Both the position numbers and the translations under genes were made by a program. From the NCBI GenBank assembly GCA_963726745.1, contig CAVSDR010000006.1, forward strand, positions 480,001 through 544,000: DNA of 64,000 nucleotides. Direction: 5' to 3'. The DNA is from an uncultured Verrucomicrobiae bacterium (GTDB lineage: Bacteria; Verrucomicrobiota; Verrucomicrobiia; Chthoniobacterales; UBA10450). Below, piece by piece: positions 1 through 64,000 of this stretch. Each line of letters begins with the position of its first letter. Position 1 is the first letter of the stretch. A model generated the notes under the pieces. The model did no database searches. It saw only the letters and a program-made list of their open reading frames with translations, and was not told the origin of the DNA.

Positions 1-1685
1 ATCTCGTCGTGCCGCACCGCGCCCACGTCGTTTAGGCCGGGCACGTCCTCTGCGAGCAACACCGCGTGCACACCAGGAAAGGCCCGCGCCGCGCTCGCGT
101 CGCGCCGGAGAATTTTCGCGTGCGCGTGTGGCGAGCAGACCGGCCAGACTTCGAGCATCGCCTCGGATTGCGCGCAGTCGTCCACGTAGATCGCCTCGCC
201 GGTGACATGTTTATGCGCGCTCTCGTGCGGCAGCGATGCCGGACGCTCCGCGAGCGCGCGCGCGATCTTCCCCGGAGACGGAACCGGCGCTTCCTCTTCG
301 AGGAATCGAGCCAGCAAACTGGTGATCAATTCCCGCCGGTAAAGCTCGCTCCCGCGCACGTCCGAGATCGGCGAAAACTCCGCCGCCAGCACCGGCGCGA
401 CCTCTGCGAAAATCTCCGGCCGCCAGTGCTTGCCCAAGAGCGCTTGCTCAGTCGCATGCGCCCGCACCGGCATCGCGGCCACGCCGCCGAAAGCGACGCG
501 CGCTTTTGTGATCGTGCCGCCCTCCGTGCGCTCGACCGCGAACGCGCCGGCCACGGTGCTGATGTCCATTTCGCGGCGCTTGGAGACTTTGAACCAGCGG
601 CGATGCGACCCGGCCGGAGGAACAGGCAGCAAGATGGCCCGAAGGATTTCGCCCGGCTCCAGCGCGGTCTGGCGGTAACTCACGAAAAATTTCTCCAGCG
701 GCAACACGCGTTCGCCTTTCGCGGAAGCGAGCACGACCTGCGCATCGAGCGCGAGCAGGACCGGCGCGGAATCGCCGATGGGCGACGCGGTCACAAGATT
801 TCCGCCCATGGTCGCGCGGTTCCGAATCTGCCGCGAGCCGAAGACGAGGAGCATCTCGCGCAACTCCGGGAAGTCGCTCCCTAACGAGTCATCGATCTTC
901 GTGAGCGTGGCCGCGGCGCCGATCCGCCAGCCCTCGCCGGTGCGCTCGACCGCATTCAGCTCCGCGATCGCTTCCAGCGAGATCAGCACCGGGAAGCGGC
1001 GATATTTTTTCGTGATCTCGAGCCCGAGCTCGGTCGCGCCGGCGATCAGCCGTGCCTCCGGATTGGCGGCCATCATTTCGAAAAGGCGCGGGAGCGAAGT
1101 CGGCCGGAGAAACTTCTCCTCGCCATAGGTGTAGCGGACCGCGCCCGGCTTCGCTTTGGCTGTGCGCAGCTGTTCGTCGAACGAGTCCGCGCCGTGGCGC
1201 TGCGCGAAGGCGTCGGCCGCGGCGTCGCGGATCGGCCGGTAGCCGGTGCAACGGCAGAGGTTGCCGGCTAGTTGCTCATCGAGTTGCGCCGCGGTCTTCA
1301 GGTCCTTGCGGTAGTAGCCTTCGAACATCGACATGATGAAGCCGGGCGTGCAGTAACCGCATTGCGACCCGAAGTTTTCCACCATCGCCTGCTGCACCGG
1401 GTGCAGCTTTTTCGCACAGCCGACCCCTTCCACCGTGAGGAGTTCGCGCCCGGCCATGAGCGGCAGCGGGACAAGGCAGCTGTTGATCGCGCGGAAGCAG
1501 CGCTTTCCTTTCGCATCGCGATCGACCAGCGCGACCGAGCAGGCGCCGCAATCGCCTTCGGCGCAGCCTTCCTTCGAACCGGTCAGGCCATTGACCCGCA
1601 GCCATTCGAGCAGCGTGGTATTCGGTGAGACCGAGTCGACGCGGACCGCTTTCCCGTTCAGCCGAAACTCGAAGGCGTTGCTCAT
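1..1685 (-). CDS. xdhAB: Xanthine dehydrogenase, fused 2Fe-2S + FAD + molybdopterin-binding polypeptide; runs off the left edge
   Basis: Hand translation from ATG 1685 gives MSNAFEFRLNG..GSKEGCAEGDCGACSV..SQCGYCTPGF..GNLCRCTGYRPI (2Fe-2S) and FGSRQIRNRATMGGNL (FAD). It continues in the same frame with no stop into LPHESAHKHVTGEAIYVDD (XdhB N-terminus). Absent from the ORF track because no stop lies in the window. Confidence 0.9.
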   Translation of the reverse strand, partial: MSNAFEFRLNGKAVRVDSVSPNTTLLEWLRVNGLTGSKEGCAEGDCGACSVALVDRDAKGKRCFRAINSCLVPLPLMAGRELLTVEGVGCAKKLHPVQQAMVENFGSQCGYCTPGFIMSMFEGYYRKDLKTAAQLDEQLAGNLCRCTGYRPIRDAAADAFAQRHGADSFDEQLRTAKAKPGAVRYTYGEEKFLRPTSLPRLFEMMAANPEARLIAGATELGLEITKKYRRFPVLISLEAIAELNAVERTGEGWRIGAAATLTKIDDSLGSDFPELREMLLVFGSRQIRNRATMGGNLVTASPIGDSAPVLLALDAQVVLASAKGERVLPLEKFFVSYRQTALEPGEILRAILLPVPPAGSHRRWFKVSKRREMDISTVAGAFAVERTEGGTITKARVAFGGVAAMPVRAHATEQALLGKHWRPEIFAEVAPVLAAEFSPISDVRGSELYRRELITSLLARFLEEEAPVPSPGKIARALAERPASLPHESAHKHVTGEAIYVDDCAQSEAMLEVWPVCSPHAHAKILRRDASAARAFPGVHAVLLAEDVPGLNDVGAVRHDE

Positions 1686-3035
1686 GCGCCGCGCCGCCCT
1701 TGCAAAATCTTCAGGAACGAGCGCGAGCGAATTTCCTCGAGCGTGAGCCCGGTCTCGAGCGCTTCGCTCTCGGTGATCGCGCCGCAGGCAATTCCGCGGA
1801 GGAAGAAATTGAGCAAGCCCTGGCCGGTGGCGGCATCGTCGAAGACATCGCCGTGGAGCGAGGCGAGCGCGGCTTTTTCCACGAAGGCTTTCAGGCGATT
1901 CGAAGCGCTCGCAAGGCCGCCGAGGAAGAAATGGTAAACCGCGGCGTAGCGGGTCACGAGCTGCGCCGGGTGGAGATCCCAGCCTTGGTAAAAGCCATTG
2001 CGAAGCGAGTGCAGGTTGTCGTCAAACCCAAGACGCCAGGCCTTGTGCACCGACTCGCGGTTTTCGCGTTCCTGCTCCGGCGTGAGCGTTTGACCTTCGG
2101 CGGCGCGATGCGGCGCGGCCGGCAAGATATTGGTCGCGCCATCGGAAAGATGCACGCCGGTGCCGGCAGTGGAGACGAGCATCACCTGGCGCGCGAAGTC
2201 GCAGGTCGGATGGCCCATCGCCTGGTAGGCCGCGGTGATCCCGCAGGAGGCGGTGTAATCGTAAACGCCGAAATGGATGCTGCGGCAGCGCCCTTCCGCA
2301 GCCTCGATCAACGCGCCGATGCCCATCCGTCCCTGCTGGCTGATGATCGCCTGTGGCGTCTCGATCATCGGCTCGAGCTGGAGCGCACCGTTCGTTAGGC
2401 CGAGGCGTTCCTCGAGCAATTTGCAGTAGGCCACGGCGGCGTGCATTTGCTCGGGGAGCTGCACCTTCGGCACGGTGATGACGAAATTAGCCGGCAACTT
2501 CCCGCCGCTCTCGCGCAGGAGCGCGGAGAGGAAAAGATCGAGCGTGCGCACGCTCCGGGCGCGCAAGTCTTCATTGAGCGGCTTCAGGCGGATGCCGATG
2601 AAAGGCGGGAGCGTGCCCTGCGCCAGGCCACGTGCGACCTCGGCGGCGCTGGAGGCGGCGTGGCCATCTTCCTCCTCGTCGGCGCGATTGCCGTAGCCAT
2701 CCTCGAAGTCGAGCCGGAAATCTTCCACCGGTTCGCGCTCCAGTTTCTCCTGCACGCGCGCGATAGACTTTCTCCGCATGTTCGCCTTCGAGCCCGAGAA
2801 TCTTCCCAAGCGTCGCCGCGTCGGGCGCGTATTCCTCGAGCGAGCGCCGCGCGACCACGCCGAGGCGCTGCGCGGAATCGGCCCGGAAGAGGTGCGCGCC
2901 GCCGTAGACCACGTGGACCGCCTGGCGGCGATCGGATTCCCCGGGGTAATGGCGCAGGAAGCCGAGATTGGCCTCGCGCAAAGCGCTGTCTATTTTCTTC
3001 GTGTCGTCGGGCTGGAGAGTGGTTTTCGCGTTCAA
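1682..3035 (-). CDS. HpcH/HpaI aldolase-citrate lyase fold protein (DUF6986-like); one apparent frameshift near 2762
   Basis: ORF 2571..3035 N-terminus (HVVYGGAHLF) joins ORF 1682..2809 (DFRLDFEDGYG, PKV, MIETP, HFGVYDYTA, LSDGATN, QGWDLHPAQL). The TTG start overlaps the allantoinase TGA, and the stop overlaps the xdh ATG. Confidence 0.75.
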
Positions 3036-4307
3036 AATGGTTCCGGCCTAACGAATTGGGCGTTGGGGCGGCGGGGGAAATTACCATCCTCGAAGACGGT
3101 TTGTCCGCGCAAAAATGTGCGGCGCACGCGCGCTGGCGGCGTTCGGCCGATGTAAGGCGACTGCCGGTGCCGGTAATGGAGCGACTCCGCGGTGATGGTT
3201 TCGCCCGCGCCAAACTCGAGCAGGGAGAAGTCGGCATCCTTTCCCACTTCGAGCCCGCCCTTGTCCGCGAGGCGGAAACGCCGGGCGACGTTGGCGCTCG
3301 TGAGTTGACTCGATCCCCGGCAGGTCGGCCAGGAGCGGCAGAAGATGCTGGCAACCGGAGATGCCGCCCCAGACTTCCGCGAAATTCTCCCGCTGCTTCA
3401 TCTCCGGCGGCGAGGGCGAATGATCCGAGCCGATGGTCTCGACGTCCCCGAGGTGCGCCTGCAGGTCGCGCTGCTCTGCGGCCGAGCGCAGCGGCGGGGC
3501 GCACTTCGCCACCGCGCCTAACGAGACCATATCCTCGTCGGTCAGGAGCAGGTAATGCGGACAGGTTTCGCAGGAAACGTCGAGCCCGGCCGCGCGCGCT
3601 TGCGCCACCAGTGCCACGCCGCGTCCGCTGCTCACGTGCACCAGGTGCAGCCGGCATTTTGTTTCCTCCGCCAGCTCGAGCGCCTGCCGGATGGCTTCCA
3701 GCTCCGCTTCCACGGGGCGCGAATCGAGGAAGTCGCGCACCGTCCCGCCGCCTGCCGGACGCAAGGCCGCGGGCGCCTCCGCATGCAAGCCGACGAGCAG
3801 CCCGAGCTCCGCGGCGCGTGCCATCCCCGCGCGCAGCGTGGCCCAATCGGCGAACGGAAAATCGTCGATCCCGCTCGGGCACATGAAGGCCTTTAACCCC
3901 ACAACCCCGCGGTCGCGCAGCGTTTCCAAGTGCTCGAGGTTGCCCGGGACCAGGCCGCCCCAAAGCCCGAAGTCGGCTAACGAGTGCTCCTCCGCGGCCG
4001 CGCGCTTCGCGTCGAAGCTCGGGCCGTCGAGCGTCGGCGGGTGCGCGTTCAGCGGCATGTCGAAGAAGGTGGTGGTGCCGCCGGCGAGGGCCGCGCGCGA
4101 GCCGCTGGCAAAACCTTCCCAGTCCGTCCGGCCGGGCTCGTTGAAATGCACGTGCGCGTCGATCACCCCGGGGAAAATCGCCAGCGCGGTGGCATCAATC
4201 TCTGCCCGCGCCGCGCCCGGGAGGTTCGGTCCGATGGCGGTGAACTTGCCGTCTAAAATCCCGAGGTCGCGCTCGCGCCCGCGCACCAGGAGGTCGAACT
4301 CGCTCAT
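3032..4307 (-). CDS. allB: Allantoinase; apparent frameshift near 3305
   Basis: PGVIDAHVHFNEPGRTDWEGF, DMPLN, SCETCPHYL, KCAPPLR, SDHSP and WGGISG motifs. The C-terminus (GKDADF..HYRHRQSPYIG) is in ORF 3032..3247. Purine-catabolism context. Confidence 0.9.
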
Positions 4308-5305
4308 TCGTTAGGCAGCCGCGGCACGCCCCAGAGCCGCAGCCGGCTGACGCCGCCGTCCGGGAAAATATTCAGCCGCACATGGGTGCAGTTCTCCAGC
4401 GGAGCGAGTTCCTGCTCGAAGAAGTGGCGCGTGTGCGCCTCGAGCTTGGTCTGCGGGAGGATCGGCTGCCACGCGGCGCTGGCTAATTCCTCCGCGGTGG
4501 CGCCAGGCGCTTGCACGCCCTCGAGCGAGCAGGTGTCGGGGTAGTTGCCCTTGAAGTGATTCGTGTCGACCTCGATTTTCCGGATCGCGCCGGGACGGCC
4601 GAGCTGCAGGATCAGCCAATCGTGCCCGGGACCGCGGCGGCGTTTGGTCTCCCAGCCGTCGCCCATATTTTCGGAACGGCCGGGCATGATCAGGTTGTTC
4701 ATCGAGGAGAAAAACATGTCGCTGCAGGCGAGCGGCACGCCGCCATTCTCCACCGCCGCGAGGTCGACCGTTTCGCCGGGTCGCACCTTGCTCCAATCGG
4801 GCACGACCACGCCATAGACCCGCAGGCGGGCAACGCCGCCGTCCGGGAAAATGTTCAGTCGGAGATGCGTCCAGGCTTCTTCGTTCGCGATCGCGAAGAG
4901 ATTTTGCGAGCCGGGATCGAGCGGTGACTTCTCCAGGATCGTCGTCCAGCGAAGCTGCTCGAGGTCGCTGATCTCGCCGTCGGCGCGCGCGGCGTCGAGC
5001 GAAGCGAACGGCGGGTGGTTCCCGAGGAAGTGATTGGTGTCGATGTCCACCTGCCTAACGACTCCACGCAGGCCAAGCCGGAGGATGCACCAGTCGTGGC
5101 CCGGCGTGCGGCGCCGGCGGCTTTCCCAGCCATCCATCCACTTGCCGCGCTCGGTGTATTTATCGGGAATGAAGACGCCGCGCCCAGGCTTGAGGAGGTT
5201 TTCTTTCTCGGCAAAGAATTCGTCGTTCGCCTGGAGCGCAACGCCACCGACGCGCGCCGCCGCGAGGTCAACCAGGCCAGGAGGAGTGGAATCTTTTTCG
5301 CTCAT
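4304..5305 (-). CDS. alc: Allantoicase (two allantoicase repeats)
   Basis: Duplicated motifs DGWESRRRR/DGWETKRRR, DTNHFxGN and RLNIFPDGGVxRLR. Confidence 0.95.
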   Translation of the reverse strand: MSEKDSTPPGLVDLAAARVGGVALQANDEFFAEKENLLKPGRGVFIPDKYTERGKWMDGWESRRRRTPGHDWCILRLGLRGVVRQVDIDTNHFLGNHPPFASLDAARADGEISDLEQLRWTTILEKSPLDPGSQNLFAIANEEAWTHLRLNIFPDGGVARLRVYGVVVPDWSKVRPGETVDLAAVENGGVPLACSDMFFSSMNNLIMPGRSENMGDGWETKRRRGPGHDWLILQLGRPGAIRKIEVDTNHFKGNYPDTCSLEGVQAPGATAEELASAAWQPILPQTKLEAHTRHFFEQELAPLENCTHVRLNIFPDGGVSRLRLWGVPRLPNE

Positions 5306-5313
5306 GTGTGATT

Positions 5314-5634
5314 TCAGCTTCCGCGATAGGTGCTGTAGCTCCAGGGCGAGACCAGCAGCGGGACGTGATACTTCGCCATCTTGTCGGCTATTTTGAAACG
5401 GACGGGCACGCGATCGAGAAAAGCGTTCTCACCGAAGTAATCGCCGACGTGGAAAATGAGTTCGTAGTCGCCCGCGCGCATTTCGTCGCCGCTGAGCAGC
5501 GGGCCATCGGTGCGGCCGTCGGCGTTGGTAATCGCGGTCTTGAGGAGCTGGCCGGCAGCCCAGAGTTCAATCTTTAAGCCGGCGGCGGGACGGCCGCGGG
5601 CGGTATCGAGGACATGGGTGGAAAGCGTGCTCAT
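5314..5634 (-). CDS. uraH: 5-hydroxyisourate hydrolase (transthyretin-like)
   Basis: [15 protein letters not shown]-terminus and [19 protein letters not shown]-terminal signature. Confidence 0.97.
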
Positions 5635-6128
5635 GGGGCCACGAGGTCGCGCAGCCGCAGCTCCGCAATTTGGTAGATCTCGCCGAGTGCGGTTTGGATT
5701 TCCTGCTCCCGGGAATTTTCCAGGCGCCGGGGGAAGGCGCGCAGGATGGCTTCCTTCTTGTTCAGGCGCGCGCAGATGACGAACGGAAAGCCGAAGCGCT
5801 CCGCATAAGCGCGATTGGAGCGGTCGAAAAACGCGACCTCCTCCGCGGAGAGTTCGCCCAGGCCGGCGCTCTGTTGCTCGCTTTGCGACTCGCTCGTGAG
5901 CACGGCGCGGCCGACAAGATCAGGATGCGCGCGGATCAAGGAAAGCTGTTCGTCCGCGGTGGCGGCCTCCACGGTTGCGCGGAGCGCGGCGAGCAGAGCC
6001 TCCAGGCTCACGAAGGGCCGCCGGGCGGCGGTGCGTTCCGCGATCCAGGGCGAATGCTCGAAGACCGGCCCGACGATGCGCGTGAACTCCGCGGGCGGGA
6101 GCGCATTCAACTCCTCCAGCTTTACCAT
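5631..6128 (-). CDS. uraD: OHCU decarboxylase
   Basis: [46 protein letters not shown]. Confidence 0.95.
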
Positions 6129-6173
6129 CGCGCTCCGGCCTGCCTTGAATTATGAATGGTGCGCAAGCTGCCC

Positions 6174-7016
6174 ATGAAACTCCTGAGCAATCGATACGGC
6201 AAGGCGCGAGTGCGCGTCCTGAAAATTTTACGCGCCGGGGCGCGGCACACGGTGCAGGAAATCGAGGTCACGGCCCTGCTCCAGGGCGACTTTGGCGAAA
6301 GCTACACCGCGGGCGACAACACCGGCGTGGTCCCGACGGACACGATCAAGAACACGATCAACGTGCTCGCGAAGGATCACCTGGGCGAGGAGATCGAGCG
6401 CTTCGCCCTCTCGTTAGGCAATCACTTCCTCGAGCGCTACAAGCAGGTCGCGAGCGCCAACATCGAGATCAGCGCCAAGCGCTGGGAGCGGATGGAGATA
6501 GAGGGCGAGCCGCACCCGCACGCCTTCGCAGCCGGGAGCGAGGCCCGGGGCTGGACCCGCGCGGTAAGCACGCGCGAGTCGCAGTTGGTCGAGTCCGGCG
6601 TGCGCGACCTGGTGATCATGAAATCGACCGGCTCCGGCTGGGCGGGTTTTCCGCGCTGCGAATACACCACCCTCCCGGAGACGACGGATCGCATCCTCGC
6701 GACCTCCTTTGACGCCACCTGGACCTGGTCCAACCTGCCGGCTGATTTTCGCCGGGCGAACGACGCGATCCTGGCCGCGATGTTGAAAGCTTTTGCGAAC
6801 AACTACAGCCCCTCGGCGCAGGCGAGCGTCTACCAGATGGGCGAGGCCGCGCTCAGTGTCTGCCCGGAGATCGCGCGCGTGGCCATGAAGATGCCGAACA
6901 AGCATTACCTCCTGGTGAACCTGAAGCCGTTCGGAATGGAAAATCAGAACGAGATCTTCGTCCCGACGGACGATCCGTTTGGCTTGATCGAAGGCACCGT
7001 CGTCCGCGATGCCTGA
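6174..7016 (+). CDS. pucL: Factor-independent urate oxidase (uricase); alternative start 6156
   Basis: YGKARVRV, VVPTDTIKNT, KSTGSGW, YTTLPETTDRILAT, SPSAQAS, MPNKHY, PFGLIEGTV. Confidence 0.95.
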   Translation: MKLLSNRYGKARVRVLKILRAGARHTVQEIEVTALLQGDFGESYTAGDNTGVVPTDTIKNTINVLAKDHLGEEIERFALSLGNHFLERYKQVASANIEISAKRWERMEIEGEPHPHAFAAGSEARGWTRAVSTRESQLVESGVRDLVIMKSTGSGWAGFPRCEYTTLPETTDRILATSFDATWTWSNLPADFRRANDAILAAMLKAFANNYSPSAQASVYQMGEAALSVCPEIARVAMKMPNKHYLLVNLKPFGMENQNEIFVPTDDPFGLIEGTVVRDA

Positions 7017-7803
7017 GGATTTGCTGGAGGAACTGCTCCGCGCGCGGCAGGCGCGCACCGCCTGTGTGCTCGCGACCGTCGCGGCCACCACCGGCTCCGT
7101 GCCGCGCGCCGCCGGCTCGAAGATGCTGGTCTACGCCGACGGCAAAACCAGCGGGACGATCGGCGGCGGAAAGTTCGAGGCGCTCGTGGTGGAGGAAGCA
7201 CGCGCCGCTTTGCGCGCAAAGGCTCCGATCTTGAAACGCTACCCGCTGCACGAGGAGGACGCGGCGTCGTTTGGCGCCATCTGCGGAGGCGAAGCGACGG
7301 TCTTGCTCGAGCCGCAGGCGCTGGCGGAAGCGATCTACCTCGTCGGCGGCGGGCATTGCGCGCGCGCCATCGCGCACCTCGCCAGCACGGCGGGTTTCGT
7401 GACTGGCGTGCTCGAGGATCGTGCGGAATTGCTGGAGGATTTTCCCGCGGCAACCGCGCGCCTGGCGGCGGACTTTATCGCCACCCATCCCTGGAGCCGC
7501 GATGAGGCGCTCGTGCTCGTAAGCCGGAATCACGAGGTCGACCGCGAGGCGCTGGCCGCGGCGATGGCGCACGCGGAGAATGCCGGCTATCTCGGGATGA
7601 TCGGTAGCCGGCGAAAGGTGCGGATGGTTTTCGAGCACTTGCGCGCTCGCGGCGTGACCGACGAGCAACTGGCGCGGGTGCACGCGCCCCTCGGCCTCGA
7701 CATCGGCGCGGATTCGCCGGCAGAAATCGCGATCAGCGCGCTCGCAGAAATCATCGCCGTGCTCCGCGGCCGCGACGCCACCTCGCTGCGCGCGGGAGTT
7801 TGA
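7009..7803 (+). CDS. xdhC: XdhC/CoxI family Moco-insertion accessory protein
   Basis: GSVPRAAGSKM, GTIGGG, CGG, GGGHCARA, YLGMIGSRRK, HAPLGLDIGADSPAEIAIS. Confidence 0.92.
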   Translation: MPEDLLEELLRARQARTACVLATVAATTGSVPRAAGSKMLVYADGKTSGTIGGGKFEALVVEEARAALRAKAPILKRYPLHEEDAASFGAICGGEATVLLEPQALAEAIYLVGGGHCARAIAHLASTAGFVTGVLEDRAELLEDFPAATARLAADFIATHPWSRDEALVLVSRNHEVDREALAAAMAHAENAGYLGMIGSRRKVRMVFEHLRARGVTDEQLARVHAPLGLDIGADSPAEIAISALAEIIAVLRGRDATSLRAGV

Positions 7804-7834
7804 CGCTTCGCGCGCCGGTCCCTACGCTGGGCGC

Positions 7835-8398
7835 ATGAGCAAGCTCGCTGAAGCCCTCGCCTCGGGCACCGAAGTGCAGGCGCCGATCGATCTGATGGGC
7901 TGGATCGAAGCGAACCGCGAGAAATTCAAGCCGCCGGTGAGCAATCGCTACCTCTACGATGGGCGCGACTTCTTTGTCATGATCATCAAGGGGCCGAATG
8001 CGCGGAACGATTTCCACCAGGTCGACAGCGAGGAGTTTTTCCTGCAACTCAAAGGCGACATCAAGGTGCGCATCCGCGAGGGCGACCGAATCGTCGATCA
8101 CCTGGTGAAAGAAGGAGAGACGTTCTTCATTCCGCCGAATGTCCCGCACGCACCGGTGCGTCCACCGGACACGCTCGGCCTGGTGGTTGAACGCCGCCGT
8201 CCGCCGGGCGAGCGCGAGCACGTGATCTTCTATTGCCCGAATTGCGAGGCGCTGGTGGAAGACATCGACTTCGATTGCGCCGATATCGTGCAGGCTTTCA
8301 GCAAAGCGATGACCGACTTCTGGGCGGACGACGCGCGCCGCACCTGCCCGGAGTGCGGCACCAAGGTCCCGCAGCCGGAGCCGGTGAAGCCGTTCTAA
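7835..8398 (+). CDS. nbaC: 3-hydroxyanthranilate 3,4-dioxygenase
   Basis: KPPVSN, GPNARNDFH, EEFFLQLKGD, PPNVPHAPVR, ERRR; rubredoxin-like CPNC..CPECG. Confidence 0.93.
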   Translation: MSKLAEALASGTEVQAPIDLMGWIEANREKFKPPVSNRYLYDGRDFFVMIIKGPNARNDFHQVDSEEFFLQLKGDIKVRIREGDRIVDHLVKEGETFFIPPNVPHAPVRPPDTLGLVVERRRPPGEREHVIFYCPNCEALVEDIDFDCADIVQAFSKAMTDFWADDARRTCPECGTKVPQPEPVKPF

Positions 8399-8415
8399 GC
8401 GCGGGCGAAATTTTA

Positions 8416-8433
8416 GGCAACTAATTGGTTGCC
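8416..8433. promoter_or_regulatory. Near-palindromic operator 1, likely bound by the adjacent ArsR regulator
   Basis: GGCAAC-TAATTG-GTTGCC inverted repeat upstream of the SRPBCC-ArsR pair. Confidence 0.6.
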
Positions 8434-8456
8434 AGTCCGGCCAGGCAGCTGCAATA

Positions 8457-8474
8457 TGCAACCATGAAGTTGCA
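8457..8474. promoter_or_regulatory. Near-palindromic operator 2 with the same GCAAC-N6-GTTGC geometry
   Basis: TGCAAC-CATGAA-GTTGCA, ending just before ATG 8476. Confidence 0.6.
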
Positions 8475-8475
8475 A

Positions 8476-8934
8476 ATGCAGGAAGACCAAATCCAGAAGC
8501 AAATCGAGATCGACGCCCCGGTCGCACGCGTTTGGCGCGCGCTGACCGATCACACGGAGTTCGGCCAATGGTTCGGCGTCGCGATCGACGGGCCATTTGT
8601 CGCCGGGGAAAAATCGCGCGGGCGGATGACCATCCCCGGTCATGAACAGGTGAAGTGGGACGTGGACGTGCAAGAGCTCGATCCGCAGCGCCATCTCTTT
8701 GCCTACACCTGGCATCCCTACGCGATCGATCCGGATCACGATTACTCGCAGGAACCGACGACACGAGTGGAGTTCCAACTGGAGGCGAAAGGCGACGGCA
8801 CGTTGTTGACCGTGACCGAGACCGGCTTCAGCAAGTTGCCGGCTAACCGGATGCCCGAGGCCTTGCGGATGAACACGCGCGGCTGGGAGATCCAGGCGCA
8901 GGACATCAAGGAGCATGTCGAGCAGAACGCCTAA
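8476..8934 (+). CDS. SRPBCC/AHSA1-like ligand-binding protein
   Basis: IEIDAPVARVWRALTD..FGQWFG, FAYTWHPYA, TRVEFQLE..GTLLTVTETGF, GW. Start chosen downstream of the operators; 8464 is possible. Confidence 0.88.
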   Translation: MQEDQIQKQIEIDAPVARVWRALTDHTEFGQWFGVAIDGPFVAGEKSRGRMTIPGHEQVKWDVDVQELDPQRHLFAYTWHPYAIDPDHDYSQEPTTRVEFQLEAKGDGTLLTVTETGFSKLPANRMPEALRMNTRGWEIQAQDIKEHVEQNA

Positions 8935-9265
8935 GACGCTGGCGGCGCCGCGGCTCCTGCAGCGGCACGCGCCGGTCTTCGCCGCGCTCAGCGATGCCAC
9001 CCGCCTGACCCTGGTGGCCCGACTGAGCGACGGCGCGCCGCGCTCGATCGCCCGGCTCGGCGAAGGGCTGGAAATGAGCCGCCAGGCGATCACGAAACAC
9101 CTGCGCGTCCTCGAGGGCGCGGGGCTGGTGCGGGCGGAGAGCGCAGGGCGCGAATGTCGCTTTGAGCTCGATGCCCGCCCGCTGGAAGAGGCGCGGGATT
9201 ACCTCAACGAAGTCTCGAGCCATTGGGACGCGGCGCTCGAGCGCTTGAAGAAATTCGTCGAGTGA
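8915..9265 (+). CDS. ArsR/SmtB family transcriptional regulator
   Basis: VFAALSDATRL, SRQAITKHLRVLEGAGLV..GRE, and C-terminal WDAALERLK. Confidence 0.92.
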   Translation: MSSRTPKTLAAPRLLQRHAPVFAALSDATRLTLVARLSDGAPRSIARLGEGLEMSRQAITKHLRVLEGAGLVRAESAGRECRFELDARPLEEARDYLNEVSSHWDAALERLKKFVE

Positions 9266-9326
9266 CCGGCGCGCGAGGCCGCGCTTGCCTGGCGCGACTG
9301 CCGCCCTTAGACCTTCCAGGGCGCGC

Positions 9327-10367
9327 ATGAAGATCGATCTGCACACGCACATTCTCCCGCGCGAGTGGCCGGACCTCGACCGGAAATACGGCTACCCCGG
9401 CTTCATCCGCCTGGAGCATCACCGGCCCTGCTGCGCGCGGATGATGAAAGGCGAGCATTGCTTCCGCGAGGTGCGCGACAACGTCTGGGAACCGACCCGC
9501 CGGATCGAGGAAATGGACGCGTCGGGCGTGACCTTGCAGGTGCTCTCGACCGTGCCGGTGATGTTTTCCTATTGGGCGAAACCGGCGGACGCACTCGATC
9601 TTGCGCGCCGCTTAAACGATCACATCGCCGAGGTCGTGCGGGCGCATCCGACGCGCTTCGCCGGCCTGGCGACGATCCCGTTGCAGGACCCGGAGCTGGC
9701 CGCGGGCGAACTCGAGCGTTGCGTGCGCGAGCTCGGCCTGCGCGGCGCGCAGATCGGGACGCACGTGGATGCGAATGAATTTTGTCACGGGCCGCTTTGC
9801 CGAAATCTCGATGACCGCGCGCTCGACACCGTCTGGCAAACGGCCGAGTCGCTCGACGCTGGCCTGTTTGTGCATCCGTGGGACATGCTCGGGAAGGCGC
9901 GGATGCCGAAGTTTTGGCTGCCGTGGCTCGTCGGCATGCCGGCGGAAACGGCGCTGGCAATGTGCTGTCTAATATTCGGCGGCGTCTTCGAGCGCTTCCC
10001 AAAATTGCGCGTCGCCTTCGCCCATGGCGGCGGCGCTTTCCCGTTCACCATCGGGCGGATCGAGCACGCGTTTCACGTGCGGCCCGACTTGGTCGCGCTC
10101 GAGAACCAGCGCAACCCGCGCAGTTATCTCGCAAGCGAAGGCAAGCCGGCGCACTTCTACGTCGACTCGTTAGTCCACGATCCCGCCGCGCTGCGCATGC
10201 TCCTCGGGCTTTTCGGCGCGGAGCGGATCGCGCTCGGCTCGGATTACCCCTTCCCGCTCGGCGAAGAACGCGCCGGCAGCTTGATCGAGTCGCTCCCGGA
10301 CCTAACGAGCGGTCAAAAAGCGCAGTTGCTCGGCGGCACGGCCGTGGAATTCCTGAAGCTGCGATGA
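9327..10367 (+). CDS. nbaD: 2-amino-3-carboxymuconate-6-semialdehyde decarboxylase (ACMSD, amidohydrolase family)
   Basis: MKIDLHTHILPREWPDL, LSTVPVMFSYWAKP, FVHPWDM, WLPWLVGMPAET, AHGGGAFPFTIGRI, GSDYPFPLGE; lies near 3-HAO. Confidence 0.92.
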   Translation: MKIDLHTHILPREWPDLDRKYGYPGFIRLEHHRPCCARMMKGEHCFREVRDNVWEPTRRIEEMDASGVTLQVLSTVPVMFSYWAKPADALDLARRLNDHIAEVVRAHPTRFAGLATIPLQDPELAAGELERCVRELGLRGAQIGTHVDANEFCHGPLCRNLDDRALDTVWQTAESLDAGLFVHPWDMLGKARMPKFWLPWLVGMPAETALAMCCLIFGGVFERFPKLRVAFAHGGGAFPFTIGRIEHAFHVRPDLVALENQRNPRSYLASEGKPAHFYVDSLVHDPAALRMLLGLFGAERIALGSDYPFPLGEERAGSLIESLPDLTSGQKAQLLGGTAVEFLKLR

Positions 10368-11137
10368 AACTTCGTCTGGCGCTGTTGCTGGCTCTGTTCA
10401 CCTCGACCGCTGCGCTGTTCGCGGATGAAGAGGTGGTCGTGCGCGGCCGCGAGGAGGGCGAAGAATTTGAGGAACCGGGCGGCTACGGCCAGCCGCAGTG
10501 GGCCGAGCGCAGCCGCGCCTCGGCCACGACCAAGCTCTACGTGCTCTCGCCTTGGGAGGTCTTCGCCGGCGTGATCTCGTCGACTAAATTCGGTCGCGGC
10601 CGCGGTGAGCTCACGCAGGAAATCGAGCTCGGCCTTCCCGGCCGCCTCGAGCTGGACCTGGAAAATCGCGTCGGCTACTTCGCCGAGCGGGACTGCAGCC
10701 TTGGGGCGCGTTATGCGCTGGCGAACTGGGGCAAGCTGCCGTTGAACCCGGCGCTCGCGGCGAGTTATCGCTTCGGCGAGCCCCGCGCGCTCGAGCTGCG
10801 GTTGCTCCTGGGGCAGGAATTTTTCCCGCGCGTGCAATGGGCTGCGAATCTTTTCGCCGACGTCGGCCGCGGCGGGCGTGGAGCGCGTGGCTTCACCCAG
10901 AGCCTCGCCTATCTCGCGCTGGCCGACCGGCTCGAGCTCGGCACCGAGTTGCGCCTGGCCCAGACCGGCCACCGGAACGAGTTTGGGCTCGGGCCGAGCG
11001 TGAACTGGAAGCCGAACCTCCACACCGTCTTGAGCGCCGCGCCGCTCTTCGGCCTGACCCACCGGTCGCCGCGGCTGGAGCTGCTGCTCGCGGCTTCGCT
11101 GGAATTTGGCGGCGGCGAGTCCAAGACTGCTCGTTAG
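10364..11137 (+). CDS. Secreted hypothetical protein, possibly an outer-membrane beta-barrel
   Basis: Signal peptide MKLRLALLLALFTSTAALFA, alternating beta-strand patterns (QEIELGL, LELDLEN, LELGTELR), and ATGA overlap with the upstream gene. Confidence 0.6.
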   Translation: MKLRLALLLALFTSTAALFADEEVVVRGREEGEEFEEPGGYGQPQWAERSRASATTKLYVLSPWEVFAGVISSTKFGRGRGELTQEIELGLPGRLELDLENRVGYFAERDCSLGARYALANWGKLPLNPALAASYRFGEPRALELRLLLGQEFFPRVQWAANLFADVGRGGRGARGFTQSLAYLALADRLELGTELRLAQTGHRNEFGLGPSVNWKPNLHTVLSAAPLFGLTHRSPRLELLLAASLEFGGGESKTAR

Positions 11138-11160
11138 GCGATTAGCCGGCATTTTCAGCC

Positions 11161-11823
11161 ATGGCGGAACTCTTCACCCGGGACGACGCCACTTTTGACG
11201 GGATTTACCCGCCGGCGATCCGCGCGCTCTCGGAACTGTTTTGGACGCCGGTGGCGGTCGCGGCGGAGGCGGCCCGCTGGCTGGCCGAGGAGGCCGGCAC
11301 GCGCGTGCTCGATCTTGGCTGCGGCGCGGGAAAGTTCTGCCTGGTGGGCGCGGCGACCACCGCAGGTCACTTCACCGGCGTGGAGCAGCGTGCGGAACTG
11401 GTGGCCGCGGCGCGACAGGCAGCGGCCGGCCTTGGGCTCGAGCGCCTGGAGTTCGTCCACGCGAACATCACCGACACGCGCCTGGCCGACTTCGACGCCT
11501 TTTACCTCTTCAATCCTTTCGAGGAAAACCGGCACGGCTACCGGATCGACTCGGCGATTCCGCTCGCGCCGGAGCTTTACCAAAAATACACCCGCCACGT
11601 GGCGGCGGAGCTGGCGCAACAGCCGCTCGGCACGCGCGTGGCCAGCTACATGGGCTACGCGGAGGACATCCCGGATTGCTACACCTGCGACAACGCGCTC
11701 TTCGATGACGACCTGAAGTTCTGGGTCAAGACGCGCGCGCACGACGCGGAACTGGAGCGCCTCCGGTTGCGCAGTCCGCGCAGCTACCGCGGGGCGCGCG
11801 GCTGGGCGCCGCCGCGGCATTAG
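11161..11823 (+). CDS. Class I SAM-dependent methyltransferase
   Basis: RVLDLGCGAGKF, GVEQR, FYLFNPF. Confidence 0.85.
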   Translation: MAELFTRDDATFDGIYPPAIRALSELFWTPVAVAAEAARWLAEEAGTRVLDLGCGAGKFCLVGAATTAGHFTGVEQRAELVAAARQAAAGLGLERLEFVHANITDTRLADFDAFYLFNPFEENRHGYRIDSAIPLAPELYQKYTRHVAAELAQQPLGTRVASYMGYAEDIPDCYTCDNALFDDDLKFWVKTRAHDAELERLRLRSPRSYRGARGWAPPRH

Positions 11824-11834
11824 CCGACAACTTG

Positions 11835-12908
11835 TTAGGCGACGGCTTCCGTCCCCACGACCGCGGCATGGATTTCCTCCATGATCTCGCGCAGGCCGTA
11901 ACGGAATTTCCAAGCCGGGTAATGCTCCTGGAATTTCCGCACGTCGCTAATCCACCAAATGTGATCGCCGATGCGGTTGTCCTCGACGTATTCCCAGGTG
12001 AGCTGGCGGCCGCTGATTTCCTCGCAGAGCTGGATGGCCTCGCGCATGGAGCAATTGCTGTGGCGACTGCCGCCGAGATTGTAGACTTCGCCCGAGCGCG
12101 GCGCGGCGATGAACGCAGCGAAGGCTTCCACCAGGTCGAAGCTGTGGATGTTATCCCGCACCTGCTTGCCATTGTAACCGAAGACGCGGTAGGGCCGGCC
12201 GGTGACGGTGCATTTCATCAGGTAACTAAGGAAGCCGTGGAGCTCCGTGCCCGCGTGCGCCGGGCCGGTCAGGCAACCGCCGCGGAAGCAGGCCGTGGGC
12301 ATGCCGAAGTAGCGACCGTATTCCTGCACGAGCACGTCGGCCGCGACCTTGGAGGCGCCGAAGAGCGAGTGCTTCGTGTGGTCGATGCTCATGGTCTCGG
12401 AAATGCCAGGCTCATACTCGTGGCCCTCGGCGATTTCCCAGCGGAACTCGAGCTCGCGCAGCGGCAGGCGGTTCGGCGTGTCGCCGTAGACTTTATTGGT
12501 CGAGGTGAAAACAAACGGCGCCTCGGGCGCGACTTGCCGCGTGGCCTCGAGGAGGTTGAGCGTGCCGTTGGCGTTGACCGTGAAATCCATCTGCGGATCG
12601 CGTGCCGCCCAGTCGTGCGAGGGCTGCGCCGCGGTGTGCACCACCGCCGCGATGCGACCGGCGTGCTCCTGGAAAACCGCGAGCACCGCGGCGGCGTCGC
12701 GGATGTCGATGTCGTGGTGCTCGTAGCCCTCGACCGTCTCGACGAGCGCGTCACGCGTCCCGCGGGTGGAAGCTTCCGCGCCGAAGAAGCGGCTGCGCAT
12801 GTCATTGTCGATCCCGACCACGCGCTGCCCTTCGCGGGCGAAATGCTTGACCGTCTCCGAGCCGATGAGGCCGGCGGAACCGGTGACGATGATGGTGTTT
12901 GCTTTCAT
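11835..12908 (-). CDS. NAD-dependent nucleotide-sugar epimerase/dehydratase (CDP-paratose 2-epimerase-like)
   Basis: [57 protein letters not shown]. Confidence 0.88.
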
Positions 12909-12939
12909 GGGAGAAAAATTAGCCGACGCTCTGTGGCCC

Positions 12940-13634
12940 TCAGGATTGCCCGATGATCCACGTGATCTCCCCAGAGCAACTCACGCGCCCCGCCGGGTAG
13001 TCTCCCTCGCCCGCGAGCACCTGCTCGATCAGCTCGGGGTGCTTCGTCCCATCGACGATGAAGCAGACCTGCCGCGCGGCCGCGATCAGCGGATAGGTGA
13101 AGGTGATCCGCCAGGTGTCGAGCTTCGGGACGTGATTCGCGACGACCCGCTCAGTCACTTCATTGAGCGCTGCCGTCCCGGGAAAAAGCGAGGCCGTGTG
13201 CCCATCCGGCCCCAGGCCGAGCAGGATGAGATCGTGCCGGAAGATACCCTCGCCGCTCTGGGCCGCGCGCACGTCCAGCGCGTCCTGGTATTCCTGCGCC
13301 GCGACGTGCGGCTCGAGCTCGCCGCGCATCCGCGCCACCGAGGCCGCCGGCACATGCGCCGGGTCGAGTAAGCGTCTCGCGCGCCATCCGGTAAGTTGCT
13401 CTCGGCATCGTCCGGTGGGACACAACGCTCGTCGCCGAAAGTGAGAAAGATCCGCTCCCACGGCAGCTCCGCGCCGCGCCGCGCCAGCTCCGCGTAGATC
13501 GGCCGCGGCGTGTTCCCGCCCGAGAGCGAGAGGCGAAACTCACCGCGCTCGCCCAGCGCCAGTCGCGCCTGTTGCAGAATGAAATCGACCGCTTTCTCCA
13601 CGAAGGCGGTCGTGCGCAGGACGGTCGCTTCCAT
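12940..13634 (-). CDS. pgl: 6-phosphogluconolactonase; frameshifted around 13370-13400
   Basis: [26 protein letters not shown] in one frame; [26 protein letters not shown] in another. Confidence 0.88.
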
Positions 13635-13642
13635 CTTGCTGG

Positions 13643-14115
13643 CTAAATCGAGCAATGCGTGAGACCGCGCTTCTCGAGGTAGCGCTGGTGATAATCTTCC
13701 GCGGGATAGAACTTCGGCGCAGGTGCGATCTCGGTCACGATCGGCTTTGGGAAACGTCCGCTCTGGTCCAGCGCCGCCTTCGATTTTTCCGCGGCCGCCT
13801 TCTGTTCGGGCGAGTAAAAGAAGATTGCGGAACGGTATTGCGTGCCGACGTCCGGGCCCTGGCGATTGAGCGTCGTCGGATTGTGGTTCGACCAGAAAGT
13901 GTCGAGTAATTTCTCGTAGCTCACCTCCGCCGGGTCGAACTCCACCTCGACCACCTCGGCGTGTCCGGTGGCATCCGTGCAGACTTCCTCATAGGTCGGG
14001 TTCTCGGTTTTGCCGCCGGCGTAACCAGAGATCGCCTCGCGCACGCCGGCACCGCGCGAAAGGTCGCCTCCACGCCCCAGAAACAACCCGCGCCAAACAT
14101 TGCTTTTTCCGTCAT
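13643..14115 (-). CDS. msrA: Peptide methionine sulfoxide reductase A; frameshift near 14050
   Basis: FGAGCFWGVE, then GYAGG..PTYEEVC..TGHAEVV, RQGPDVGTQYRSAIF, FYPAEDYHQRYL. Confidence 0.92.
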
Positions 14116-14161
14116 GGGAAACAATCGGCGGAAGGGCGGTCGCACGCAAGATGCGCCCGGC

Positions 14162-14905
14162 TCACATCACCATCCCGCCATCCACCGCCAGCACCTGCCC
14201 TGTGATGTAGCGCGCTTCCGCCGAAGCGAGAAAAGCCACCATCGCCGCGATGTCCTCCGGCTGGCCTAACGAGCCCAGCGGGATCTTGCTCAGGATATTT
14301 TTTCGCACTTCCTCCGGCAGCACCGAGGTCATGTCGGTTTCGATCAAGCCCGGTGCGACCGCGTTCACCGTGATCCCGCGGCTGGCCACCTCACGCGCGA
14401 GCGACTTGGTGAATCCGATCAAGCCGGCCTTGCTTGCGGCGTAGTTCGTCTGCCCCGCGTTGCCGATCAAGCCGATGACCGAAGTGATGTTGATGATCCG
14501 GCCGCTGCGCTGCTTGATCATCGAGCGCTGGACCGACTGCACGAAATTGAAGGCGCCCTTGAGATTCGTGTTCAGCACGACATCCCAATCCTCCGGCGAC
14601 ATCCGCATGCTCAGGCCATCGCGGGTCACGCCGGCGTTGTTCACCAGGATGTCCACGCGGCCGAACTCCTCGAGAATGCGCGCGCCGGTCGCCTGCACCG
14701 CCGCGTGGTCGGAGACATCGACCGCGTAAGCCCGGGCCGCATCCGCGCGCCCGGCGTTGATCTCGTCGGCTGTTTTCTGGGCGTTCGCTTCCGTGCGGCT
14801 AACCGATGCGACGCGCGCGCCCTCCTGCGCCAGGCGCAGGGCAATCGCATGCCCGATCCCCCGCCCCGCCCCCGTGACAATCGCGACCTGATTTTCGAAT
14901 TTCAT
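14162..14905 (-). CDS. fabG: 3-oxoacyl-ACP reductase
   Basis: TGAGRGIG, NNAGVTRDGL, GNAGQTNYAASKAG, VAPGLIETDMT, TGQVLAVDGGM. Confidence 0.93.
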   Translation of the reverse strand: MKFENQVAIVTGAGRGIGHAIALRLAQEGARVASVSRTEANAQKTADEINAGRADAARAYAVDVSDHAAVQATGARILEEFGRVDILVNNAGVTRDGLSMRMSPEDWDVVLNTNLKGAFNFVQSVQRSMIKQRSGRIINITSVIGLIGNAGQTNYAASKAGLIGFTKSLAREVASRGITVNAVAPGLIETDMTSVLPEEVRKNILSKIPLGSLGQPEDIAAMVAFLASAEARYITGQVLAVDGGMVM

Positions 14906-14946
14906 GACAAGACATTCGTCGGCGCGAGCACGGACGAAGGCAATCC

Positions 14947-16086
14947 CTAACGAGCAATTTTCACCATCCGCCGCGCGCGCGCGCTCTCGGTGATCGCATC
15001 GAGCACGACTTGATTGCGCCAGCCATCCTCGAAGGTGGGCTGGACGCTTTGGCCAGCGACGACCGCGCGGACGAAGTCGGCCATGGTGTGCACGAAGGTG
15101 TGCTCGTAGCCGATCAAGTGTCCCGGCGGCCACCAATTCTCGATGAACGGATGCGCCGCTTCCGTGACCAGGAGGTCGCGAAACCCGCGGCGCTCCGCGG
15201 GATCGGCGGCATGGTAAAAGCGGAGGCGATTCATTTCTTCGAAGTCGAAGACGAGCGAGCCGGCGCTGCCGTTGATCTCGAGCGTGATGCTGTTCTTCCG
15301 TCCGTGGGCGAAGCGGGTGGCCTCGAAATTAGCCAGCGCATTGTTGCGGAAACGGCCGATCACGGAGACGGCGTCATCGACGGTCACGCGGCCGCGTTGG
15401 CCAGCGCCGCTCTCCAGCGGGCGCTCTTTTACGAACGTCTCCATGACCGCGCTGACCTCGCGAAATTCCCCCACGAGATAGCGCGCGAGATCGACCAGGT
15501 GAGCGTTGAGGTCGCCGTGTGCGCCGGAGCCGGCGACCTTCCTTTGCAGGCGCCAGACGAGCGGAAACTCGGGATCGGCGATCCAATCCTGCGCGTAGCG
15601 CGCGCGAAAATGGTAGAGACGGTCGCCCAGTTCCCCGCGCGCGATCATCTCCCGCGCGAGCGCGAGCGCCGGGATGCGCCGGTAGTTGTGGCAAACCATG
15701 TGGACCACGCGCGCCTTCCGCACCGCGGCGAGCATCTCGGCGCATTCCGCGGCGTCGAGCCCGAGCGGTTTCTCACACAGGATCGCCTTGCCCGCAGCCG
15801 CGGCGGCGAGCGCGATCTCGCGGTGGGAGTCGTTAGGCGTCGAGATGTCGACCACGTCGATCTCGGGATCGTCGAGCACTTGCCGCCAATCAGTCACGCT
15901 CTGCTCCCAGCCGAGCTGCTGCGCGGCGGCCCGCACCGCCGTGCGATCGCGGCCGCAAATCGTCTTCATCCGCACGTCTGCCGGCAGGTCAAAGAAGCGC
16001 GGCGCCTGGCGCCAGGCATTGGAATGCGCCCGGCCCATGAAGTTGTAGCCGATGAGGCCGACTGCGAGCGTTCGTCTGGTCCTCAT
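14947..16086 (-). CDS. Gfo/Idh/MocA family oxidoreductase
   Basis: VGLIGYNFMGRAHS, ILCEKPL, GAHGDLNAHLVD. Confidence 0.9.
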   Translation of the reverse strand: MRTRRTLAVGLIGYNFMGRAHSNAWRQAPRFFDLPADVRMKTICGRDRTAVRAAAQQLGWEQSVTDWRQVLDDPEIDVVDISTPNDSHREIALAAAAAGKAILCEKPLGLDAAECAEMLAAVRKARVVHMVCHNYRRIPALALAREMIARGELGDRLYHFRARYAQDWIADPEFPLVWRLQRKVAGSGAHGDLNAHLVDLARYLVGEFREVSAVMETFVKERPLESGAGQRGRVTVDDAVSVIGRFRNNALANFEATRFAHGRKNSITLEINGSAGSLVFDFEEMNRLRFYHAADPAERRGFRDLLVTEAAHPFIENWWPPGHLIGYEHTFVHTMADFVRAVVAGQSVQPTFEDGWRNQVVLDAITESARARRMVKIAR

Positions 16087-16160
16087 GTGCGCAGGTGCAA
16101 AGCGTGGGCGGACGTTTTATATGGGGGAATGCGCCGGCGACTCAAGGCCAGAACCTCGCG

Positions 16161-16739
16161 ATGAAGTGCCCCTCCTGTGGCGCGCTCTTCGCGTCGCCTG
16201 TGCCCCGCTGCCCGGAGTGCAAATTTTCCCTGCAGAAAGCGGATGCGCGTTTCGGCCTGGTGCCGGCGCATTCGCGCTTCCTGACCGATCGCACCGGGCG
16301 TTTGACGCCCGCGGAGGTGCAGACCCTGCGCGACGCGCTCAAACTCTTCCAGAAGCGCTTTCCGCAAACGCTTTTCTCGGTGCTTCTGGTGGAACTCCCG
16401 GCCGGCAGCAGCGTGGCCGAGTTTGCCTTCTGGATTGCGAACCGCGCGCGCTTCACTTCCGCCGATCGCCTGCGCGCGGAGAACCGAAATATCCTTCTCG
16501 CGGTCGACCTGGCCGGCGGCAGCGCGGCGCTCACGACCGGCTACGGCCTGGAAAAATTCGTCCCGGAAGCGACGTTGCAACGCGCGCTCGATCAGCTGGC
16601 CGGTGCACTGGCGACCAACGGCGTGGCCGCGGGCGTGCAGGCGGCGATCGGTTCGCTCACGGAACAATTTCGCGTGCTCGCAGCGGATCATCCCACTGCC
16701 GATGCGCGCTCGAACGAGAGAGGAGTGGACTCATGGTAA
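16161..16739 (+). CDS. TPM-domain-like protein with N-terminal zinc ribbon
   Basis: CPSC..CPEC, then LTDRTGRLT..ILLAVD..TTGYGLEKFVPE (TPM pattern). Confidence 0.7.
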   Translation: MKCPSCGALFASPVPRCPECKFSLQKADARFGLVPAHSRFLTDRTGRLTPAEVQTLRDALKLFQKRFPQTLFSVLLVELPAGSSVAEFAFWIANRARFTSADRLRAENRNILLAVDLAGGSAALTTGYGLEKFVPEATLQRALDQLAGALATNGVAAGVQAAIGSLTEQFRVLAADHPTADARSNERGVDSW

Positions 16740-17161
16740 GGCCGCTTCGCTTGCTCCTCTGCGCGCTCTGCCTGCTCGGCGGGCCCGCGCTTTTGCCGGC
16801 GCAATCCACGCCCCGATCGTCACCGACCCCGCCGATTTTCGATCCCCGTCCCGTGGGCGTCATCCCACCGCCCACGCCTACGCCGCGCTACAGCGGACGC
16901 ACCGAGGCCGAGGAAGAAAAGCCAATCGAGCGCGTCTGGCTTTTCGTCGGTGGCGGTGTGGTGCTGCTTCTGGGCGCCGGCGTTCTCTGGTTCGCCCTGG
17001 GCGCCTGGCGCTCGTCGAATCTTTTCGATCGGCAATATCTTTTCCCTGAAAGCGAAGCGGCCGACTTGCGCCTGGGCGGCTTGAAATGCGGCGGCCATCT
17101 GGCGCAGGTGCAGTTCGGGAAAGACGCACCGCGGGTGCCGTCAAAAGCGAAAGACGCTTAG
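16733..17161 (+). CDS. Hypothetical membrane protein (signal peptide, Pro-rich linker, one TM helix)
   Basis: MVRPLRLLLCALCLLGG..PPPTPTP..VWLFVGGGVVLLLGAGVLWFAL; start overlaps the upstream stop. Confidence 0.55.
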   Translation: MVRPLRLLLCALCLLGGPALLPAQSTPRSSPTPPIFDPRPVGVIPPPTPTPRYSGRTEAEEEKPIERVWLFVGGGVVLLLGAGVLWFALGAWRSSNLFDRQYLFPESEAADLRLGGLKCGGHLAQVQFGKDAPRVPSKAKDA

Positions 17162-18112
17162 AAAGGCCACCTCCACCGCGAGCGCTTCCTGGATGTTGCG
17201 CCCGAGCTGGTCGCGCAATTCCTCCAGCCGCCGCAGCCGCCGGAGGCAATCCGTGGTCGTGAGCTTGCCGGCTATTTCCTGTGTCTTCCCGGCCGCGGCC
17301 GGCAACTCCGAGCCGGCCAGACCCTCGCACGCGCGGAGCACATCCGACCACCAGCGGAAAAGCACCTCCACCAGATCGGCGCGCCGTTGCACGTAAAGGC
17401 TTTCGTTCATCGCCTTGTAGAAATCCTCGCGCTCGTCCAGCCAGGCGCCGTCGGTGGTTTTCTTGTAGCGCTCCTCCTCCGCTTTCAAGGCCGCGGCATT
17501 CTCTGTCTGGATGCCTTCGCGCAAGCGACCTAGAAGCCGCTGGAAACCTTGCGCCAGCCGATAGGCTCCCTGCACTCCACTGCTCGCCGGCCCGCCAATC
17601 TCGCTGAGTAAAGCCACCAGCTCCGTCTCTTCCGCGGAAGGCGCAATCCCCGCCGGGGTCGCAAGCGGGATCGGCACGCAGCGCGAGCGGATCGTATCCA
17701 TGAGCGCTTCCGGGAGCGCGCTCAAGAGCAGGAGCAACGAGTCGTTAGGCGGCTCTTCCAGCGTTTTCAGGAAAGCGTTCGCGGCTTGCGGCTGGAGGCG
17801 GTCGGCATCGGAAACAATCGCGACTTTGCGTCGTCCGCCGGTGGCGCGCATCTGCAGCGCGTGCTCCAGCGTGCGCACCTGCTCGATCACAATGCGGCGC
17901 GATTTCGAGCTTGGCTCCGCCAGAAAAACATCGCTCGCGTTCCCGGAGAAGACATCCTCGGCCTCGGTGCCGTTGACCAAGTTAGCCAGCCGGCTGGCGA
18001 GCGCGCGTTTGCCGCTCCCAGCCGCGCCGGAGATGAGATAAGCGTGGGCCAGGCGCTCCTGCTCGTGCGCGCGGCGCAGGTATTGGAAAGCAGCTTCGGG
18101 CGAGAAAGACAT
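17141..18112 (-). CDS. holB: DNA polymerase III delta' subunit
   Basis: RLAHAYLISGAAGSGK, IVIEQVR, AANAFLKTLEEPP, TIRSRC; directly downstream of tmk. Confidence 0.9.
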   Translation of the reverse strand: MSFSPEAAFQYLRRAHEQERLAHAYLISGAAGSGKRALASRLANLVNGTEAEDVFSGNASDVFLAEPSSKSRRIVIEQVRTLEHALQMRATGGRRKVAIVSDADRLQPQAANAFLKTLEEPPNDSLLLLLSALPEALMDTIRSRCVPIPLATPAGIAPSAEETELVALLSEIGGPASSGVQGAYRLAQGFQRLLGRLREGIQTENAAALKAEEERYKKTTDGAWLDEREDFYKAMNESLYVQRRADLVEVLFRWWSDVLRACEGLAGSELPAAAGKTQEIAGKLTTTDCLRRLRRLEELRDQLGRNIQEALAVEVAFLSVFRF

Positions 18113-18753
18113 CAGGGCGTGAGGCGCGGCGCGAGCGCCTGCCAGATGGTGGCTTCGATTTCCTCCGGCGACCCGGAAGCGTCGATTAAATGCACGCGCT
18201 CCGGCTCGCGGGCCGCGAGCGCGCGATAGGCCGCGCAGACGCGCTCGTAGAATTCCTCCGGCTGCGATTCCATCCGGTCGGGCGCGCCCACCGGCCGCAC
18301 CCGGCGAAGCATCCGCTGGCGCGCGGTCGCGAGCTCCACATCGAGCAAAAACGTCAGGTCCGGCTGCCAGGAGCCGACCGCAAACCGGTTGAGTTGCGCC
18401 ACCATCTCGCTGTCTAATTTTCGCGCCGCGCCCTGGTAGACCGTGGTCGAATCGTAAAAGCGATCGCTGATCACATGCGTGCCACGCGCCAGCGCGGGCG
18501 CGATCACCTCGCGCACCAACTGGCTGCGGCTGGCCTCGAAAAGCAGCACCTCCGTCTCCGGGTGCATCGCGTAGCCTTCGGGCGCGAACTGCAGGAGGTC
18601 GCGGATTTTTTCGCCGATGGCGGTGCCGCCGGGCTCGCGCGTGAGCAGGAATTCGTGGCCGGCCTTTTCCAGGCGCGCAGCCAGCCGCTTCACCTGGGTC
18701 GATTTCCCGCAGCCCTCCGATCCTTCGAATGTGATGAAGAGGCCGCGGGACAC
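18112..18753 (-). CDS. tmk: Thymidylate kinase
   Basis: FITFEGSEGCGKSTQ, TREPGGT, DRFYDST, PDLTFLLD. Confidence 0.95.
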   Translation of the reverse strand: MSRGLFITFEGSEGCGKSTQVKRLAARLEKAGHEFLLTREPGGTAIGEKIRDLLQFAPEGYAMHPETEVLLFEASRSQLVREVIAPALARGTHVISDRFYDSTTVYQGAARKLDSEMVAQLNRFAVGSWQPDLTFLLDVELATARQRMLRRVRPVGAPDRMESQPEEFYERVCAAYRALAAREPERVHLIDASGSPEEIEATIWQALAPRLTP

Positions 18754-18817
18754 GTCGCGATTGTGAAACAGGCGGCGGCGGTTGTCGAATGGCTGGCGGC
18801 GCGCTAGAAGCTCGTGG

Positions 18818-19226
18818 ATGAAGAAACACTGGCTCGTGAAATCGGAGCCGTCGGCTTACTCGTGGGCGGATCTCGTGCGCGACGGCAAGACCAGCTGGAC
18901 CGGCGTGCGCAATTTCACCGCGCGGAATAACCTGCGCGCGATGCAGCCAGGCGACGCGGTTTTGTTTTACCACAGCGTCACCGGGAAAGAAATCGTCGGC
19001 CTGGCCGAGGTGCAGCGCGCCGCTTATCCCGACGCGACCGCCACGGAAGGCGACTGGAGTGCGGTCGACCTCGTGCCGCAGAAAGCGCTCAAAAATCCGG
19101 TCACGCTCGAGGCAGTGAAGAAAAATCCCGCGCTCCAGCGAGATGGCGCTCCTCCGGCTTTCGCGGCTCTCGGTGCAGTCGCTCACGCGTGAGGAATTCG
19201 ACGAAGTGCTGCGCATGAGCCGCTAG
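18818..19226 (+). CDS. EVE domain protein; frameshift near 19140
   Basis: WLVKSEPSAYSW, WTGVRNFTARNNLRAM, FYHS; after the shift, MALLRLSRLSVQ..* at 19224-19226. Confidence 0.88.
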
Positions 19227-19276
19227 CGCCGGCCTTTGCGCTTGTCGGGCAGGGCCGCGAAGCTGAGAACATCGAC

Positions 19277-20084
19277 GTGACCGCCACTGCCGCGACTGCC
19301 TTCCCCATCCTCGCGGCCGCGGAGCGCGAAGCGCTTCCGCTGGTGGTTTCGCTGCACGACGTGGCCCCGGCGACGCAGCCCGCGTGCGAGAAAATGCTGG
19401 CTGACCTCGCACGCTGCGGCGTGCGCGTGACCTCGCTCCTGGTCGTGCCCGATTACCATCATCGCGGAAAGGCGACCGCCGATCGCGATTTCCTCCAATG
19501 GCTGCGCGACCTCGAGGCCGCCGGGCACGAGATCGTGATTCACGGCTATTTCCATCAGCGCCCACGCGCGGCCCACGAGTCGTTAGGCGACAAGTTCATC
19601 ACCCGCGCCTACACCAGCGACGAGGGCGAGTTTTACGATCTCGACTACGAGGAAGCCTTCGCCCGGATCACGCGGGCGCGGGAGGAATTCACAGCAGGCC
19701 GGGCTGCAGCCGCGCGGCTTCATCGCCCCGGCCTGGCTCTTGAGCGCGGCGGGCGAGCGCGCGGCGCGCGATGCGGAAATGGAATACACCACCCGCCTAA
19801 CGAACGTGCGCGATCTTCGCCGCGGGGCGACCTACCCGTCGCGCTCGCTGGTCTACAGCGTGCGCAGCGCCTGGCGGCGCGCGGCCAGCCTGCTCTGGAA
19901 CGGCGCGCTCGCCCGTGCCTTGCAGGCTGCCCCGCTCCTCCGCCTGGGCCTGCATCCGCCGGACTATGAGCACCCCGAGATCTGGGCGCAGGTGCTGCGA
20001 CTGGCGGGACGCTTCGCGGAAGCACGCAGGCCCACGACCTACTGCGATTGGATTGCGGAGCAACGCCGGATGGCGCCCCGATGA
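19277..20084 (+). CDS. DUF2334 / polysaccharide deacetylase-like protein; frameshift near 19700
   Basis: VSLHDVAP, HEIVIHGYFH, EGEF; after the shift GFIAPAWLLS..LRLGLHPPD. Confidence 0.78.
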
Positions 20085-22492
20085 GCCGCTGCGACCTGCA
20101 CCTTCACTCCCGCTCGAGCGATCGCTCGGAGGAATGGCTCTTTCGCCGCTTCGATTTTCCCGACAGCTACTCGAATCCGCGCGAGCTCTACACCGCGCTC
20201 CGGCATGCCGGGATGGATTTCGTCACCCTGACGGATCACGACACGATCGAGGGCGCGCTCCAGATCGCCGATCTTCCCGGCACGTTCCTGAGCGAGCAGG
20301 TGACGACTTATTTCCCGCAGGACCCCTGCAAGATTCACTTGTTAGTCTGGGGAATCACGGAAGCGCAGCATGCGGAGATCGCGCGGCTGCGGGAGAACAT
20401 CTTCGAGCTGCAGGCTTACCTGCAGGCGGAAAACCTGGCGCACGCCGTGGCTCATCCGCTTTACAGCATCAACGGCAAGCTTCAGGCCTCGCACCTGGAA
20501 CGCTTGATCTTGCTGTTTAAAACTTTCGAGGGGATCAACGGCCTGCGCGACGCGCTCTTGAGCGAGCTCACCCTGGAGATCTTCCGCGGCCTAACGAAAG
20601 CAAAGATCGAGGAGCTGGCCGAGCGCCATCAGCTGGCGCCGACGCACGCCGAGCCGTGGAAGAAAGTGCTCGTGGGCGGCTCGGACGACCACGGCGGAAT
20701 GTTTCTTGCGCATGCCTACACCGAGACGCCGCCCGCAGCCGCGCCGGCGGAGTTCCTCGAACATCTGCGCGCGGGCCGATGCGAGGCGCGCGGCGAAGGC
20801 GGTACGCCGCTGGCGCTTTCGCACGGCTTTTACAACACGCTCTATTGCTTCATCCAGGATCACTTCGAGGAGCGCCTGGGCGCGGGCGCGCCGCTCGTGC
20901 AGGGAATGTTTTCGCGCTTCATGGAAGGGCGCGACCCGACCGAATTTTCCCTGCGCGAGAAGGCCAACTTCGTCGCCCAGGGCGTGCTCTCCGGGAAAAT
21001 CTTCGACCTCGCCAAGCCGGGGAACGTTTCCCTGTGGAAAGAACTTTCCGGCTATTTCGCGAAGCCGGAAATGAAGGCGCTCCTGGCGGAGGAAATGGAA
21101 GGCGAAACCTCGCCCGAGCGCCGGACTTTCCTGATGGCGAACATGGTCAGCGAGCAGCTCGCGTTTCGCTTCTTCGAGCAGTTCGTGCGCAAGCTGAACG
21201 CGGGCGACGTCATCGGGAGCATGCAGGCGGTCAGCGGGATCGTGCCCATCCTGATATTGCTTTCGCCCTACATCTACGGCTTCCACAGCCAGGCGCCCTC
21301 GCGCACCTGGCTGCGCGAAGTTTGCCAGCAACTTGCCGGCCGCGTCCCGGCGCAGTTGCAGAACCAAAAGCGCGCCTGGTTTACCGACACTTTGGAAGAC
21401 GTGAACGGCGTCTCCACCACCATCCGCCGGATGACCGCCGCGGCTGCGGAAGCCGGCGAGCAGCTCGTGGTCGTGACCTCGCGCGGCGAGCTCACGGTCG
21501 ACGAGATCCCGATCGCCAATTTCAAGCCGATTGGCGAGTTTGAGCTTCCGGAGTACGAGCTGCAAAAGCTCAGCTTCCCGCCCGTCCTGCAGGTGCTCGA
21601 TTACATCCAGCGCGAGCGTTTCACCGAGATCATCATCAGCACGCCCGGCCCGATGGGGCTGACCGGATTGCTCGCGGCGAAGATGCTCAACCTCCGCACC
21701 AGCGGCATCTACCACACCGATTTTCCGGAATACATCCGCATCCTGACCGAGGACAGCTTCCTGGAAAATCTCGGATGGACTTACATGCGCTGGTTCTACG
21801 GCCAGCAGGACACGGTTTACGTGAACTCCGAGCAGTACCGCCGGAGCTGGCTCGAGAAAGGCATCCCCCCGGAGAAGCTGCAGATTCTCCCACGCGGCCT
21901 CGACCTCGCGCTCTTCGATCCGAAACGACGCGACGCGAAATTTTGGCAGCGCTTTGAGCGCACCGCCTTGCCTAACGAGACCGTGCGCCTGCTCTACGTC
22001 GGCCGAATTTCGCGCGAGAAAGATCTCGACGTCCTGGTCGCGGCCTTCCGTCTTTTGGGCGAAACGGCCGCGCCGGTGAGCCTTTGCTTTGTCGGCAATG
22101 GTCCCTACGAAAAGGCGCTGGCCGAGCTGCTTCCGGAAGCGATTTTTACCGGCCGGCTCGCGGGCGAAGAACTCGCGACCGCCTATGCTTCCGCGGATAT
22201 CTTCGTCTTCCCGAGCACCACCGACACCTTCGGGAATGTGATCATCGAAGCGCAGGCCTCCGGGTTGCCGGCGATCGTCTCCGATGTCGGCGGGCCGTGC
22301 GAACTGGTGACGCATGAGCAGGATGGGCTGGTGACGAAAGCGCGCGACGCGGAAGCTTTCGCCGCCGCAATTCGTCGCCTAACGAACAATCCAGGGGAAC
22401 GCGCCGAGCTGGGCGCGCGTGCGCGGGCCAAGGTGCTCGACCGGAGCTGGCCGCACGCCTTCGAAAAATTTTGGGCGGCGACCGCAGTCTAG
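20081..22492 (+). CDS. PHP phosphoesterase domain fused to GT4 glycosyltransferase
   Basis: N-terminus DLHLHS, TLTDHDT, AHP, GGSDDH (PHP); C-terminus DVNGVS, YHTDFPEY, YVGRISREKDL, FPSTTDTFGNVIIEAQASGLP (GT4). Confidence 0.88.
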   Translation: MSRCDLHLHSRSSDRSEEWLFRRFDFPDSYSNPRELYTALRHAGMDFVTLTDHDTIEGALQIADLPGTFLSEQVTTYFPQDPCKIHLLVWGITEAQHAEIARLRENIFELQAYLQAENLAHAVAHPLYSINGKLQASHLERLILLFKTFEGINGLRDALLSELTLEIFRGLTKAKIEELAERHQLAPTHAEPWKKVLVGGSDDHGGMFLAHAYTETPPAAAPAEFLEHLRAGRCEARGEGGTPLALSHGFYNTLYCFIQDHFEERLGAGAPLVQGMFSRFMEGRDPTEFSLREKANFVAQGVLSGKIFDLAKPGNVSLWKELSGYFAKPEMKALLAEEMEGETSPERRTFLMANMVSEQLAFRFFEQFVRKLNAGDVIGSMQAVSGIVPILILLSPYIYGFHSQAPSRTWLREVCQQLAGRVPAQLQNQKRAWFTDTLEDVNGVSTTIRRMTAAAAEAGEQLVVVTSRGELTVDEIPIANFKPIGEFELPEYELQKLSFPPVLQVLDYIQRERFTEIIISTPGPMGLTGLLAAKMLNLRTSGIYHTDFPEYIRILTEDSFLENLGWTYMRWFYGQQDTVYVNSEQYRRSWLEKGIPPEKLQILPRGLDLALFDPKRRDAKFWQRFERTALPNETVRLLYVGRISREKDLDVLVAAFRLLGETAAPVSLCFVGNGPYEKALAELLPEAIFTGRLAGEELATAYASADIFVFPSTTDTFGNVIIEAQASGLPAIVSDVGGPCELVTHEQDGLVTKARDAEAFAAAIRRLTNNPGERAELGARARAKVLDRSWPHAFEKFWAATAV

Positions 22493-22550
22493 GCGGCGCG
22501 CGAAGTTATTGTGCCGGACGTGCTTGCGAACCGTGTCGGCGATAAAAAAT

Positions 22551-23342
22551 ATGCGCGTAGGGGTTGCCTGTTTTCTCTGCTGCCTGGCCGTCCTCCCGGT
22601 CCGAGCGGATGAAGCCGTGCGCCAGGTGCAGGAGGAATTGCGCCGGCGGAACCTCTACTTTGGCGACATCGATGGGCAGGATTCGCCGAATGTGGCCAAC
22701 GCGCTCAAGCGTTACCAGGCGCGAAAAGGCTTCGCGGCCACCGGCGCGCTCGATGCCGAGACCGCACGCTCGCTCGATCTCGAGGTGGAACGCGTCCTCC
22801 CGGTGGCCGCAGCCGTCCTGCCGGACGTGCCGGTGCTGAAAAGCGACAACGCGCGCGCCTTGCCGGAACCCGAGCAGCAACTCCTGGCCGCGCAGGCCGA
22901 GGCCGCGCTCGATGCCTCGCCCAGCCCGGCGCCGCCGGCGGAGGAACCACCGCCGTTGGAAAATGTGAGCGCCGAGCAAATGCAGAGTTATGTGCGCCAG
23001 TATCTGCGCGACAGCGAAAGCGATGACCTCGCGGCGCAGGTGAAATACTTTGCCTACCCGGTGGAATACTTCGACCACGGCGCGGTCGCGGCGGAATTCG
23101 TCGAGCGGGATGTGCGCCGCTACCTGCAGCGCTGGCCGCGACGGAAATACGAGTTGCTGACGCCGCCGACGCTGACCATGGCCGGCCGGACAGGCGAAAC
23201 CGCGGTGCGGTTTACCCTGCGCTTCGAAGTGGAAGGCAACGGCCGCCGGGCGGCGGGGCGCACGGAAAACTTCTGGATCGTGCGCCCGGAAGGAAACGGG
23301 CTGCGGATCGTAGCCATACGGGAACGGCGCCTGCGCGAATAA
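22551..23342 (+). CDS. Secreted peptidoglycan-binding-domain protein with C-terminal NTF2-like domain
   Basis: Signal peptide, VRQVQEELRRRNLYFGDIDG..ALKRYQARKGFAATGALD (PG_binding_1), Pro-rich linker. Confidence 0.75.
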   Translation: MRVGVACFLCCLAVLPVRADEAVRQVQEELRRRNLYFGDIDGQDSPNVANALKRYQARKGFAATGALDAETARSLDLEVERVLPVAAAVLPDVPVLKSDNARALPEPEQQLLAAQAEAALDASPSPAPPAEEPPPLENVSAEQMQSYVRQYLRDSESDDLAAQVKYFAYPVEYFDHGAVAAEFVERDVRRYLQRWPRRKYELLTPPTLTMAGRTGETAVRFTLRFEVEGNGRRAAGRTENFWIVRPEGNGLRIVAIRERRLRE

Positions 23343-23411
23343 TCCGCGCGCGCCGCCGTCTATCCTGCCTCGCACGGGAGCGAGTGGTCTGGGCGAAAGG
23401 GAGGGCAAGCA

Positions 23412-25604
23412 ATGAAAGTTCAGACCAAAATCAGCCTGCTCTTGGTCGCAGTCGTGGCGACTTTCCTCAGCGGGCTGTTTGCGCTCCGCGCTTACGAGGG
23501 CTTCAAGTTCCGCCACATCGCCGAGGAACGCTTCCGCGAGCGCAACGTCTCCTTCGACGAATTCCTGCAATACCACGGGCAGCCGCTCGAGACGCTCGCG
23601 CGCGACTTCACCACTTGGGACCAAATGGTCGCGGCGATCGCCAGCGGCGACGCGCCCTGGTTTCGCGATAATCTCAGCAGCGCAGTCCTCGAAAGCTTCC
23701 ACGCAAACGCCGCCTGGGTCCTCGGGCCCGAGGGCGCGCCGGTCTTCGCGCTCAACAACCTCAACGCCGGCGAGACGCTCGAAGCTCTCGGCCTGCCGCG
23801 CGCGGCGCTCGGGCAAATCTTCGCCTCGGCAAAGCTGGTGCACTTTTTTCTGGAGACGCCGCAGGGTTTGCTCGAGCTGCGCGGCGGCTCGATTCACCCC
23901 TCGCGCGACGCCGCGCGGGAAACGCCGGCGCGCGGCTATTTTTTTGCCGGCCGCCTCTGGAGCCAGCCCGCGCTGCGGGAGATGTCGCTCTTCACCGGGA
24001 ACGAGGTCACGCTCGTCCGGCCGGCGCCGCGCGTGGGCGCAAATTCCAATAACGAGCGCAATGGCTTGATCGCCTTTTCGCGCGTGCTCCGCGGATGGGA
24101 CGGGCAGCCGCTGGCCGAGCTCGTGGTCCGGAACGAATCGCCCATTGTCCGCGCGCTCAATCGCTCGAGCGAACGCCTGCTCGCGGCGCTCGTCGGCTTC
24201 TCCGTGGCCTTGCTCTTCCTGCTCGCGCTCGCGCTCGTCCTTTGGGTCAGCCGGCCGCTCCGGCGCACCATGGAAAGCCTGCAGCGGAACGATCCCCGGC
24301 CGATCGCGCGCCTGGCGGGGCAACGCTCGGAATTCGGCGCGCTCGCGCGCACGATCCAGAAATTCTTCGAGCAGCGCGATAATCTCGTGCGCGAAATGGA
24401 GGAGCGCCGCGCGGCTGAAGAGGCGCTGCGCCAAAGCGAAGAGGAGCGGCGCCATGCGCAAAAGATGGAAGCGATCGGGCGCCTGGCCGGGGGAGTGGCG
24501 CACGATTTCAACAACTTGCTGACCGCGATCATCGGCTACGCCGAGCTGGTGCGCGGCCGCTCCGGGCACGATCCAGTCGTTAGGCAGCACGCTGATCTGA
24601 TCCTGAAGGCGGGCGAGCAGGCCGCGGGCGTGACCCGGCAATTGCTCGCCTTTAGCCGCAAGCAAATCCTCCAGCCGCGCGTGATCGACCTGAACCAGCT
24701 CGTGCGCGAAATGGAGAAGCTCCTCCGGCGGGTGATCGGCGAACGCTTCGAACTGCGCACCGAGACGGCGGCTTGCGAAGGCCGGGTGTTGGCCGACCCG
24801 ACGCAGCTCGGGCAAGTCCTGATGAACCTGGGGGTGAACGCGCGCGACGCCATGGGCGACGCCGGTTGCATCACCATTCGCACGGCCAATGTGCGGCTGG
24901 ATGCGGCCGCCGCGCGCGCCATTTCCAAGTCTCTCGCCGCGGGCGACTACGTGGAATTTTCCGTAGCCGATAGCGGTGCGGGAATGGACGCGGAAACGCG
25001 CGCGCACCTCTTCGAGCCGTTCTTTACCACCAAGGGCCCGGGCAAAGGAACCGGCCTGGGCCTGGCCACGGTCTACGGCATCGTGCGGCAAAGCGGCGGC
25101 GGAATCACGGTCGAGAGTGCGCCGGGCGCAGGCAGCACTTTCCGCGTTTTCCTCCCGCAAGAGAGCGCCCCGGTCGAGGAAACGCGCGCCCTCACACCCT
25201 CCTCCCAGCGCGGGCAGCACTTCGAAACCATCCTCGTGGCCGAGGACGAAGAGATCGTGCGCGAGCTCGTCTGCGCGGTCTTGGAAGAGGAAGGCTACAC
25301 CGTGCTGTGCGCGCCCGATGCGGCCGGGGCGCTGCGCGCCGCGCGCGCCTATGAAGGCAAGATCAGCCTGCTCGTCACCGATGTCATCATGCCGCAGACG
25401 AACGGCCCGGAGCTGGCCGCGCTCCTCGCCGCGGAACGCCCGGAAATGAAAGTGCTGTTTGTTAGCGGTTACTCCGATACCGAGTTCGCGCACGACCAGA
25501 CACTCGAGGAGCGCACGGAACTGTTACAAAAGCCTTTCACGCCCGAAACCCTGGCGCGCAAAGTGCGCGAAGTGATCGAAGAGCACCAGCATGTCGCTGT
25601 CTAA
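23412..25604 (+). CDS. Hybrid sensor histidine kinase/receiver with CHASE4-like periplasmic domain
   Basis: Two TM helices, [21 protein letters not shown] (H-box), [18 protein letters not shown], receiver [11 protein letters not shown]. Confidence 0.92.
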
Positions 25605-25971
25605 ATTCTCCGGCCTCACGCTGGCCGCGCTCCTTCTGGCCGGCTGCTCCCGGCGTCCCGAAGCCGCGGCGCCGAGCGCGCCCGTGCGCCGGGTGCTCGT
25701 CTCCTGGTATGAGGTGCCGGAGGACTCCCTGGCGCACCACCGGGCCGAGCCACACGAATTCACCGCGGCCCACAATCGCCTGCCGCTGGGGACGCGCGTG
25801 CGCCTGCGAAATCCAGAGAACGACAAGAGCGTGACCGTGCGCATCACCGACCGGGGCATCCACAACCGGCGGGTCGAGCTCGACCTTTGCAAGGAAGCCG
25901 CGACTGAGCTGGACGTGGTGCACGCAGGCCTGGCGCACGTGGAAATGCAGGAGCTGCCGGCGGAAAAATAG
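25591..25971 (+). CDS. rlpA: RlpA-like lipoprotein (DPBB lytic transglycosylase)
   Basis: Lipobox LLAGC; SWY, TAAHNRLPLGTRVRL, VRITDRG, LDL. Confidence 0.8.
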   Translation: MSLSKFSGLTLAALLLAGCSRRPEAAAPSAPVRRVLVSWYEVPEDSLAHHRAEPHEFTAAHNRLPLGTRVRLRNPENDKSVTVRITDRGIHNRRVELDLCKEAATELDVVHAGLAHVEMQELPAEK

Positions 25972-26442
25972 CTAGCGCACGAAGAGCGCGTAGAGCGGCC
26001 CGGCGGGATTAAGCAGCTCGTGCTTGCCCCCGGCGAGGGCGAGCGCGACCTGGAAAATCCAGAGCGCAACCAGCCCGGCGAGGCCGCCGGCGAGCTGGCG
26101 CGGCGTCAGGCGGAAGTTGCCGCCTAACGAGAGCTGGCGGCGCAGGGCGAGCTCGAGCGCGAGCTTGAAGCCGAGGAGCAACCCCGCGAGCGCGACTGGA
26201 AAAGCCAGCCAGTTGAAGTAGAGCGCGCGGCTGAAGTCGCCGGCTAAAAGATGGTGCAGCGCGCGCGTGGTGCCGCAAAAAATGCAGGGCAAACCAGTAA
26301 CCGCGCCGCAGGTGGGCCGCAGCCAACCGAAGCTCGCCGGCGGCAGCGCGCGCAGGAGAAGCGCGCCCACGGCGAGCGTAAACAGCGCGCCCGCCCGCAA
26401 GGCGAGAGAGGTGCGTCCGAGGTTTTCCGGGAGCAGGCGCAT
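25972..26442 (-). CDS. DUF2752-like membrane protein
   Basis: C..TGLPCIFCGTTRA..GDFSRALYFN motif flanked by TM helices. Confidence 0.8.
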   Translation of the reverse strand: MRLLPENLGRTSLALRAGALFTLAVGALLLRALPPASFGWLRPTCGAVTGLPCIFCGTTRALHHLLAGDFSRALYFNWLAFPVALAGLLLGFKLALELALRRQLSLGGNFRLTPRQLAGGLAGLVALWIFQVALALAGGKHELLNPAGPLYALFVR

Positions 26443-27396
26443 TTAGGTTTGCACCGGCGGCGGCTCAAGCGGCGGCGCGGGCTCGGCGACCACGAAACTG
26501 GCCCAGGGATCGAAGTCGGCCCCGAACTGGCGCACAAAGAGCAGCGTGTAGCCGGTGCCGAAAACAAAAATAGGCAGCAAGATGACCGTGCCGAGATACG
26601 GGATGGCCGTCAGGCAGCAGGTCGCGCAAGTCGCCAGGCAAGCGACGAGCATCATCGCCAGGCTCAAGACCCAGGAGAACAGCAGGTAAAGCAGGACCGG
26701 CCCAGGTTCCGCGGCGATTGCGCCTAACGAGGCGCGGAAGGCTGCGCTCGCGCCGCAACGCCGCCGATACATGATGGGCTGCATGAAAGCGGCCAGGAGG
26801 CTGAGCGCGATCAGGAGCGCGAAGAGCACCCCGAAAAGCAGGAGCGCGCCCACGACCAGCTCCACGCCTTCCGGCGGCCGCCCATGCAGCGCGGCCGGGA
26901 GCCACAAGGGCGAGCCGGCCACCCCCACGATCACGAGCACGCTCGTAATCACAATCACGAGAAAGCCGAAGTAGCTGTTCCCCTCGCGCCGGAATTCGTG
27001 CCACGGCTCCACGATCGCGGCGCGATTGCGCACGATGCAGTCGATAAAAATGAATTTCCCGCGCGACCCGATCCAGAGACAGAGGAGAGCGATCACGAGC
27101 ACGAGCAGGCCACCGACCGCGATCAACGGAAAGACCCACGCCGGCAGCGCGTCGCCCGCGGTTCCGGCAACCCCGCTTGCGGCCGAGTGATAGCTCGTCT
27201 TCCAATCGCCGCCGCCGGGAATGCGGAAATTAAAGCCGCTGCCACCGCCGCCCGCGAGATGAGAGAGAAAGGCGGCAAAGCCGATCACGAACCATTTCCG
27301 GAGGTCGAAAGGTTCGAGGAGGATGCGCTTGGTCAGCTCAAGCGCGGCATTGAAAGGCGCGAAGATTTCGATCCGGCGCTCGGGGCTTCCATTCAT
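26443..27396 (-). CDS. Multi-pass membrane protein of unknown function
   Basis: Several hydrophobic helices; PFDLRKWFVIGFAAFL; Cys-rich CLATCATCC. Confidence 0.7.
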   Translation of the reverse strand: MNGSPERRIEIFAPFNAALELTKRILLEPFDLRKWFVIGFAAFLSHLAGGGGSGFNFRIPGGGDWKTSYHSAASGVAGTAGDALPAWVFPLIAVGGLLVLVIALLCLWIGSRGKFIFIDCIVRNRAAIVEPWHEFRREGNSYFGFLVIVITSVLVIVGVAGSPLWLPAALHGRPPEGVELVVGALLLFGVLFALLIALSLLAAFMQPIMYRRRCGASAAFRASLGAIAAEPGPVLLYLLFSWVLSLAMMLVACLATCATCCLTAIPYLGTVILLPIFVFGTGYTLLFVRQFGADFDPWASFVVAEPAPPLEPPPVQT

Positions 27397-27499
27397 GCGC
27401 GGCATTTCAGCGGCGCTCCGCGTGCGGCGCAAGCTTTTCGCGGGTGGCCGCCGCGGGATTGATTTTTTCCGCGCCGTCCCGTAAAAATCGCGCCCAGCT

Positions 27500-30400
27500 G
27501 TGGCGCGCTTTTCTCGATCTCGTTGGCTCCTCCTCGCGGGCGCATTGCTTGTTCTGCTCTCCGCGGCTGCGCAGGCCTACGTCCTCCTGCCGTATCGCTG
27601 GGCCGACGGGACGCAGATTCAAATGCACCTCGCGCTCACGCGTTCCTCGGGTCCGCTGCAGGATGGGAGCGTCTCCTGGAATGCCTCCGCCGCGGATGCG
27701 CTCGCCCTTTGGAATCAAAACCTCGGCCAGGTGCGCCTGGTCGATGCCGGGCCGGCCAGCGCCGCGGCCAATGACGGGGCCAACACGGTCGCCTTCGCGA
27801 GCACGGTCTACGGCCAAAGCTGGGGCGGAAACACCCTCGCAGTGACCTTGAATTACTCTCCCAGTGGCGCCTTTTTCACCGAGACCGATGTGCTCTTCAA
27901 TAGCGCGCGCAACTGGGATTCCTACCGCGGCGACCTGCAGGGTTCCGGCCCCGGCGGGACCTACGATCTCCACCGCGTAGCCTTGCATGAATTTGGCCAC
28001 GTCCTCGGCCTGGATCATCCGGATGAACATGGCCAGCCCGGCCGGGTGGCGATGATGAACTCGATCATCAGCAATCTCGATCACCTGGCCGATGACGACC
28101 TCGCCGGCGCGCGCGCGCTTTATGCCGCGGTCATCACCAGCACCCTCAGCTCGCAAACGGTGCGCAGCGGCGACGCATTTGCCTACCAGATCCGGGCGAA
28201 CAACTCGCCCACAAGCTTCCGCGCGGAGGGTCTGCCCCCGGGGATGCAGGTCGACCCGGCCAGCGGCTTGATCAGCGGCCGCTGCCCGACAAGCGGCCTT
28301 TTCACCGTCGACCTCACGGCCGAGAATGCCAGCGGCGGGACGGCTACCGGGCGTTTCCTGCTGCAAGTCCTCCCCTACCCCCTAACGAGTGCCAGCCGGC
28401 CCGCGCCCACGCTCCTCGGCAGCGCGTTTGCCTACCAGATCACCGCGCCGAATAACCCCACCAGCTTCAGCAGCAGCGCGCTTCCCGAGGGCCTCGCGCT
28501 CGACCCGGCCACGGGCCGGATCAGTGGCACCGCGACGATGGCGGGCACGTTCACCGTCCAGGTAATCGCGCGCAGCGCGACCTCGGAAGCGAGCGGCTCG
28601 ATTGTGATCGAGATCTCGCCGCCACGCATCACCAGCCCGGCCACGATTCCAGCGATCGAGATCAACCAAACCTTCAGCTACCAGGTGATGGCGACGCATT
28701 CACCGACCGCATTCAGCGCCACCGGATTGCCGCCCGGCTTCCAGATCGATCCCGCCACGGGCTGGATCACCGGCACCGCCACGAACCCGGGAAACTACAG
28801 CGTGACTCTGCGCGCGGAGACGGCCTACGGCCCGGCGACCTTGCAGCTTTCGCTCGTGATTCTGGTCGGGCGGATCAACAGCGAACTTAACCCGGCGGGG
28901 CAGCCGATCGGCAGCGCTTTCACTTACCAGATCACGGCGACCAATCGCCCGACCGCCTTCCGCGCGCAGCCGCTCCCCTCCGGGTTGCAGCTCGATCCTG
29001 CGACCGGAAAAATCTCCGGCGTGCTCACCTTGAGCGGGACTTTTTCGGTCACGCTCACGGCGCAGGGAAGCGCAGGCGACGTCAACGCGCTCTTGCGGAT
29101 CACCGTTTTCCCGGCGGCTTCGGTGATCCCGTCGACCGTGCCGGAGTTTGAGCTCCCGCAGGTGTTCACGCTCATGGCTGATCCCGTGCGCCCGCGACTT
29201 TACCTCGCCTGTGCGAGCGGGATCGCGGTGGTCGATTCCTTTACCTACGGGCAAATCAAGTTGCTGCCTATGTCCGAAAGGCCGCCGGCGCTCGACCTCT
29301 CGCCGGACGGGACGCGGCTCTACGCGACCGCGGGTTCGCAAGGCGTGATCAAAGTGGTGGACTTGCAGACGCTCGAGTTTCTCCCGGATGTCCCCGTTCC
29401 CGGCCGGAATCTGTGGCAACTGCGCGCGGGCGCGGATGGGATGCTCTACGTGATCGACTACGGCGACACCAGCGCGGTCCTCCAGATCGACCCGGCGAAC
29501 GGCGCCATCGTCGGCGCCCTCCGGCCCAACCCTCCGGGCGCACCGACACCGATCGACACGCTCGTGCTCAGCCCTGATCGGCGGAACCTTTTCGTGGCCG
29601 AGCTCTACCGCAGCACCGGAACTCTCGCGCGCTACGCGCTCAATCCCGGCGTCGCCCCGGAGTTGGGGCAAAAAATAGCCAGCAACATCAATATCCAAAA
29701 GCTCTCGGTCACGGCCGATGGACGCGCGCTGGCCCTGGTCTTCGATGGCGGCAGCTCCCTGCGTTCGGTCGACAACCTCACCTCGGAGATTGGCCGGTTT
29801 CCGGCGCCGCTCAGTCCGCTCGAAATCGCCTTCAGCGCGGACGGGCGGTATGCCGTCCAGAGCTATCGCTCGGATCCGCGGGTGGATCTGTTCGATGCGC
29901 GCTCGGGTGCGCTTGTGCGCAGCGTGGCGCTGCCCGAGGCGCTCTATCCCCCGCCCACGGAAATTTTGCCCGATCTCGCTTTTGACGGGGCAAGCAGCCG
30001 CTTCTTTGTCGTGGCGCCAGGGATTGGAAGCGGCAGCCGCATTTTCGTTTACCAACTCTCCGCCGGGCCGGCTCCGCCCCGTCAACTCCTTAACGTCTCG
30101 ACCCGCCTGCGCACCCAGACCGGGGAAAACGTGCTTATCGGCGGCTTCATCGTCACCGGGCGGGCGCCCAAGCGCGTCGTCCTGCGCGCGATCGGGCCGT
30201 CGTTCGCGCTCGCAGGAAAATTAGCCGACCCGACGCTGGAACTGCACGGGCCCGACGGCTTGCTCGCGACCAACGATAACTGGAACGAACATCGCCAGGA
30301 AATCCTGCTCACGACCGTCCCGCCGACAAATGAGCGCGAGGCGGCGATCGTGGCCACGCTCGACCCGGGCGCTTACACCGCAATCGTACGCGGCTTGGGT

Positions 30401-30844
30401 GAGACCTCAGGCGTGGCCTCGGTGGAACTCTATGATCTCAACCCCGCGAGCGACTCGCGCATTGCCAACATCTCCACCCGCGGCCGCGTGGAGACCGGAG
30501 ACAATGTCATGATCGGCGGCTTCATCCTCAGCGGCCCGGACTCGACCAAGGTGATCGTGCGCGCGCTTGGTCCCTCGTTAGGCGACCGGGGCGTCGCTGG
30601 CGCACTCGCCGACACCACGCTCGAGCTTTACAACGGCAACGGCGCGCAGCTCGCCGCGAACGATGACTGGCAGACGGACCAGGCGCAGGAAATCATCGAC
30701 TCGACCGTGCCGCCGGAGGATCCGCGGGAATCCGCCATCGTCCGCACGCTCACGCCGGGGGCTTACACCGCGATCGTGCGCGGGAAAGCGGCCAGCAGCG
30801 GCGTGGCCCTGGTGGAAGTCTACAATCTCGAGCCGGCTCCTTAA
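27500..30844 (+). CDS. Secreted M10/matrixin metalloprotease + 4 Ig-like (He_PIG) repeats + beta-propeller + duplicated C-terminal domain
   Basis: Signal peptide; HEFGHVLGLDH with Met-turn; four LPxGxxxDPAxGxIxG repeats; propeller motifs LSPDGTRLY, LSPDRRNLF, FSADGRY; two NxSTR..IGGFI repeats. Confidence 0.88.
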   Translation: MARFSRSRWLLLAGALLVLLSAAAQAYVLLPYRWADGTQIQMHLALTRSSGPLQDGSVSWNASAADALALWNQNLGQVRLVDAGPASAAANDGANTVAFASTVYGQSWGGNTLAVTLNYSPSGAFFTETDVLFNSARNWDSYRGDLQGSGPGGTYDLHRVALHEFGHVLGLDHPDEHGQPGRVAMMNSIISNLDHLADDDLAGARALYAAVITSTLSSQTVRSGDAFAYQIRANNSPTSFRAEGLPPGMQVDPASGLISGRCPTSGLFTVDLTAENASGGTATGRFLLQVLPYPLTSASRPAPTLLGSAFAYQITAPNNPTSFSSSALPEGLALDPATGRISGTATMAGTFTVQVIARSATSEASGSIVIEISPPRITSPATIPAIEINQTFSYQVMATHSPTAFSATGLPPGFQIDPATGWITGTATNPGNYSVTLRAETAYGPATLQLSLVILVGRINSELNPAGQPIGSAFTYQITATNRPTAFRAQPLPSGLQLDPATGKISGVLTLSGTFSVTLTAQGSAGDVNALLRITVFPAASVIPSTVPEFELPQVFTLMADPVRPRLYLACASGIAVVDSFTYGQIKLLPMSERPPALDLSPDGTRLYATAGSQGVIKVVDLQTLEFLPDVPVPGRNLWQLRAGADGMLYVIDYGDTSAVLQIDPANGAIVGALRPNPPGAPTPIDTLVLSPDRRNLFVAELYRSTGTLARYALNPGVAPELGQKIASNINIQKLSVTADGRALALVFDGGSSLRSVDNLTSEIGRFPAPLSPLEIAFSADGRYAVQSYRSDPRVDLFDARSGALVRSVALPEALYPPPTEILPDLAFDGASSRFFVVAPGIGSGSRIFVYQLSAGPAPPRQLLNVSTRLRTQTGENVLIGGFIVTGRAPKRVVLRAIGPSFALAGKLADPTLELHGPDGLLATNDNWNEHRQEILLTTVPPTNEREAAIVATLDPGAYTAIVRGLGETSGVASVELYDLNPASDSRIANISTRGRVETGDNVMIGGFILSGPDSTKVIVRALGPSLGDRGVAGALADTTLELYNGNGAQLAANDDWQTDQAQEIIDSTVPPEDPRESAIVRTLTPGAYTAIVRGKAASSGVALVEVYNLEPAP
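28178..29110 (+). repeat. Four tandem ~82-aa Ig-like (He_PIG) coding repeats
   Basis: FxYQIxA..PTxF...LPxG..DPAxGxIxG units begin near 28178, 28427, 28672 and 28918. Confidence 0.8.
30086..30832 (+). repeat. Two tandem ~125-aa C-terminal domains
   Basis: LLNVSTR..IGGFIV..RAIGPS..NDNW..GAYTAIVRG..VELYDL and IANISTR..IGGFIL..RALGPS..NDDW..GAYTAIVRG..VEVYNL. Confidence 0.85.
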
Positions 30845-31146
30845 CTCCCGCCGCTGGCTACCGGCGGCGCGACTTCGTTCGCCTCGAAGACCACGCGGGT
30901 AGAGGAGGCGAAGTGGAAGCAGGTGCGCCCGTTGCGGATTTCCTTGACCGTGAAAGTGACCGTGCGGGAGGCGCCGATCGCGTGGCGCAGGCACAGGCCG
31001 ACTTTGCCGAAGCGGGTATTGATGTCCTTGAGCCACTCGCGGAAGCGCTCCGGGTTAAAGGTGGCCATGTCGCGCGTGAGCACGGTGTGGAGGAGCTGGC
31101 GCACCGCTTCGCGCTGCTCCTTCGGTCGGGAATGCATTCCTTGCAT
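30841..31146 (-). CDS. Small hypothetical protein
   Basis: Compact ORF with natural-looking composition between upp and the protease stop; start uncertain. Confidence 0.45.
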   Translation of the reverse strand: MQGMHSRPKEQREAVRQLLHTVLTRDMATFNPERFREWLKDINTRFGKVGLCLRHAIGASRTVTFTVKEIRNGRTCFHFASSTRVVFEANEVAPPVASGGS

Positions 31147-31188
31147 GCCGCCCTTTCCAAGCAGGCGCAATGCCGCGGCCGACCGCGC

Positions 31189-31807
31189 CTAACAAGTCCC
31201 GAAGTAGCGGTCGCCCGCGTCCCCCAGACCCGGGAGAATGTAGCCGCGCTCGTTCAGCCCGGTGTCGATCGCCGCGGTGATGATCGGAATCGACGGATGC
31301 GTCGCCTGCATCTGTGCGATCCCCTCCGGGCAGGCCACGAGCACGACCAGCTGGATGCGTTCCGCCCCGGCGGACTTCAGCAATTCCACCGCGGCACACG
31401 CGCTATGGCCGGTGGCCAGCATCGGGTCGAGCAGGAGCACTTCCGCCTGCGCGATTTGTTTAGGCAGCCGGCTGTAATAAGTCACCGGGCGAAGGGTTTT
31501 TTCGTCACGATACAAACCGAGATGCCCCACCTGCGCCTCGGGCAAAAGTTGCAGCATCCCATCCATCATCCCAAGGCCGGCGCGCAGGATCGGCACCAGC
31601 GCGACCGGCCGCGCGAGCGCGGCGCCGGCGCAAGTTTGCAGGGGCGTGGTCACTTCGATCTCGCGCGTGTCCCAGGAGCGCGCAGCTTCGGTCAAGAGGA
31701 GCATCGAGACTTCCTGGAGCGCGCGCCGGAAAACGCCGGTGCTGGTGGTGTGCGCACGCAGCAGGGCCAGCTTGGCCGCGACCAGCGGATGCGCGACGAC
31801 GTGTCAC
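31189..31807 (-). CDS. upp: Uracil phosphoribosyltransferase; frameshift just after the presumed start (about 31800)
   Basis: HPLVAAKLALLR, VPILRAGLGM, GLYRDEKTL, LDPMLATGHSA, YILPGLGDAGDRYFGT. Confidence 0.93.
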
Positions 31808-31892
31808 GCCGGGCGGAGGGGAGAAGGTGTCGGCTGTTTTAATGGCGCGGATACGAAACCGTGCCGCGCCGACAAAGCAAGGCACCCGCGAG

Positions 31893-32415
31893 CTAAGGCC
31901 GCGGCGGCTCGCGGCTAATCGTGGTCCACTTGCCGTTTTTGTGCACCGCCACCCAGGCGGCGCCCAGTTGCCGGTAATCCGCGTAGCGCGAGTCGTCGAG
32001 ATCGGCGAAACAGACCGCCATGTGGCCGTCGGCGATTTGGTAGATCAAGAGGTGGACCGTGAGCGTATCCAGCGCCATGTGACTATCGATGCTGTTCGTG
32101 CCACTGACGGTGTAGCTGTTGGCCAGCTCCAGCGCCATCTGGTCAAAGGCGCCGCCGGCATCCGACTGGACGATCCGGGCCGCTTTCGTGTTCGACCCGC
32201 TGACAGGCGCGCGGGCCACGATCCAGGCGGTGATCGGCGAGACGCCTAACGAGCGAAAGAGCGGGCGGTTAACGCCGCGCCGGAGCGCTTCCTTGGGGAA
32301 ACGAGGCAGCGTATTGATCGTGCGGGCATTCGCCGGCAGCGGAGACTTTCGGTGGACCGGCCTGGGCGGAAACTGCGCAGGCCGCGAGCGCGAGGAGCAG
32401 GGCAAAGCGACGCAT
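31893..32415 (-). CDS. Secreted hypothetical protein; frameshift near 32345
   Basis: ATG 32415 gives signal peptide MRRFALLLALAACAVSAQAG; the body continues in the frame of ORF 31893..32552. Confidence 0.55.
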
Positions 32416-32472
32416 AAAACGGCGCCGAAGCTGGAAGAAATCCGCGCAAAAGGCAAGCCTGCGCCGCGGTCG

Positions 32473-34826
32473 TTAGGCACTTTCCCGCATCCGCACGGGC
32501 GAGGCGGCGATTTTATCCAGCACGATCTCTCCTTGCCCATCGAAACGCCCAAAGGCCAGCACCCCCGTGGGGCATTCCTGCACGCAGGCGGAGCAGCGAA
32601 CGCACTGCGGGTCTTCCATCGGTCGGCCTTTGTTCGCGAAGCTCATCACGTCGATCCCCTGGTGGCAGACCGAGGTGCAGACGTTGCAGGAGATGCACTT
32701 CGATTTGTCCGGAAAAATCCGGTAGCGCGAGAAGCGCGTGTAGATGTGCATCAGCGCCGCCAGCGGACAGCCAAAGCGGCACCAGACCCGCCCGCTGAAC
32801 CAAAAATAAAGGCCCACGCCGAGGATCCCGCCCATGAAGATATCGACGCTCCAGGCGTAGCTGAGGAACGGGATGCCCTCGAAAAGTTTGTGATACCAGG
32901 CCGTGGCCCACGAGCCCTCGCCAAGCGCCCAGCCGGCGATGCGGAGCGCGAGGATGAGGAAGGCGAAAAGCAACGCCGCCTGGCCCGACCATGTTGACCC
33001 GATTCCAGACCGGGCCGTGCGGCATCTTTTCGCGGTGGGCGTCGCCCATGGTCTCGGCGAGCGCGCCGCAGGAGCAGATCCAGCCGCAGTAGGCGCCTTT
33101 GCCCCAGCGAAAAATAATCAGCGGGATGAGCACGAAAGTCTGGAGGAAGGAAATCCCCAGCCAAAGCCACATCGGATGATCGGTGAAGACGTTGTAGACG
33201 TTCAACGGGAAGGCGAGGATGAAGCCATAGGCCCGCCAGTAGGCGCGCTCGTGGCCTAACGAGCCGTCGTAGCTTTCGAAGAGCTGGTTCGCCAGCCAAT
33301 GTAAGCGGCTGCCCCGGTTCAAACCAGCCGTTGCGCCCCATCCACGGGAGAAGCAGTTCCGGCAAAATAAACAGCGGGATGCATTGCGACGCGATCAAGA
33401 CGCCGGTCTGCCACTTCACGTAAGGCGTGCGCCGCCGCTGAATCCGCCGGACGCCAAAGACAACCACGCAGGTGCAATAGGCCAGGGTGTAATAGAACGC
33501 CGGGTTCCCGAGGCCGCGCTTGATCGTATAAAGCAGGTTGCCCTCGCGGCTCGACCATTCCGCGAGCTTCCCGCCGGCCGCGCCGAAAAGAGCCGGCACA
33601 TTGTAAGGAAACGCCTGCGCCTGGCTGGCCCAGCGTTGCACCGGGAATTCCTGCGGGTGGTTGCTCTTCCAGTGATAAAGAACCACGCAGAAGAGCACAA
33701 AGGCCAGGCAGCTGATCCATGTGCGCGCGTTCCAATCGCCGCGCACTTTCAACCCGCTCCGGCGAAAAAACTCAAGCGGCGCTTCCCTCCCCAACATCGT
33801 AAAGACAACGTCGTTAGGCAGCGTTTTCTCGCTCCCATCTTGCAGGTAAACCTGGTCGGCCTCGATCCGCGTGACCTCGGTCCCGAGCGCCAGTTTGAGC
33901 GACCCGCAATCCTCGCAGCCAAGGCCATCGGTCATGGCCGCATTCACCCGGTCGGAGCTCGGCCGTTCCACCTCCACGTCCGCATGGCGATCGCGCGCCA
34001 GCGCCTCGATCTTGGTGATGTTCTCCGGCTTCGGGCGCGCGAATTCCTTTCTCCGATAACTCAGCGTTACCTCCGCGCCCGCGCGGGCCAACGCGATCGC
34101 GGTCTCCAAAGCCGAGTCGCCGCCGCCGACCACGAGCGCTTTCTGGCCGCTGAATTCATGCGGATCAAAAAGGCGATTCGAAACCTTCTCGAGCTCCTCG
34201 CCAGGGACGTTGAGCTTGCGGAAATTTCCGCTGCGCCCGATGGCCACAAGCACGCGCCGCGCGCGCAGCGGCTCGCCCTCGGCCAGGTGGAGCACGAGCT
34301 CGCCGCCAGTGCGCTCGACCCGCTCGACCCGCGCCGGGGTCACTTCCACGCCCGCGGCTTTTTGCTGCGCCTGCATCTCGCGCAGGAGGTCTTCCTTCAC
34401 CTCGGCTTCGAAATGCAGGCCGCCCTCGAGCTTCATTTCCGTGGGGTAGGTGTAGATCGGTTTGCGCTTCGGAAAGTTGATGACGGTCGAGAAGGTCTCG
34501 GTCGCTTCCAGGATCGCGAAGCGGAGCCCGGCCTTCTTCGCCTCGATCGCCGCGGAGATCCCGGCCACGCCGGCGCCGATGATCGCCAGGTCGAGCGTCT
34601 CGCCCTGGCCTTTCGAAAAATTGCCCTCGCGCAAGATCGCCCGGACCGCGCTCGCCCCGGTGTGCGATGAGAATTTAAGCAGCGGGATGCCGGTGAGATC
34701 TCCGACGATGCGGACGCCCGGAAGATTGGTCGCACCTTCCGCGCCGCTGACCGGGAGCTGCTCGACGGTGCCAGCCGGCCACTGCGTATGCAGCCAATGA
34801 GTGTATCGTCCCAGCAGTCCAGCCAT
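32473..34826 (-). CDS. FAD/NAD(P)-dependent oxidoreductase fused to a membrane NapH-type 4Fe-4S domain; frameshifts near 33300 and 32975
   Basis: IIGAGVAG and VVGGGDSALE Rossmann motifs; TM helices; YCGWICSCGAL and WCRFGCPL; two CxxCxxCxxxC ferredoxin motifs, spread across ORFs 32751..34826, 32513..33322 and 32473..32973. Confidence 0.8.
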
Positions 34827-36825
34827 GCCTGTATCTACTCCCGAAGCTCCTGAGGCGGAATCCTCTTCTTCCCGGCAACCCGGAGAGTCGCTCGCGCCTT
34901 CATCGGCGGCGGCCTCCGCACCTTTCGCCCGGCGTTATCCCATCGGCGCCGAGGTCACCGGCGACGGCCGCACGCATTTCCGCGTCTGGGCACCGAAGGC
35001 CCGGCGGCTGGCGGTGGTCCTGGAGGAATCGGCGGAGGTCGCGGCGGCGCGCAGTTTTCATGAACTCGAGCGGGAAGATGCGGGATACTTCGCTGGCTTT
35101 GCCCCGGCGGATGCAGGCGCGCTTTACCGCTTCCGGCTGGATGAGAACGATCACTTCCATCCCGACCCGGCGGCGCGCGCGCAGCCGGAAGGGCCGCACC
35201 GCTCCTCCCTGGTGGTCAACCCGGCGACCTTTTCCTGGACCGACCAGGCCTGGCCGGGCGTGGAGATCGCCGGGCAGGTGATCTACGAAATGCACGTGGG
35301 GACCTTCACCCCGGAGGGCACGTGGGCCGCGGCCGCGCGCGAGCTCGCAGAGCTGGCGGCGCTCGGCGTAACCGTGATCGAGATGATGCCGGTAGCGGAT
35401 TTTGCCGGCGACTTCGGCTGGGGCTACGACGGGGTGAATCTTTTCGCGCCCACGCGGCTCTACGGCTCGCCGGACGACCTGCGGGCGTTCATTGACACCG
35501 CGCACGCCCACGGCCTTGGGGTGATCCTCGATGTGGTCTACAACCATCTCGGGCCGGAAGGAAATTACCTGCGCGTCTTCGCGGAGGATTACTTCACCGA
35601 CCGCTACGAGAACGACTGGGGCGACGCGCTCAATTTCGACGGGCCGAACTCCGCCGCGGTGCGGGAGTTCTTCCTTACGAACGCACGCTATTGGATCGAG
35701 GAATTTCATTTCGACGGCTTCCGCTTCGACGCCACGCAGAACATCTGCGACGAATCGCCGGAATACATCGTCGCCGAAATCGGCCGGGTGGCGCGGGCCG
35801 CGGCCGGCCGGCGGCAGATCATCCTCGTAGCCGAGAACGAGCCGCAGAAAGCAGAGCTGGTGCGGCCGCTGGCCGAGGGCGGACACGGGCTCGATGCGGT
35901 CTGGAACGACGACCTGCATCACAGTGCGCTGGTTGCGCTGACCGGGCGAAACGAGGCCTATTACTCCGACTACCGCGGCCGTCCGCAGGAGTTCATCTCG
36001 GCGGCTAAATATGGCTACCTCTTCCAAGGGCAACCGTACACCTGGCAGGATGCGCCGCGCGGCGAGCCGACTTTCGGGGTGAACTCGCCGGCGTTCATCG
36101 GCTTCCTGGAGAACCACGACCAGGTGGCGAACTCGGCCTTCGGCGAACGCGTGCGCTTGCAAACCTCGCCGGGACGTTATCGCGCGCTGACCGCGTTGAT
36201 TTTGCTCGGGCCCTGGACGCCGATGCTGTTCCAAGGGCAGGAGTTCGGCGCGACCACGCCGTTTCTTTATTTCTGCGATGTCCCGGACGTGCGCGAGGCG
36301 GTGCGCGAAGGGCGTTTCAAATTCCTCGCGCAGTTCCCTTCGATCGCCAGCCAGGAGGCGCAGGCGCAACTTGCGCACCCGGGGGAACGCGACACCTTCA
36401 CGCGCTCGAAGCTCGATTTTTCCGAACGCGAAACCATGCAACCGATCTATCACCTGCACCGCGACCTCCTGCGGTTGCGCCGGGAAGATGCGCGTTTTAG
36501 CCAGCAACCTCAGCACGGCGTCGACGGCGCGGTCTTGAACGACGGGAGCTTCGTCCTGCGTTACCGGAGCGACGACCGGCAGGATCGTCTCCTGGTGGTG
36601 AACCTCGGTCCGCGGCGCGATCTCGGGCCGATTCCCGAGCCACTGCTCGCCCCGCCGGTGGGCCATCGCTGGGCGACGCTCTGGACGAGCGACTCGGTGC
36701 GCTACGGCGGCCATGGGCCCACGGAAGTCGCCAACGAGCAACGCTGGCTCCTGCCGGCGGAAGCCACCGTGGCCTTGCACCCGGTGCCGGAAACGCAGCC
36801 GCGCCGCCGGGCCCAAAAGCGCTAA
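34825..36825 (+). CDS. treZ: Malto-oligosyltrehalose trehalohydrolase (GH13)
   Basis: FRVWAP, IYEMHVGTFTPEGT, WGYDGV, DVVYNHLGP, DGFRFDAT, WNDDLHH, ENHDQVAN, PMLFQGQE. Confidence 0.9.
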   Translation: MPVSTPEAPEAESSSSRQPGESLAPSSAAASAPFARRYPIGAEVTGDGRTHFRVWAPKARRLAVVLEESAEVAAARSFHELEREDAGYFAGFAPADAGALYRFRLDENDHFHPDPAARAQPEGPHRSSLVVNPATFSWTDQAWPGVEIAGQVIYEMHVGTFTPEGTWAAAARELAELAALGVTVIEMMPVADFAGDFGWGYDGVNLFAPTRLYGSPDDLRAFIDTAHAHGLGVILDVVYNHLGPEGNYLRVFAEDYFTDRYENDWGDALNFDGPNSAAVREFFLTNARYWIEEFHFDGFRFDATQNICDESPEYIVAEIGRVARAAAGRRQIILVAENEPQKAELVRPLAEGGHGLDAVWNDDLHHSALVALTGRNEAYYSDYRGRPQEFISAAKYGYLFQGQPYTWQDAPRGEPTFGVNSPAFIGFLENHDQVANSAFGERVRLQTSPGRYRALTALILLGPWTPMLFQGQEFGATTPFLYFCDVPDVREAVREGRFKFLAQFPSIASQEAQAQLAHPGERDTFTRSKLDFSERETMQPIYHLHRDLLRLRREDARFSQQPQHGVDGAVLNDGSFVLRYRSDDRQDRLLVVNLGPRRDLGPIPEPLLAPPVGHRWATLWTSDSVRYGGHGPTEVANEQRWLLPAEATVALHPVPETQPRRRAQKR

Positions 36826-36849
36826 GGCGCCGGCTCTCTTTCTTTCTCC

Positions 36850-38913
36850 ATGGAAGCCATCTCCCTAAACAAACCGGACCTGGTGCGGCGCATGCCGCGG
36901 CATCCGGCCGACAACGCCGGCGAAATCGCCCTCGAACGCGAATGGCTCGTGACCAACGGCCTCGGCGGTTACTCCTCCGGGACGGTCTCGGGGGCGATCA
37001 CGCGGAAGTATCACGGCATCCTCATCGCCGCCCTGCCCGCGCCGCTCGGGCGCATGGTCATGTGGAGTCATGTCTCGGAATTTCTCCGCTTCGCCGATGG
37101 GGAATCGGTCTCGTTAGGCGGCGAGGAACGGGCCCACGGGCAGCTCGACCTGCGCGGGGCCGATTACCTCCAGGAGTTCCGGCTCGAAGATGGACTGCCG
37201 AGCTGGACTTTTCGCGTGCGCGACGTGGTCCTCGAGAAGCGCATTGTCATGCCGCACCTGCAAAACACGGTGCACGTGATCTACCGCTTAAAAGGGCCGG
37301 CCGCTTTGCCCCGGCTGGAGCTGCGCCCGGCCTTCCAATTCCGCCACCATGAAGCGGCGGTCGATGAATCCCTTTCGGCGCCTTACCAAGTGACGGTGGC
37401 CGATGGCCGCTACGAGGTCGCGAGCACGCATGCGGATCTCCCGCCCTGCCGCCTCCAGTTGCATGGCTGCAAGTCGACTTTTCGGGTCGAGCCCGGCTGG
37501 ATCCAGCAGGTGATCTACCGCACGGAACAAGAACGCGGCTACGCCTTTGAAGGCGACCTTTGGACACCCGGGACTTTCGAGGTGGAAGTGCAACCGGAGT
37601 GCGCCGCGACCATGATCGGATCGACCGAGGACTGGGAAATTCCCGACGTCCTCCCGCCAAAGGCCGTCGAACGCGCGGAGGCGGAGCGCCGCGCCCGGCT
37701 CCTTGCGCAAGCCGCGCCCGAAGCGCGCGATGGTTTCCCGGCAGAGCTGGTCTACGCGGCCGATCAATTTGTCATCAAACCGGCTGGCCGGACGCGCGAT
37801 GAAGCGCGGGCGCACGCAGCCGGGGACGAGGTGCGGACGGTGATCGCGGGTTACCATTGGTTCACTGACTGGGGCCGCGACACCATGATCAGCCTGGAGG
37901 GTTTGACCCTAACGACTGGTCGCTGGGTGGAGGCGGGCTACATCCTGCGGACCTTCGCGCATTACGTGCGCGACGGCTTGATTCCAAACATGTTTCCCGA
38001 CGGGAAAAACGAAGGCCTCTACCACACGGCGGACGCGACCCTTTGGTTCTTCCACGCGCTCGGGCGTTACCTCCAGGCGACAGACGACGAGATCACGCTG
38101 CGGCTCCTCTTGCCCACGCTGGTGGAAATCGCGGAAGCGCATCTGCGCGGGACGAAATTCAACATCCACGTCGATCCGGCGGACGGCCTGCTCGCGCAGG
38201 GCGCGGAAGGCTACCAGCTCACCTGGATGGACGCGAAGATGGGCGACTGGGTGGTCACGCCGCGGCGCGGGAAAGCCGTGGAGCTGAACGCGCTTTGGTT
38301 TAACGCGCTCGCGCTTCTCTCGGGTTGGCTGGAACGGGTCCGGAACGCGCCCGACGCAGCGCGCTTCCGCGAGCATGCGCAGCGCGCGCGCGCGTCGTTC
38401 AACGCCCGCTTTTGGAATGAAAGTGCCGGCTATTTGTTCGACGTAGTCGACACTCCGGAAGGAACCGACGACGCCGCCTGCCGGCCGAATCAGATCTTCG
38501 CGCTCTCGCTCGAGCATCCGGTGCTGGACGAACAGCATTGGGCCGCGGTGCTCGCAGTGGTGCAGGAACGCCTGCTCACGCCGGTGGGCCTGCGCTCGCT
38601 TTCCCCGGAGAATCCGGACTACAAACCGACCTATCACGGCGATCTCCGGACGCGCGACGCGGCCTACCATCAAGGCACGGTCTGGGGCTGGCTCATCGGA
38701 CCATTCATCGATGCCTGGCAGAAAGTGCATCCGGACGACAAAGCCGGTGCGCGCCGCTTTCTCGAGCGCTTCCCGGCGCACCTGAGCGAGGCCGGCCTCG
38801 GCTCGATCAGCGAGGTCTTCGACGCGGAGGAACCGCACCGGCCGCGCGGCTGCATCGCGCAGGCGTGGAGTGTGGCGGAAGTGCTGCGCGCCTGGGTGGC
38901 GACGGCGAAGTAA
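36850..38913 (+). CDS. Glycogen debranching enzyme (amylo-alpha-1,6-glucosidase)
   Basis: REWLVTNGLGGY, IAGYHWFTDWGRDTMISL, LTWMDAK, RPNQ, YHQGTVW, GCIAQAWSVAE. Confidence 0.93.
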   Translation: MEAISLNKPDLVRRMPRHPADNAGEIALEREWLVTNGLGGYSSGTVSGAITRKYHGILIAALPAPLGRMVMWSHVSEFLRFADGESVSLGGEERAHGQLDLRGADYLQEFRLEDGLPSWTFRVRDVVLEKRIVMPHLQNTVHVIYRLKGPAALPRLELRPAFQFRHHEAAVDESLSAPYQVTVADGRYEVASTHADLPPCRLQLHGCKSTFRVEPGWIQQVIYRTEQERGYAFEGDLWTPGTFEVEVQPECAATMIGSTEDWEIPDVLPPKAVERAEAERRARLLAQAAPEARDGFPAELVYAADQFVIKPAGRTRDEARAHAAGDEVRTVIAGYHWFTDWGRDTMISLEGLTLTTGRWVEAGYILRTFAHYVRDGLIPNMFPDGKNEGLYHTADATLWFFHALGRYLQATDDEITLRLLLPTLVEIAEAHLRGTKFNIHVDPADGLLAQGAEGYQLTWMDAKMGDWVVTPRRGKAVELNALWFNALALLSGWLERVRNAPDAARFREHAQRARASFNARFWNESAGYLFDVVDTPEGTDDAACRPNQIFALSLEHPVLDEQHWAAVLAVVQERLLTPVGLRSLSPENPDYKPTYHGDLRTRDAAYHQGTVWGWLIGPFIDAWQKVHPDDKAGARRFLERFPAHLSEAGLGSISEVFDAEEPHRPRGCIAQAWSVAEVLRAWVATAK

Positions 38914-38920
38914 GCGGCTG

Positions 38921-39388
38921 CTACTGCGCCGCGGGTTCGCGTTTTGGCTGCCGCTTCAGGAGCGTGATCTGCTTGATCCGCGCAGAGTCGTTCGGGCTCC
39001 AGGTGGCGACATCGGGATCGTCCTTGAACGCATTGTGCACGATGCGGCGCTCGTAGGAATTCATCGGCTCGAGCTGCATTGACCGCCCGCTCGCGCGCAC
39101 CCGCTCGGCCAGTTCGCGCACCCGCTGGACGATCTTGTCCTCGCGCATCGAGCGGTAATGCTCGCAATCGACGATCACCTTTTCCGCCTCGCGATCCTTC
39201 GTCTGGATGAGGCGATTGAGCAGGAACTGGATGGCCTCGAGCGTCTCGCCGTCGCGCCCGATCAGTCGGGCCTGTTCCTCGGTGTAAATTTGCAGGGTCA
39301 GGTTGCCGCCTTCGCCGCGTTGCTCGTCGATCTCGGTCACGAAACCGAGGTATCCGAGGATGGTATCGAGGAGTTCCTTGGGGGTCAT
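38921..39388 (-). CDS. jag: Jag/KhpB-like KH + R3H RNA-binding protein
   Basis: LIGRDGETLEAIQFL, LEPMNSYERRIVH; downstream of yidC. Confidence 0.88.
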   Translation of the reverse strand: MTPKELLDTILGYLGFVTEIDEQRGEGGNLTLQIYTEEQARLIGRDGETLEAIQFLLNRLIQTKDREAEKVIVDCEHYRSMREDKIVQRVRELAERVRASGRSMQLEPMNSYERRIVHNAFKDDPDVATWSPNDSARIKQITLLKRQPKREPAAQ

Positions 39389-41133
39389 GAGCGTCCTTTC
39401 CGCGACCGTTTCCCGGGGAGCGCGACCTTCTCAATCGCCGGCGCCGGCTGCCGATTATTCTGCCACAGCTGCAGAATCGTGAACAGGTTCTGGGTCGTGT
39501 AATACAATGCCAGTGCCGCCGCGAAATTGTAGCAAAAAATCAAGAAGATCAGCGGCATGAACATCATCACGCGGCGCTGCATGGCGTCGCCCGTGTTCGG
39601 GGTCATGCGCATGAGCCAGACGTTGGTCGCGCCCATGATCAACGGGAGAATATTGATCGGCCAGCCGAGCCCGGGGAGGTGCGCGATCGTGTCCGGTTGC
39701 GCGAGATCGTGCACCCACAGGAAGGAGGCATTCCGCAATTCCGCGGCCTGCCCGAGCATGGAGAAGAGGCCGAAGAAGATCGGGATCTGGATCAGCATCG
39801 GGAGGCAGCCGCCGACCGGATTGACCCCGTTCTCCTTGTAGAGCTTCATCACCTCCTGGTTCATCCGGGTGGGATCGTCCTTGTACTTTTCCTTAAGCGC
39901 CTGCATCTTCGGCGCGAGCGCGGACATGCGGCGCATCGATTTGTTCGCCTTGTTCTGCAGCGGCCAGAGCACGCCCTTCACGCAGGCGGTGAGGAGGATG
40001 ATCGCGAGCCCGTAGTTCTTGACCCAGCCGTGGAGGAGATTAAGGAAATTCAGCAGCGCCTGGCTGACCAATTTGAAAAAGCCGAAGTTCATGATCTCGG
40101 CCTGGTCGTGCTCGAGTTTAGCCAGCCGATTGTAGAGTTTCGGCCCGGAGTAGATCTCCACCTGCAGACTGCTCGTTTGGCCCGGTTGCAGGGTAAACCC
40201 CGGCAGCCCGAGGGCGCCTTCCATGCCGTAGAGCGGCGCAGCGTTCTCCCGCGGAATCTCGAAGCGCGTGCCCCAGACAGCGCCGCCCTTGGTGTTCAGC
40301 GGCGTGAGGATGGTGGTGAAGAATTGATTGCTCATCGCGCCCCACTCGGCGCCGGTCACCTTCTCCTCGAAGAACGGCTGCGCGGCGCGCTTCTCGATCC
40401 CGACCAGCGGATAGCTTTGCGCGGCAAACCAGTTCACGTCCGTGCTCTTGGCCTTGCCGTCGAGGCACCAAACGAGGCGGGTGTAGGCGGCCATGTCGCG
40501 CGGATGCAAGGGCGTGGTCGCACCGAGCGTGAGGAAGTAATCAGGGCGCGTGTAGGGCTGCGTGCCGTCGTTGCGGAACTCCACCTCGAGCTGGGTGAGG
40601 TAGTTGTCGCGCGGCGCGGGGTTCGAGGGGAAGGAGTAGCGTTTCCGCACCTGGACGTTGCCCGGGAGTGTGCGCTGAAATTGCACGCTGCCATCCGGCT
40701 GTTTCGCGAGCTGGAATTCGCCCAGGTCTGGCGCGGCCGGCTTGTCGACCAGCGCGGCGATCGGCAGGTGATTCGAGGAATTGAGGACCACGTAGCCCGG
40801 TGGGAGATCGGCCTTGTGATTGAGCAGGTGGACTTCGCTGATCGCGCCGCCGCGATTCGTCAGGCGCAGCTCGACGTCGCCGTTGGAAAGGTTCTCGGTC
40901 TGCTCGACGAAGGACTGCGTCGCGGGCGCAGACTCGGCACCGGGCGCGGGAGCCGCAGCGGGCGCGGCCGGGGCGGCTGAAGTGGTCGGCTCAGCCGCCG
41001 CAGAAGCAGCGGGCGACGGCGAAGCGAGCACGGTCTTCGGCACCACCGGCGCCGGATGCTGGACCATGTAAACCTGCCAGCCGATCAGGCCGAGGACGCA
41101 TAGCGTGACGGCAATCCATGCTTGTCGATCCAT
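39385..41133 (-). CDS. yidC: Membrane protein insertase YidC
   Basis: N-terminal TM, large periplasmic domain, GPK, NYGLAIILLT, GVNPVGGCLPMLIQIPIFF, FLWVHDL. Confidence 0.96.
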   Translation of the reverse strand: MDRQAWIAVTLCVLGLIGWQVYMVQHPAPVVPKTVLASPSPAASAAAEPTTSAAPAAPAAAPAPGAESAPATQSFVEQTENLSNGDVELRLTNRGGAISEVHLLNHKADLPPGYVVLNSSNHLPIAALVDKPAAPDLGEFQLAKQPDGSVQFQRTLPGNVQVRKRYSFPSNPAPRDNYLTQLEVEFRNDGTQPYTRPDYFLTLGATTPLHPRDMAAYTRLVWCLDGKAKSTDVNWFAAQSYPLVGIEKRAAQPFFEEKVTGAEWGAMSNQFFTTILTPLNTKGGAVWGTRFEIPRENAAPLYGMEGALGLPGFTLQPGQTSSLQVEIYSGPKLYNRLAKLEHDQAEIMNFGFFKLVSQALLNFLNLLHGWVKNYGLAIILLTACVKGVLWPLQNKANKSMRRMSALAPKMQALKEKYKDDPTRMNQEVMKLYKENGVNPVGGCLPMLIQIPIFFGLFSMLGQAAELRNASFLWVHDLAQPDTIAHLPGLGWPINILPLIMGATNVWLMRMTPNTGDAMQRRVMMFMPLIFLIFCYNFAAALALYYTTQNLFTILQLWQNNRQPAPAIEKVALPGKRSRKGRS

Positions 41134-41150
41134 ACGCGTCTGATGGCCGC

Positions 41151-41444
41151 CTATTCACAAACCAGGCAGGCGTCCTTACTGGAGGAAAGTTGTGGGCGCT
41201 GCCCGGCGGCGGAGGCTTTCGGCACCGGGTCGTAACCTTGCCCGCCCCACGGCTGGCAACGCCCGAGGCGACGCAAACCGAGCCAGCTCCCGCGAAGCAG
41301 GCCATGCTCCTCAACCGCCCCGAGGAAGTAATGCGAACAGGTCGGCTGGAAGCGGCAACCCGAGCCCGGACCGCCCAAAAACGAGAGCACAGGCGAGATC
41401 GTCCACTGGTAAACGCGGACGAACATGCGGACGAAAAGGAGCAT
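41151..41444 (-). CDS. yidD: Membrane protein insertion efficiency factor
   Basis: YQWTISP, CRFQPTCSHY, RLGRCQPWGGQGYDPVP. Confidence 0.93.
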   Translation of the reverse strand: MLLFVRMFVRVYQWTISPVLSFLGGPGSGCRFQPTCSHYFLGAVEEHGLLRGSWLGLRRLGRCQPWGGQGYDPVPKASAAGQRPQLSSSKDACLVCE

Positions 41445-41812
41445 CAGGGCGCTAGGATAGAAGCGCGCTTTGCGAGGCGCAACCACTCATCTTCCAGCGC
41501 GCGCGAGCTCGCGCGCGCGGCCGCTGGACGGGCGATCAAGACCAGCCAAAACCCGGTGCGCACCCCGTGCTGGTGCCGCCGCACGATCTCGCGCAGGCGC
41601 CGCCGGACCCGGTTCCGCACGACCGCTCCGCCGACGCGTTTACTGGTGACAAAACCGGCGCGGAACGGTGCCAAGGTGTCGGCTAATTCCAGCGTGCCGA
41701 GCACCAGAAAGGCGCCGCGCTGCACCCGCCCTTCCGTGCGCACGCGTGCAAAGTCGGCCGTGCGCTGGAGGCGGCGCTGGCGGGAGAAACGAAGCGGAGC
41801 GGCGGCGGTCAC
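41444..41812 (-). CDS. rnpA: Ribonuclease P protein component
   Basis: GFVTSKRVGGAVVRNRVRRRLRE (RNR motif). Confidence 0.93.
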   Translation of the reverse strand: MTAAAPLRFSRQRRLQRTADFARVRTEGRVQRGAFLVLGTLELADTLAPFRAGFVTSKRVGGAVVRNRVRRRLREIVRRHQHGVRTGFWLVLIARPAAARASSRALEDEWLRLAKRASILAP

Positions 41813-41842
41813 GGCGAAGGTCGGTGGGCCCGACAGTACAGC

Positions 41843-41877
41843 AAAAGTCTTCCCGCAGACGAGCTGCGGGAAGACTT
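41843..41877 (-). terminator. Intrinsic terminator after the lipoprotein gene
   Basis: Perfect 14-bp stem AAGTCTTCCCGCAG (41845-41858) / CTGCGGGAAGACTT (41864-41877), 5-nt loop, short U-run on the minus strand. Confidence 0.75.
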
Positions 41878-41904
41878 CGCAAGAGTTCGGTTTAGCCGAC
41901 GAAC

Positions 41905-42201
41905 TTACTGCTGGCCCGGGGTCGCCGTGGCCGTGGTCGTGGTGCTCTCCGTGGTCGTGCTCATCGCCGGAGTCATCGTCGCCGCCGGAGTCATGGCTGC
42001 CGCCGGGGTGCTGGGAGTGACCACGTGGGTGGTGTCCGTATGCGTGTTGCTGTGCGTGCTCGTCGCCGGGGAAGGATTCACGATCGTCGTGTTATGCTCC
42101 GTCTTCGGCTCTGCCGGGGAGGCAGGGGCCACGGTTTCGGTCTTTTGTTCGCAGGCCGCAAAAAGCGCGGCGCTGGCCAGGATGCAGATATATTTCTTCA
42201 T
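41905..42201 (-). CDS. Small Thr/Pro-rich lipoprotein
   Basis: MKKYICILASAALFAAC lipobox followed by a low-complexity T/P/A tail; AT-rich upstream region. Confidence 0.8.
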   Translation of the reverse strand: MKKYICILASAALFAACEQKTETVAPASPAEPKTEHNTTIVNPSPATSTHSNTHTDTTHVVTPSTPAAAMTPAATMTPAMSTTTESTTTTATATPGQQ

Positions 42202-42305
42202 GTTGTAATTAGGTTTCCCGTTGATGGGTAATATTTCAATCGAAGCGTCAAGGCTATTCGGCCTTCCGCGAGCAGTAATTCGACAGCGGCGAAGCTAACG
42301 AGCGC

Positions 42306-43403
42306 TTAAAAAGCGGCCTCGAAGGGCAGCCCGTGCGCTTCGCCCACCGCCTGCAGAGTCAACCGCCCATCGCGCGTGTTGATCCCGCCGAGTAACGTCG
42401 GCTGGCGCTTGACCGCGCCTTCCAATCCCAGATCGGCGAGCAACTCCACGTAGCGCGCGGTGCTGTTGCTCAAGGCCTGGGTCGAGGTGCGCGCGTAGGC
42501 GCCGGGCATGTTCGCCACGCAATAATGCGTCACGCCTTCCTCCACGTAGACCGGATCGGTGTGCGTGGTCGCGCGCGAGGTCTCGGCGCAACCGCCCTGG
42601 TCGATCGCAATATCCACGAAGACGCTGCCGGGCCGCATCATCCGCAGCATCTCACGCGTGACCAGCTTCGGCGCCTTCGCCCCGGGCACGAGGACGGCGC
42701 CGATGAGAAGGTCCGTGGTCGGCAGCATGTCGGCTAAATTGGCTTCGTTCGAGTAAAGCGTGTTCACGTTCGGCATCGTTAAATCAAGGAAACGCATCCG
42801 CTCGCCGTCCACTTCGAGGATGGTCACATGCGCCTTTAAACCGAGCGCCATGCGCGCGGCATTCACCCCGGAGGTGCCGCCGCCGATCACGACCACTTTA
42901 CCAGGCAAGACTCCGGGCACACCGCCGAGAAGCACGCCGCTGCCGCCATTGTGCTTCGCCAAATAATATGCCCCCATGACCACCGACATGCGGCCGGCGA
43001 TTTCGCTCATCGGTTCGAGCAGCGGCAATTTGTTGCCCACCTGGATGGTCTCGTAGGCCACGCCCGTGACGCCGGATTTCAAGAGCGCGTCGGTTAAAGA
43101 CTTGCTCGCCGCGAGGTGGAGGTAGGTGAAGAGAATCTGCCCGCGGCGCAGCAGCGAATACTCTGCCGGCAGCGGTTCCTTGACCTTCACGATCATCTCC
43201 GCCTGGCGAAACACCTCCTCGGCGGTCTCGATGATTTTCGCGCCCACCGCGGTGTAATCCTCGTCCGGAAAACCCGAACCGACGCCCGCGCTCTTCTGCA
43301 CGAGCACGGTGTGACCGCGGCGCGTGAGCGTCGAGGCGGTGGCCGGTACGAGACCGACGCGATGTTCCTGCTCCTTAATTTCCTTCGGGACGCCGATGAT
43401 CAT
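42306..43403 (-). CDS. ald: Alanine dehydrogenase
   Basis: MIIGVPKEIK..EHRV, VKVKEP, FTYLHLA, PMSEIAGR, DIAIDQGGC, YCVANMPGA. Confidence 0.96.
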   Translation of the reverse strand: MIIGVPKEIKEQEHRVGLVPATASTLTRRGHTVLVQKSAGVGSGFPDEDYTAVGAKIIETAEEVFRQAEMIVKVKEPLPAEYSLLRRGQILFTYLHLAASKSLTDALLKSGVTGVAYETIQVGNKLPLLEPMSEIAGRMSVVMGAYYLAKHNGGSGVLLGGVPGVLPGKVVVIGGGTSGVNAARMALGLKAHVTILEVDGERMRFLDLTMPNVNTLYSNEANLADMLPTTDLLIGAVLVPGAKAPKLVTREMLRMMRPGSVFVDIAIDQGGCAETSRATTHTDPVYVEEGVTHYCVANMPGAYARTSTQALSNSTARYVELLADLGLEGAVKRQPTLLGGINTRDGRLTLQAVGEAHGLPFEAAF

Positions 43404-43436
43404 GCCGTTCCCTTTCGCCTAAGAATTCGCGCGAAG

Positions 43437-43997
43437 CTAGTTCAAAGAGGGATCGTCCGGCGCGGCGGCGAGCATCTTGTACCAAGGCCCGAGGCCGCGC
43501 ATGATCTCGAACCAGAGCTTCGGCAAGTGCGCCGGGTTGAGCGCCGCGCGCGTCGGCTTTTGCAGGATCCACGCGTTCTGTTTCATCTCCGCCTCGAGCT
43601 GGCCCGCGGTCCAGCCGGCATACCCGACAAAGGCACGCACCGCCGTCGGATCGGTCTCGGCAAAACCGTGCGCCTCGGCCGCGTCGACGTTGTGTTTCAG
43701 GCGCAGCCGCCCCGCATCCTCCCACTCGAAAGCGGCAAACATGAGCTGGTTCTTGCCTACCGGTCCGCCCAGGAACACCGGCACTTCCGCGAGCCCTTCG
43801 GGCGCCTCTTCGCTCACCAGATCGCAAACTTGTTTGTCGAGCGGGCGATTCAAAATGACCCCCATGGCGCCGTCCTGCGGGTCGTGAGCCGAGATGAAAA
43901 GGACCGCGCGGCGGAAATTTGGGTCGAGCATGCTCGGGTGCGCCACGAGCAACGAACCTGTGAAGTTCTGCGGTCCTTCCTCCCTCGGATTGCGCAC
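43437..43997 (-). CDS. YqgE/AlgH family protein
   Basis: LLVAHP..DPNFRRAV, GVILNRP, GGPV, GYAGWTAGQLEAE. Confidence 0.9.
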   Translation of the reverse strand: MRNPREEGPQNFTGSLLVAHPSMLDPNFRRAVLFISAHDPQDGAMGVILNRPLDKQVCDLVSEEAPEGLAEVPVFLGGPVGKNQLMFAAFEWEDAGRLRLKHNVDAAEAHGFAETDPTAVRAFVGYAGWTAGQLEAEMKQNAWILQKPTRAALNPAHLPKLWFEIMRGLGPWYKMLAAAPDDPSLN

Positions 43998-44041
43998 GGA
44001 AAAACTAGAATCCCCCGCCGCCTTTTCTGCAAGGAGGAACC

Positions 44042-45091
44042 TCAGCGCCGCCGCACCTGCGCCTCGGCCACGTCAAAGACCGCACCGTCAATCGCGTTCT
44101 CCTGCCAGTCGAGGCTCGTGGCCGTGACCAGCTTCTGCGAGGCCGCCGGGAGCGCCGCAAGCAGGCGGTTCCGCCGGCCGGCATCGAGCTCGCCGAAAAT
44201 GTCGTCTATTAAAAGCAATGGCGGCGCCCCTTCCTCCGCCGCGAAAACCTGCGCCTGCGCCAGCTTCAGCGCGAGGGCCAGCGTCCGTTGCTGCCCCTCG
44301 GAAGCGAATTTCTCTGCCGCCAGACCGTTCACCTCCAGCCGGAGATCGTCGCGGTGCGGCCCCACCACTGTCTGCCGCAGCCGCGCTTCCTGCCCCTGCG
44401 TGCGCGCCAGGTCGGCCGCAAAATCCTCCGCGTTCCCCGGCGCAAAAGTCAGCTGCAACGTCTCCTGCTCCGCGCTGATCCCGGCATGTGCCACCGCGGC
44501 GCCCGGCGCCAGACTGCTCGTTAGGCGCGCGCGCATCCGCGAGAGTTTGTCCCCCTGCTCGAGCAGCGGCAAATCGTAAGCCGCGAGCTCGCGCGGGCGC
44601 GGCGTGGCCGATTTAAGCAGCGCATTGCGCGCCCGCAACGCTCGCTCGTAAGCGCGCAAAGTCGTTCGGTAGCCGGGCTCAATCTGTGTCCCGAGGAAAT
44701 CGAGAAAACGCCGCCGGCCCTCGGCGCCGCCGCGGATCAACTCGATATCGGTATTAGCCAGCGAGACGACCCGCGCGAGCCGCAAGTATTCCCCCGTGCT
44801 CGCCTGCTCCGCTTCGTCGAAGCGCAGCTTCCGGCGCAGCGTGCGGTAGGCAAACTCGAGCGCGTGCCCCTGCCACCGGCCGGCCACCGCGAAGCCCTTG
44901 TGCCCCAGCCTCACCAGTGGCGCGAGCGTTGCGCTCCGCTGCGATTGCAACCGCAAAAGGACGCAAGCCGCTTCCAGGATCGACGTTTTCCCCTGCCCGT
45001 TCCGCCCGATGAAGAAGTTAAAACCGGCCTCGCAGTCGACCCGCAGCGCTTCAAAGCAGCGGAAGTGGCGGAGCTTCAGTTCGGTCAGCAT
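44042..45091 (-). CDS. recF: DNA replication/repair protein RecF
   Basis: GRNGQGKTSILEA, RRRFLD, VGPHRDDL, SEGQQRTLALALKLA, LLIDDIFGELD. Confidence 0.95.
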   Translation of the reverse strand: MLTELKLRHFRCFEALRVDCEAGFNFFIGRNGQGKTSILEAACVLLRLQSQRSATLAPLVRLGHKGFAVAGRWQGHALEFAYRTLRRKLRFDEAEQASTGEYLRLARVVSLANTDIELIRGGAEGRRRFLDFLGTQIEPGYRTTLRAYERALRARNALLKSATPRPRELAAYDLPLLEQGDKLSRMRARLTSSLAPGAAVAHAGISAEQETLQLTFAPGNAEDFAADLARTQGQEARLRQTVVGPHRDDLRLEVNGLAAEKFASEGQQRTLALALKLAQAQVFAAEEGAPPLLLIDDIFGELDAGRRNRLLAALPAASQKLVTATSLDWQENAIDGAVFDVAEAQVRRR

Positions 45092-45305
45092 ACAGGCAGT
45101 CGTTAGGGCAGTTTATCGCACGGGCGGAAAGATTTATCTTTCTTTCTCATTCTGCGTGCACTCGGCAAAAGTTTGATGCAAAATCATGAAATAGGTTGCG
45201 AGCGCGCAGAACTTCGCGTACTTCGTCCGCAGTTTTGGAAGATTGTTCTGGGGGGAACAGCCGCCCTTCATGTCCTTTGGACGTGGGGGGCGGTACTTTT
45301 TTGCC

Positions 45306-45989
45306 ATGAAACAGCCATCGCCGCCGCGCCGTCGCTTCTCCTGGGCACTCGCGTTCACGCTCGTCTTTCTCTTCGTGGCGGTGCTCCTCGCCTGGCTCTT
45401 TTGGCGCGTGGAAACCTGGCCGATGCGCTTCTTCGGCCAAACGAGTGTTGAACTCGAGCGAGTTGCGAATCACGTCGCCACCACTTTCGCCGGGCTGGCG
45501 CAATTGCAGCCGCGAGTCACGATCAACAACCGCGTTTACCTCGAGCAAACCAGCGCCGTGGCCGAGCTCGCGCTGGTTGCGCGCAAAGTCGAGGTCGAGC
45601 GCGAGTTTGAGCACACTTGGGCCGGGAGCACCAAGCGGGTGAAATTACACGGCACTTTCAACGTCAAGGCGGGCTTCGACTTGCGCGAGCCGGTCTCGGT
45701 CGATGTGCGCGAGAAGGCGATCGCCGTCCAGATGCCGCCGGCTAAACTTCTCGGGCTCGAGCAGGAGAACGTGGAGGTCCGCACGATGGAGAACGGCCTC
45801 TGGAATCGCGTCTCCGCCGCCGATCTCGAGGGCGAACTCAAACAGCTCCCGCGGCTGGCGCGCGAGAAAGCCGAGGCCGCCGGCCTAACGAGCGAAGCGG
45901 AGGCCAGCCTCCGCCGGCAATTGCAGGAACGTCTCGGCAGCGAGCGCCCGCTTGAGCTGACCTTTCAGGCGGCCACGCGGAAAGATTAG
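45306..45989 (+). CDS. DUF4230-like single-TM protein
   Basis: N-terminal TM; VKAGFDL..IAVQMPPAKLL pattern. Confidence 0.7.
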   Translation: MKQPSPPRRRFSWALAFTLVFLFVAVLLAWLFWRVETWPMRFFGQTSVELERVANHVATTFAGLAQLQPRVTINNRVYLEQTSAVAELALVARKVEVEREFEHTWAGSTKRVKLHGTFNVKAGFDLREPVSVDVREKAIAVQMPPAKLLGLEQENVEVRTMENGLWNRVSAADLEGELKQLPRLAREKAEAAGLTSEAEASLRRQLQERLGSERPLELTFQAATRKD

Positions 45990-45998
45990 CCAGCAACT

Positions 45999-48900
45999 TC
46001 AAGCCGCGAGCCACCGCGCCAGGCGCTGGCGCAATTCCATCGTCGCCTGCACCCGCAACTCCGCGCCCGCTTGCAGCCTAACGACTGCTCCATCGGCCCG
46101 CTCGAAGAGCAGCTGGACCGCGGTCGACCCGGGCGAGCCGGCCAGGATATCGCGCACGCTTTGCAGATCCGCCGGCGTGGCCGCGGGCGTGAAGCGCAGG
46201 ATCAACGGGGCCGGGCGCGACCCGGATTTGCTCGGGCGCGGGAGGTTGCTCGCTGTCCGGTTTCAGCGGCCGCGCTTTTTGCGCAGTCGCGCGCATGCTT
46301 TCGTCGCGCTTGTCGAGCGTCCCCTGGATCGCGATCACTTTTCCTGGGACCAGCTGCTCCGCGACCTTCACGTAGACTTCGTTCCAGATCACCACTTCCA
46401 GGTTGCCGGTTAAATCCTCCAGCCAGACGACCGCGAACGGTTTCCCCTCGCGCTTGGTGAATTTTTTGTCGACCTGCGCGAGCGCGCCAGCGACGCGAAA
46501 GGTCGCGCGGTCCTCCATTTCCCCTAACGAGGAGATGGTGTGATAGCCACCTGCGGCAATCGTCCGCGCGTAGGCATCGAGCGGATGGCCGGTGACGTAA
46601 AAGCCGAGCAGCTCCTTCTCGAACGACATCATCTCGTGCTGCGACCAGGGCGGAATCGGGACCGAGGTCGCCTTCGAGACCGGCGTCGGCAAATCATCAA
46701 ACAGCGAGACCTGCCCGCTGGCCCGGTCCTTATGCGAGGAGGACGCCGCCGCGAGCGACTCCTCGATGCAGGCGAAAAGCTCCGCGCGCTCGCGCCCGAC
46801 GAAGTCAAAGGCGCCGGCCTTGACCAGGCTCTCGAGCATTTTGCGATTCGCCACGCGCGCATCGAGTCGCCGGCAAAAATCCTCCAGCGAAGAAAACGCG
46901 CCTCCGCGATTCCGTTCGCCGATGGCCGATTCCATCGCCCCTTCGCCGACGTTCTTGATCGCGGCCAGTCCGAAACGGATCGCCATCTGGTCGGCTGATT
47001 TCTCCGGGATGAACTTGAGCGCGGAGCGGTTCACATCCGGCGGCAAAATCGGGATGCCCATGCGTTTGCACTCGCCCACGAAGATCGAAATTTTCTCGGT
47101 GTTGTTGATCTCGTTCGAGAGCAGCCCGGCCATGAACTCGACCGGGTAGTTCGCCTTCAGGTAGGCCGTCTGATAGCTGATCAACCCGTAAGCCGCGCTG
47201 TGGCTTTTGTTGAAGCCGTAGCCGGCAAACTTCTCCAGCAAATCGAAGATCGCGTTGGCTTTTTTCTCCGGGATTTTGTTCGTGGTCGCGCAGCCTTCGA
47301 TGAAGTTGACCCGCTCCTGGGCCATCTTCTCGCGGTCCTTTTTGCCCATCGCCCGCCGGAGCAAATCGGCGCCGCCTAACGAGTAGCCAGCGAGCTTGCT
47401 GGCCGCGGCCATGACCTGTTCCTGGTAGATCATCACGCCGTAGGTCTCGGCGCAGACTTCCTCGAGCAGCGGGTGCTCATACTTGATCTTGGTCAGCCCT
47501 TTCTTGCGCTTGATGTAATCCGGGATGAGCTCCATCGGGCCCGGCCGGTAGAGCGCGATCAAGGCGATGATGTCCTCGATCTTCTGGACATCGAAATTCT
47601 TGCAGAGGCTGGTCATGCCGCCGGATTCCAACTGGAAGACGCCGACGGTCTCGCCGCGGTTTAGGAGCGCGAAGGTCGCCTGGTCGTCGAAAGGGATTTT
47701 CGCGATCGCGAATTCCGGCTCGCGCTGGCGGATCAAGGTCATCGCGTCCTCGATCACGGTCAGCGTCTTCAGCCCCAGGAAGTCCATCTTGAGCAAGCCG
47801 AGCTCGCCCAGCGGGCCCATGTTGTACTGGCTCACGACTTCGTTGTCCTTGCTCCGGGTGAGCGGGATGTAGTCCGAGAGGTTGCGGTCGCTGATGACCA
47901 CGCCGGCCGCGTGCACCCCGGCGCCGCGCGAAAGGCCCTCGAGCACGGTCGCGTAATCCCAGAGCTGGCGGACCGAGGGCTCGCTCTCGATCGCTCGCTT
48001 CAGATCGGGCGTTTTCTCCGCGGCACTAGCCAGCGAGATGTTGAGCTCGTTCGGGATCATCTTCGCGATCCGGTCGGCCTCGCCATAGCTCAAGCCGATC
48101 ACGCGCCCGACATCGCGGACCACGCTCTTCGCGCCCAGCGTTCCGAAAGTCACGATCTGCGCGACCGCGCGCTCGCCGTATTTCCGGCGCACGTATTCGA
48201 TCACCTCGCCGCGGCGCGTCTGGCAAAAATCGACGTCGATATCGGGCGGCGAAACGCGCTCCGGATTGAGGAAGCGCTCGAACAGGAGATTGAACTGCAA
48301 CGGGTCGACATCGGTGATCCCGAGCACGTAGGCGACCATCGAGCCGGCGGCCGAACCACGCCCTGGACCCACCGGGATGCCGCGCTGTTTCGCGTAGTGG
48401 ATGAAATCCCAGACGATCAGGAAGTAGCTCACGAACCCGGTCCGCTCGAGCACATCGAGCTCGTAATCGAGCCGCGTGATCAGCTCGGTGCCGACGCGTT
48501 CGCCGTAGCGTTGATGCAGGCCTTGGTAGCAAAGCTCGCGCAAGTAGGCCTCGCGCGATTTCCCCTCCGGCACCGGGTATTCGGGATACTTCGACTTGCC
48601 GAACTCGAGCTCGAGATTGCAGCGTTCCGCGATCTCGAGCGTGTTCGTGATCGCCTCCGGGTGCTCGGGAAAGAGCGCCCGCATCTCGTCGGCTGATTTG
48701 AAATAAAGTTCCGGGGTGTAACGCATCCGGCGCTCGTCGTGCACCATTTTCCCGGTGCCGATGCAGATCATGACATCGTGCGCGTCGTGATGGCTCCGTT
48801 CGAGGAAATGCACGTCGTTCGCCGCGACCAACCCGAAGCCAAATTCCTTTGCCAGCGTCGGGAGCACGCGGTTGCACTTTGCCTGCGCCTCGATCCCGTG

Positions 48901-49437
48901 ATCGTGCAGCTCAAGGAAGAAATTCTCCCGGCCGAGAATGTCGCGAAACTCCGCCGCGCTCTGCCGGGCCTTGGCCAGATTATCCGACTGGATGGCCATG
49001 TTGATCTCGCCCTTCAGGCAGGCGCTCATCCCGATCAGCCCCTCGGAGTATTGCGCGAGCAGTTCCTTGTCGATCCGCGGGCGGTAATGCATCCCGTCGA
49101 GGTGCGCGTGCGAGATCAGCTTGACCAGGTTCCGATATCCCTGCGCGTCCTTCGCCAGGAGGGTGAAATGATAGGCCGCGTCGCGCATGTTGCTCGGGCG
49201 ATCCTTGATCGAGCCCGGCGCCATGTAGGCCTCGCAGCCGATGATCGGCTTGATCCCCGCCTTGGTCGCTTCCTGGTAGAATTCGATCGCGCCGTAGAGA
49301 TTCCCGTGGTCCGTGATTGCGACCGCCGGCATCCCGAATTCCTTCGCCTTTTTCATCAGCTCCTTCATCCGAATGGCGCCGTCCAGGAGCGAGTATTCGG
49401 TGTGCAGGTGGAGGTGAACGAAGGAGTCGCTGGGCAT
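45999..49437 (-). CDS. dnaE: DNA polymerase III alpha subunit; frameshift near 46205 in the C-terminal tail
   Basis: FVHLHLHTEYSLLDG, GPGRGSAAGS, PPDIDVDF, KMDFLGL, YGFNKSHS; the final domain is in ORF 45999..46205. Confidence 0.97.
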
Positions 49438-49555
49438 CGGGCGTCAGTATAAACCGCGAGCTTTTGGCGGCAACATGCGCGCGCGGCGAAATGGGGGTTG
49501 CGCCACCGCCTAGCCGTTGATAAGACAGCGCGTGCCGCGGTCGCTTTTCCGATAA

Positions 49556-49924
<369 letters not shown>

Positions 49925-49946
49925 TTAGACAACCACTTCAGTCGTA

Positions 49947-49983
49947 GAAGCGTTGAATCGAGGGACCCTCGTTTCAGCGCTTC
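49947..49983 (+). other. Long intergenic RNA hairpin between glnB and glnA
   Basis: GAAGCGTTGAATCGAGG / CCTCGTTTCAGCGCTTC: 17-bp stem with one G-U pair and one mismatch. Confidence 0.6.
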
Positions 49984-50007
49984 GCTGTTTCCAACCCACG
50001 CACTTCT

Positions 50008-51433
50008 ATGGCCCACGAAATTAAATCCCCCTCCGATGTTTCGAAGTTGATCAAGGACCGCGAGGTCAAGTTGATCGACTTCAAGTTCACCGACCTGCCG
50101 GGGAGCTGGCAGCATTTCACGACCACGCTCACGGAATACAACGAGGAGATCTTCAGCGAAGGCCTCGGCTTTGATGGCTCCTCGATCCGCGGCTGGCGCG
50201 CGATCAATGCCAGCGACATGCTCGTGATCCCCGATCCGTCGACGGCCTGGATCGATCCCTTCAACGCCGAGCCGACGCTCTCGCTCATCTGCACGATCGT
50301 CGACCCGATCACGCGCGAGCCCTACGACCGCGACCCGCGCGGTGTGGCCGAAAAGGCCGAGGCGTATTTGCAATCCACCGGCATCGCCGATGTCGCCTCC
50401 TTCGGGCCGGAGGCGGAGTTTTTCATCTTCGACGAAGTGCGATTCAACTACACGAACAACTCCTCGTTCCACCTGGTCGACAGCGTCGAAGGTCACTGGA
50501 ATAGCGGGAAAGAAGAGTTCCCGAATTTAGGCTACAAGATCCGCGCGAAGGAGGGTTATTTCCCGGTCTCGCCCGCGGATACCCAGCAGGACATTCGCAA
50601 CGAGATGTGCCTCGAGCTCGAGAAAGCCGGCATCCCGATCGAGCGCCAGCACCACGAAGTCGCCACCGCCGGCCAGGCTGAGATCGACATCCGTTTCGCC
50701 CCGATGAAGCAGATGGGCGACTGGATGCAGGTACTACAAATACATCATCCGAAACGTGGCCAAGCGGCACGGCAAAACCGTCACCTTCATGCCCAAGCCA
50801 CTCTTCGGCGACAACGGCTCGGGGATGCACACGCACATGTCGCTCTGGAAAGAGGGCCAGCCGCTTTTTGCCGGCAACGGCTACGCCGGACTCTCGGAGA
50901 TGGCGCTCTTTTTCATCGGCGGCATCCTGCGTCACGCGCCCGCGCTTACCTGCATTACCAATCCCACGACGAACAGCTACAAACGCCTCGTCCCCGGTTA
51001 CGAGGCACCGGTAAATCTGGCCTACTCCGCGCGTAATCGCTCCGCCGCGATCCGCATTCCGACTTACTCCTCGAACCCGAAGTCGAAGCGAGTCGAGTTC
51101 CGCACCCCCGATCCGGCGGCCAATCCCTACGTCGCCTTCGCCGCGCTCCTGCTCGCCGGCCTCGATGGCATCCAGAACCGCATCGACCCGGGCGATCCGC
51201 TGGACAAGAACCTCTACGAGCTGCCGCCGGAAGAACTGGCACAGGTTCCGAGCGTGCCGGACTCGTTAGGCGGAGCCGTGCAGGCGCTGCGCGACGATCA
51301 CCAGTTCCTGCTCAAGGGCGACGTTTTTAACAGCGATTTCATCAGCAACTGGTGCGAGATGAAGCAAAAGGAATACGACACGCTTCGTTTGCGCCCGCAT
51401 CCCTACGAGTTTGCGATGTATTTCGACGTCTAG
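50008..51433 (+). CDS. glnA: Type I glutamine synthetase; frameshift near 50735
   Basis: [31 protein letters not shown]; then [43 protein letters not shown]. Confidence 0.96.
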
Positions 51434-51487
51434 GCCGTCCGAGGGCACGCTTCCCAAGCGCCCGGCTTTAGCCTACAACCTCAAGAC

Positions 51488-51889
51488 ATGCCTTCGCCTC
51501 GCGCACTCGCTTTCCTCCTCCTGCTCGCCCTGGCCACGCCCGCTTTTGCCGGCGAGTTCCACTTCTTCCGGCCGCGCGATCCGCTCATGCCGCGCGACTC
51601 CTGGGGCGAGTTGCATCGCAGCCCAAACCTGAACGAGACCGACTTCGCACCGAAGGAAAGCTGGCGCCTCTTCTACTACAGCAAGTCGCGCAAGGTGCTG
51701 GCGAACGACGTCTACTACACCGCCCGCCTGCAGGAGGCGCTCCAGCGCAATGGCTACTTCTGCGGCGCGATCGATGGCATCTACAGCACCGATGTGAGCG
51801 AGGCGATCGCGCGCCTGCAAAAAAATTACAATATGAAAGTCACCGGCACCCTGACCGTGCCCGTGCGCCGCGCACTCTTCCTGCCCTGA
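51488..51889 (+). CDS. Secreted peptidoglycan-binding-domain protein
   Basis: Signal peptide; LQEALQRNGYFCGAIDGIY..AIARLQ..VTG. Confidence 0.75.
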   Translation: MPSPRALAFLLLLALATPAFAGEFHFFRPRDPLMPRDSWGELHRSPNLNETDFAPKESWRLFYYSKSRKVLANDVYYTARLQEALQRNGYFCGAIDGIYSTDVSEAIARLQKNYNMKVTGTLTVPVRRALFLP

Positions 51890-51943
51890 GCTGCGGCCGG
51901 TTAAAAGCCTTGCATCTTGCCCTCGCAGCCTGACTCTTGACCC

Positions 51944-52261
51944 ATGAGCACGCTCGCTTTCATGAACCTCGGCGGCCAGGAGTTGATTCTCATCCTTCTG
52001 ATCGTGCTGGTTCTTTTTGGCTCCAAGAAATTGCCCGAGCTGGCGCGCGGCATGGGCCAGGCAATCAAGGAATTTTCCAAGGCCAAGGACGAGTTTAGCG
52101 ACGAGTTGCACAAGGCCGGGAAAGATGACGTGGCCAAGGGGCCGGAAGTCCGGCCGGCACCCGCGGCGCTGCCGCGAATCGGCGATGCCAACGCGACCGC
52201 GATCGATCCCACGCGCGATCCCGCGCAGGCGCCGGTGACCGATCGTCCCGGGCAATCCTAG
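51944..52261 (+). CDS. tatA: Twin-arginine translocase TatA/E
   Basis: [36 protein letters not shown]. Confidence 0.93.
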
Positions 52262-52334
52262 CAGCCCGCGCCGCCGGTTGACGCACGCCGCCGCTTACGA
52301 CACCTTGCGCGCTTCCGCGCCCGCTATTCCCATC

Positions 52335-52610
52335 ATGCCTGAGCCCGATCTCCGCCGCCAAATCAAGGACATGCTTGTGAAGAATCTCATGCTCCAGGTG
52401 ACCGCGGAGGAAATAACCGACGAGATGCCGCTCTTCGGCCCCGGCGGCCTCGGGCTGGATTCGATCGACGCCCTCGAGCTCGTCGTGAGCATGGAGAAAA
52501 CTTTCGGCGTCGGCGTGCCCAATTCCGAAGTCGCCGGCAAAGCGCTCCAGAATGTGAACACGATCCACGATTACATCGTGGAGAAACAGCAGACGCCGGC
52601 GCAGGCCTGA
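52335..52610 (+). CDS. Acyl carrier protein-like
   Basis: PLFGPGGLGLDSIDALEL (phosphopantetheine Ser); acidic, about 91 aa. Confidence 0.88.
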   Translation: MPEPDLRRQIKDMLVKNLMLQVTAEEITDEMPLFGPGGLGLDSIDALELVVSMEKTFGVGVPNSEVAGKALQNVNTIHDYIVEKQQTPAQA

Positions 52611-52623
52611 GCGTTTCCGCTCG

Positions 52624-53700
52624 TTAGTCCGCGCGCTCCGCGAGGTTGATCGCATCGATCAACTGCCGGAAACGCGCGAAGCTCCGCCGGTGTGGGGCCA
52701 CGATCAGGCGCGGCAAATCCCAGATCGCCGGCTCATTTTTCTCCTGCCGCAACGCCGTGCCCTGGGCGATCTCGCCCGTGCGGATGATGTCGGCAAAATC
52801 GCGATTTAACTGCGCCACCGCCGCCGGTGTGAGCTGGTGCAACATCCGCAAAACCATCTGGTCGCCCACCCAGCGGGCCGATTGATAGTTGGTGTAGAAT
52901 TCCACGATCTCCGCGACCGCTTCCTCCGCGCTGTGCACGATCTTGAAGAAGTGGAAATCCTCCTCGCTGATCAGTCCCAGCTTCAACAAGTGGTCGGTTA
53001 AAAATTTCATCCACGTTTCCCAGTAGTGGCCGTTCGGCTCGTCGATCATGACCACGGGGATGATCCGCGCCTTGCCCGTCTGCATGAGCGTGAGCACCTC
53101 GAAGCCCTCGTCCATCGTCCCGAAGCCGCCGGGGAAAAGCGCGAGCGCGTGCGTTTCCTTCACGAAGTTGAGCTTGCGGGTGAAGAAGTAATTGAAGTTC
53201 ACCAGCTTCGAGTCGCCGTGAATGGTCTCGTTCGCGCGCTGCTCGAAGGGCAGGCGGATGTTCAACCCGAAGCTGTGCTCGCGCCCCGCGCCGCGCTGCG
53301 CCGCGCCCATGATTCCGTCGCCCCCGCCGGTGATGACCATGTAATTCTGCGCCACAATCTGTCGGGCGAATTCCTCCGCCACCTGGTAGTCCGGCGCCGA
53401 GGGGAGCGTGCGCGCGGAACCGAAGACGCAGACCTTCCGGAACTCGCGATAGCCCGCAAACATCTTCGCCGCGTAGCGCATTTCCTTGAGCGAGCGGTTC
53501 ATCAATTTCAGGTCCGCCGTGCCCATCTTGTCGCGCGCCATCTTCAGTGCGGTGATGATCATTTCCTCGACCAGCTCCGGGGATTTTGGCGCCCCCCAGT
53601 CGGCCACCAGTTGATGAATGCGTTCGTCCCATTCCGCGCCTAACGAGGACTGCCGGCGGGTGGGTTGGTCGTGCGTGATGCCTGTAGCGAAGTCGTCCAC
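52624..53700 (-). CDS. LOG family (TIGR00730-like) nucleotide monophosphate nucleosidase
   Basis: VCVFGSART, TGGGDGIMGA, LPFEQ, YFFTRK, PGGFGTMDE. Confidence 0.88.
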   Translation of the reverse strand: MDDFATGITHDQPTRRQSSLGAEWDERIHQLVADWGAPKSPELVEEMIITALKMARDKMGTADLKLMNRSLKEMRYAAKMFAGYREFRKVCVFGSARTLPSAPDYQVAEEFARQIVAQNYMVITGGGDGIMGAAQRGAGREHSFGLNIRLPFEQRANETIHGDSKLVNFNYFFTRKLNFVKETHALALFPGGFGTMDEGFEVLTLMQTGKARIIPVVMIDEPNGHYWETWMKFLTDHLLKLGLISEEDFHFFKIVHSAEEAVAEIVEFYTNYQSARWVGDQMVLRMLHQLTPAAVAQLNRDFADIIRTGEIAQGTALRQEKNEPAIWDLPRLIVAPHRRSFARFRQLIDAINLAERAD

Positions 53701-53743
53701 GGCGCGGATTTTCCGTGAGAAGCGCGTCCGCGCACAGCAAAAT

Positions 53744-54607
53744 CTAGCGGGCGGCGTCGAGCAGATCGCTCAGGATTTCGCTCATGTGTCGGATCGGGAG
53801 CGAATAATGCCCCGCTTCCGGCACGATCCGCAGCCGGCACTTTGGGAAGCGCGCGGCCACTTCCTCCGCGAGGCGAAAGGAGAACGCGCGATCGTGCGTC
53901 CCGTGCCACAGGCGCACCGGCACGCGGATTTCCTCCAGCGGGAAACCCCACGGCTGCGCGTAGATTTCCGCATCCGCGAGCACGCCCGCGACCGAGGCGC
54001 GCCAGGCGCGGCGCGAACTCTCGAAGCAGGCATTGAAGGCCTCGCGATCGCGCAGGACTTCCGCCTCCAGCGGTTGCAGCGTTCGCAGCATCATCGGCTG
54101 CGGCCAGCGAATCGCCGCCAACGGCCCGGCAACGTGAAAAAAGGCGCGCAGCAAACGTGGCGAACGCGCCTGCAGCGCGAGCAACCAGCGATACAAGCGC
54201 AAGAGGCCGGCGCGATCCTTCAACTCCGCGATCGGCGGCGCGCCGCTCACCAGTGCGATCGCCTCGACCGCCTCCGGCATCGCCCAGGCGGTCGCGCAGG
54301 CGTAGGGCGCCCCGCCGGAAATAGCCAGCACGCTCAGCCGTTCAATCCCGAGATGATCCATCAGCGCGCGCACCAGCGGCGGCCAGCCGAGGAGCGTGCG
54401 CCCCGGCTCGAAAGACGACTCGCTGATCCCCGGCCGGTCCGGCGAGAGGATGCGCACTCCGAGCGCCTCGGCCGCTGCACTCGTTAGGCGGGCCATCCCC
54501 CGCGAGCTCGGCCAGCCGTGGCAAAAGAGCACCGGCCGTCCCGCGGGATCGCCAAACTCCTCCCACGCGAGCTCTCGGCCGTGCGCGAGTTGCAGCTTCA
54601 CCGGCAC
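53744..54607 (-). CDS. Alpha/beta hydrolase
   Basis: FCHGWPSSR, PDRPGISES, AISGGAPYA nucleophile elbow, WHGTHD, GH. Confidence 0.88.
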   Translation of the reverse strand: MPVKLQLAHGRELAWEEFGDPAGRPVLFCHGWPSSRGMARLTSAAAEALGVRILSPDRPGISESSFEPGRTLLGWPPLVRALMDHLGIERLSVLAISGGAPYACATAWAMPEAVEAIALVSGAPPIAELKDRAGLLRLYRWLLALQARSPRLLRAFFHVAGPLAAIRWPQPMMLRTLQPLEAEVLRDREAFNACFESSRRAWRASVAGVLADAEIYAQPWGFPLEEIRVPVRLWHGTHDRAFSFRLAEEVAARFPKCRLRIVPEAGHYSLPIRHMSEILSDLLDAAR

Positions 54608-54708
54608 AGACTAAGGCCGCGTCAGAAAAGTTGCGCCCGCCGAATGCGGGTCGAAGTTTTCCGGACAAGGAGGCGAACAGGCTGCATCCCTGTTTCGTAA
54701 TAGTTGAT

Positions 54709-55095
54709 ATGAACGAGCAATCGCATTCGGATCTCGGGAGAATTTCGGTCCACGGCAATGGCATGGGCGCACCCACGCCGGAGATGGTCGAAAAGCGCGC
54801 GCGTGAGATCGCTTTGATCAACGAGCGCAAACCCGACGAATACACCGACGGCGATTGGGACCAGGCCCGCCTCGAGCTTCTCGGGCGCGCGCCCGCGGAG
54901 GACGCCGACGAATTAGCCGACCACTTGAGCGAGCGCGACGAGCAGCTCGGCGAGCACGGCCATCGCGCTCCGCGCAACGGCGGTTACGAGGACGAGGAAT
55001 CCATCGGCGAACAGCTCGTGAGCGATGGCGTCGAAGAAGCCGAGCACGACCAGATGGTCGAAGCCGCGCGCGAAGACCAGGAACAGGAAGGCTGA
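54709..55095 (+). CDS. Acidic hypothetical protein with DUF2934-like motif
   Basis: VEKRAREIA..DWDQARLEL followed by a D/E-rich tail. Confidence 0.65.
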   Translation: MNEQSHSDLGRISVHGNGMGAPTPEMVEKRAREIALINERKPDEYTDGDWDQARLELLGRAPAEDADELADHLSERDEQLGEHGHRAPRNGGYEDEESIGEQLVSDGVEEAEHDQMVEAAREDQEQEG

Positions 55096-55116
55096 TTCCG
55101 CTTGAGTGTTTCCCCC

Positions 55117-56421
55117 ATGGCGATGGCGCCCGCATCGGGCAAAAGCGAGCGCACGCTTGCTGCTCGCCGTGGAGACTTGATCGCGCGCTTCCGCGGCGTT
55201 CGCGATTTTTCCACGCGGCTCACACGCGGGCTGCAGCCGGAGGATTGCGTGGTGCAATCGATGCCCGACGCCAGCCCCACGAAGTGGCACCTGGCGCACA
55301 CCAGCTGGTTCTTCGAGACCTTCGTTCTCAAGACTTGGGCGCCCGACTACCGCTCGCTCGTCCCGGAGTATGCCTTCCTTTTTAATTCCTACTACAATGC
55401 CGCCGGCTCGATGCATCGGCGCGATCTGCGCGGGTTGATCTCGCGCCCGACCCTCGGCGAAACGCGCGAGTTTCGCGCCTCGATCGACGCCGCGGTAGTG
55501 CAGCTCTTGGAACAGGCGGACGAGGCTTTGCTCGCGGAAATCGAGCCCGTGCTTGTGCTGGGCTTTCACCACGAGCAGCAGCACCAGGAACTTCTCCTGA
55601 CCGACATCAAGCACGCCTTCGCGCAAAATCCGCTGCATCCGGTCTTCGAGGAAAGTGCGCAGGGACCGAAAGCGACGCCGGTGCCGCCGCTCCAGTTCGT
55701 CACCTTCGAGGAAGCGACCGTGCTCATCGGCCATCACGGCTCAGACTTTTCCTACGATAACGAAGGCCCGCGGCATCGTGCTTTAGTCGGCGCCTTCTCG
55801 CTCGCGACCCGCCCGATCACGAATGGCGAATGGATCGAATTCATCGAGGCGGGCGGCTACGAACGGCCGGAACTTTGGCTCTCGTTAGGCTGGACCACCG
55901 TGGGCGAGCAGCGCTGGGAGGCGCCGCTCTATTGGGAAAAACGCGACGGCGCGTGGTGGAATTTCACCCTCTCCGGCTTCCGCCCGGTCGCGCCGAACGA
56001 ACCCGTGACCCACATCAGTTATTTCGAAGCGGACGCCTTTGCGAACTGGCAAGGCGCGCGGCTCCCGACCGAATTTGAATGGGAACGCGCCGCGGCTGAG
56101 TTGGAAATAGCCGGCAACTTCGTCAACGGGCATCGCTTCCACCCCGCCCCGGTTTCGCCGGACGAAAACGGGGAGTTGCGGCAGATGTTTGGCGACGTTT
56201 GGGAGTGGACGCGCAGCGCCTACCTCCCCTACCCCGGCTACCGCGCCGCGCCCGGCGCGCTCGGCGAATACAACGGCAAATTCATGATGAACCAGATGGT
56301 CTTGCGCGGCGGTTCCTGCGCCACCTCGCGGGATCACCTCCGCGCGACCTATCGCAATTTCTTCCAACCGGAAAAACGCTGGCAATTCACCGGCCTGCGC
56401 CTCGCGCGCGACTTGCAATGA
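55117..56421 (+). CDS. egtB: Ergothioneine biosynthesis sulfoxide synthase
   Basis: QSMPDASPTKWHLAHTSWFFETF, FNSYY, RGLISRP, HHEQQHQELL; C-terminal FGE-sulfatase domain (RLPTEFEWE, GDVWEWT, LRGGS). Confidence 0.93.
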   Translation: MAMAPASGKSERTLAARRGDLIARFRGVRDFSTRLTRGLQPEDCVVQSMPDASPTKWHLAHTSWFFETFVLKTWAPDYRSLVPEYAFLFNSYYNAAGSMHRRDLRGLISRPTLGETREFRASIDAAVVQLLEQADEALLAEIEPVLVLGFHHEQQHQELLLTDIKHAFAQNPLHPVFEESAQGPKATPVPPLQFVTFEEATVLIGHHGSDFSYDNEGPRHRALVGAFSLATRPITNGEWIEFIEAGGYERPELWLSLGWTTVGEQRWEAPLYWEKRDGAWWNFTLSGFRPVAPNEPVTHISYFEADAFANWQGARLPTEFEWERAAAELEIAGNFVNGHRFHPAPVSPDENGELRQMFGDVWEWTRSAYLPYPGYRAAPGALGEYNGKFMMNQMVLRGGSCATSRDHLRATYRNFFQPEKRWQFTGLRLARDLQ

Positions 56422-57392
56422 AGGCCGCCCATGGCCCCGCCGTGCTCGATCTGGAGCCGGCTTCCTCGGACTTTCTCGCCCAGGCGTTGGCTGGCCTTTC
56501 GGCCTCGCCGCGCACCCTGCCCTCGAAATTTTTCTACGATGAGCGCGGCTCGGATCTCTTCCTGGAAATTTGCGAACTGCCTGAGTATTACGTCACCCGC
56601 ACGGAGTTCGAAATCTTGCGCGCGCATGGCGCCGAGATGGCCGCATCCATCGGTGCAAATGCGGAGCTCGTCGGCTTCGGCACTGGCGCGGGCGCGAAGA
56701 CCCGGCTGCTGCTCGACTACCTGGAAAACCCGATCGCCTACCTGCCGGTCGATATCTCCAAGCAGCGCCTGACCGATTCTGCCGAGGAACTCAGCCGGGC
56801 GATGCCCGAGCTGGAGATTTTGCCCGTCTGCGCAGATTACCTGCAGCCGATTCAATTGCCGACGCCTTCGCGCGAGCCGGAGCATATCGCCGTCTATTTT
56901 CCCGGCTCGACCATTGGCAACCTCGAGCCGGAAGTCGCACGGGATTTTCTGCGGCGCGTTTGCCGGCTTTGCGGCCACAGCGGCGGCTTGATCATCGGGG
57001 TGGACTTGCAGAAGCCGCTCGAGATTCTCCTGCCGGCCTACAACGATGCCGCGGGCGTGACTGCGGCCTTCAATCTCAATCTGCTCGTTAGGGCAAATCG
57101 CGAACTCGGAGCCGATTTCGAGTTATCGCAATGGGAACATCGCGCGGTCTATCAGGCCGAGCTGGGCCGCATCGAAATGCATCTGGTCAGCCGTGTTGCG
57201 CAGTCGGTTCACCTCGGCGGACGCAGCTTCGAATTTCGCTGCAGGGCGAATTCATCATCACCGAGTATTCGCACAAATACACCGTCGAAGGCTTTGCAGC
57301 CGCTCGCTGCCACCGCCGGCTTCCGCCTCTCGCGCACCTGGACCGATCCGCAGAAGCTCTTCGCGGTTTTCCACTTTGTGACTTGCGATTGA
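56418..57392 (+). CDS. egtD: Histidine N-alpha-trimethyltransferase; two compensating frameshifts at about 57240 and 57300
   Basis: [50 protein letters not shown]; the conserved TEYSHKY segment lies in another frame. Confidence 0.92.
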
Positions 57393-58118
57393 GCGCGCTG
57401 GTTCAGCTCCGCGGCGTCAGCAAAACTTACGGCCCGCACACCGCGCTGCACCCCACCGACCTCAGCTTCGAGCGCGGCCTCACGACCGTGCTCCTCGGGC
57501 CAAGCGGCTGTGGCAAGTCGACCCTCCTGCGCCTGGTCATTCGTCTGCTCGTGCCGGACGGCGGCACCATACAATTTGACGGCGAAACAGTCACCGCCGA
57601 GAGCGTGCGCGCGTTCCGCCATCGCACCGGCTACGTCATCCAGGATGGCGGGCTTTTCCCGCACCTGACCGCGCGCGATAATATTCTCCTGCTCGCGCGC
57701 CACTTGAAAAAATCGCCGGCGCTCGAAGAACTCTGCGCGCTTACGCGCTTCCCGGCAGACGCCCTCGGGCGCTACCCCGCGGAGCTCTCCGGTGGCCAAC
57801 GGCAGCGCGTGGGCCTGATGCGAGCGCTCGTGCTCTCGCCCGAATTGCTCCTGCTCGACGAGCCGCTGGGCGCGCTCGATCCACTCGTTAGGGCGTCGCT
57901 CCAAGCAGGACCTGCGGGAGATTTTCCAGCGGCTCCGGCAGACCACCATCTTGGTCACGCACGATCTCGCCGAGGCCGCTTATCTGGGCGACCAGATTGT
58001 GCTGATGAATGAAGGCCGCGTGGTCCAGCAAGGCACCTTCGCTGAACTGCGGGACCAGCCGGCGAGTTCCTTTGTGACCGACTTCATCAACGCACAGCGC
58101 CGCGTGTTGCTCGCATGA
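57389..58118 (+). CDS. ABC transporter ATPase, osmoprotectant (OpuA/ProV-like) type; frameshift near 57905
   Basis: [42 protein letters not shown]; after the shift [11 protein letters not shown] start overlaps the egtD stop. Confidence 0.88.
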
Positions 58119-59561
58119 AGGCGCTGCTTGTTTTCCTCCTCGCGGCCACGCCATCGGCGCAAACCATCACCGTTGGTTCGAAAAAATTTACCGAGTCCTA
58201 TGTGCTGGCCGAGATCGCGCAGCGCTCGTTAGGCGATGCGGGACTGGCCACGGAACACCGGCAAGGAATGGGCGGAACAATCATCCTCTGGCAGGCGCTG
58301 CGCAGTGGGCAAATCGATGTCTATCCGGAATACACCGGGACGATTGCGGAGGAAATTCTCCGGCGCGGCGGGCCGGTTTCGACGGAGGACCTGCGTGCCG
58401 CCCTGGCGCCGGAAGGCGTGGCGATGTCGCCCGAGCTCGGTTTCAACAACACCTATGCGCTGGTCATGCGCCGGGAAACCGCGGCCGCCAAAGGCATCCA
58501 CACCCTCAGCGACCTGCGCGCCCATCCGGAACTGGTCTTCGGTCTCACGCATGAATTCATCGAGCGCCGCGACGGCTGGCGGCCCCTGGCGGAGCGTTAC
58601 GGTTTCGCCGCGCGCGAGCTGCGCGGGATCGACCATGGGCTCGGCTACGCTGCGCTGCGGAACGGCTCGATTGACGTGAAGGACGCCTATTCCACGGATG
58701 CGAAAATTGCCGAAAACGATCTCGTGGCACTGGAGGACGACCTCCACTTTTTTCCGCAATACCAGGCGGTGTTCCTTTATCGGGCTGCGCTGCCGGCTGC
58801 GGCGCGCGCAGCCCTGGAAAAATTAGCCGGCACTTTGGACGAGCCGCGCATGATCCGGCTGAACGCCGAGGCCGAGCGCACGAAAAATTACGCGCGCGCC
58901 GCCGCGCTTTACTTTGGCAGCAACGACAAATTCGTTGCCGCCGGGCTCGCGGCCCAAGATCGCCCGCTGGACCGTGCGTCATCTCGAGCTGGCTGGCACG
59001 GCGCTGCTGCTCTCCATCGCCCTCGGCTTGCCGCTGGGCATCTGGGCCAGCCGCGGCGGTGCGGCCGGGCACGTGATTCTGTCCGTGACCAGCGCGGTGC
59101 AAACCATCCCGTCGCTCGCGCTCCTGGCGCTCCTCGTGCCGGTGCCGTTCTTCGGGATCAGCGCGCGCACCGCGATCGCCGCGCTCTTCCTTTACGGGCT
59201 GCTCCCGATCGTGCGCAACACCGCCAGCGGGCTGCAGGACATCGCGCCCGGCCTCCGCGAATCCGCCCGCGCCCTTGGCCTAACGAGCGGCGCGCGCCTC
59301 CGGCAAGTCTACCTGCCGCTGGCTTCGCGGACGATTTTAGCCGGCATCAAGACCAGTGCCGTGATCAACATCGGCACGGCCACACTCGCGGCCCTGATCG
59401 GCGCCGGCGGCCTGGGCGAGCCGATCATCAGCGGGCTGAACTTGAACGATCACGCCACCATCCTGCAGGGTGCGATCCCGGCTGCGGTGCTCGCGCTTCT
59501 GGTGCAGTGGTCGTTCGACTTGCTCGACCGCTTTTTGATTCCGCGGGGCCTGCGCTTATAG
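58115..59561 (+). CDS. Fused betaine-type substrate-binding protein + ABC permease; frameshift near 58940
   Basis: VGSKKFTESYVLAEI, DVYPEYTGT, GFNNTYAL (OpuAC/OsmF-like); then QTIPSLALL, LPIVRNT, ESARALG, LIGAGGLGEPI (permease). Confidence 0.85.
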
Positions 59562-59567
59562 GAAATC

Positions 59568-60932
59568 ATGGCAATCGCCTCGATCAACCCGGCGACCGGG
59601 GAAACGCTGCGCAAGTTTGACTCGTTAGACGAGGACGCGATCGAGGAAAAGTTGGCCCGGGCAGCGGCCGCGTTTGCGGAACATCGACGGACCACCTTTG
59701 CCGCGCGCACCAAGGCAATGCACGCGGCTGCGGAGCTGATGGAAACGGAAAGCGATTCCTACGCGCGCACGATCACGCTCGAAATGGGCAAGCCGATCGC
59801 GGCCGCGCGCGCCGAGGTCGAGAAATGCGCCAGCGCCTGCCGCTACTACGCGACTCACGCGGAGGACTTCCTGCGGCCGAAAGAGCAGCTCGCGGTCACC
59901 GGCCGGAATTACGTGCGCTGCGATCCACTCGGCCCGGTGCTCGCGATCATGCCGTGGAATTTTCCCTTCTGGCAGGTGGTGCGATTTGCCGCGCCGGCGC
60001 TCATGGCCGGCAACGTCGGCCTCTTGAAACACGCCGCGAATGTTCCGCAATGCGCGCTCGCCCTGGAGGAGATCTTCCGGCGCGCCGGCTTCCACCGGGA
60101 CGCTTTCCAAGCGCTCCTGATCGAGTCCGACCAGACGGCCGCGGTGATCGACGATCCGCGGGTCAAGGCGGTCACGCTCACCGGCAGCGAGCGCGCCGGC
60201 GCGGCGGTGGCGAGTCGCGCGGCGCGCCAGCTCAAGAAGAGCGTGCTCGAGCTCGGCGGGAGCGATCCCTTCGTGGTTATGCCGAGCGCCGACCTGGAAA
60301 AGGCCGCCGCGATCGGGGTGAAATCGCGCACGGTCAACAGCGGGCAATCGTGCATCGCGGCCAAGCGTTTCATCGTCGCGGAAGCAATCTACGGGCGCTA
60401 CGTCGAGCAGTTCGTGGCGCAAATGCGGGCGCTAAAAACCGGCGACCCGATGGAGGAAACGACCGAGCTCGGGCCGCTGGCCACGGAGGAAATCCGCGAG
60501 GGCGTGCACGAGCAGGTGCAAAAAACGATCGAGGCCGGGGCGAAGCTCTTGTTAGGCGGCCGGAAGCTGGAAGGTGCTGGCTATTTTTATGCGCCCACCG
60601 TCCTGGTCGATGTGCCGCCCGATTCGCCCGCGGCGCGCGATGAAATCTTCGGCCCGGTGGCGGCTTTCTTTCGCGTGGCGAACCTGGAGGAAGCGATCGC
60701 GCGCGCGAACGACACGCCCTTCGGGCTCGGGGCGAACGCCTGGACAAATGACCCCGCGGAGCAGGAGCGTTTCGCGGTCGAACTGGAGGCCGGCCTGGTT
60801 TTCATCAATGGGATGGTCGCATCGCAACCGCACCTGCCGTTTGGCGGGGTGAAGCGTTCCGGCTTTGGGCGGGAGCTCGGGAGCGAAGGGATTCGCGAGT
60901 TTGTGAATGTGAAGACGGTCGTCGTAGCCTAA
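59568..60932 (+). CDS. NAD(P)-dependent succinate-semialdehyde dehydrogenase-like aldehyde dehydrogenase
   Basis: [57 protein letters not shown]. Confidence 0.9.
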   Translation: MAIASINPATGETLRKFDSLDEDAIEEKLARAAAAFAEHRRTTFAARTKAMHAAAELMETESDSYARTITLEMGKPIAAARAEVEKCASACRYYATHAEDFLRPKEQLAVTGRNYVRCDPLGPVLAIMPWNFPFWQVVRFAAPALMAGNVGLLKHAANVPQCALALEEIFRRAGFHRDAFQALLIESDQTAAVIDDPRVKAVTLTGSERAGAAVASRAARQLKKSVLELGGSDPFVVMPSADLEKAAAIGVKSRTVNSGQSCIAAKRFIVAEAIYGRYVEQFVAQMRALKTGDPMEETTELGPLATEEIREGVHEQVQKTIEAGAKLLLGGRKLEGAGYFYAPTVLVDVPPDSPAARDEIFGPVAAFFRVANLEEAIARANDTPFGLGANAWTNDPAEQERFAVELEAGLVFINGMVASQPHLPFGGVKRSGFGRELGSEGIREFVNVKTVVVA

Positions 60933-60939
60933 CGACCTC

Positions 60940-61479
60940 TTAGCCGGTGCGGAACTGGTCGTCCTTTTCCTTGAAGAGCACGTTGAAGGTGGTGAGCGAG
61001 CCGTAGCAGCGGGTGATGTATTGCTGCAGGTCGAACTTGTCGGCGTCGCTCAGTTTCTCGTTCGCGTTTACCTTCTGCTCGAGCACCCGGAGGTTGTTCC
61101 GGATCATGACGATCTTGTGGAAGAAGGTCTCCAGCGGGACTTCTTTCGGCTGCAAAGAGGAGTCGGCCGCTTGGAGGACGAGCGTGCCGCGCTGCCAGCG
61201 ATTAGCCAGCCCCTCGACGCTCTCGCTTTTCTCCAGGCCGAGCGCGGCCACGATGCTTTCCGCGGTCTGGCGAATGAGCGACTCCAGCGGCACCTGCAGC
61301 TCGCTCAAGGTCGCGGTCGGTTCCGCGGAAACCAGGTCGCTCGATTCCGGGGCGATGGTGCGCGGCGCGTCGTCGAAGGCGATTTCCGCGGTGTGCTCGG
61401 TGAGCGCGCGGACCTTGCCGACGCCGTAGCGCGGGTGCTGCACTTTCATTCCGATGCGGAGAGCGTCGATCGACAACAT
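60940..61479 (-). CDS. Hypothetical protein with N-terminal SH3/Tudor-like segment
   Basis: GMKVQHPRYGVGKV N-terminus; helical C-terminus KEVPLETFFHKIVM..LQQYITRCYGSLTTFN. Confidence 0.75.
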   Translation of the reverse strand: MLSIDALRIGMKVQHPRYGVGKVRALTEHTAEIAFDDAPRTIAPESSDLVSAEPTATLSELQVPLESLIRQTAESIVAALGLEKSESVEGLANRWQRGTLVLQAADSSLQPKEVPLETFFHKIVMIRNNLRVLEQKVNANEKLSDADKFDLQQYITRCYGSLTTFNVLFKEKDDQFRTG

Positions 61480-61530
61480 ACCGACATGCTCCGGGCGCGT
61501 GCGCCTTCTTGGCAAGATACAATTCGCTGG

Positions 61531-62469
61531 CTATTTCCCTGGCCGGGGCGCGCCCTTTTGCAGGCGGTCGAGCACCGGGAAGAGTTGCTCCAAACTCTCG
61601 ACGTGGATGGCGTCGATCTCTTTCAGCAGGTCGGCGTAGCCATTGGCTGACCGGCCCCCGATGAGCAACGGGATGTCTGCCGGCAGAAGCGCACGCAGCT
61701 TCCGCAGATCGCTCCGCAGAACTTTGTCATCCGGCGGAAAGACCAGGCTCAAGCCGAGCGCGGTCGGCTTCAATTCGCGCAGCGCCCCGACGATCTCCTG
61801 CACCGGCAAAGCCACGCCCAGGTAAGTCGTGCGCCAGCCGTGGCTGCGCGCCGCGGCCGCGGCGAGAATCGCACCGAGCTCGTGGAATTGCCCCGGAGGC
61901 GTGGCCAGCAGGAGATGCCCCGCGGTGTTTTCGGGCGAAAAGGGACGCGCAAAAGTGGCGAGAAATTCCGCGATGCAACTCGTGGCGAAATGCTCGTGCG
62001 CGATGGTCAGCTCCGCCGAGCGCCAGAGCTCGCCGATTCGCTCGGTCAACGGGGCGATGAATTTTTGCAGGACCGCCGGCGAACCGAGCTCGACGGCGGC
62101 GCGTTCGAGCAACCGGGGAAAATTGTGCGCGTCGAAGGTGCGCACCATCTCAATCGATTGCTCGATCAAAGGCCCGATCGCGCCGGCCGGGGAATGTCTC
62201 CGCCGCCCGATCGCGGGTCGGCCAGCTTCGCGCGCGAGCCGCTGAAGCTCCTCCAGTGGCTCGCGCGCAATCCGACTGATGCCGTGGCCGGCCTCGGTCA
62301 GCTGGCGCAGGAGCGAGAGCCGCTCGACGTCTTCCTCGGTGTAAAGGCGCCGGTTATTCTCCGCGCGCACCGGCTGGATCGCGCCATAGCGCTTCTCCCA
62401 AACGCGGATGGTGTGGATGGAGAGACCGGTATGCCTCGACACAAAAGTGATGGTGCGGACCGGTTTCAT
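61531..62469 (-). CDS. MerR-family regulator with cobalamin-binding domain (CarH/LitR-like)
   Basis: HTIRVWEKRYG..RRLY (MerR HTH); W-x9-EH (WRSAELTIAHEH); HELG, YLG, LS, GG (B12 Rossmann domain). Confidence 0.88.
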   Translation of the reverse strand: MKPVRTITFVSRHTGLSIHTIRVWEKRYGAIQPVRAENNRRLYTEEDVERLSLLRQLTEAGHGISRIAREPLEELQRLAREAGRPAIGRRRHSPAGAIGPLIEQSIEMVRTFDAHNFPRLLERAAVELGSPAVLQKFIAPLTERIGELWRSAELTIAHEHFATSCIAEFLATFARPFSPENTAGHLLLATPPGQFHELGAILAAAAARSHGWRTTYLGVALPVQEIVGALRELKPTALGLSLVFPPDDKVLRSDLRKLRALLPADIPLLIGGRSANGYADLLKEIDAIHVESLEQLFPVLDRLQKGAPRPGK

Positions 62470-62608
62470 CTCGGGAACGAAACGCCGAGAAAACGCGAAC
62501 GGATGCAAAAGCGGAAGGAGATAGTGCCCTCTGGGCGATGAAATTATGCGCGCCGGACGGTTTTTGATGTTGTCTCGTTTGCCGCCCTCCACGCATGCTC
62601 GCCGCGCC

Positions 62609-63976
62609 ATGGCAGCAGACGTTGTTCGACATTATCCGCCCGGCTTCCGCCCGCGCCGGGGACTGAACTGGGTCATCCTCGGGCTCATGTATGCCTCCTA
62701 TTACATGTGCCGTTACAACTTCCGCTTTGCCACGCCCGGCATGGTCGAGGAGTTCGGCTTCAATAACTTCCAGATCACCGGCATCCTCGCCTGGTGGTCG
62801 GTGGCCTACGGCACCGGGCAACTGGTTAACGGCCTCCTGTGCGATCGCATTGGCGGCAAAGCTTCGATGCTTATCGGCGCGGCGGGCACGATCGCGGTCA
62901 ACCTCGCTTTCGGCTTCGCTTCTTTTGCCGGCACCTTCAGCACCTTCGCGCTGATTTGGCTAATGAACGGTTACTTCCAGTCCTTCGGGGCGCCCGGGAT
63001 GGTGAAGATCAATGCCGCCTGGTTTAATCGCGACGAGCGCGGGACTTTTGCCGGCATCTTCGGGCTCATGATTCAGCTCGGGCAGGTCGCGATCAATCGC
63101 CTCGCGCCGATCATTCTCGCCGGCTTCACCATCGGCACGCTCGTGGTCGCGAAAGGCGACTGGCATTACCTCTTCCGCATTCCGCCGCTGGTCACCGCGG
63201 TCATGGCCGTGCTGGTGGCCTTCGTGCCCAAGGAGACGCCAGAGGAGGCAGGCTATCCGGGGTTGATCGAAGGCAGCAGCGAAGACACCGGCACGCGCGT
63301 GAGTTTGCGCGAATCTTTTGTGACCATCTTCACGCATCCGCTGGTCTGGTTTTACGCCGCGGCCTATGCCTGCACCGGCGCGGTGCGGCATAGCTCGGAT
63401 CAACTCTCGGTCCTCTTCTTCACGAAATATCTCCTGCTCGACCTCTCGACCAAACCCGTCTCGGTCGAGCGCACGTTCCTGATCGTGCCGCTCATCGCGG
63501 TCCTCGGGTCGTTCCTTTCCGGCGTGATTTCCGACAAGCTCTTTAAGGGTCACCGCTCGCCCGTGGCGATGCAGCTCTACTTCCTGCTCGCGCTCATCTG
63601 CGCCGCGGCTGCGACCATGATGTGGATCGGCTGGCTCGCGCCCGGCGGGATGGGCGTGTTCCTCAGCTGCCTCTTCCTCATCCTGGTGTCGTTCACCGTG
63701 AACGCGACCCACTCGCTCGTGGGCACGGCCGCGCCGATGGACATCGGCGGCCGGAAAATGGCCGGCTTTGCCTCCGGCGTGATCGATTCCTTCCAATACT
63801 ACGGCGCCGCCGTGACCCTGCCGCTGACCGGCTACCTGATCGATAAATACGGCTGGAACATGTGGTATCCGGTGATGGTCGTCTTCGGCCTGCTCGGCGG
63901 CACCGCGATGCTGCTGGTCATGCGGAAGCAGCGGCTAATGCACGCCGTCGGCGATCCTCGAGCAATCTCGCAGTAA
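62609..63976 (+). CDS. MFS transporter, organophosphate:Pi antiporter (GlpT/UhpT-like) family
   Basis: YASYYMCRYNF, WLMNGYFQSFG, WFNRDERGT, PKETPEEAG, SGVISDKLFKGHRSP, AGFASGVIDSFQY. Confidence 0.85.
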   Translation: MAADVVRHYPPGFRPRRGLNWVILGLMYASYYMCRYNFRFATPGMVEEFGFNNFQITGILAWWSVAYGTGQLVNGLLCDRIGGKASMLIGAAGTIAVNLAFGFASFAGTFSTFALIWLMNGYFQSFGAPGMVKINAAWFNRDERGTFAGIFGLMIQLGQVAINRLAPIILAGFTIGTLVVAKGDWHYLFRIPPLVTAVMAVLVAFVPKETPEEAGYPGLIEGSSEDTGTRVSLRESFVTIFTHPLVWFYAAAYACTGAVRHSSDQLSVLFFTKYLLLDLSTKPVSVERTFLIVPLIAVLGSFLSGVISDKLFKGHRSPVAMQLYFLLALICAAAATMMWIGWLAPGGMGVFLSCLFLILVSFTVNATHSLVGTAAPMDIGGRKMAGFASGVIDSFQYYGAAVTLPLTGYLIDKYGWNMWYPVMVVFGLLGGTAMLLVMRKQRLMHAVGDPRAISQ

Positions 63977-64000
63977 CGCTAGAGCAGGGCTAATTGCTCG

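Follow-up and report, generated by a model that had tools for sequence, protein, structure and literature searches.

What purpose could a short, non-palindromic DNA word serve that recurs in unrelated genes of a soil bacterium, and by what could it be read? In the 64-kb window (the whole stretch of DNA analysed), this octamer (word 1, core CCTAACGA) was found in 44 exact copies on both strands (880..60935; 24 plus, 20 minus), and the coordinates given for all of them in a sequence-only reading were right. The over-representation claimed there was confirmed, as 100 dinucleotide shuffles yielded 0.63 ± 0.77 copies and none reached 44. The eight near-copies named (starting at 3976, 10167, 11832, 31188, 42294, 52621, 59622, and 60549; span 3976..60556) each differ from word 1 by one mismatch. 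The host genes were also found as named. In dnaE (46078-49437, minus strand), plus-strand copies at 47375..47382 (TCG TTA GG) and 46523..46530 encode Ser-Leu-Gly in frame, as deduced from the coordinates, while a further plus-strand copy at the end of the gene (46077..46084) gives dnaE its TAG stop codon. The minus-strand copy in recF (44518..44525; gene 44042-45091, minus strand) reads CTA ACG, i.e., Leu-Thr, with the frame again deduced from the coordinates. Ser-Leu-Gly is also encoded in frame by the copies in a gene with a glutamine synthetase domain (51263..51270, minus strand; gene 50756-51433, plus strand) and in a FabG-like short-chain dehydrogenase gene (14265..14272, plus strand; gene 14162-14905, minus strand).

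The octamer proved to be real and enriched, but the word is longer than eight bases. Its full form is GCCTAACGAG(T/A), and the matrix, with the consensus GCCTAACGAG[T/A]nn[T/A], gave 51 hits in the window. Word and matrix are asymmetric and thus not palindromic. Specificity consists of a sharp core, CTAAC[G/A]A, and graded flanks, which reach background beyond about 14 bases, and no shared flanks as in a dispersed repeat were present. No Rfam matches were obtained in the 64-kb window.

In the whole genome, 1,514 copies were counted (790 plus, 724 minus), which cover all seven contigs evenly and are also present in the rRNA operon. Predicted genes contained 528 and 584 copies compared to 32 and 13, respectively, in 20 per-gene synonymous shuffles, corresponding to a 17- to 45-fold excess over the codon null. 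This null is slightly lenient, because the reversed control word also exceeded the shuffle two- to threefold (55 vs 29 and 62 vs 22). The latter finding is the one point in favor of a codon, composition or assembly artefact; against the codon-null excess, the use of rare codons at silent sites and the many independent assemblies, this explanation retains a negligible probability and has already been refuted. Word 1 uses four of the six frames, the other two containing stops, and showed no polarity relative to transcription (527 sense, 584 antisense). Unlike for Chi and KOPS, replication strand polarity was not apparent either, as judged from the numbers on the two strands and the comparison with GC skew (rho -0.06; 31 bins of 100 kb, of limited power given the weak skew and seven contigs). 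Frames, strand balance and the copies in the rRNA operon thus all agree with the DNA-level, frame-independent and unpolarised signal previously proposed. The codon override is also visible in the proteome: 64% of all Ser-Leu-Gly tripeptides are encoded by word 1, Ser-Leu-Gly occurs 762 times compared to 417-578 for its five permutations, and Pro-Asn-Glu occurs 253 times (permutations: 64-180). Enrichment of the encoded tripeptides has been described for uptake sequences (excerpt of PMC2817400). At silent sites, word 1 is kept across the genus, rare codons included, and its copies in essential genes arise by point substitution, not insertion. The word was scarce in low-GC bins: the 11 with less than 60% GC had 1.0 copies per 10 kb, compared to a mean of 4.45.

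Among Chthoniobacterales soil bacteria, word 1 proved to characterise the family: 151 genomes had between 13 and 4,336 copies, a range of about 300-fold, and 199 further genomes from the phylum showed no enrichment. One and the same word is common to 34 genera, without dialects among the genomes sampled; in three genomes (G062, G077, and G072), it was at or below the control. Its presence in fragmented as well as contiguous assemblies of relatives speaks against a consensus artefact, as considered in the sequence-only reading. No paper on word 1 as a genome-wide word was found, in line with an undescribed signal. Searches for CCTAACGA and TCGTTAGG gave no match and those for GCCTAACG, CGTTAGGC, GTTAGGC, and TCGTTAGGC only an irrelevant one, in literature covering few subscription papers and no supplements. 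Likewise, nothing was found on uptake sequences in Verrucomicrobia, and nothing relevant on competence of Udaeobacter.

The sequence had not been recognised previously; it turned out to match the crossover site used by the integrons of this family, in attI and attC alike. Of the family's att sites, 14 attI sites and 59 of 65 attC ends (GAGA) have CTAACGAG followed by A or T at the crossover point. These 65 attC ends comprised ATC (28), GCC (21), GTC (8), ACC (7), and AGC (1). Whereas att sites accept any purine-pyrimidine-C, genomic word 1 favors GCC (0.73), and the commonest att variant, ATCTAACGA, was not enriched in genes (ATC 0/94). This makes cassette capture a less convincing purpose for the genomic copies. 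These copies sit singly in core genes, with no partner end or box, hairpin or cassette, and true attC sites were found only in a single array and at a few isolated positions.

The match extends letter for letter to the weak downstream preferences, and 41 of 60 genomes from the order encode the integron integrase IntI, so that genomic copies could be secondary attI-like sites made or kept by IntI activity. This origin is nevertheless very improbable: IntI was not found in this genome, in G024 or in G087 (the densest in word 1), and it is present without enrichment in G062 and in six of seven genomes of other families. Furthermore, copies arise by substitution in essential genes and differ from attC ends in the preference for GCC over ATC, and selection should act against any active secondary sites in dnaE. 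IntI was rejected as the reader of word 1 as well, since its presence does not track the word. A stand-alone integrase N-terminal domain was not found, and a dif-like origin was discarded, as no convincing dif site was obtained (best: 16/28 matches).

In this genome, word 1 copies avoid one another below about 300 bp in any orientation. Where another copy lay within 100 bp, the chance that Ser-Leu-Gly or Pro-Asn-Asp/Glu uses word 1 was 0.38 (n=60); with a copy at 300-1,000 bp, it was 0.69-0.70 (n=540). Elsewhere, G013 showed the avoidance weakly, G024 gave no clear picture, and 100 kb sampled from G087 showed none. A chromosome-organising protein that binds word 1, its footprint or loop rendering adjacent sites superfluous, would account for the avoidance as well as for the graded specificity and the even cover of seven contigs, both strands, genes and the rRNA operon; a structural role has also been proposed for HIP1 (excerpt of PMC5861425). 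However, a copy range of about 300-fold and a scattered second word would be odd for an essential structure, the att match is left unexplained and a candidate protein is lacking, which makes this explanation improbable, slightly more so than the methylation word considered below.

Our tentative preference, held at somewhat less than even confidence, is that word 1 represents a DNA-uptake-type tag built up by biased transformation. A sequence-preferring step of natural transformation would favor DNA carrying GCCTAACGAG(T/A), and point mutations toward the word would spread by homologous replacement until codon or protein constraints halt them. Such a molecular drive has reportedly been proposed for USS and DUS. 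Copies would thin out below about 300 bp because a second copy on a short fragment adds nothing. For USS, two copies within 100 bp gave no added uptake (excerpt of PMC7811141). Regarding the order of events, the reader may have arisen to favor cassette-bearing DNA, or the same drive may have pulled att sites toward word 1. Transformation supplies cassettes to the chromosomal integrons of Vibrio cholerae (excerpt of PMC12614218).

Word 1 behaves like the uptake sequences described in the literature. With USS (Pasteurellaceae) and DUS (Neisseriaceae), it shares a non-palindromic word of 9-11 bases, 1,300-4,300 copies in high-copy genomes, location on both strands and mostly in genes, enriched tripeptides, graded flanks, word-poor low-GC islands and family-wide occurrence. 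Its distribution was as described for uptake sequences in the accessible part of PMC1939737, within the limited power of seven contigs and a weak GC skew. Word 1 differs in sequence and phylum, in its identity with the integron crossover site, in the absence of dialects from the genomes sampled and in the occurrence of two independent words in one genome. It also forms no inverted-repeat terminators here; its inverted pairs are rare in this genome, and a terminator function was rejected. Being common to 34 genera, word 1 would be a poor species tag, which counts against an uptake tag.

The literature found describes sequence-tagged uptake for Pasteurellaceae and Neisseriaceae only. If the uptake reading is true, common soil bacteria (Chthoniobacterales, including Ca. 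Udaeobacter) would exchange DNA via a sequence filter, and the crossover-site match would tie this filter to gene-cassette traffic. Should word 1 be needed for DNA entry or survival, it would provide a practical route to the transformation of bacteria that are uncultured. In addition, the word is a ready binning marker.

The genome encodes ComEC (847 aa), DprA and 16 prepilin-type genes. Competence genes tracking the motif had been envisaged previously, but ComEC was near universal, being detected in 59 of the 60 genomes examined irrespective of enrichment. Within the family, a ComEA-type HhH domain was detected in 23 of 26 genomes with high copy numbers and in 15 of 26 with lower ones, kin that are not independent of one another. 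The ComEA-type genes of this genome (94.7% complete) are truncated: the nuclease-ComEA fusion has lost the HhH domain, and half a domain was found elsewhere. Among 25 proteins scanned, no ComP-type receptor was obtained (best ComP_DUS score 20.4 bits, cut-off 27.3). A PilX-like DUF7305 pilin near dprA was rejected as the reader, with an orthologue in the unenriched G062 and none found in G013, G024, and G087. PpdA as the USS receptor is itself a prediction (excerpt of PMC12616744).

An orphan beta-class methyltransferase with an SPPY motif is encoded at C3:981251-982042, with no restriction enzyme recognised beside it. Of 54 other genomes in the family, 53 contained the gene (E<=1e-40), compared to 1 of 11 from other families. 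Together with the sharp core CTAAC[G/A]A, this occurrence suggests a HIP1-type word, in which a family-wide orphan N4/N6 methyltransferase would mark the core and methyl-directed repair or methyl-dependent transformation would build and keep it. HIP1 (GCGATCGC, cyanobacteria) is likewise a hyper-abundant octamer conserved beyond codon needs and accompanied by lineage-wide orphan methyltransferases (excerpt of PMC4390886). Unlike HIP1, word 1 is not palindromic, and the gene does not track its abundance, as had been considered in the earlier reading: it is also present in G062, G077, and G072. Flanks graded over 14 bases do not resemble a methyltransferase site, and word 2, introduced below, is left unexplained; C5 methyltransferases do not track it. 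A methylation word is improbable as well. The closest solved structure matched the enzyme only at E 8e-20. GTAC was rejected as its target, being depleted in most sampled genomes; because this depletion extends beyond the family, no target can be assigned.

Two tailed-phage contigs (L340 and L375) carry a related word, (G)CCTAACG, at 2.4-3.3 per kb. CCTAACG was found every 283 bp in L340 (CV 0.57, p 0.002) and every 418 bp in L375 (CV 0.70, p 0.015), more evenly than random in both cases. This even spacing would fit a benefit inside the cell no less well than uptake. Chi is polar and orientation-dependent. Word 1 resembles Chi (RecBCD/AddAB) as an over-represented non-palindromic octamer with a related word dense in some phages, but differs from it by having no strand polarity or orientation dependence and by avoidance over hundreds, not thousands, of bases. 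An intracellular self-mark would be Chi-like in effect, not geometry: a cytoplasmic nuclease, helicase-nuclease or defence complex would spare or repair DNA within a few hundred bases of word 1, and chromosomes, long-resident integrons and phages would all be selected to carry it. The phage spacing matches the avoidance range of word 1 in this genome, low-GC islands are word 1-poor and some phages over-represent the host Chi (excerpt of PMC3784561). However, the phage word is without the strict final A of word 1, and no viral contig with the family's own dialect at high density was present among the matches listed (184 viral loci). With a candidate enzyme also lacking, a self-mark appears unlikely, though it deserves consideration.

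About as doubtful, or marginally more so, is a broader scenario in which a DNA-reading step tuned to the integron crossover site would let cells preferentially take up or spare cassette-bearing DNA, saturating the chromosome with the integron word as a by-product. A further phylum, along with its phages, would have evolved or acquired this tuning too. Here, a second reader with its own word would since have been added or have taken over, so that the genome would show one tag in the course of being replaced by another. The att match, the avoidance below about 300 bp in this genome, the second word and phage contigs with evenly spaced (G)CCTAACG are new.

The account of the window in the sequence-only reading stood for word 1 but overlooked this more abundant second word. 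Word 2 (SAWNKYGYYGGCTAAWTY) is asymmetric, degenerate and independent of word 1, with about 5,300 copies in the genome and 101 matrix hits on both strands of the window (617..63063). The top score in the window was 15.4 (41670..41691, plus strand); other strong examples are located at 58818..58839 (minus strand, 15.2) and 4240..4261 (plus strand, 14.7). Within the uptake reading, word 2 could be a younger tag of the same kind, separately read. Its range is scattered: among 301 family genomes, it is strong in 2 (this genome and G046) and weak in 2 (G015 and G011). Together with the 300-fold range of word 1, this should allow the reader genes to be traced by comparing genomes. Among 329 matched genes (501 kb of 2.3 Mb covered), none stood out as having been transferred between this genome and G046. 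A C5 methyltransferase was rejected as the reader, occurring in 9 of 36 genomes and being absent from G046, G015, and G011. When second words were sought de novo in samples of seven other family members, the searches converged on codon periodicity or on repeats already known. A related dialect of word 2 occurs in another genus, as judged from the unpublished G046, and a dialect is a feature shared with USS and DUS. Word 2 copies also form overlapping opposite pairs, as USS do (excerpt of PMC7811141); 103 of the 125 overlapping pairs lie within genes, and a role as terminators was discarded.

All 44 exact copies of word 1 (the octamer proposed in the sequence-only reading, counted together with its complement) were found at the positions claimed for them in the window (C6:480001-544000), compared with a mean of 0.63 and a maximum of 3 copies in 100 dinucleotide shuffles. 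Across the Chthoniobacterales genome under study (G000; 3.41 Mb, 7 contigs, 94.7% complete), 1,514 copies were counted, and a matrix fitted to this genome detected approximately 2,160 sites with the consensus G-C-CTAACGA-G-(T/A)-n-n-(T/A). The proposed two-strand, unpolarised placement was confirmed: 790 copies lie on the plus and 724 on the minus strand, strand balance in G000 did not track GC skew, and the word is used equally in sense (527) and antisense (584) orientation to genes. Homologue names, together with the names of genomes sharing its attC type, assign the organism to Chthoniobacterales, with which its 16S gene is consistent. An Rfam search of the window yielded no matches. The window contains recF and dnaE (42306-49437) and yidC (39385-41133), with no dnaA or dnaN among the annotated genes.

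Enrichment beyond the codon null was also observed. Within 3,018 genes obtained with a custom gene-calling script, for which gene-level counts are approximate, CCTAACGA occurred 528 times versus 32 in 20 per-gene synonymous shuffles, and TCGTTAGG 584 times versus 13, the reversed control word being merely two to three times over its own shuffle null. Frame independence held as well, since four frames are used and the two remaining ones hold stops: word 1 writes 488 of the 762 Ser-Leu-Gly and 244 of the 391 Pro-Asn-Asp/Glu tripeptides, and takes 284 of 1,563 opportunities in the Leu-Thr frame and 96 of 1,392 in the Val-Arg frame. Ser-Leu-Gly and Pro-Asn-Glu are commoner in the proteome than their own permutations; Pro-Asn-Asp and Leu-Thr-Arg show no such excess. 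Conservation at silent sites, which the sequence-only reading had suggested examining, was found in high-copy relatives, where the rare Leu codon was retained in 34/60 cases inside word 1 and 6/99 outside it, with two genomes (one being the unpublished G001) contributing the dnaE locus alone to the 60-case set. The corresponding values for low-copy relatives were 35/136 and 13/206, four-fold sites of all these orthologues being near saturation (identity about 0.5-0.6). Word 1 is a DNA-level signal. Stop codons in G000 comprise 900 TAA, 1,067 TAG, and 1,051 TGA, TAA and TAG being unusually common for 64% GC, and roughly one third of TAA and TAG stops overlap word 1 or word 2, a second, independent abundant word.

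The word 1 signal is real and family-wide. It was above the reversed control in all 24 congeners sampled and below it in each of 16 genomes representing 15 other families; a phylum-wide draw of 199 genomes from outside the family gave none over control. Among 151 family genomes from 34 genera (four of them unpublished), GCCTAACGA ranged between 13 and 4,336 copies, exceeding 1,000 in 34 and falling below control in 5; a Ca. Udaeobacter genome featured 163 word 1 copies versus 52. No dialects were found, the same word occurring in the enriched samples examined. A search of openly accessible main texts found no paper naming the word. In G028, a genome of another family, five copies lie within 3 kb (L072:6583-9713, C2 end), none of them in attC; this DNA was either acquired or mis-binned from the enriched family.

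In its behaviour, word 1 resembles the Pasteurellaceae USS and the Neisseriaceae DUS, of which class it is a candidate member; it is not palindromic like the cyanobacterial HIP1 and not polar like Chi and KOPS. Sequence-biased DNA uptake with molecular drive is one known process that would cover most features, and we tentatively regard it as the likeliest of the origins considered for word 1, at somewhat below even odds. Drive of an uptake tag would lead to codon override and tripeptide enrichment, as described in PMC2817400, and would explain the missing strand polarity, uptake sequences being unpolarised in PMC1939737. Biased uptake would also leave islands poor in the word, and a second close copy, bringing no uptake gain according to PMC7811141, would result in spacing avoidance. 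Pair density of word 1 in G000 was 0.3-0.7 of expectation below 250 bp in all three orientations and normal from approximately 300 bp, and its use per opportunity rose from 0.38 with another copy within 100 bp to 0.70 at 500-1,000 bp. None of ten control words had this steady rise, their counts being noisy and one being low at short range. Short-range avoidance is not general across family genomes, as pairs below 300 bp numbered 15 versus 29 in G013 (weak avoidance), 21 versus 21 in G024, and 79 versus 72 in G087 (none). In G087, the densest genome (L075-L079), 8 of 21 neighbour copies closer than 70 bp sit 18-19 bp apart, in all orientations.

Competence-type genes of G000 include ComEC, DprA, and 16 prepilin-type genes; ComEA-type genes are truncated, and no ComP hit reached the cut-off. 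An HhH match, either in a fusion with a nuclease or of another kind, was present in 38/52 family genomes. The fusion (L504-L525; G000 C4:17230-17874) joins a putative secreted nuclease, which we take to be a thermonuclease from its motif, to a ComEA-type HhH part that is missing in G000.

Among 167 viral loci listed in two paired-word scans, L375 and L340 were saturated with (G)CCTAACG: 15.9 kb held 38 copies versus 1.3 expected, and 7.8 kb held 26 versus 0.9. Both are tailed-phage fragments, one coding for a portal and a terminase and the other for endolysin and virion proteins. Copies recur every 283-418 bp, more evenly than random, and do without the strict final A of word 1; seventeen further viral loci contained no high-density family dialect. 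An intracellular self-mark would fit these word-rich phages better than an uptake tag, in line with the over-represented host Chi of some phages (PMC3784561), and is rather unlikely overall.

An orphan beta-class N4/N6 DNA methyltransferase (G000 C3:981251-982042; L281:16251-17042), often beside an HD-domain gene, was detected in 53/54 family genomes versus 1/11 outside. Its presence does not track word 1, as the gene also occurs in genomes without the word. This argues against a methylation-linked word of the HIP1 type (PMC4390886), which we consider unlikely; a chromosome-organising site, a kind of role proposed for HIP1 in PMC5861425, appears slightly less probable still. GTAC is strongly depleted in G000 (0.16 of expectation) and in samples from across the order, being absent from four small ones of other families.

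Integrase genes were identified in 41/60 genomes of the order. Directly upstream of the integrase, the attI-like position reads NNCTAACGAG(A/T) in 13 family genomes and differs in two, attI being assigned by position; five more family genomes yielded no site, at least three owing to contig ends. Two attI-like sites from other families read GCCTAACAT. Of the family attC ends, 59/65 read CTAACGAGA (pattern fixed as CTAAC plus one A; a looser pattern agreed), and the divergent layout of arrays marks these as the crossover ends, under the usual nomenclature of att cores and their usual point of cleavage. The opposite end, CTAACCA, was not enriched in G000 (35 versus 66). A chance match of the seven-base degenerate core is estimated at about 1 in 100-200 per word, many such words being on record, and four further matching bases make chance agreement less likely; att sites may have been pulled towards a host word. 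The match is incomplete: att sites begin with ATC, GCC, GTC, or ACC, while word 1 use in genes by leading triplet was 0.73 for GCC, 0.34 for GGC, 0.33 for CCC, 0.31 for GAC, 0.24 for ACC, 0.22 for GTC, and 0/94 for ATC. The att word also occurs in unenriched genomes (G062, G028, and four of other phyla). For both reasons, the integron integrase is unlikely as the reader of word 1; genomic copies lack att structure, and an integrase footprint seems highly improbable. Transformation is reportedly a cassette-capture route in one more study. Such capture is likewise described in PMC12614218 and, under biased uptake, would give a motive for tuning a reader to att sites. In G000, 15 attC sites form an array (C6:736,572-744,900, within L276 = C6:736572-745330), with an attI-like site approximately 500 bp beyond it; no integrase was found in this genome, making the array a CALIN as defined in PMC4889954. 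Solitary attC sites lie on C2 and C4.

Masking of word 1 revealed word 2, SAWNKYGYYGGCTAAWTY, an asymmetric word with about 5,300-5,600 sites in G000 (window hits 617-63063) and, in genes, 643 versus 49 and 832 versus 54 under the codon null. Word 2 avoids itself (0.4-0.8 of expectation below 250 bp) and not word 1 (0.9-1.2), so the two words are read separately. Its strict pattern was strong in only two of 301 family genomes, G000 (1,366 versus 37) and G046, an unpublished genome of another genus (549 versus 38), followed by G015 (115 versus 29) and G011 (95 versus 31), and was near control in the remaining 297. The G046 dialect, GA(T/G)CGcGYYGgcTRW, occurs at 1.7 per kb, and a loose pattern showed little short-range avoidance in that genome; biased uptake would allow for such dialects. 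Word 2 looks younger, given lower amino-acid conservation at its sites (0.61-0.71 versus 0.76) and a density that drops less where GC is low (to 54% of the mean in such bins, versus 22% for word 1). G(C/G)CTAA is present in both words.
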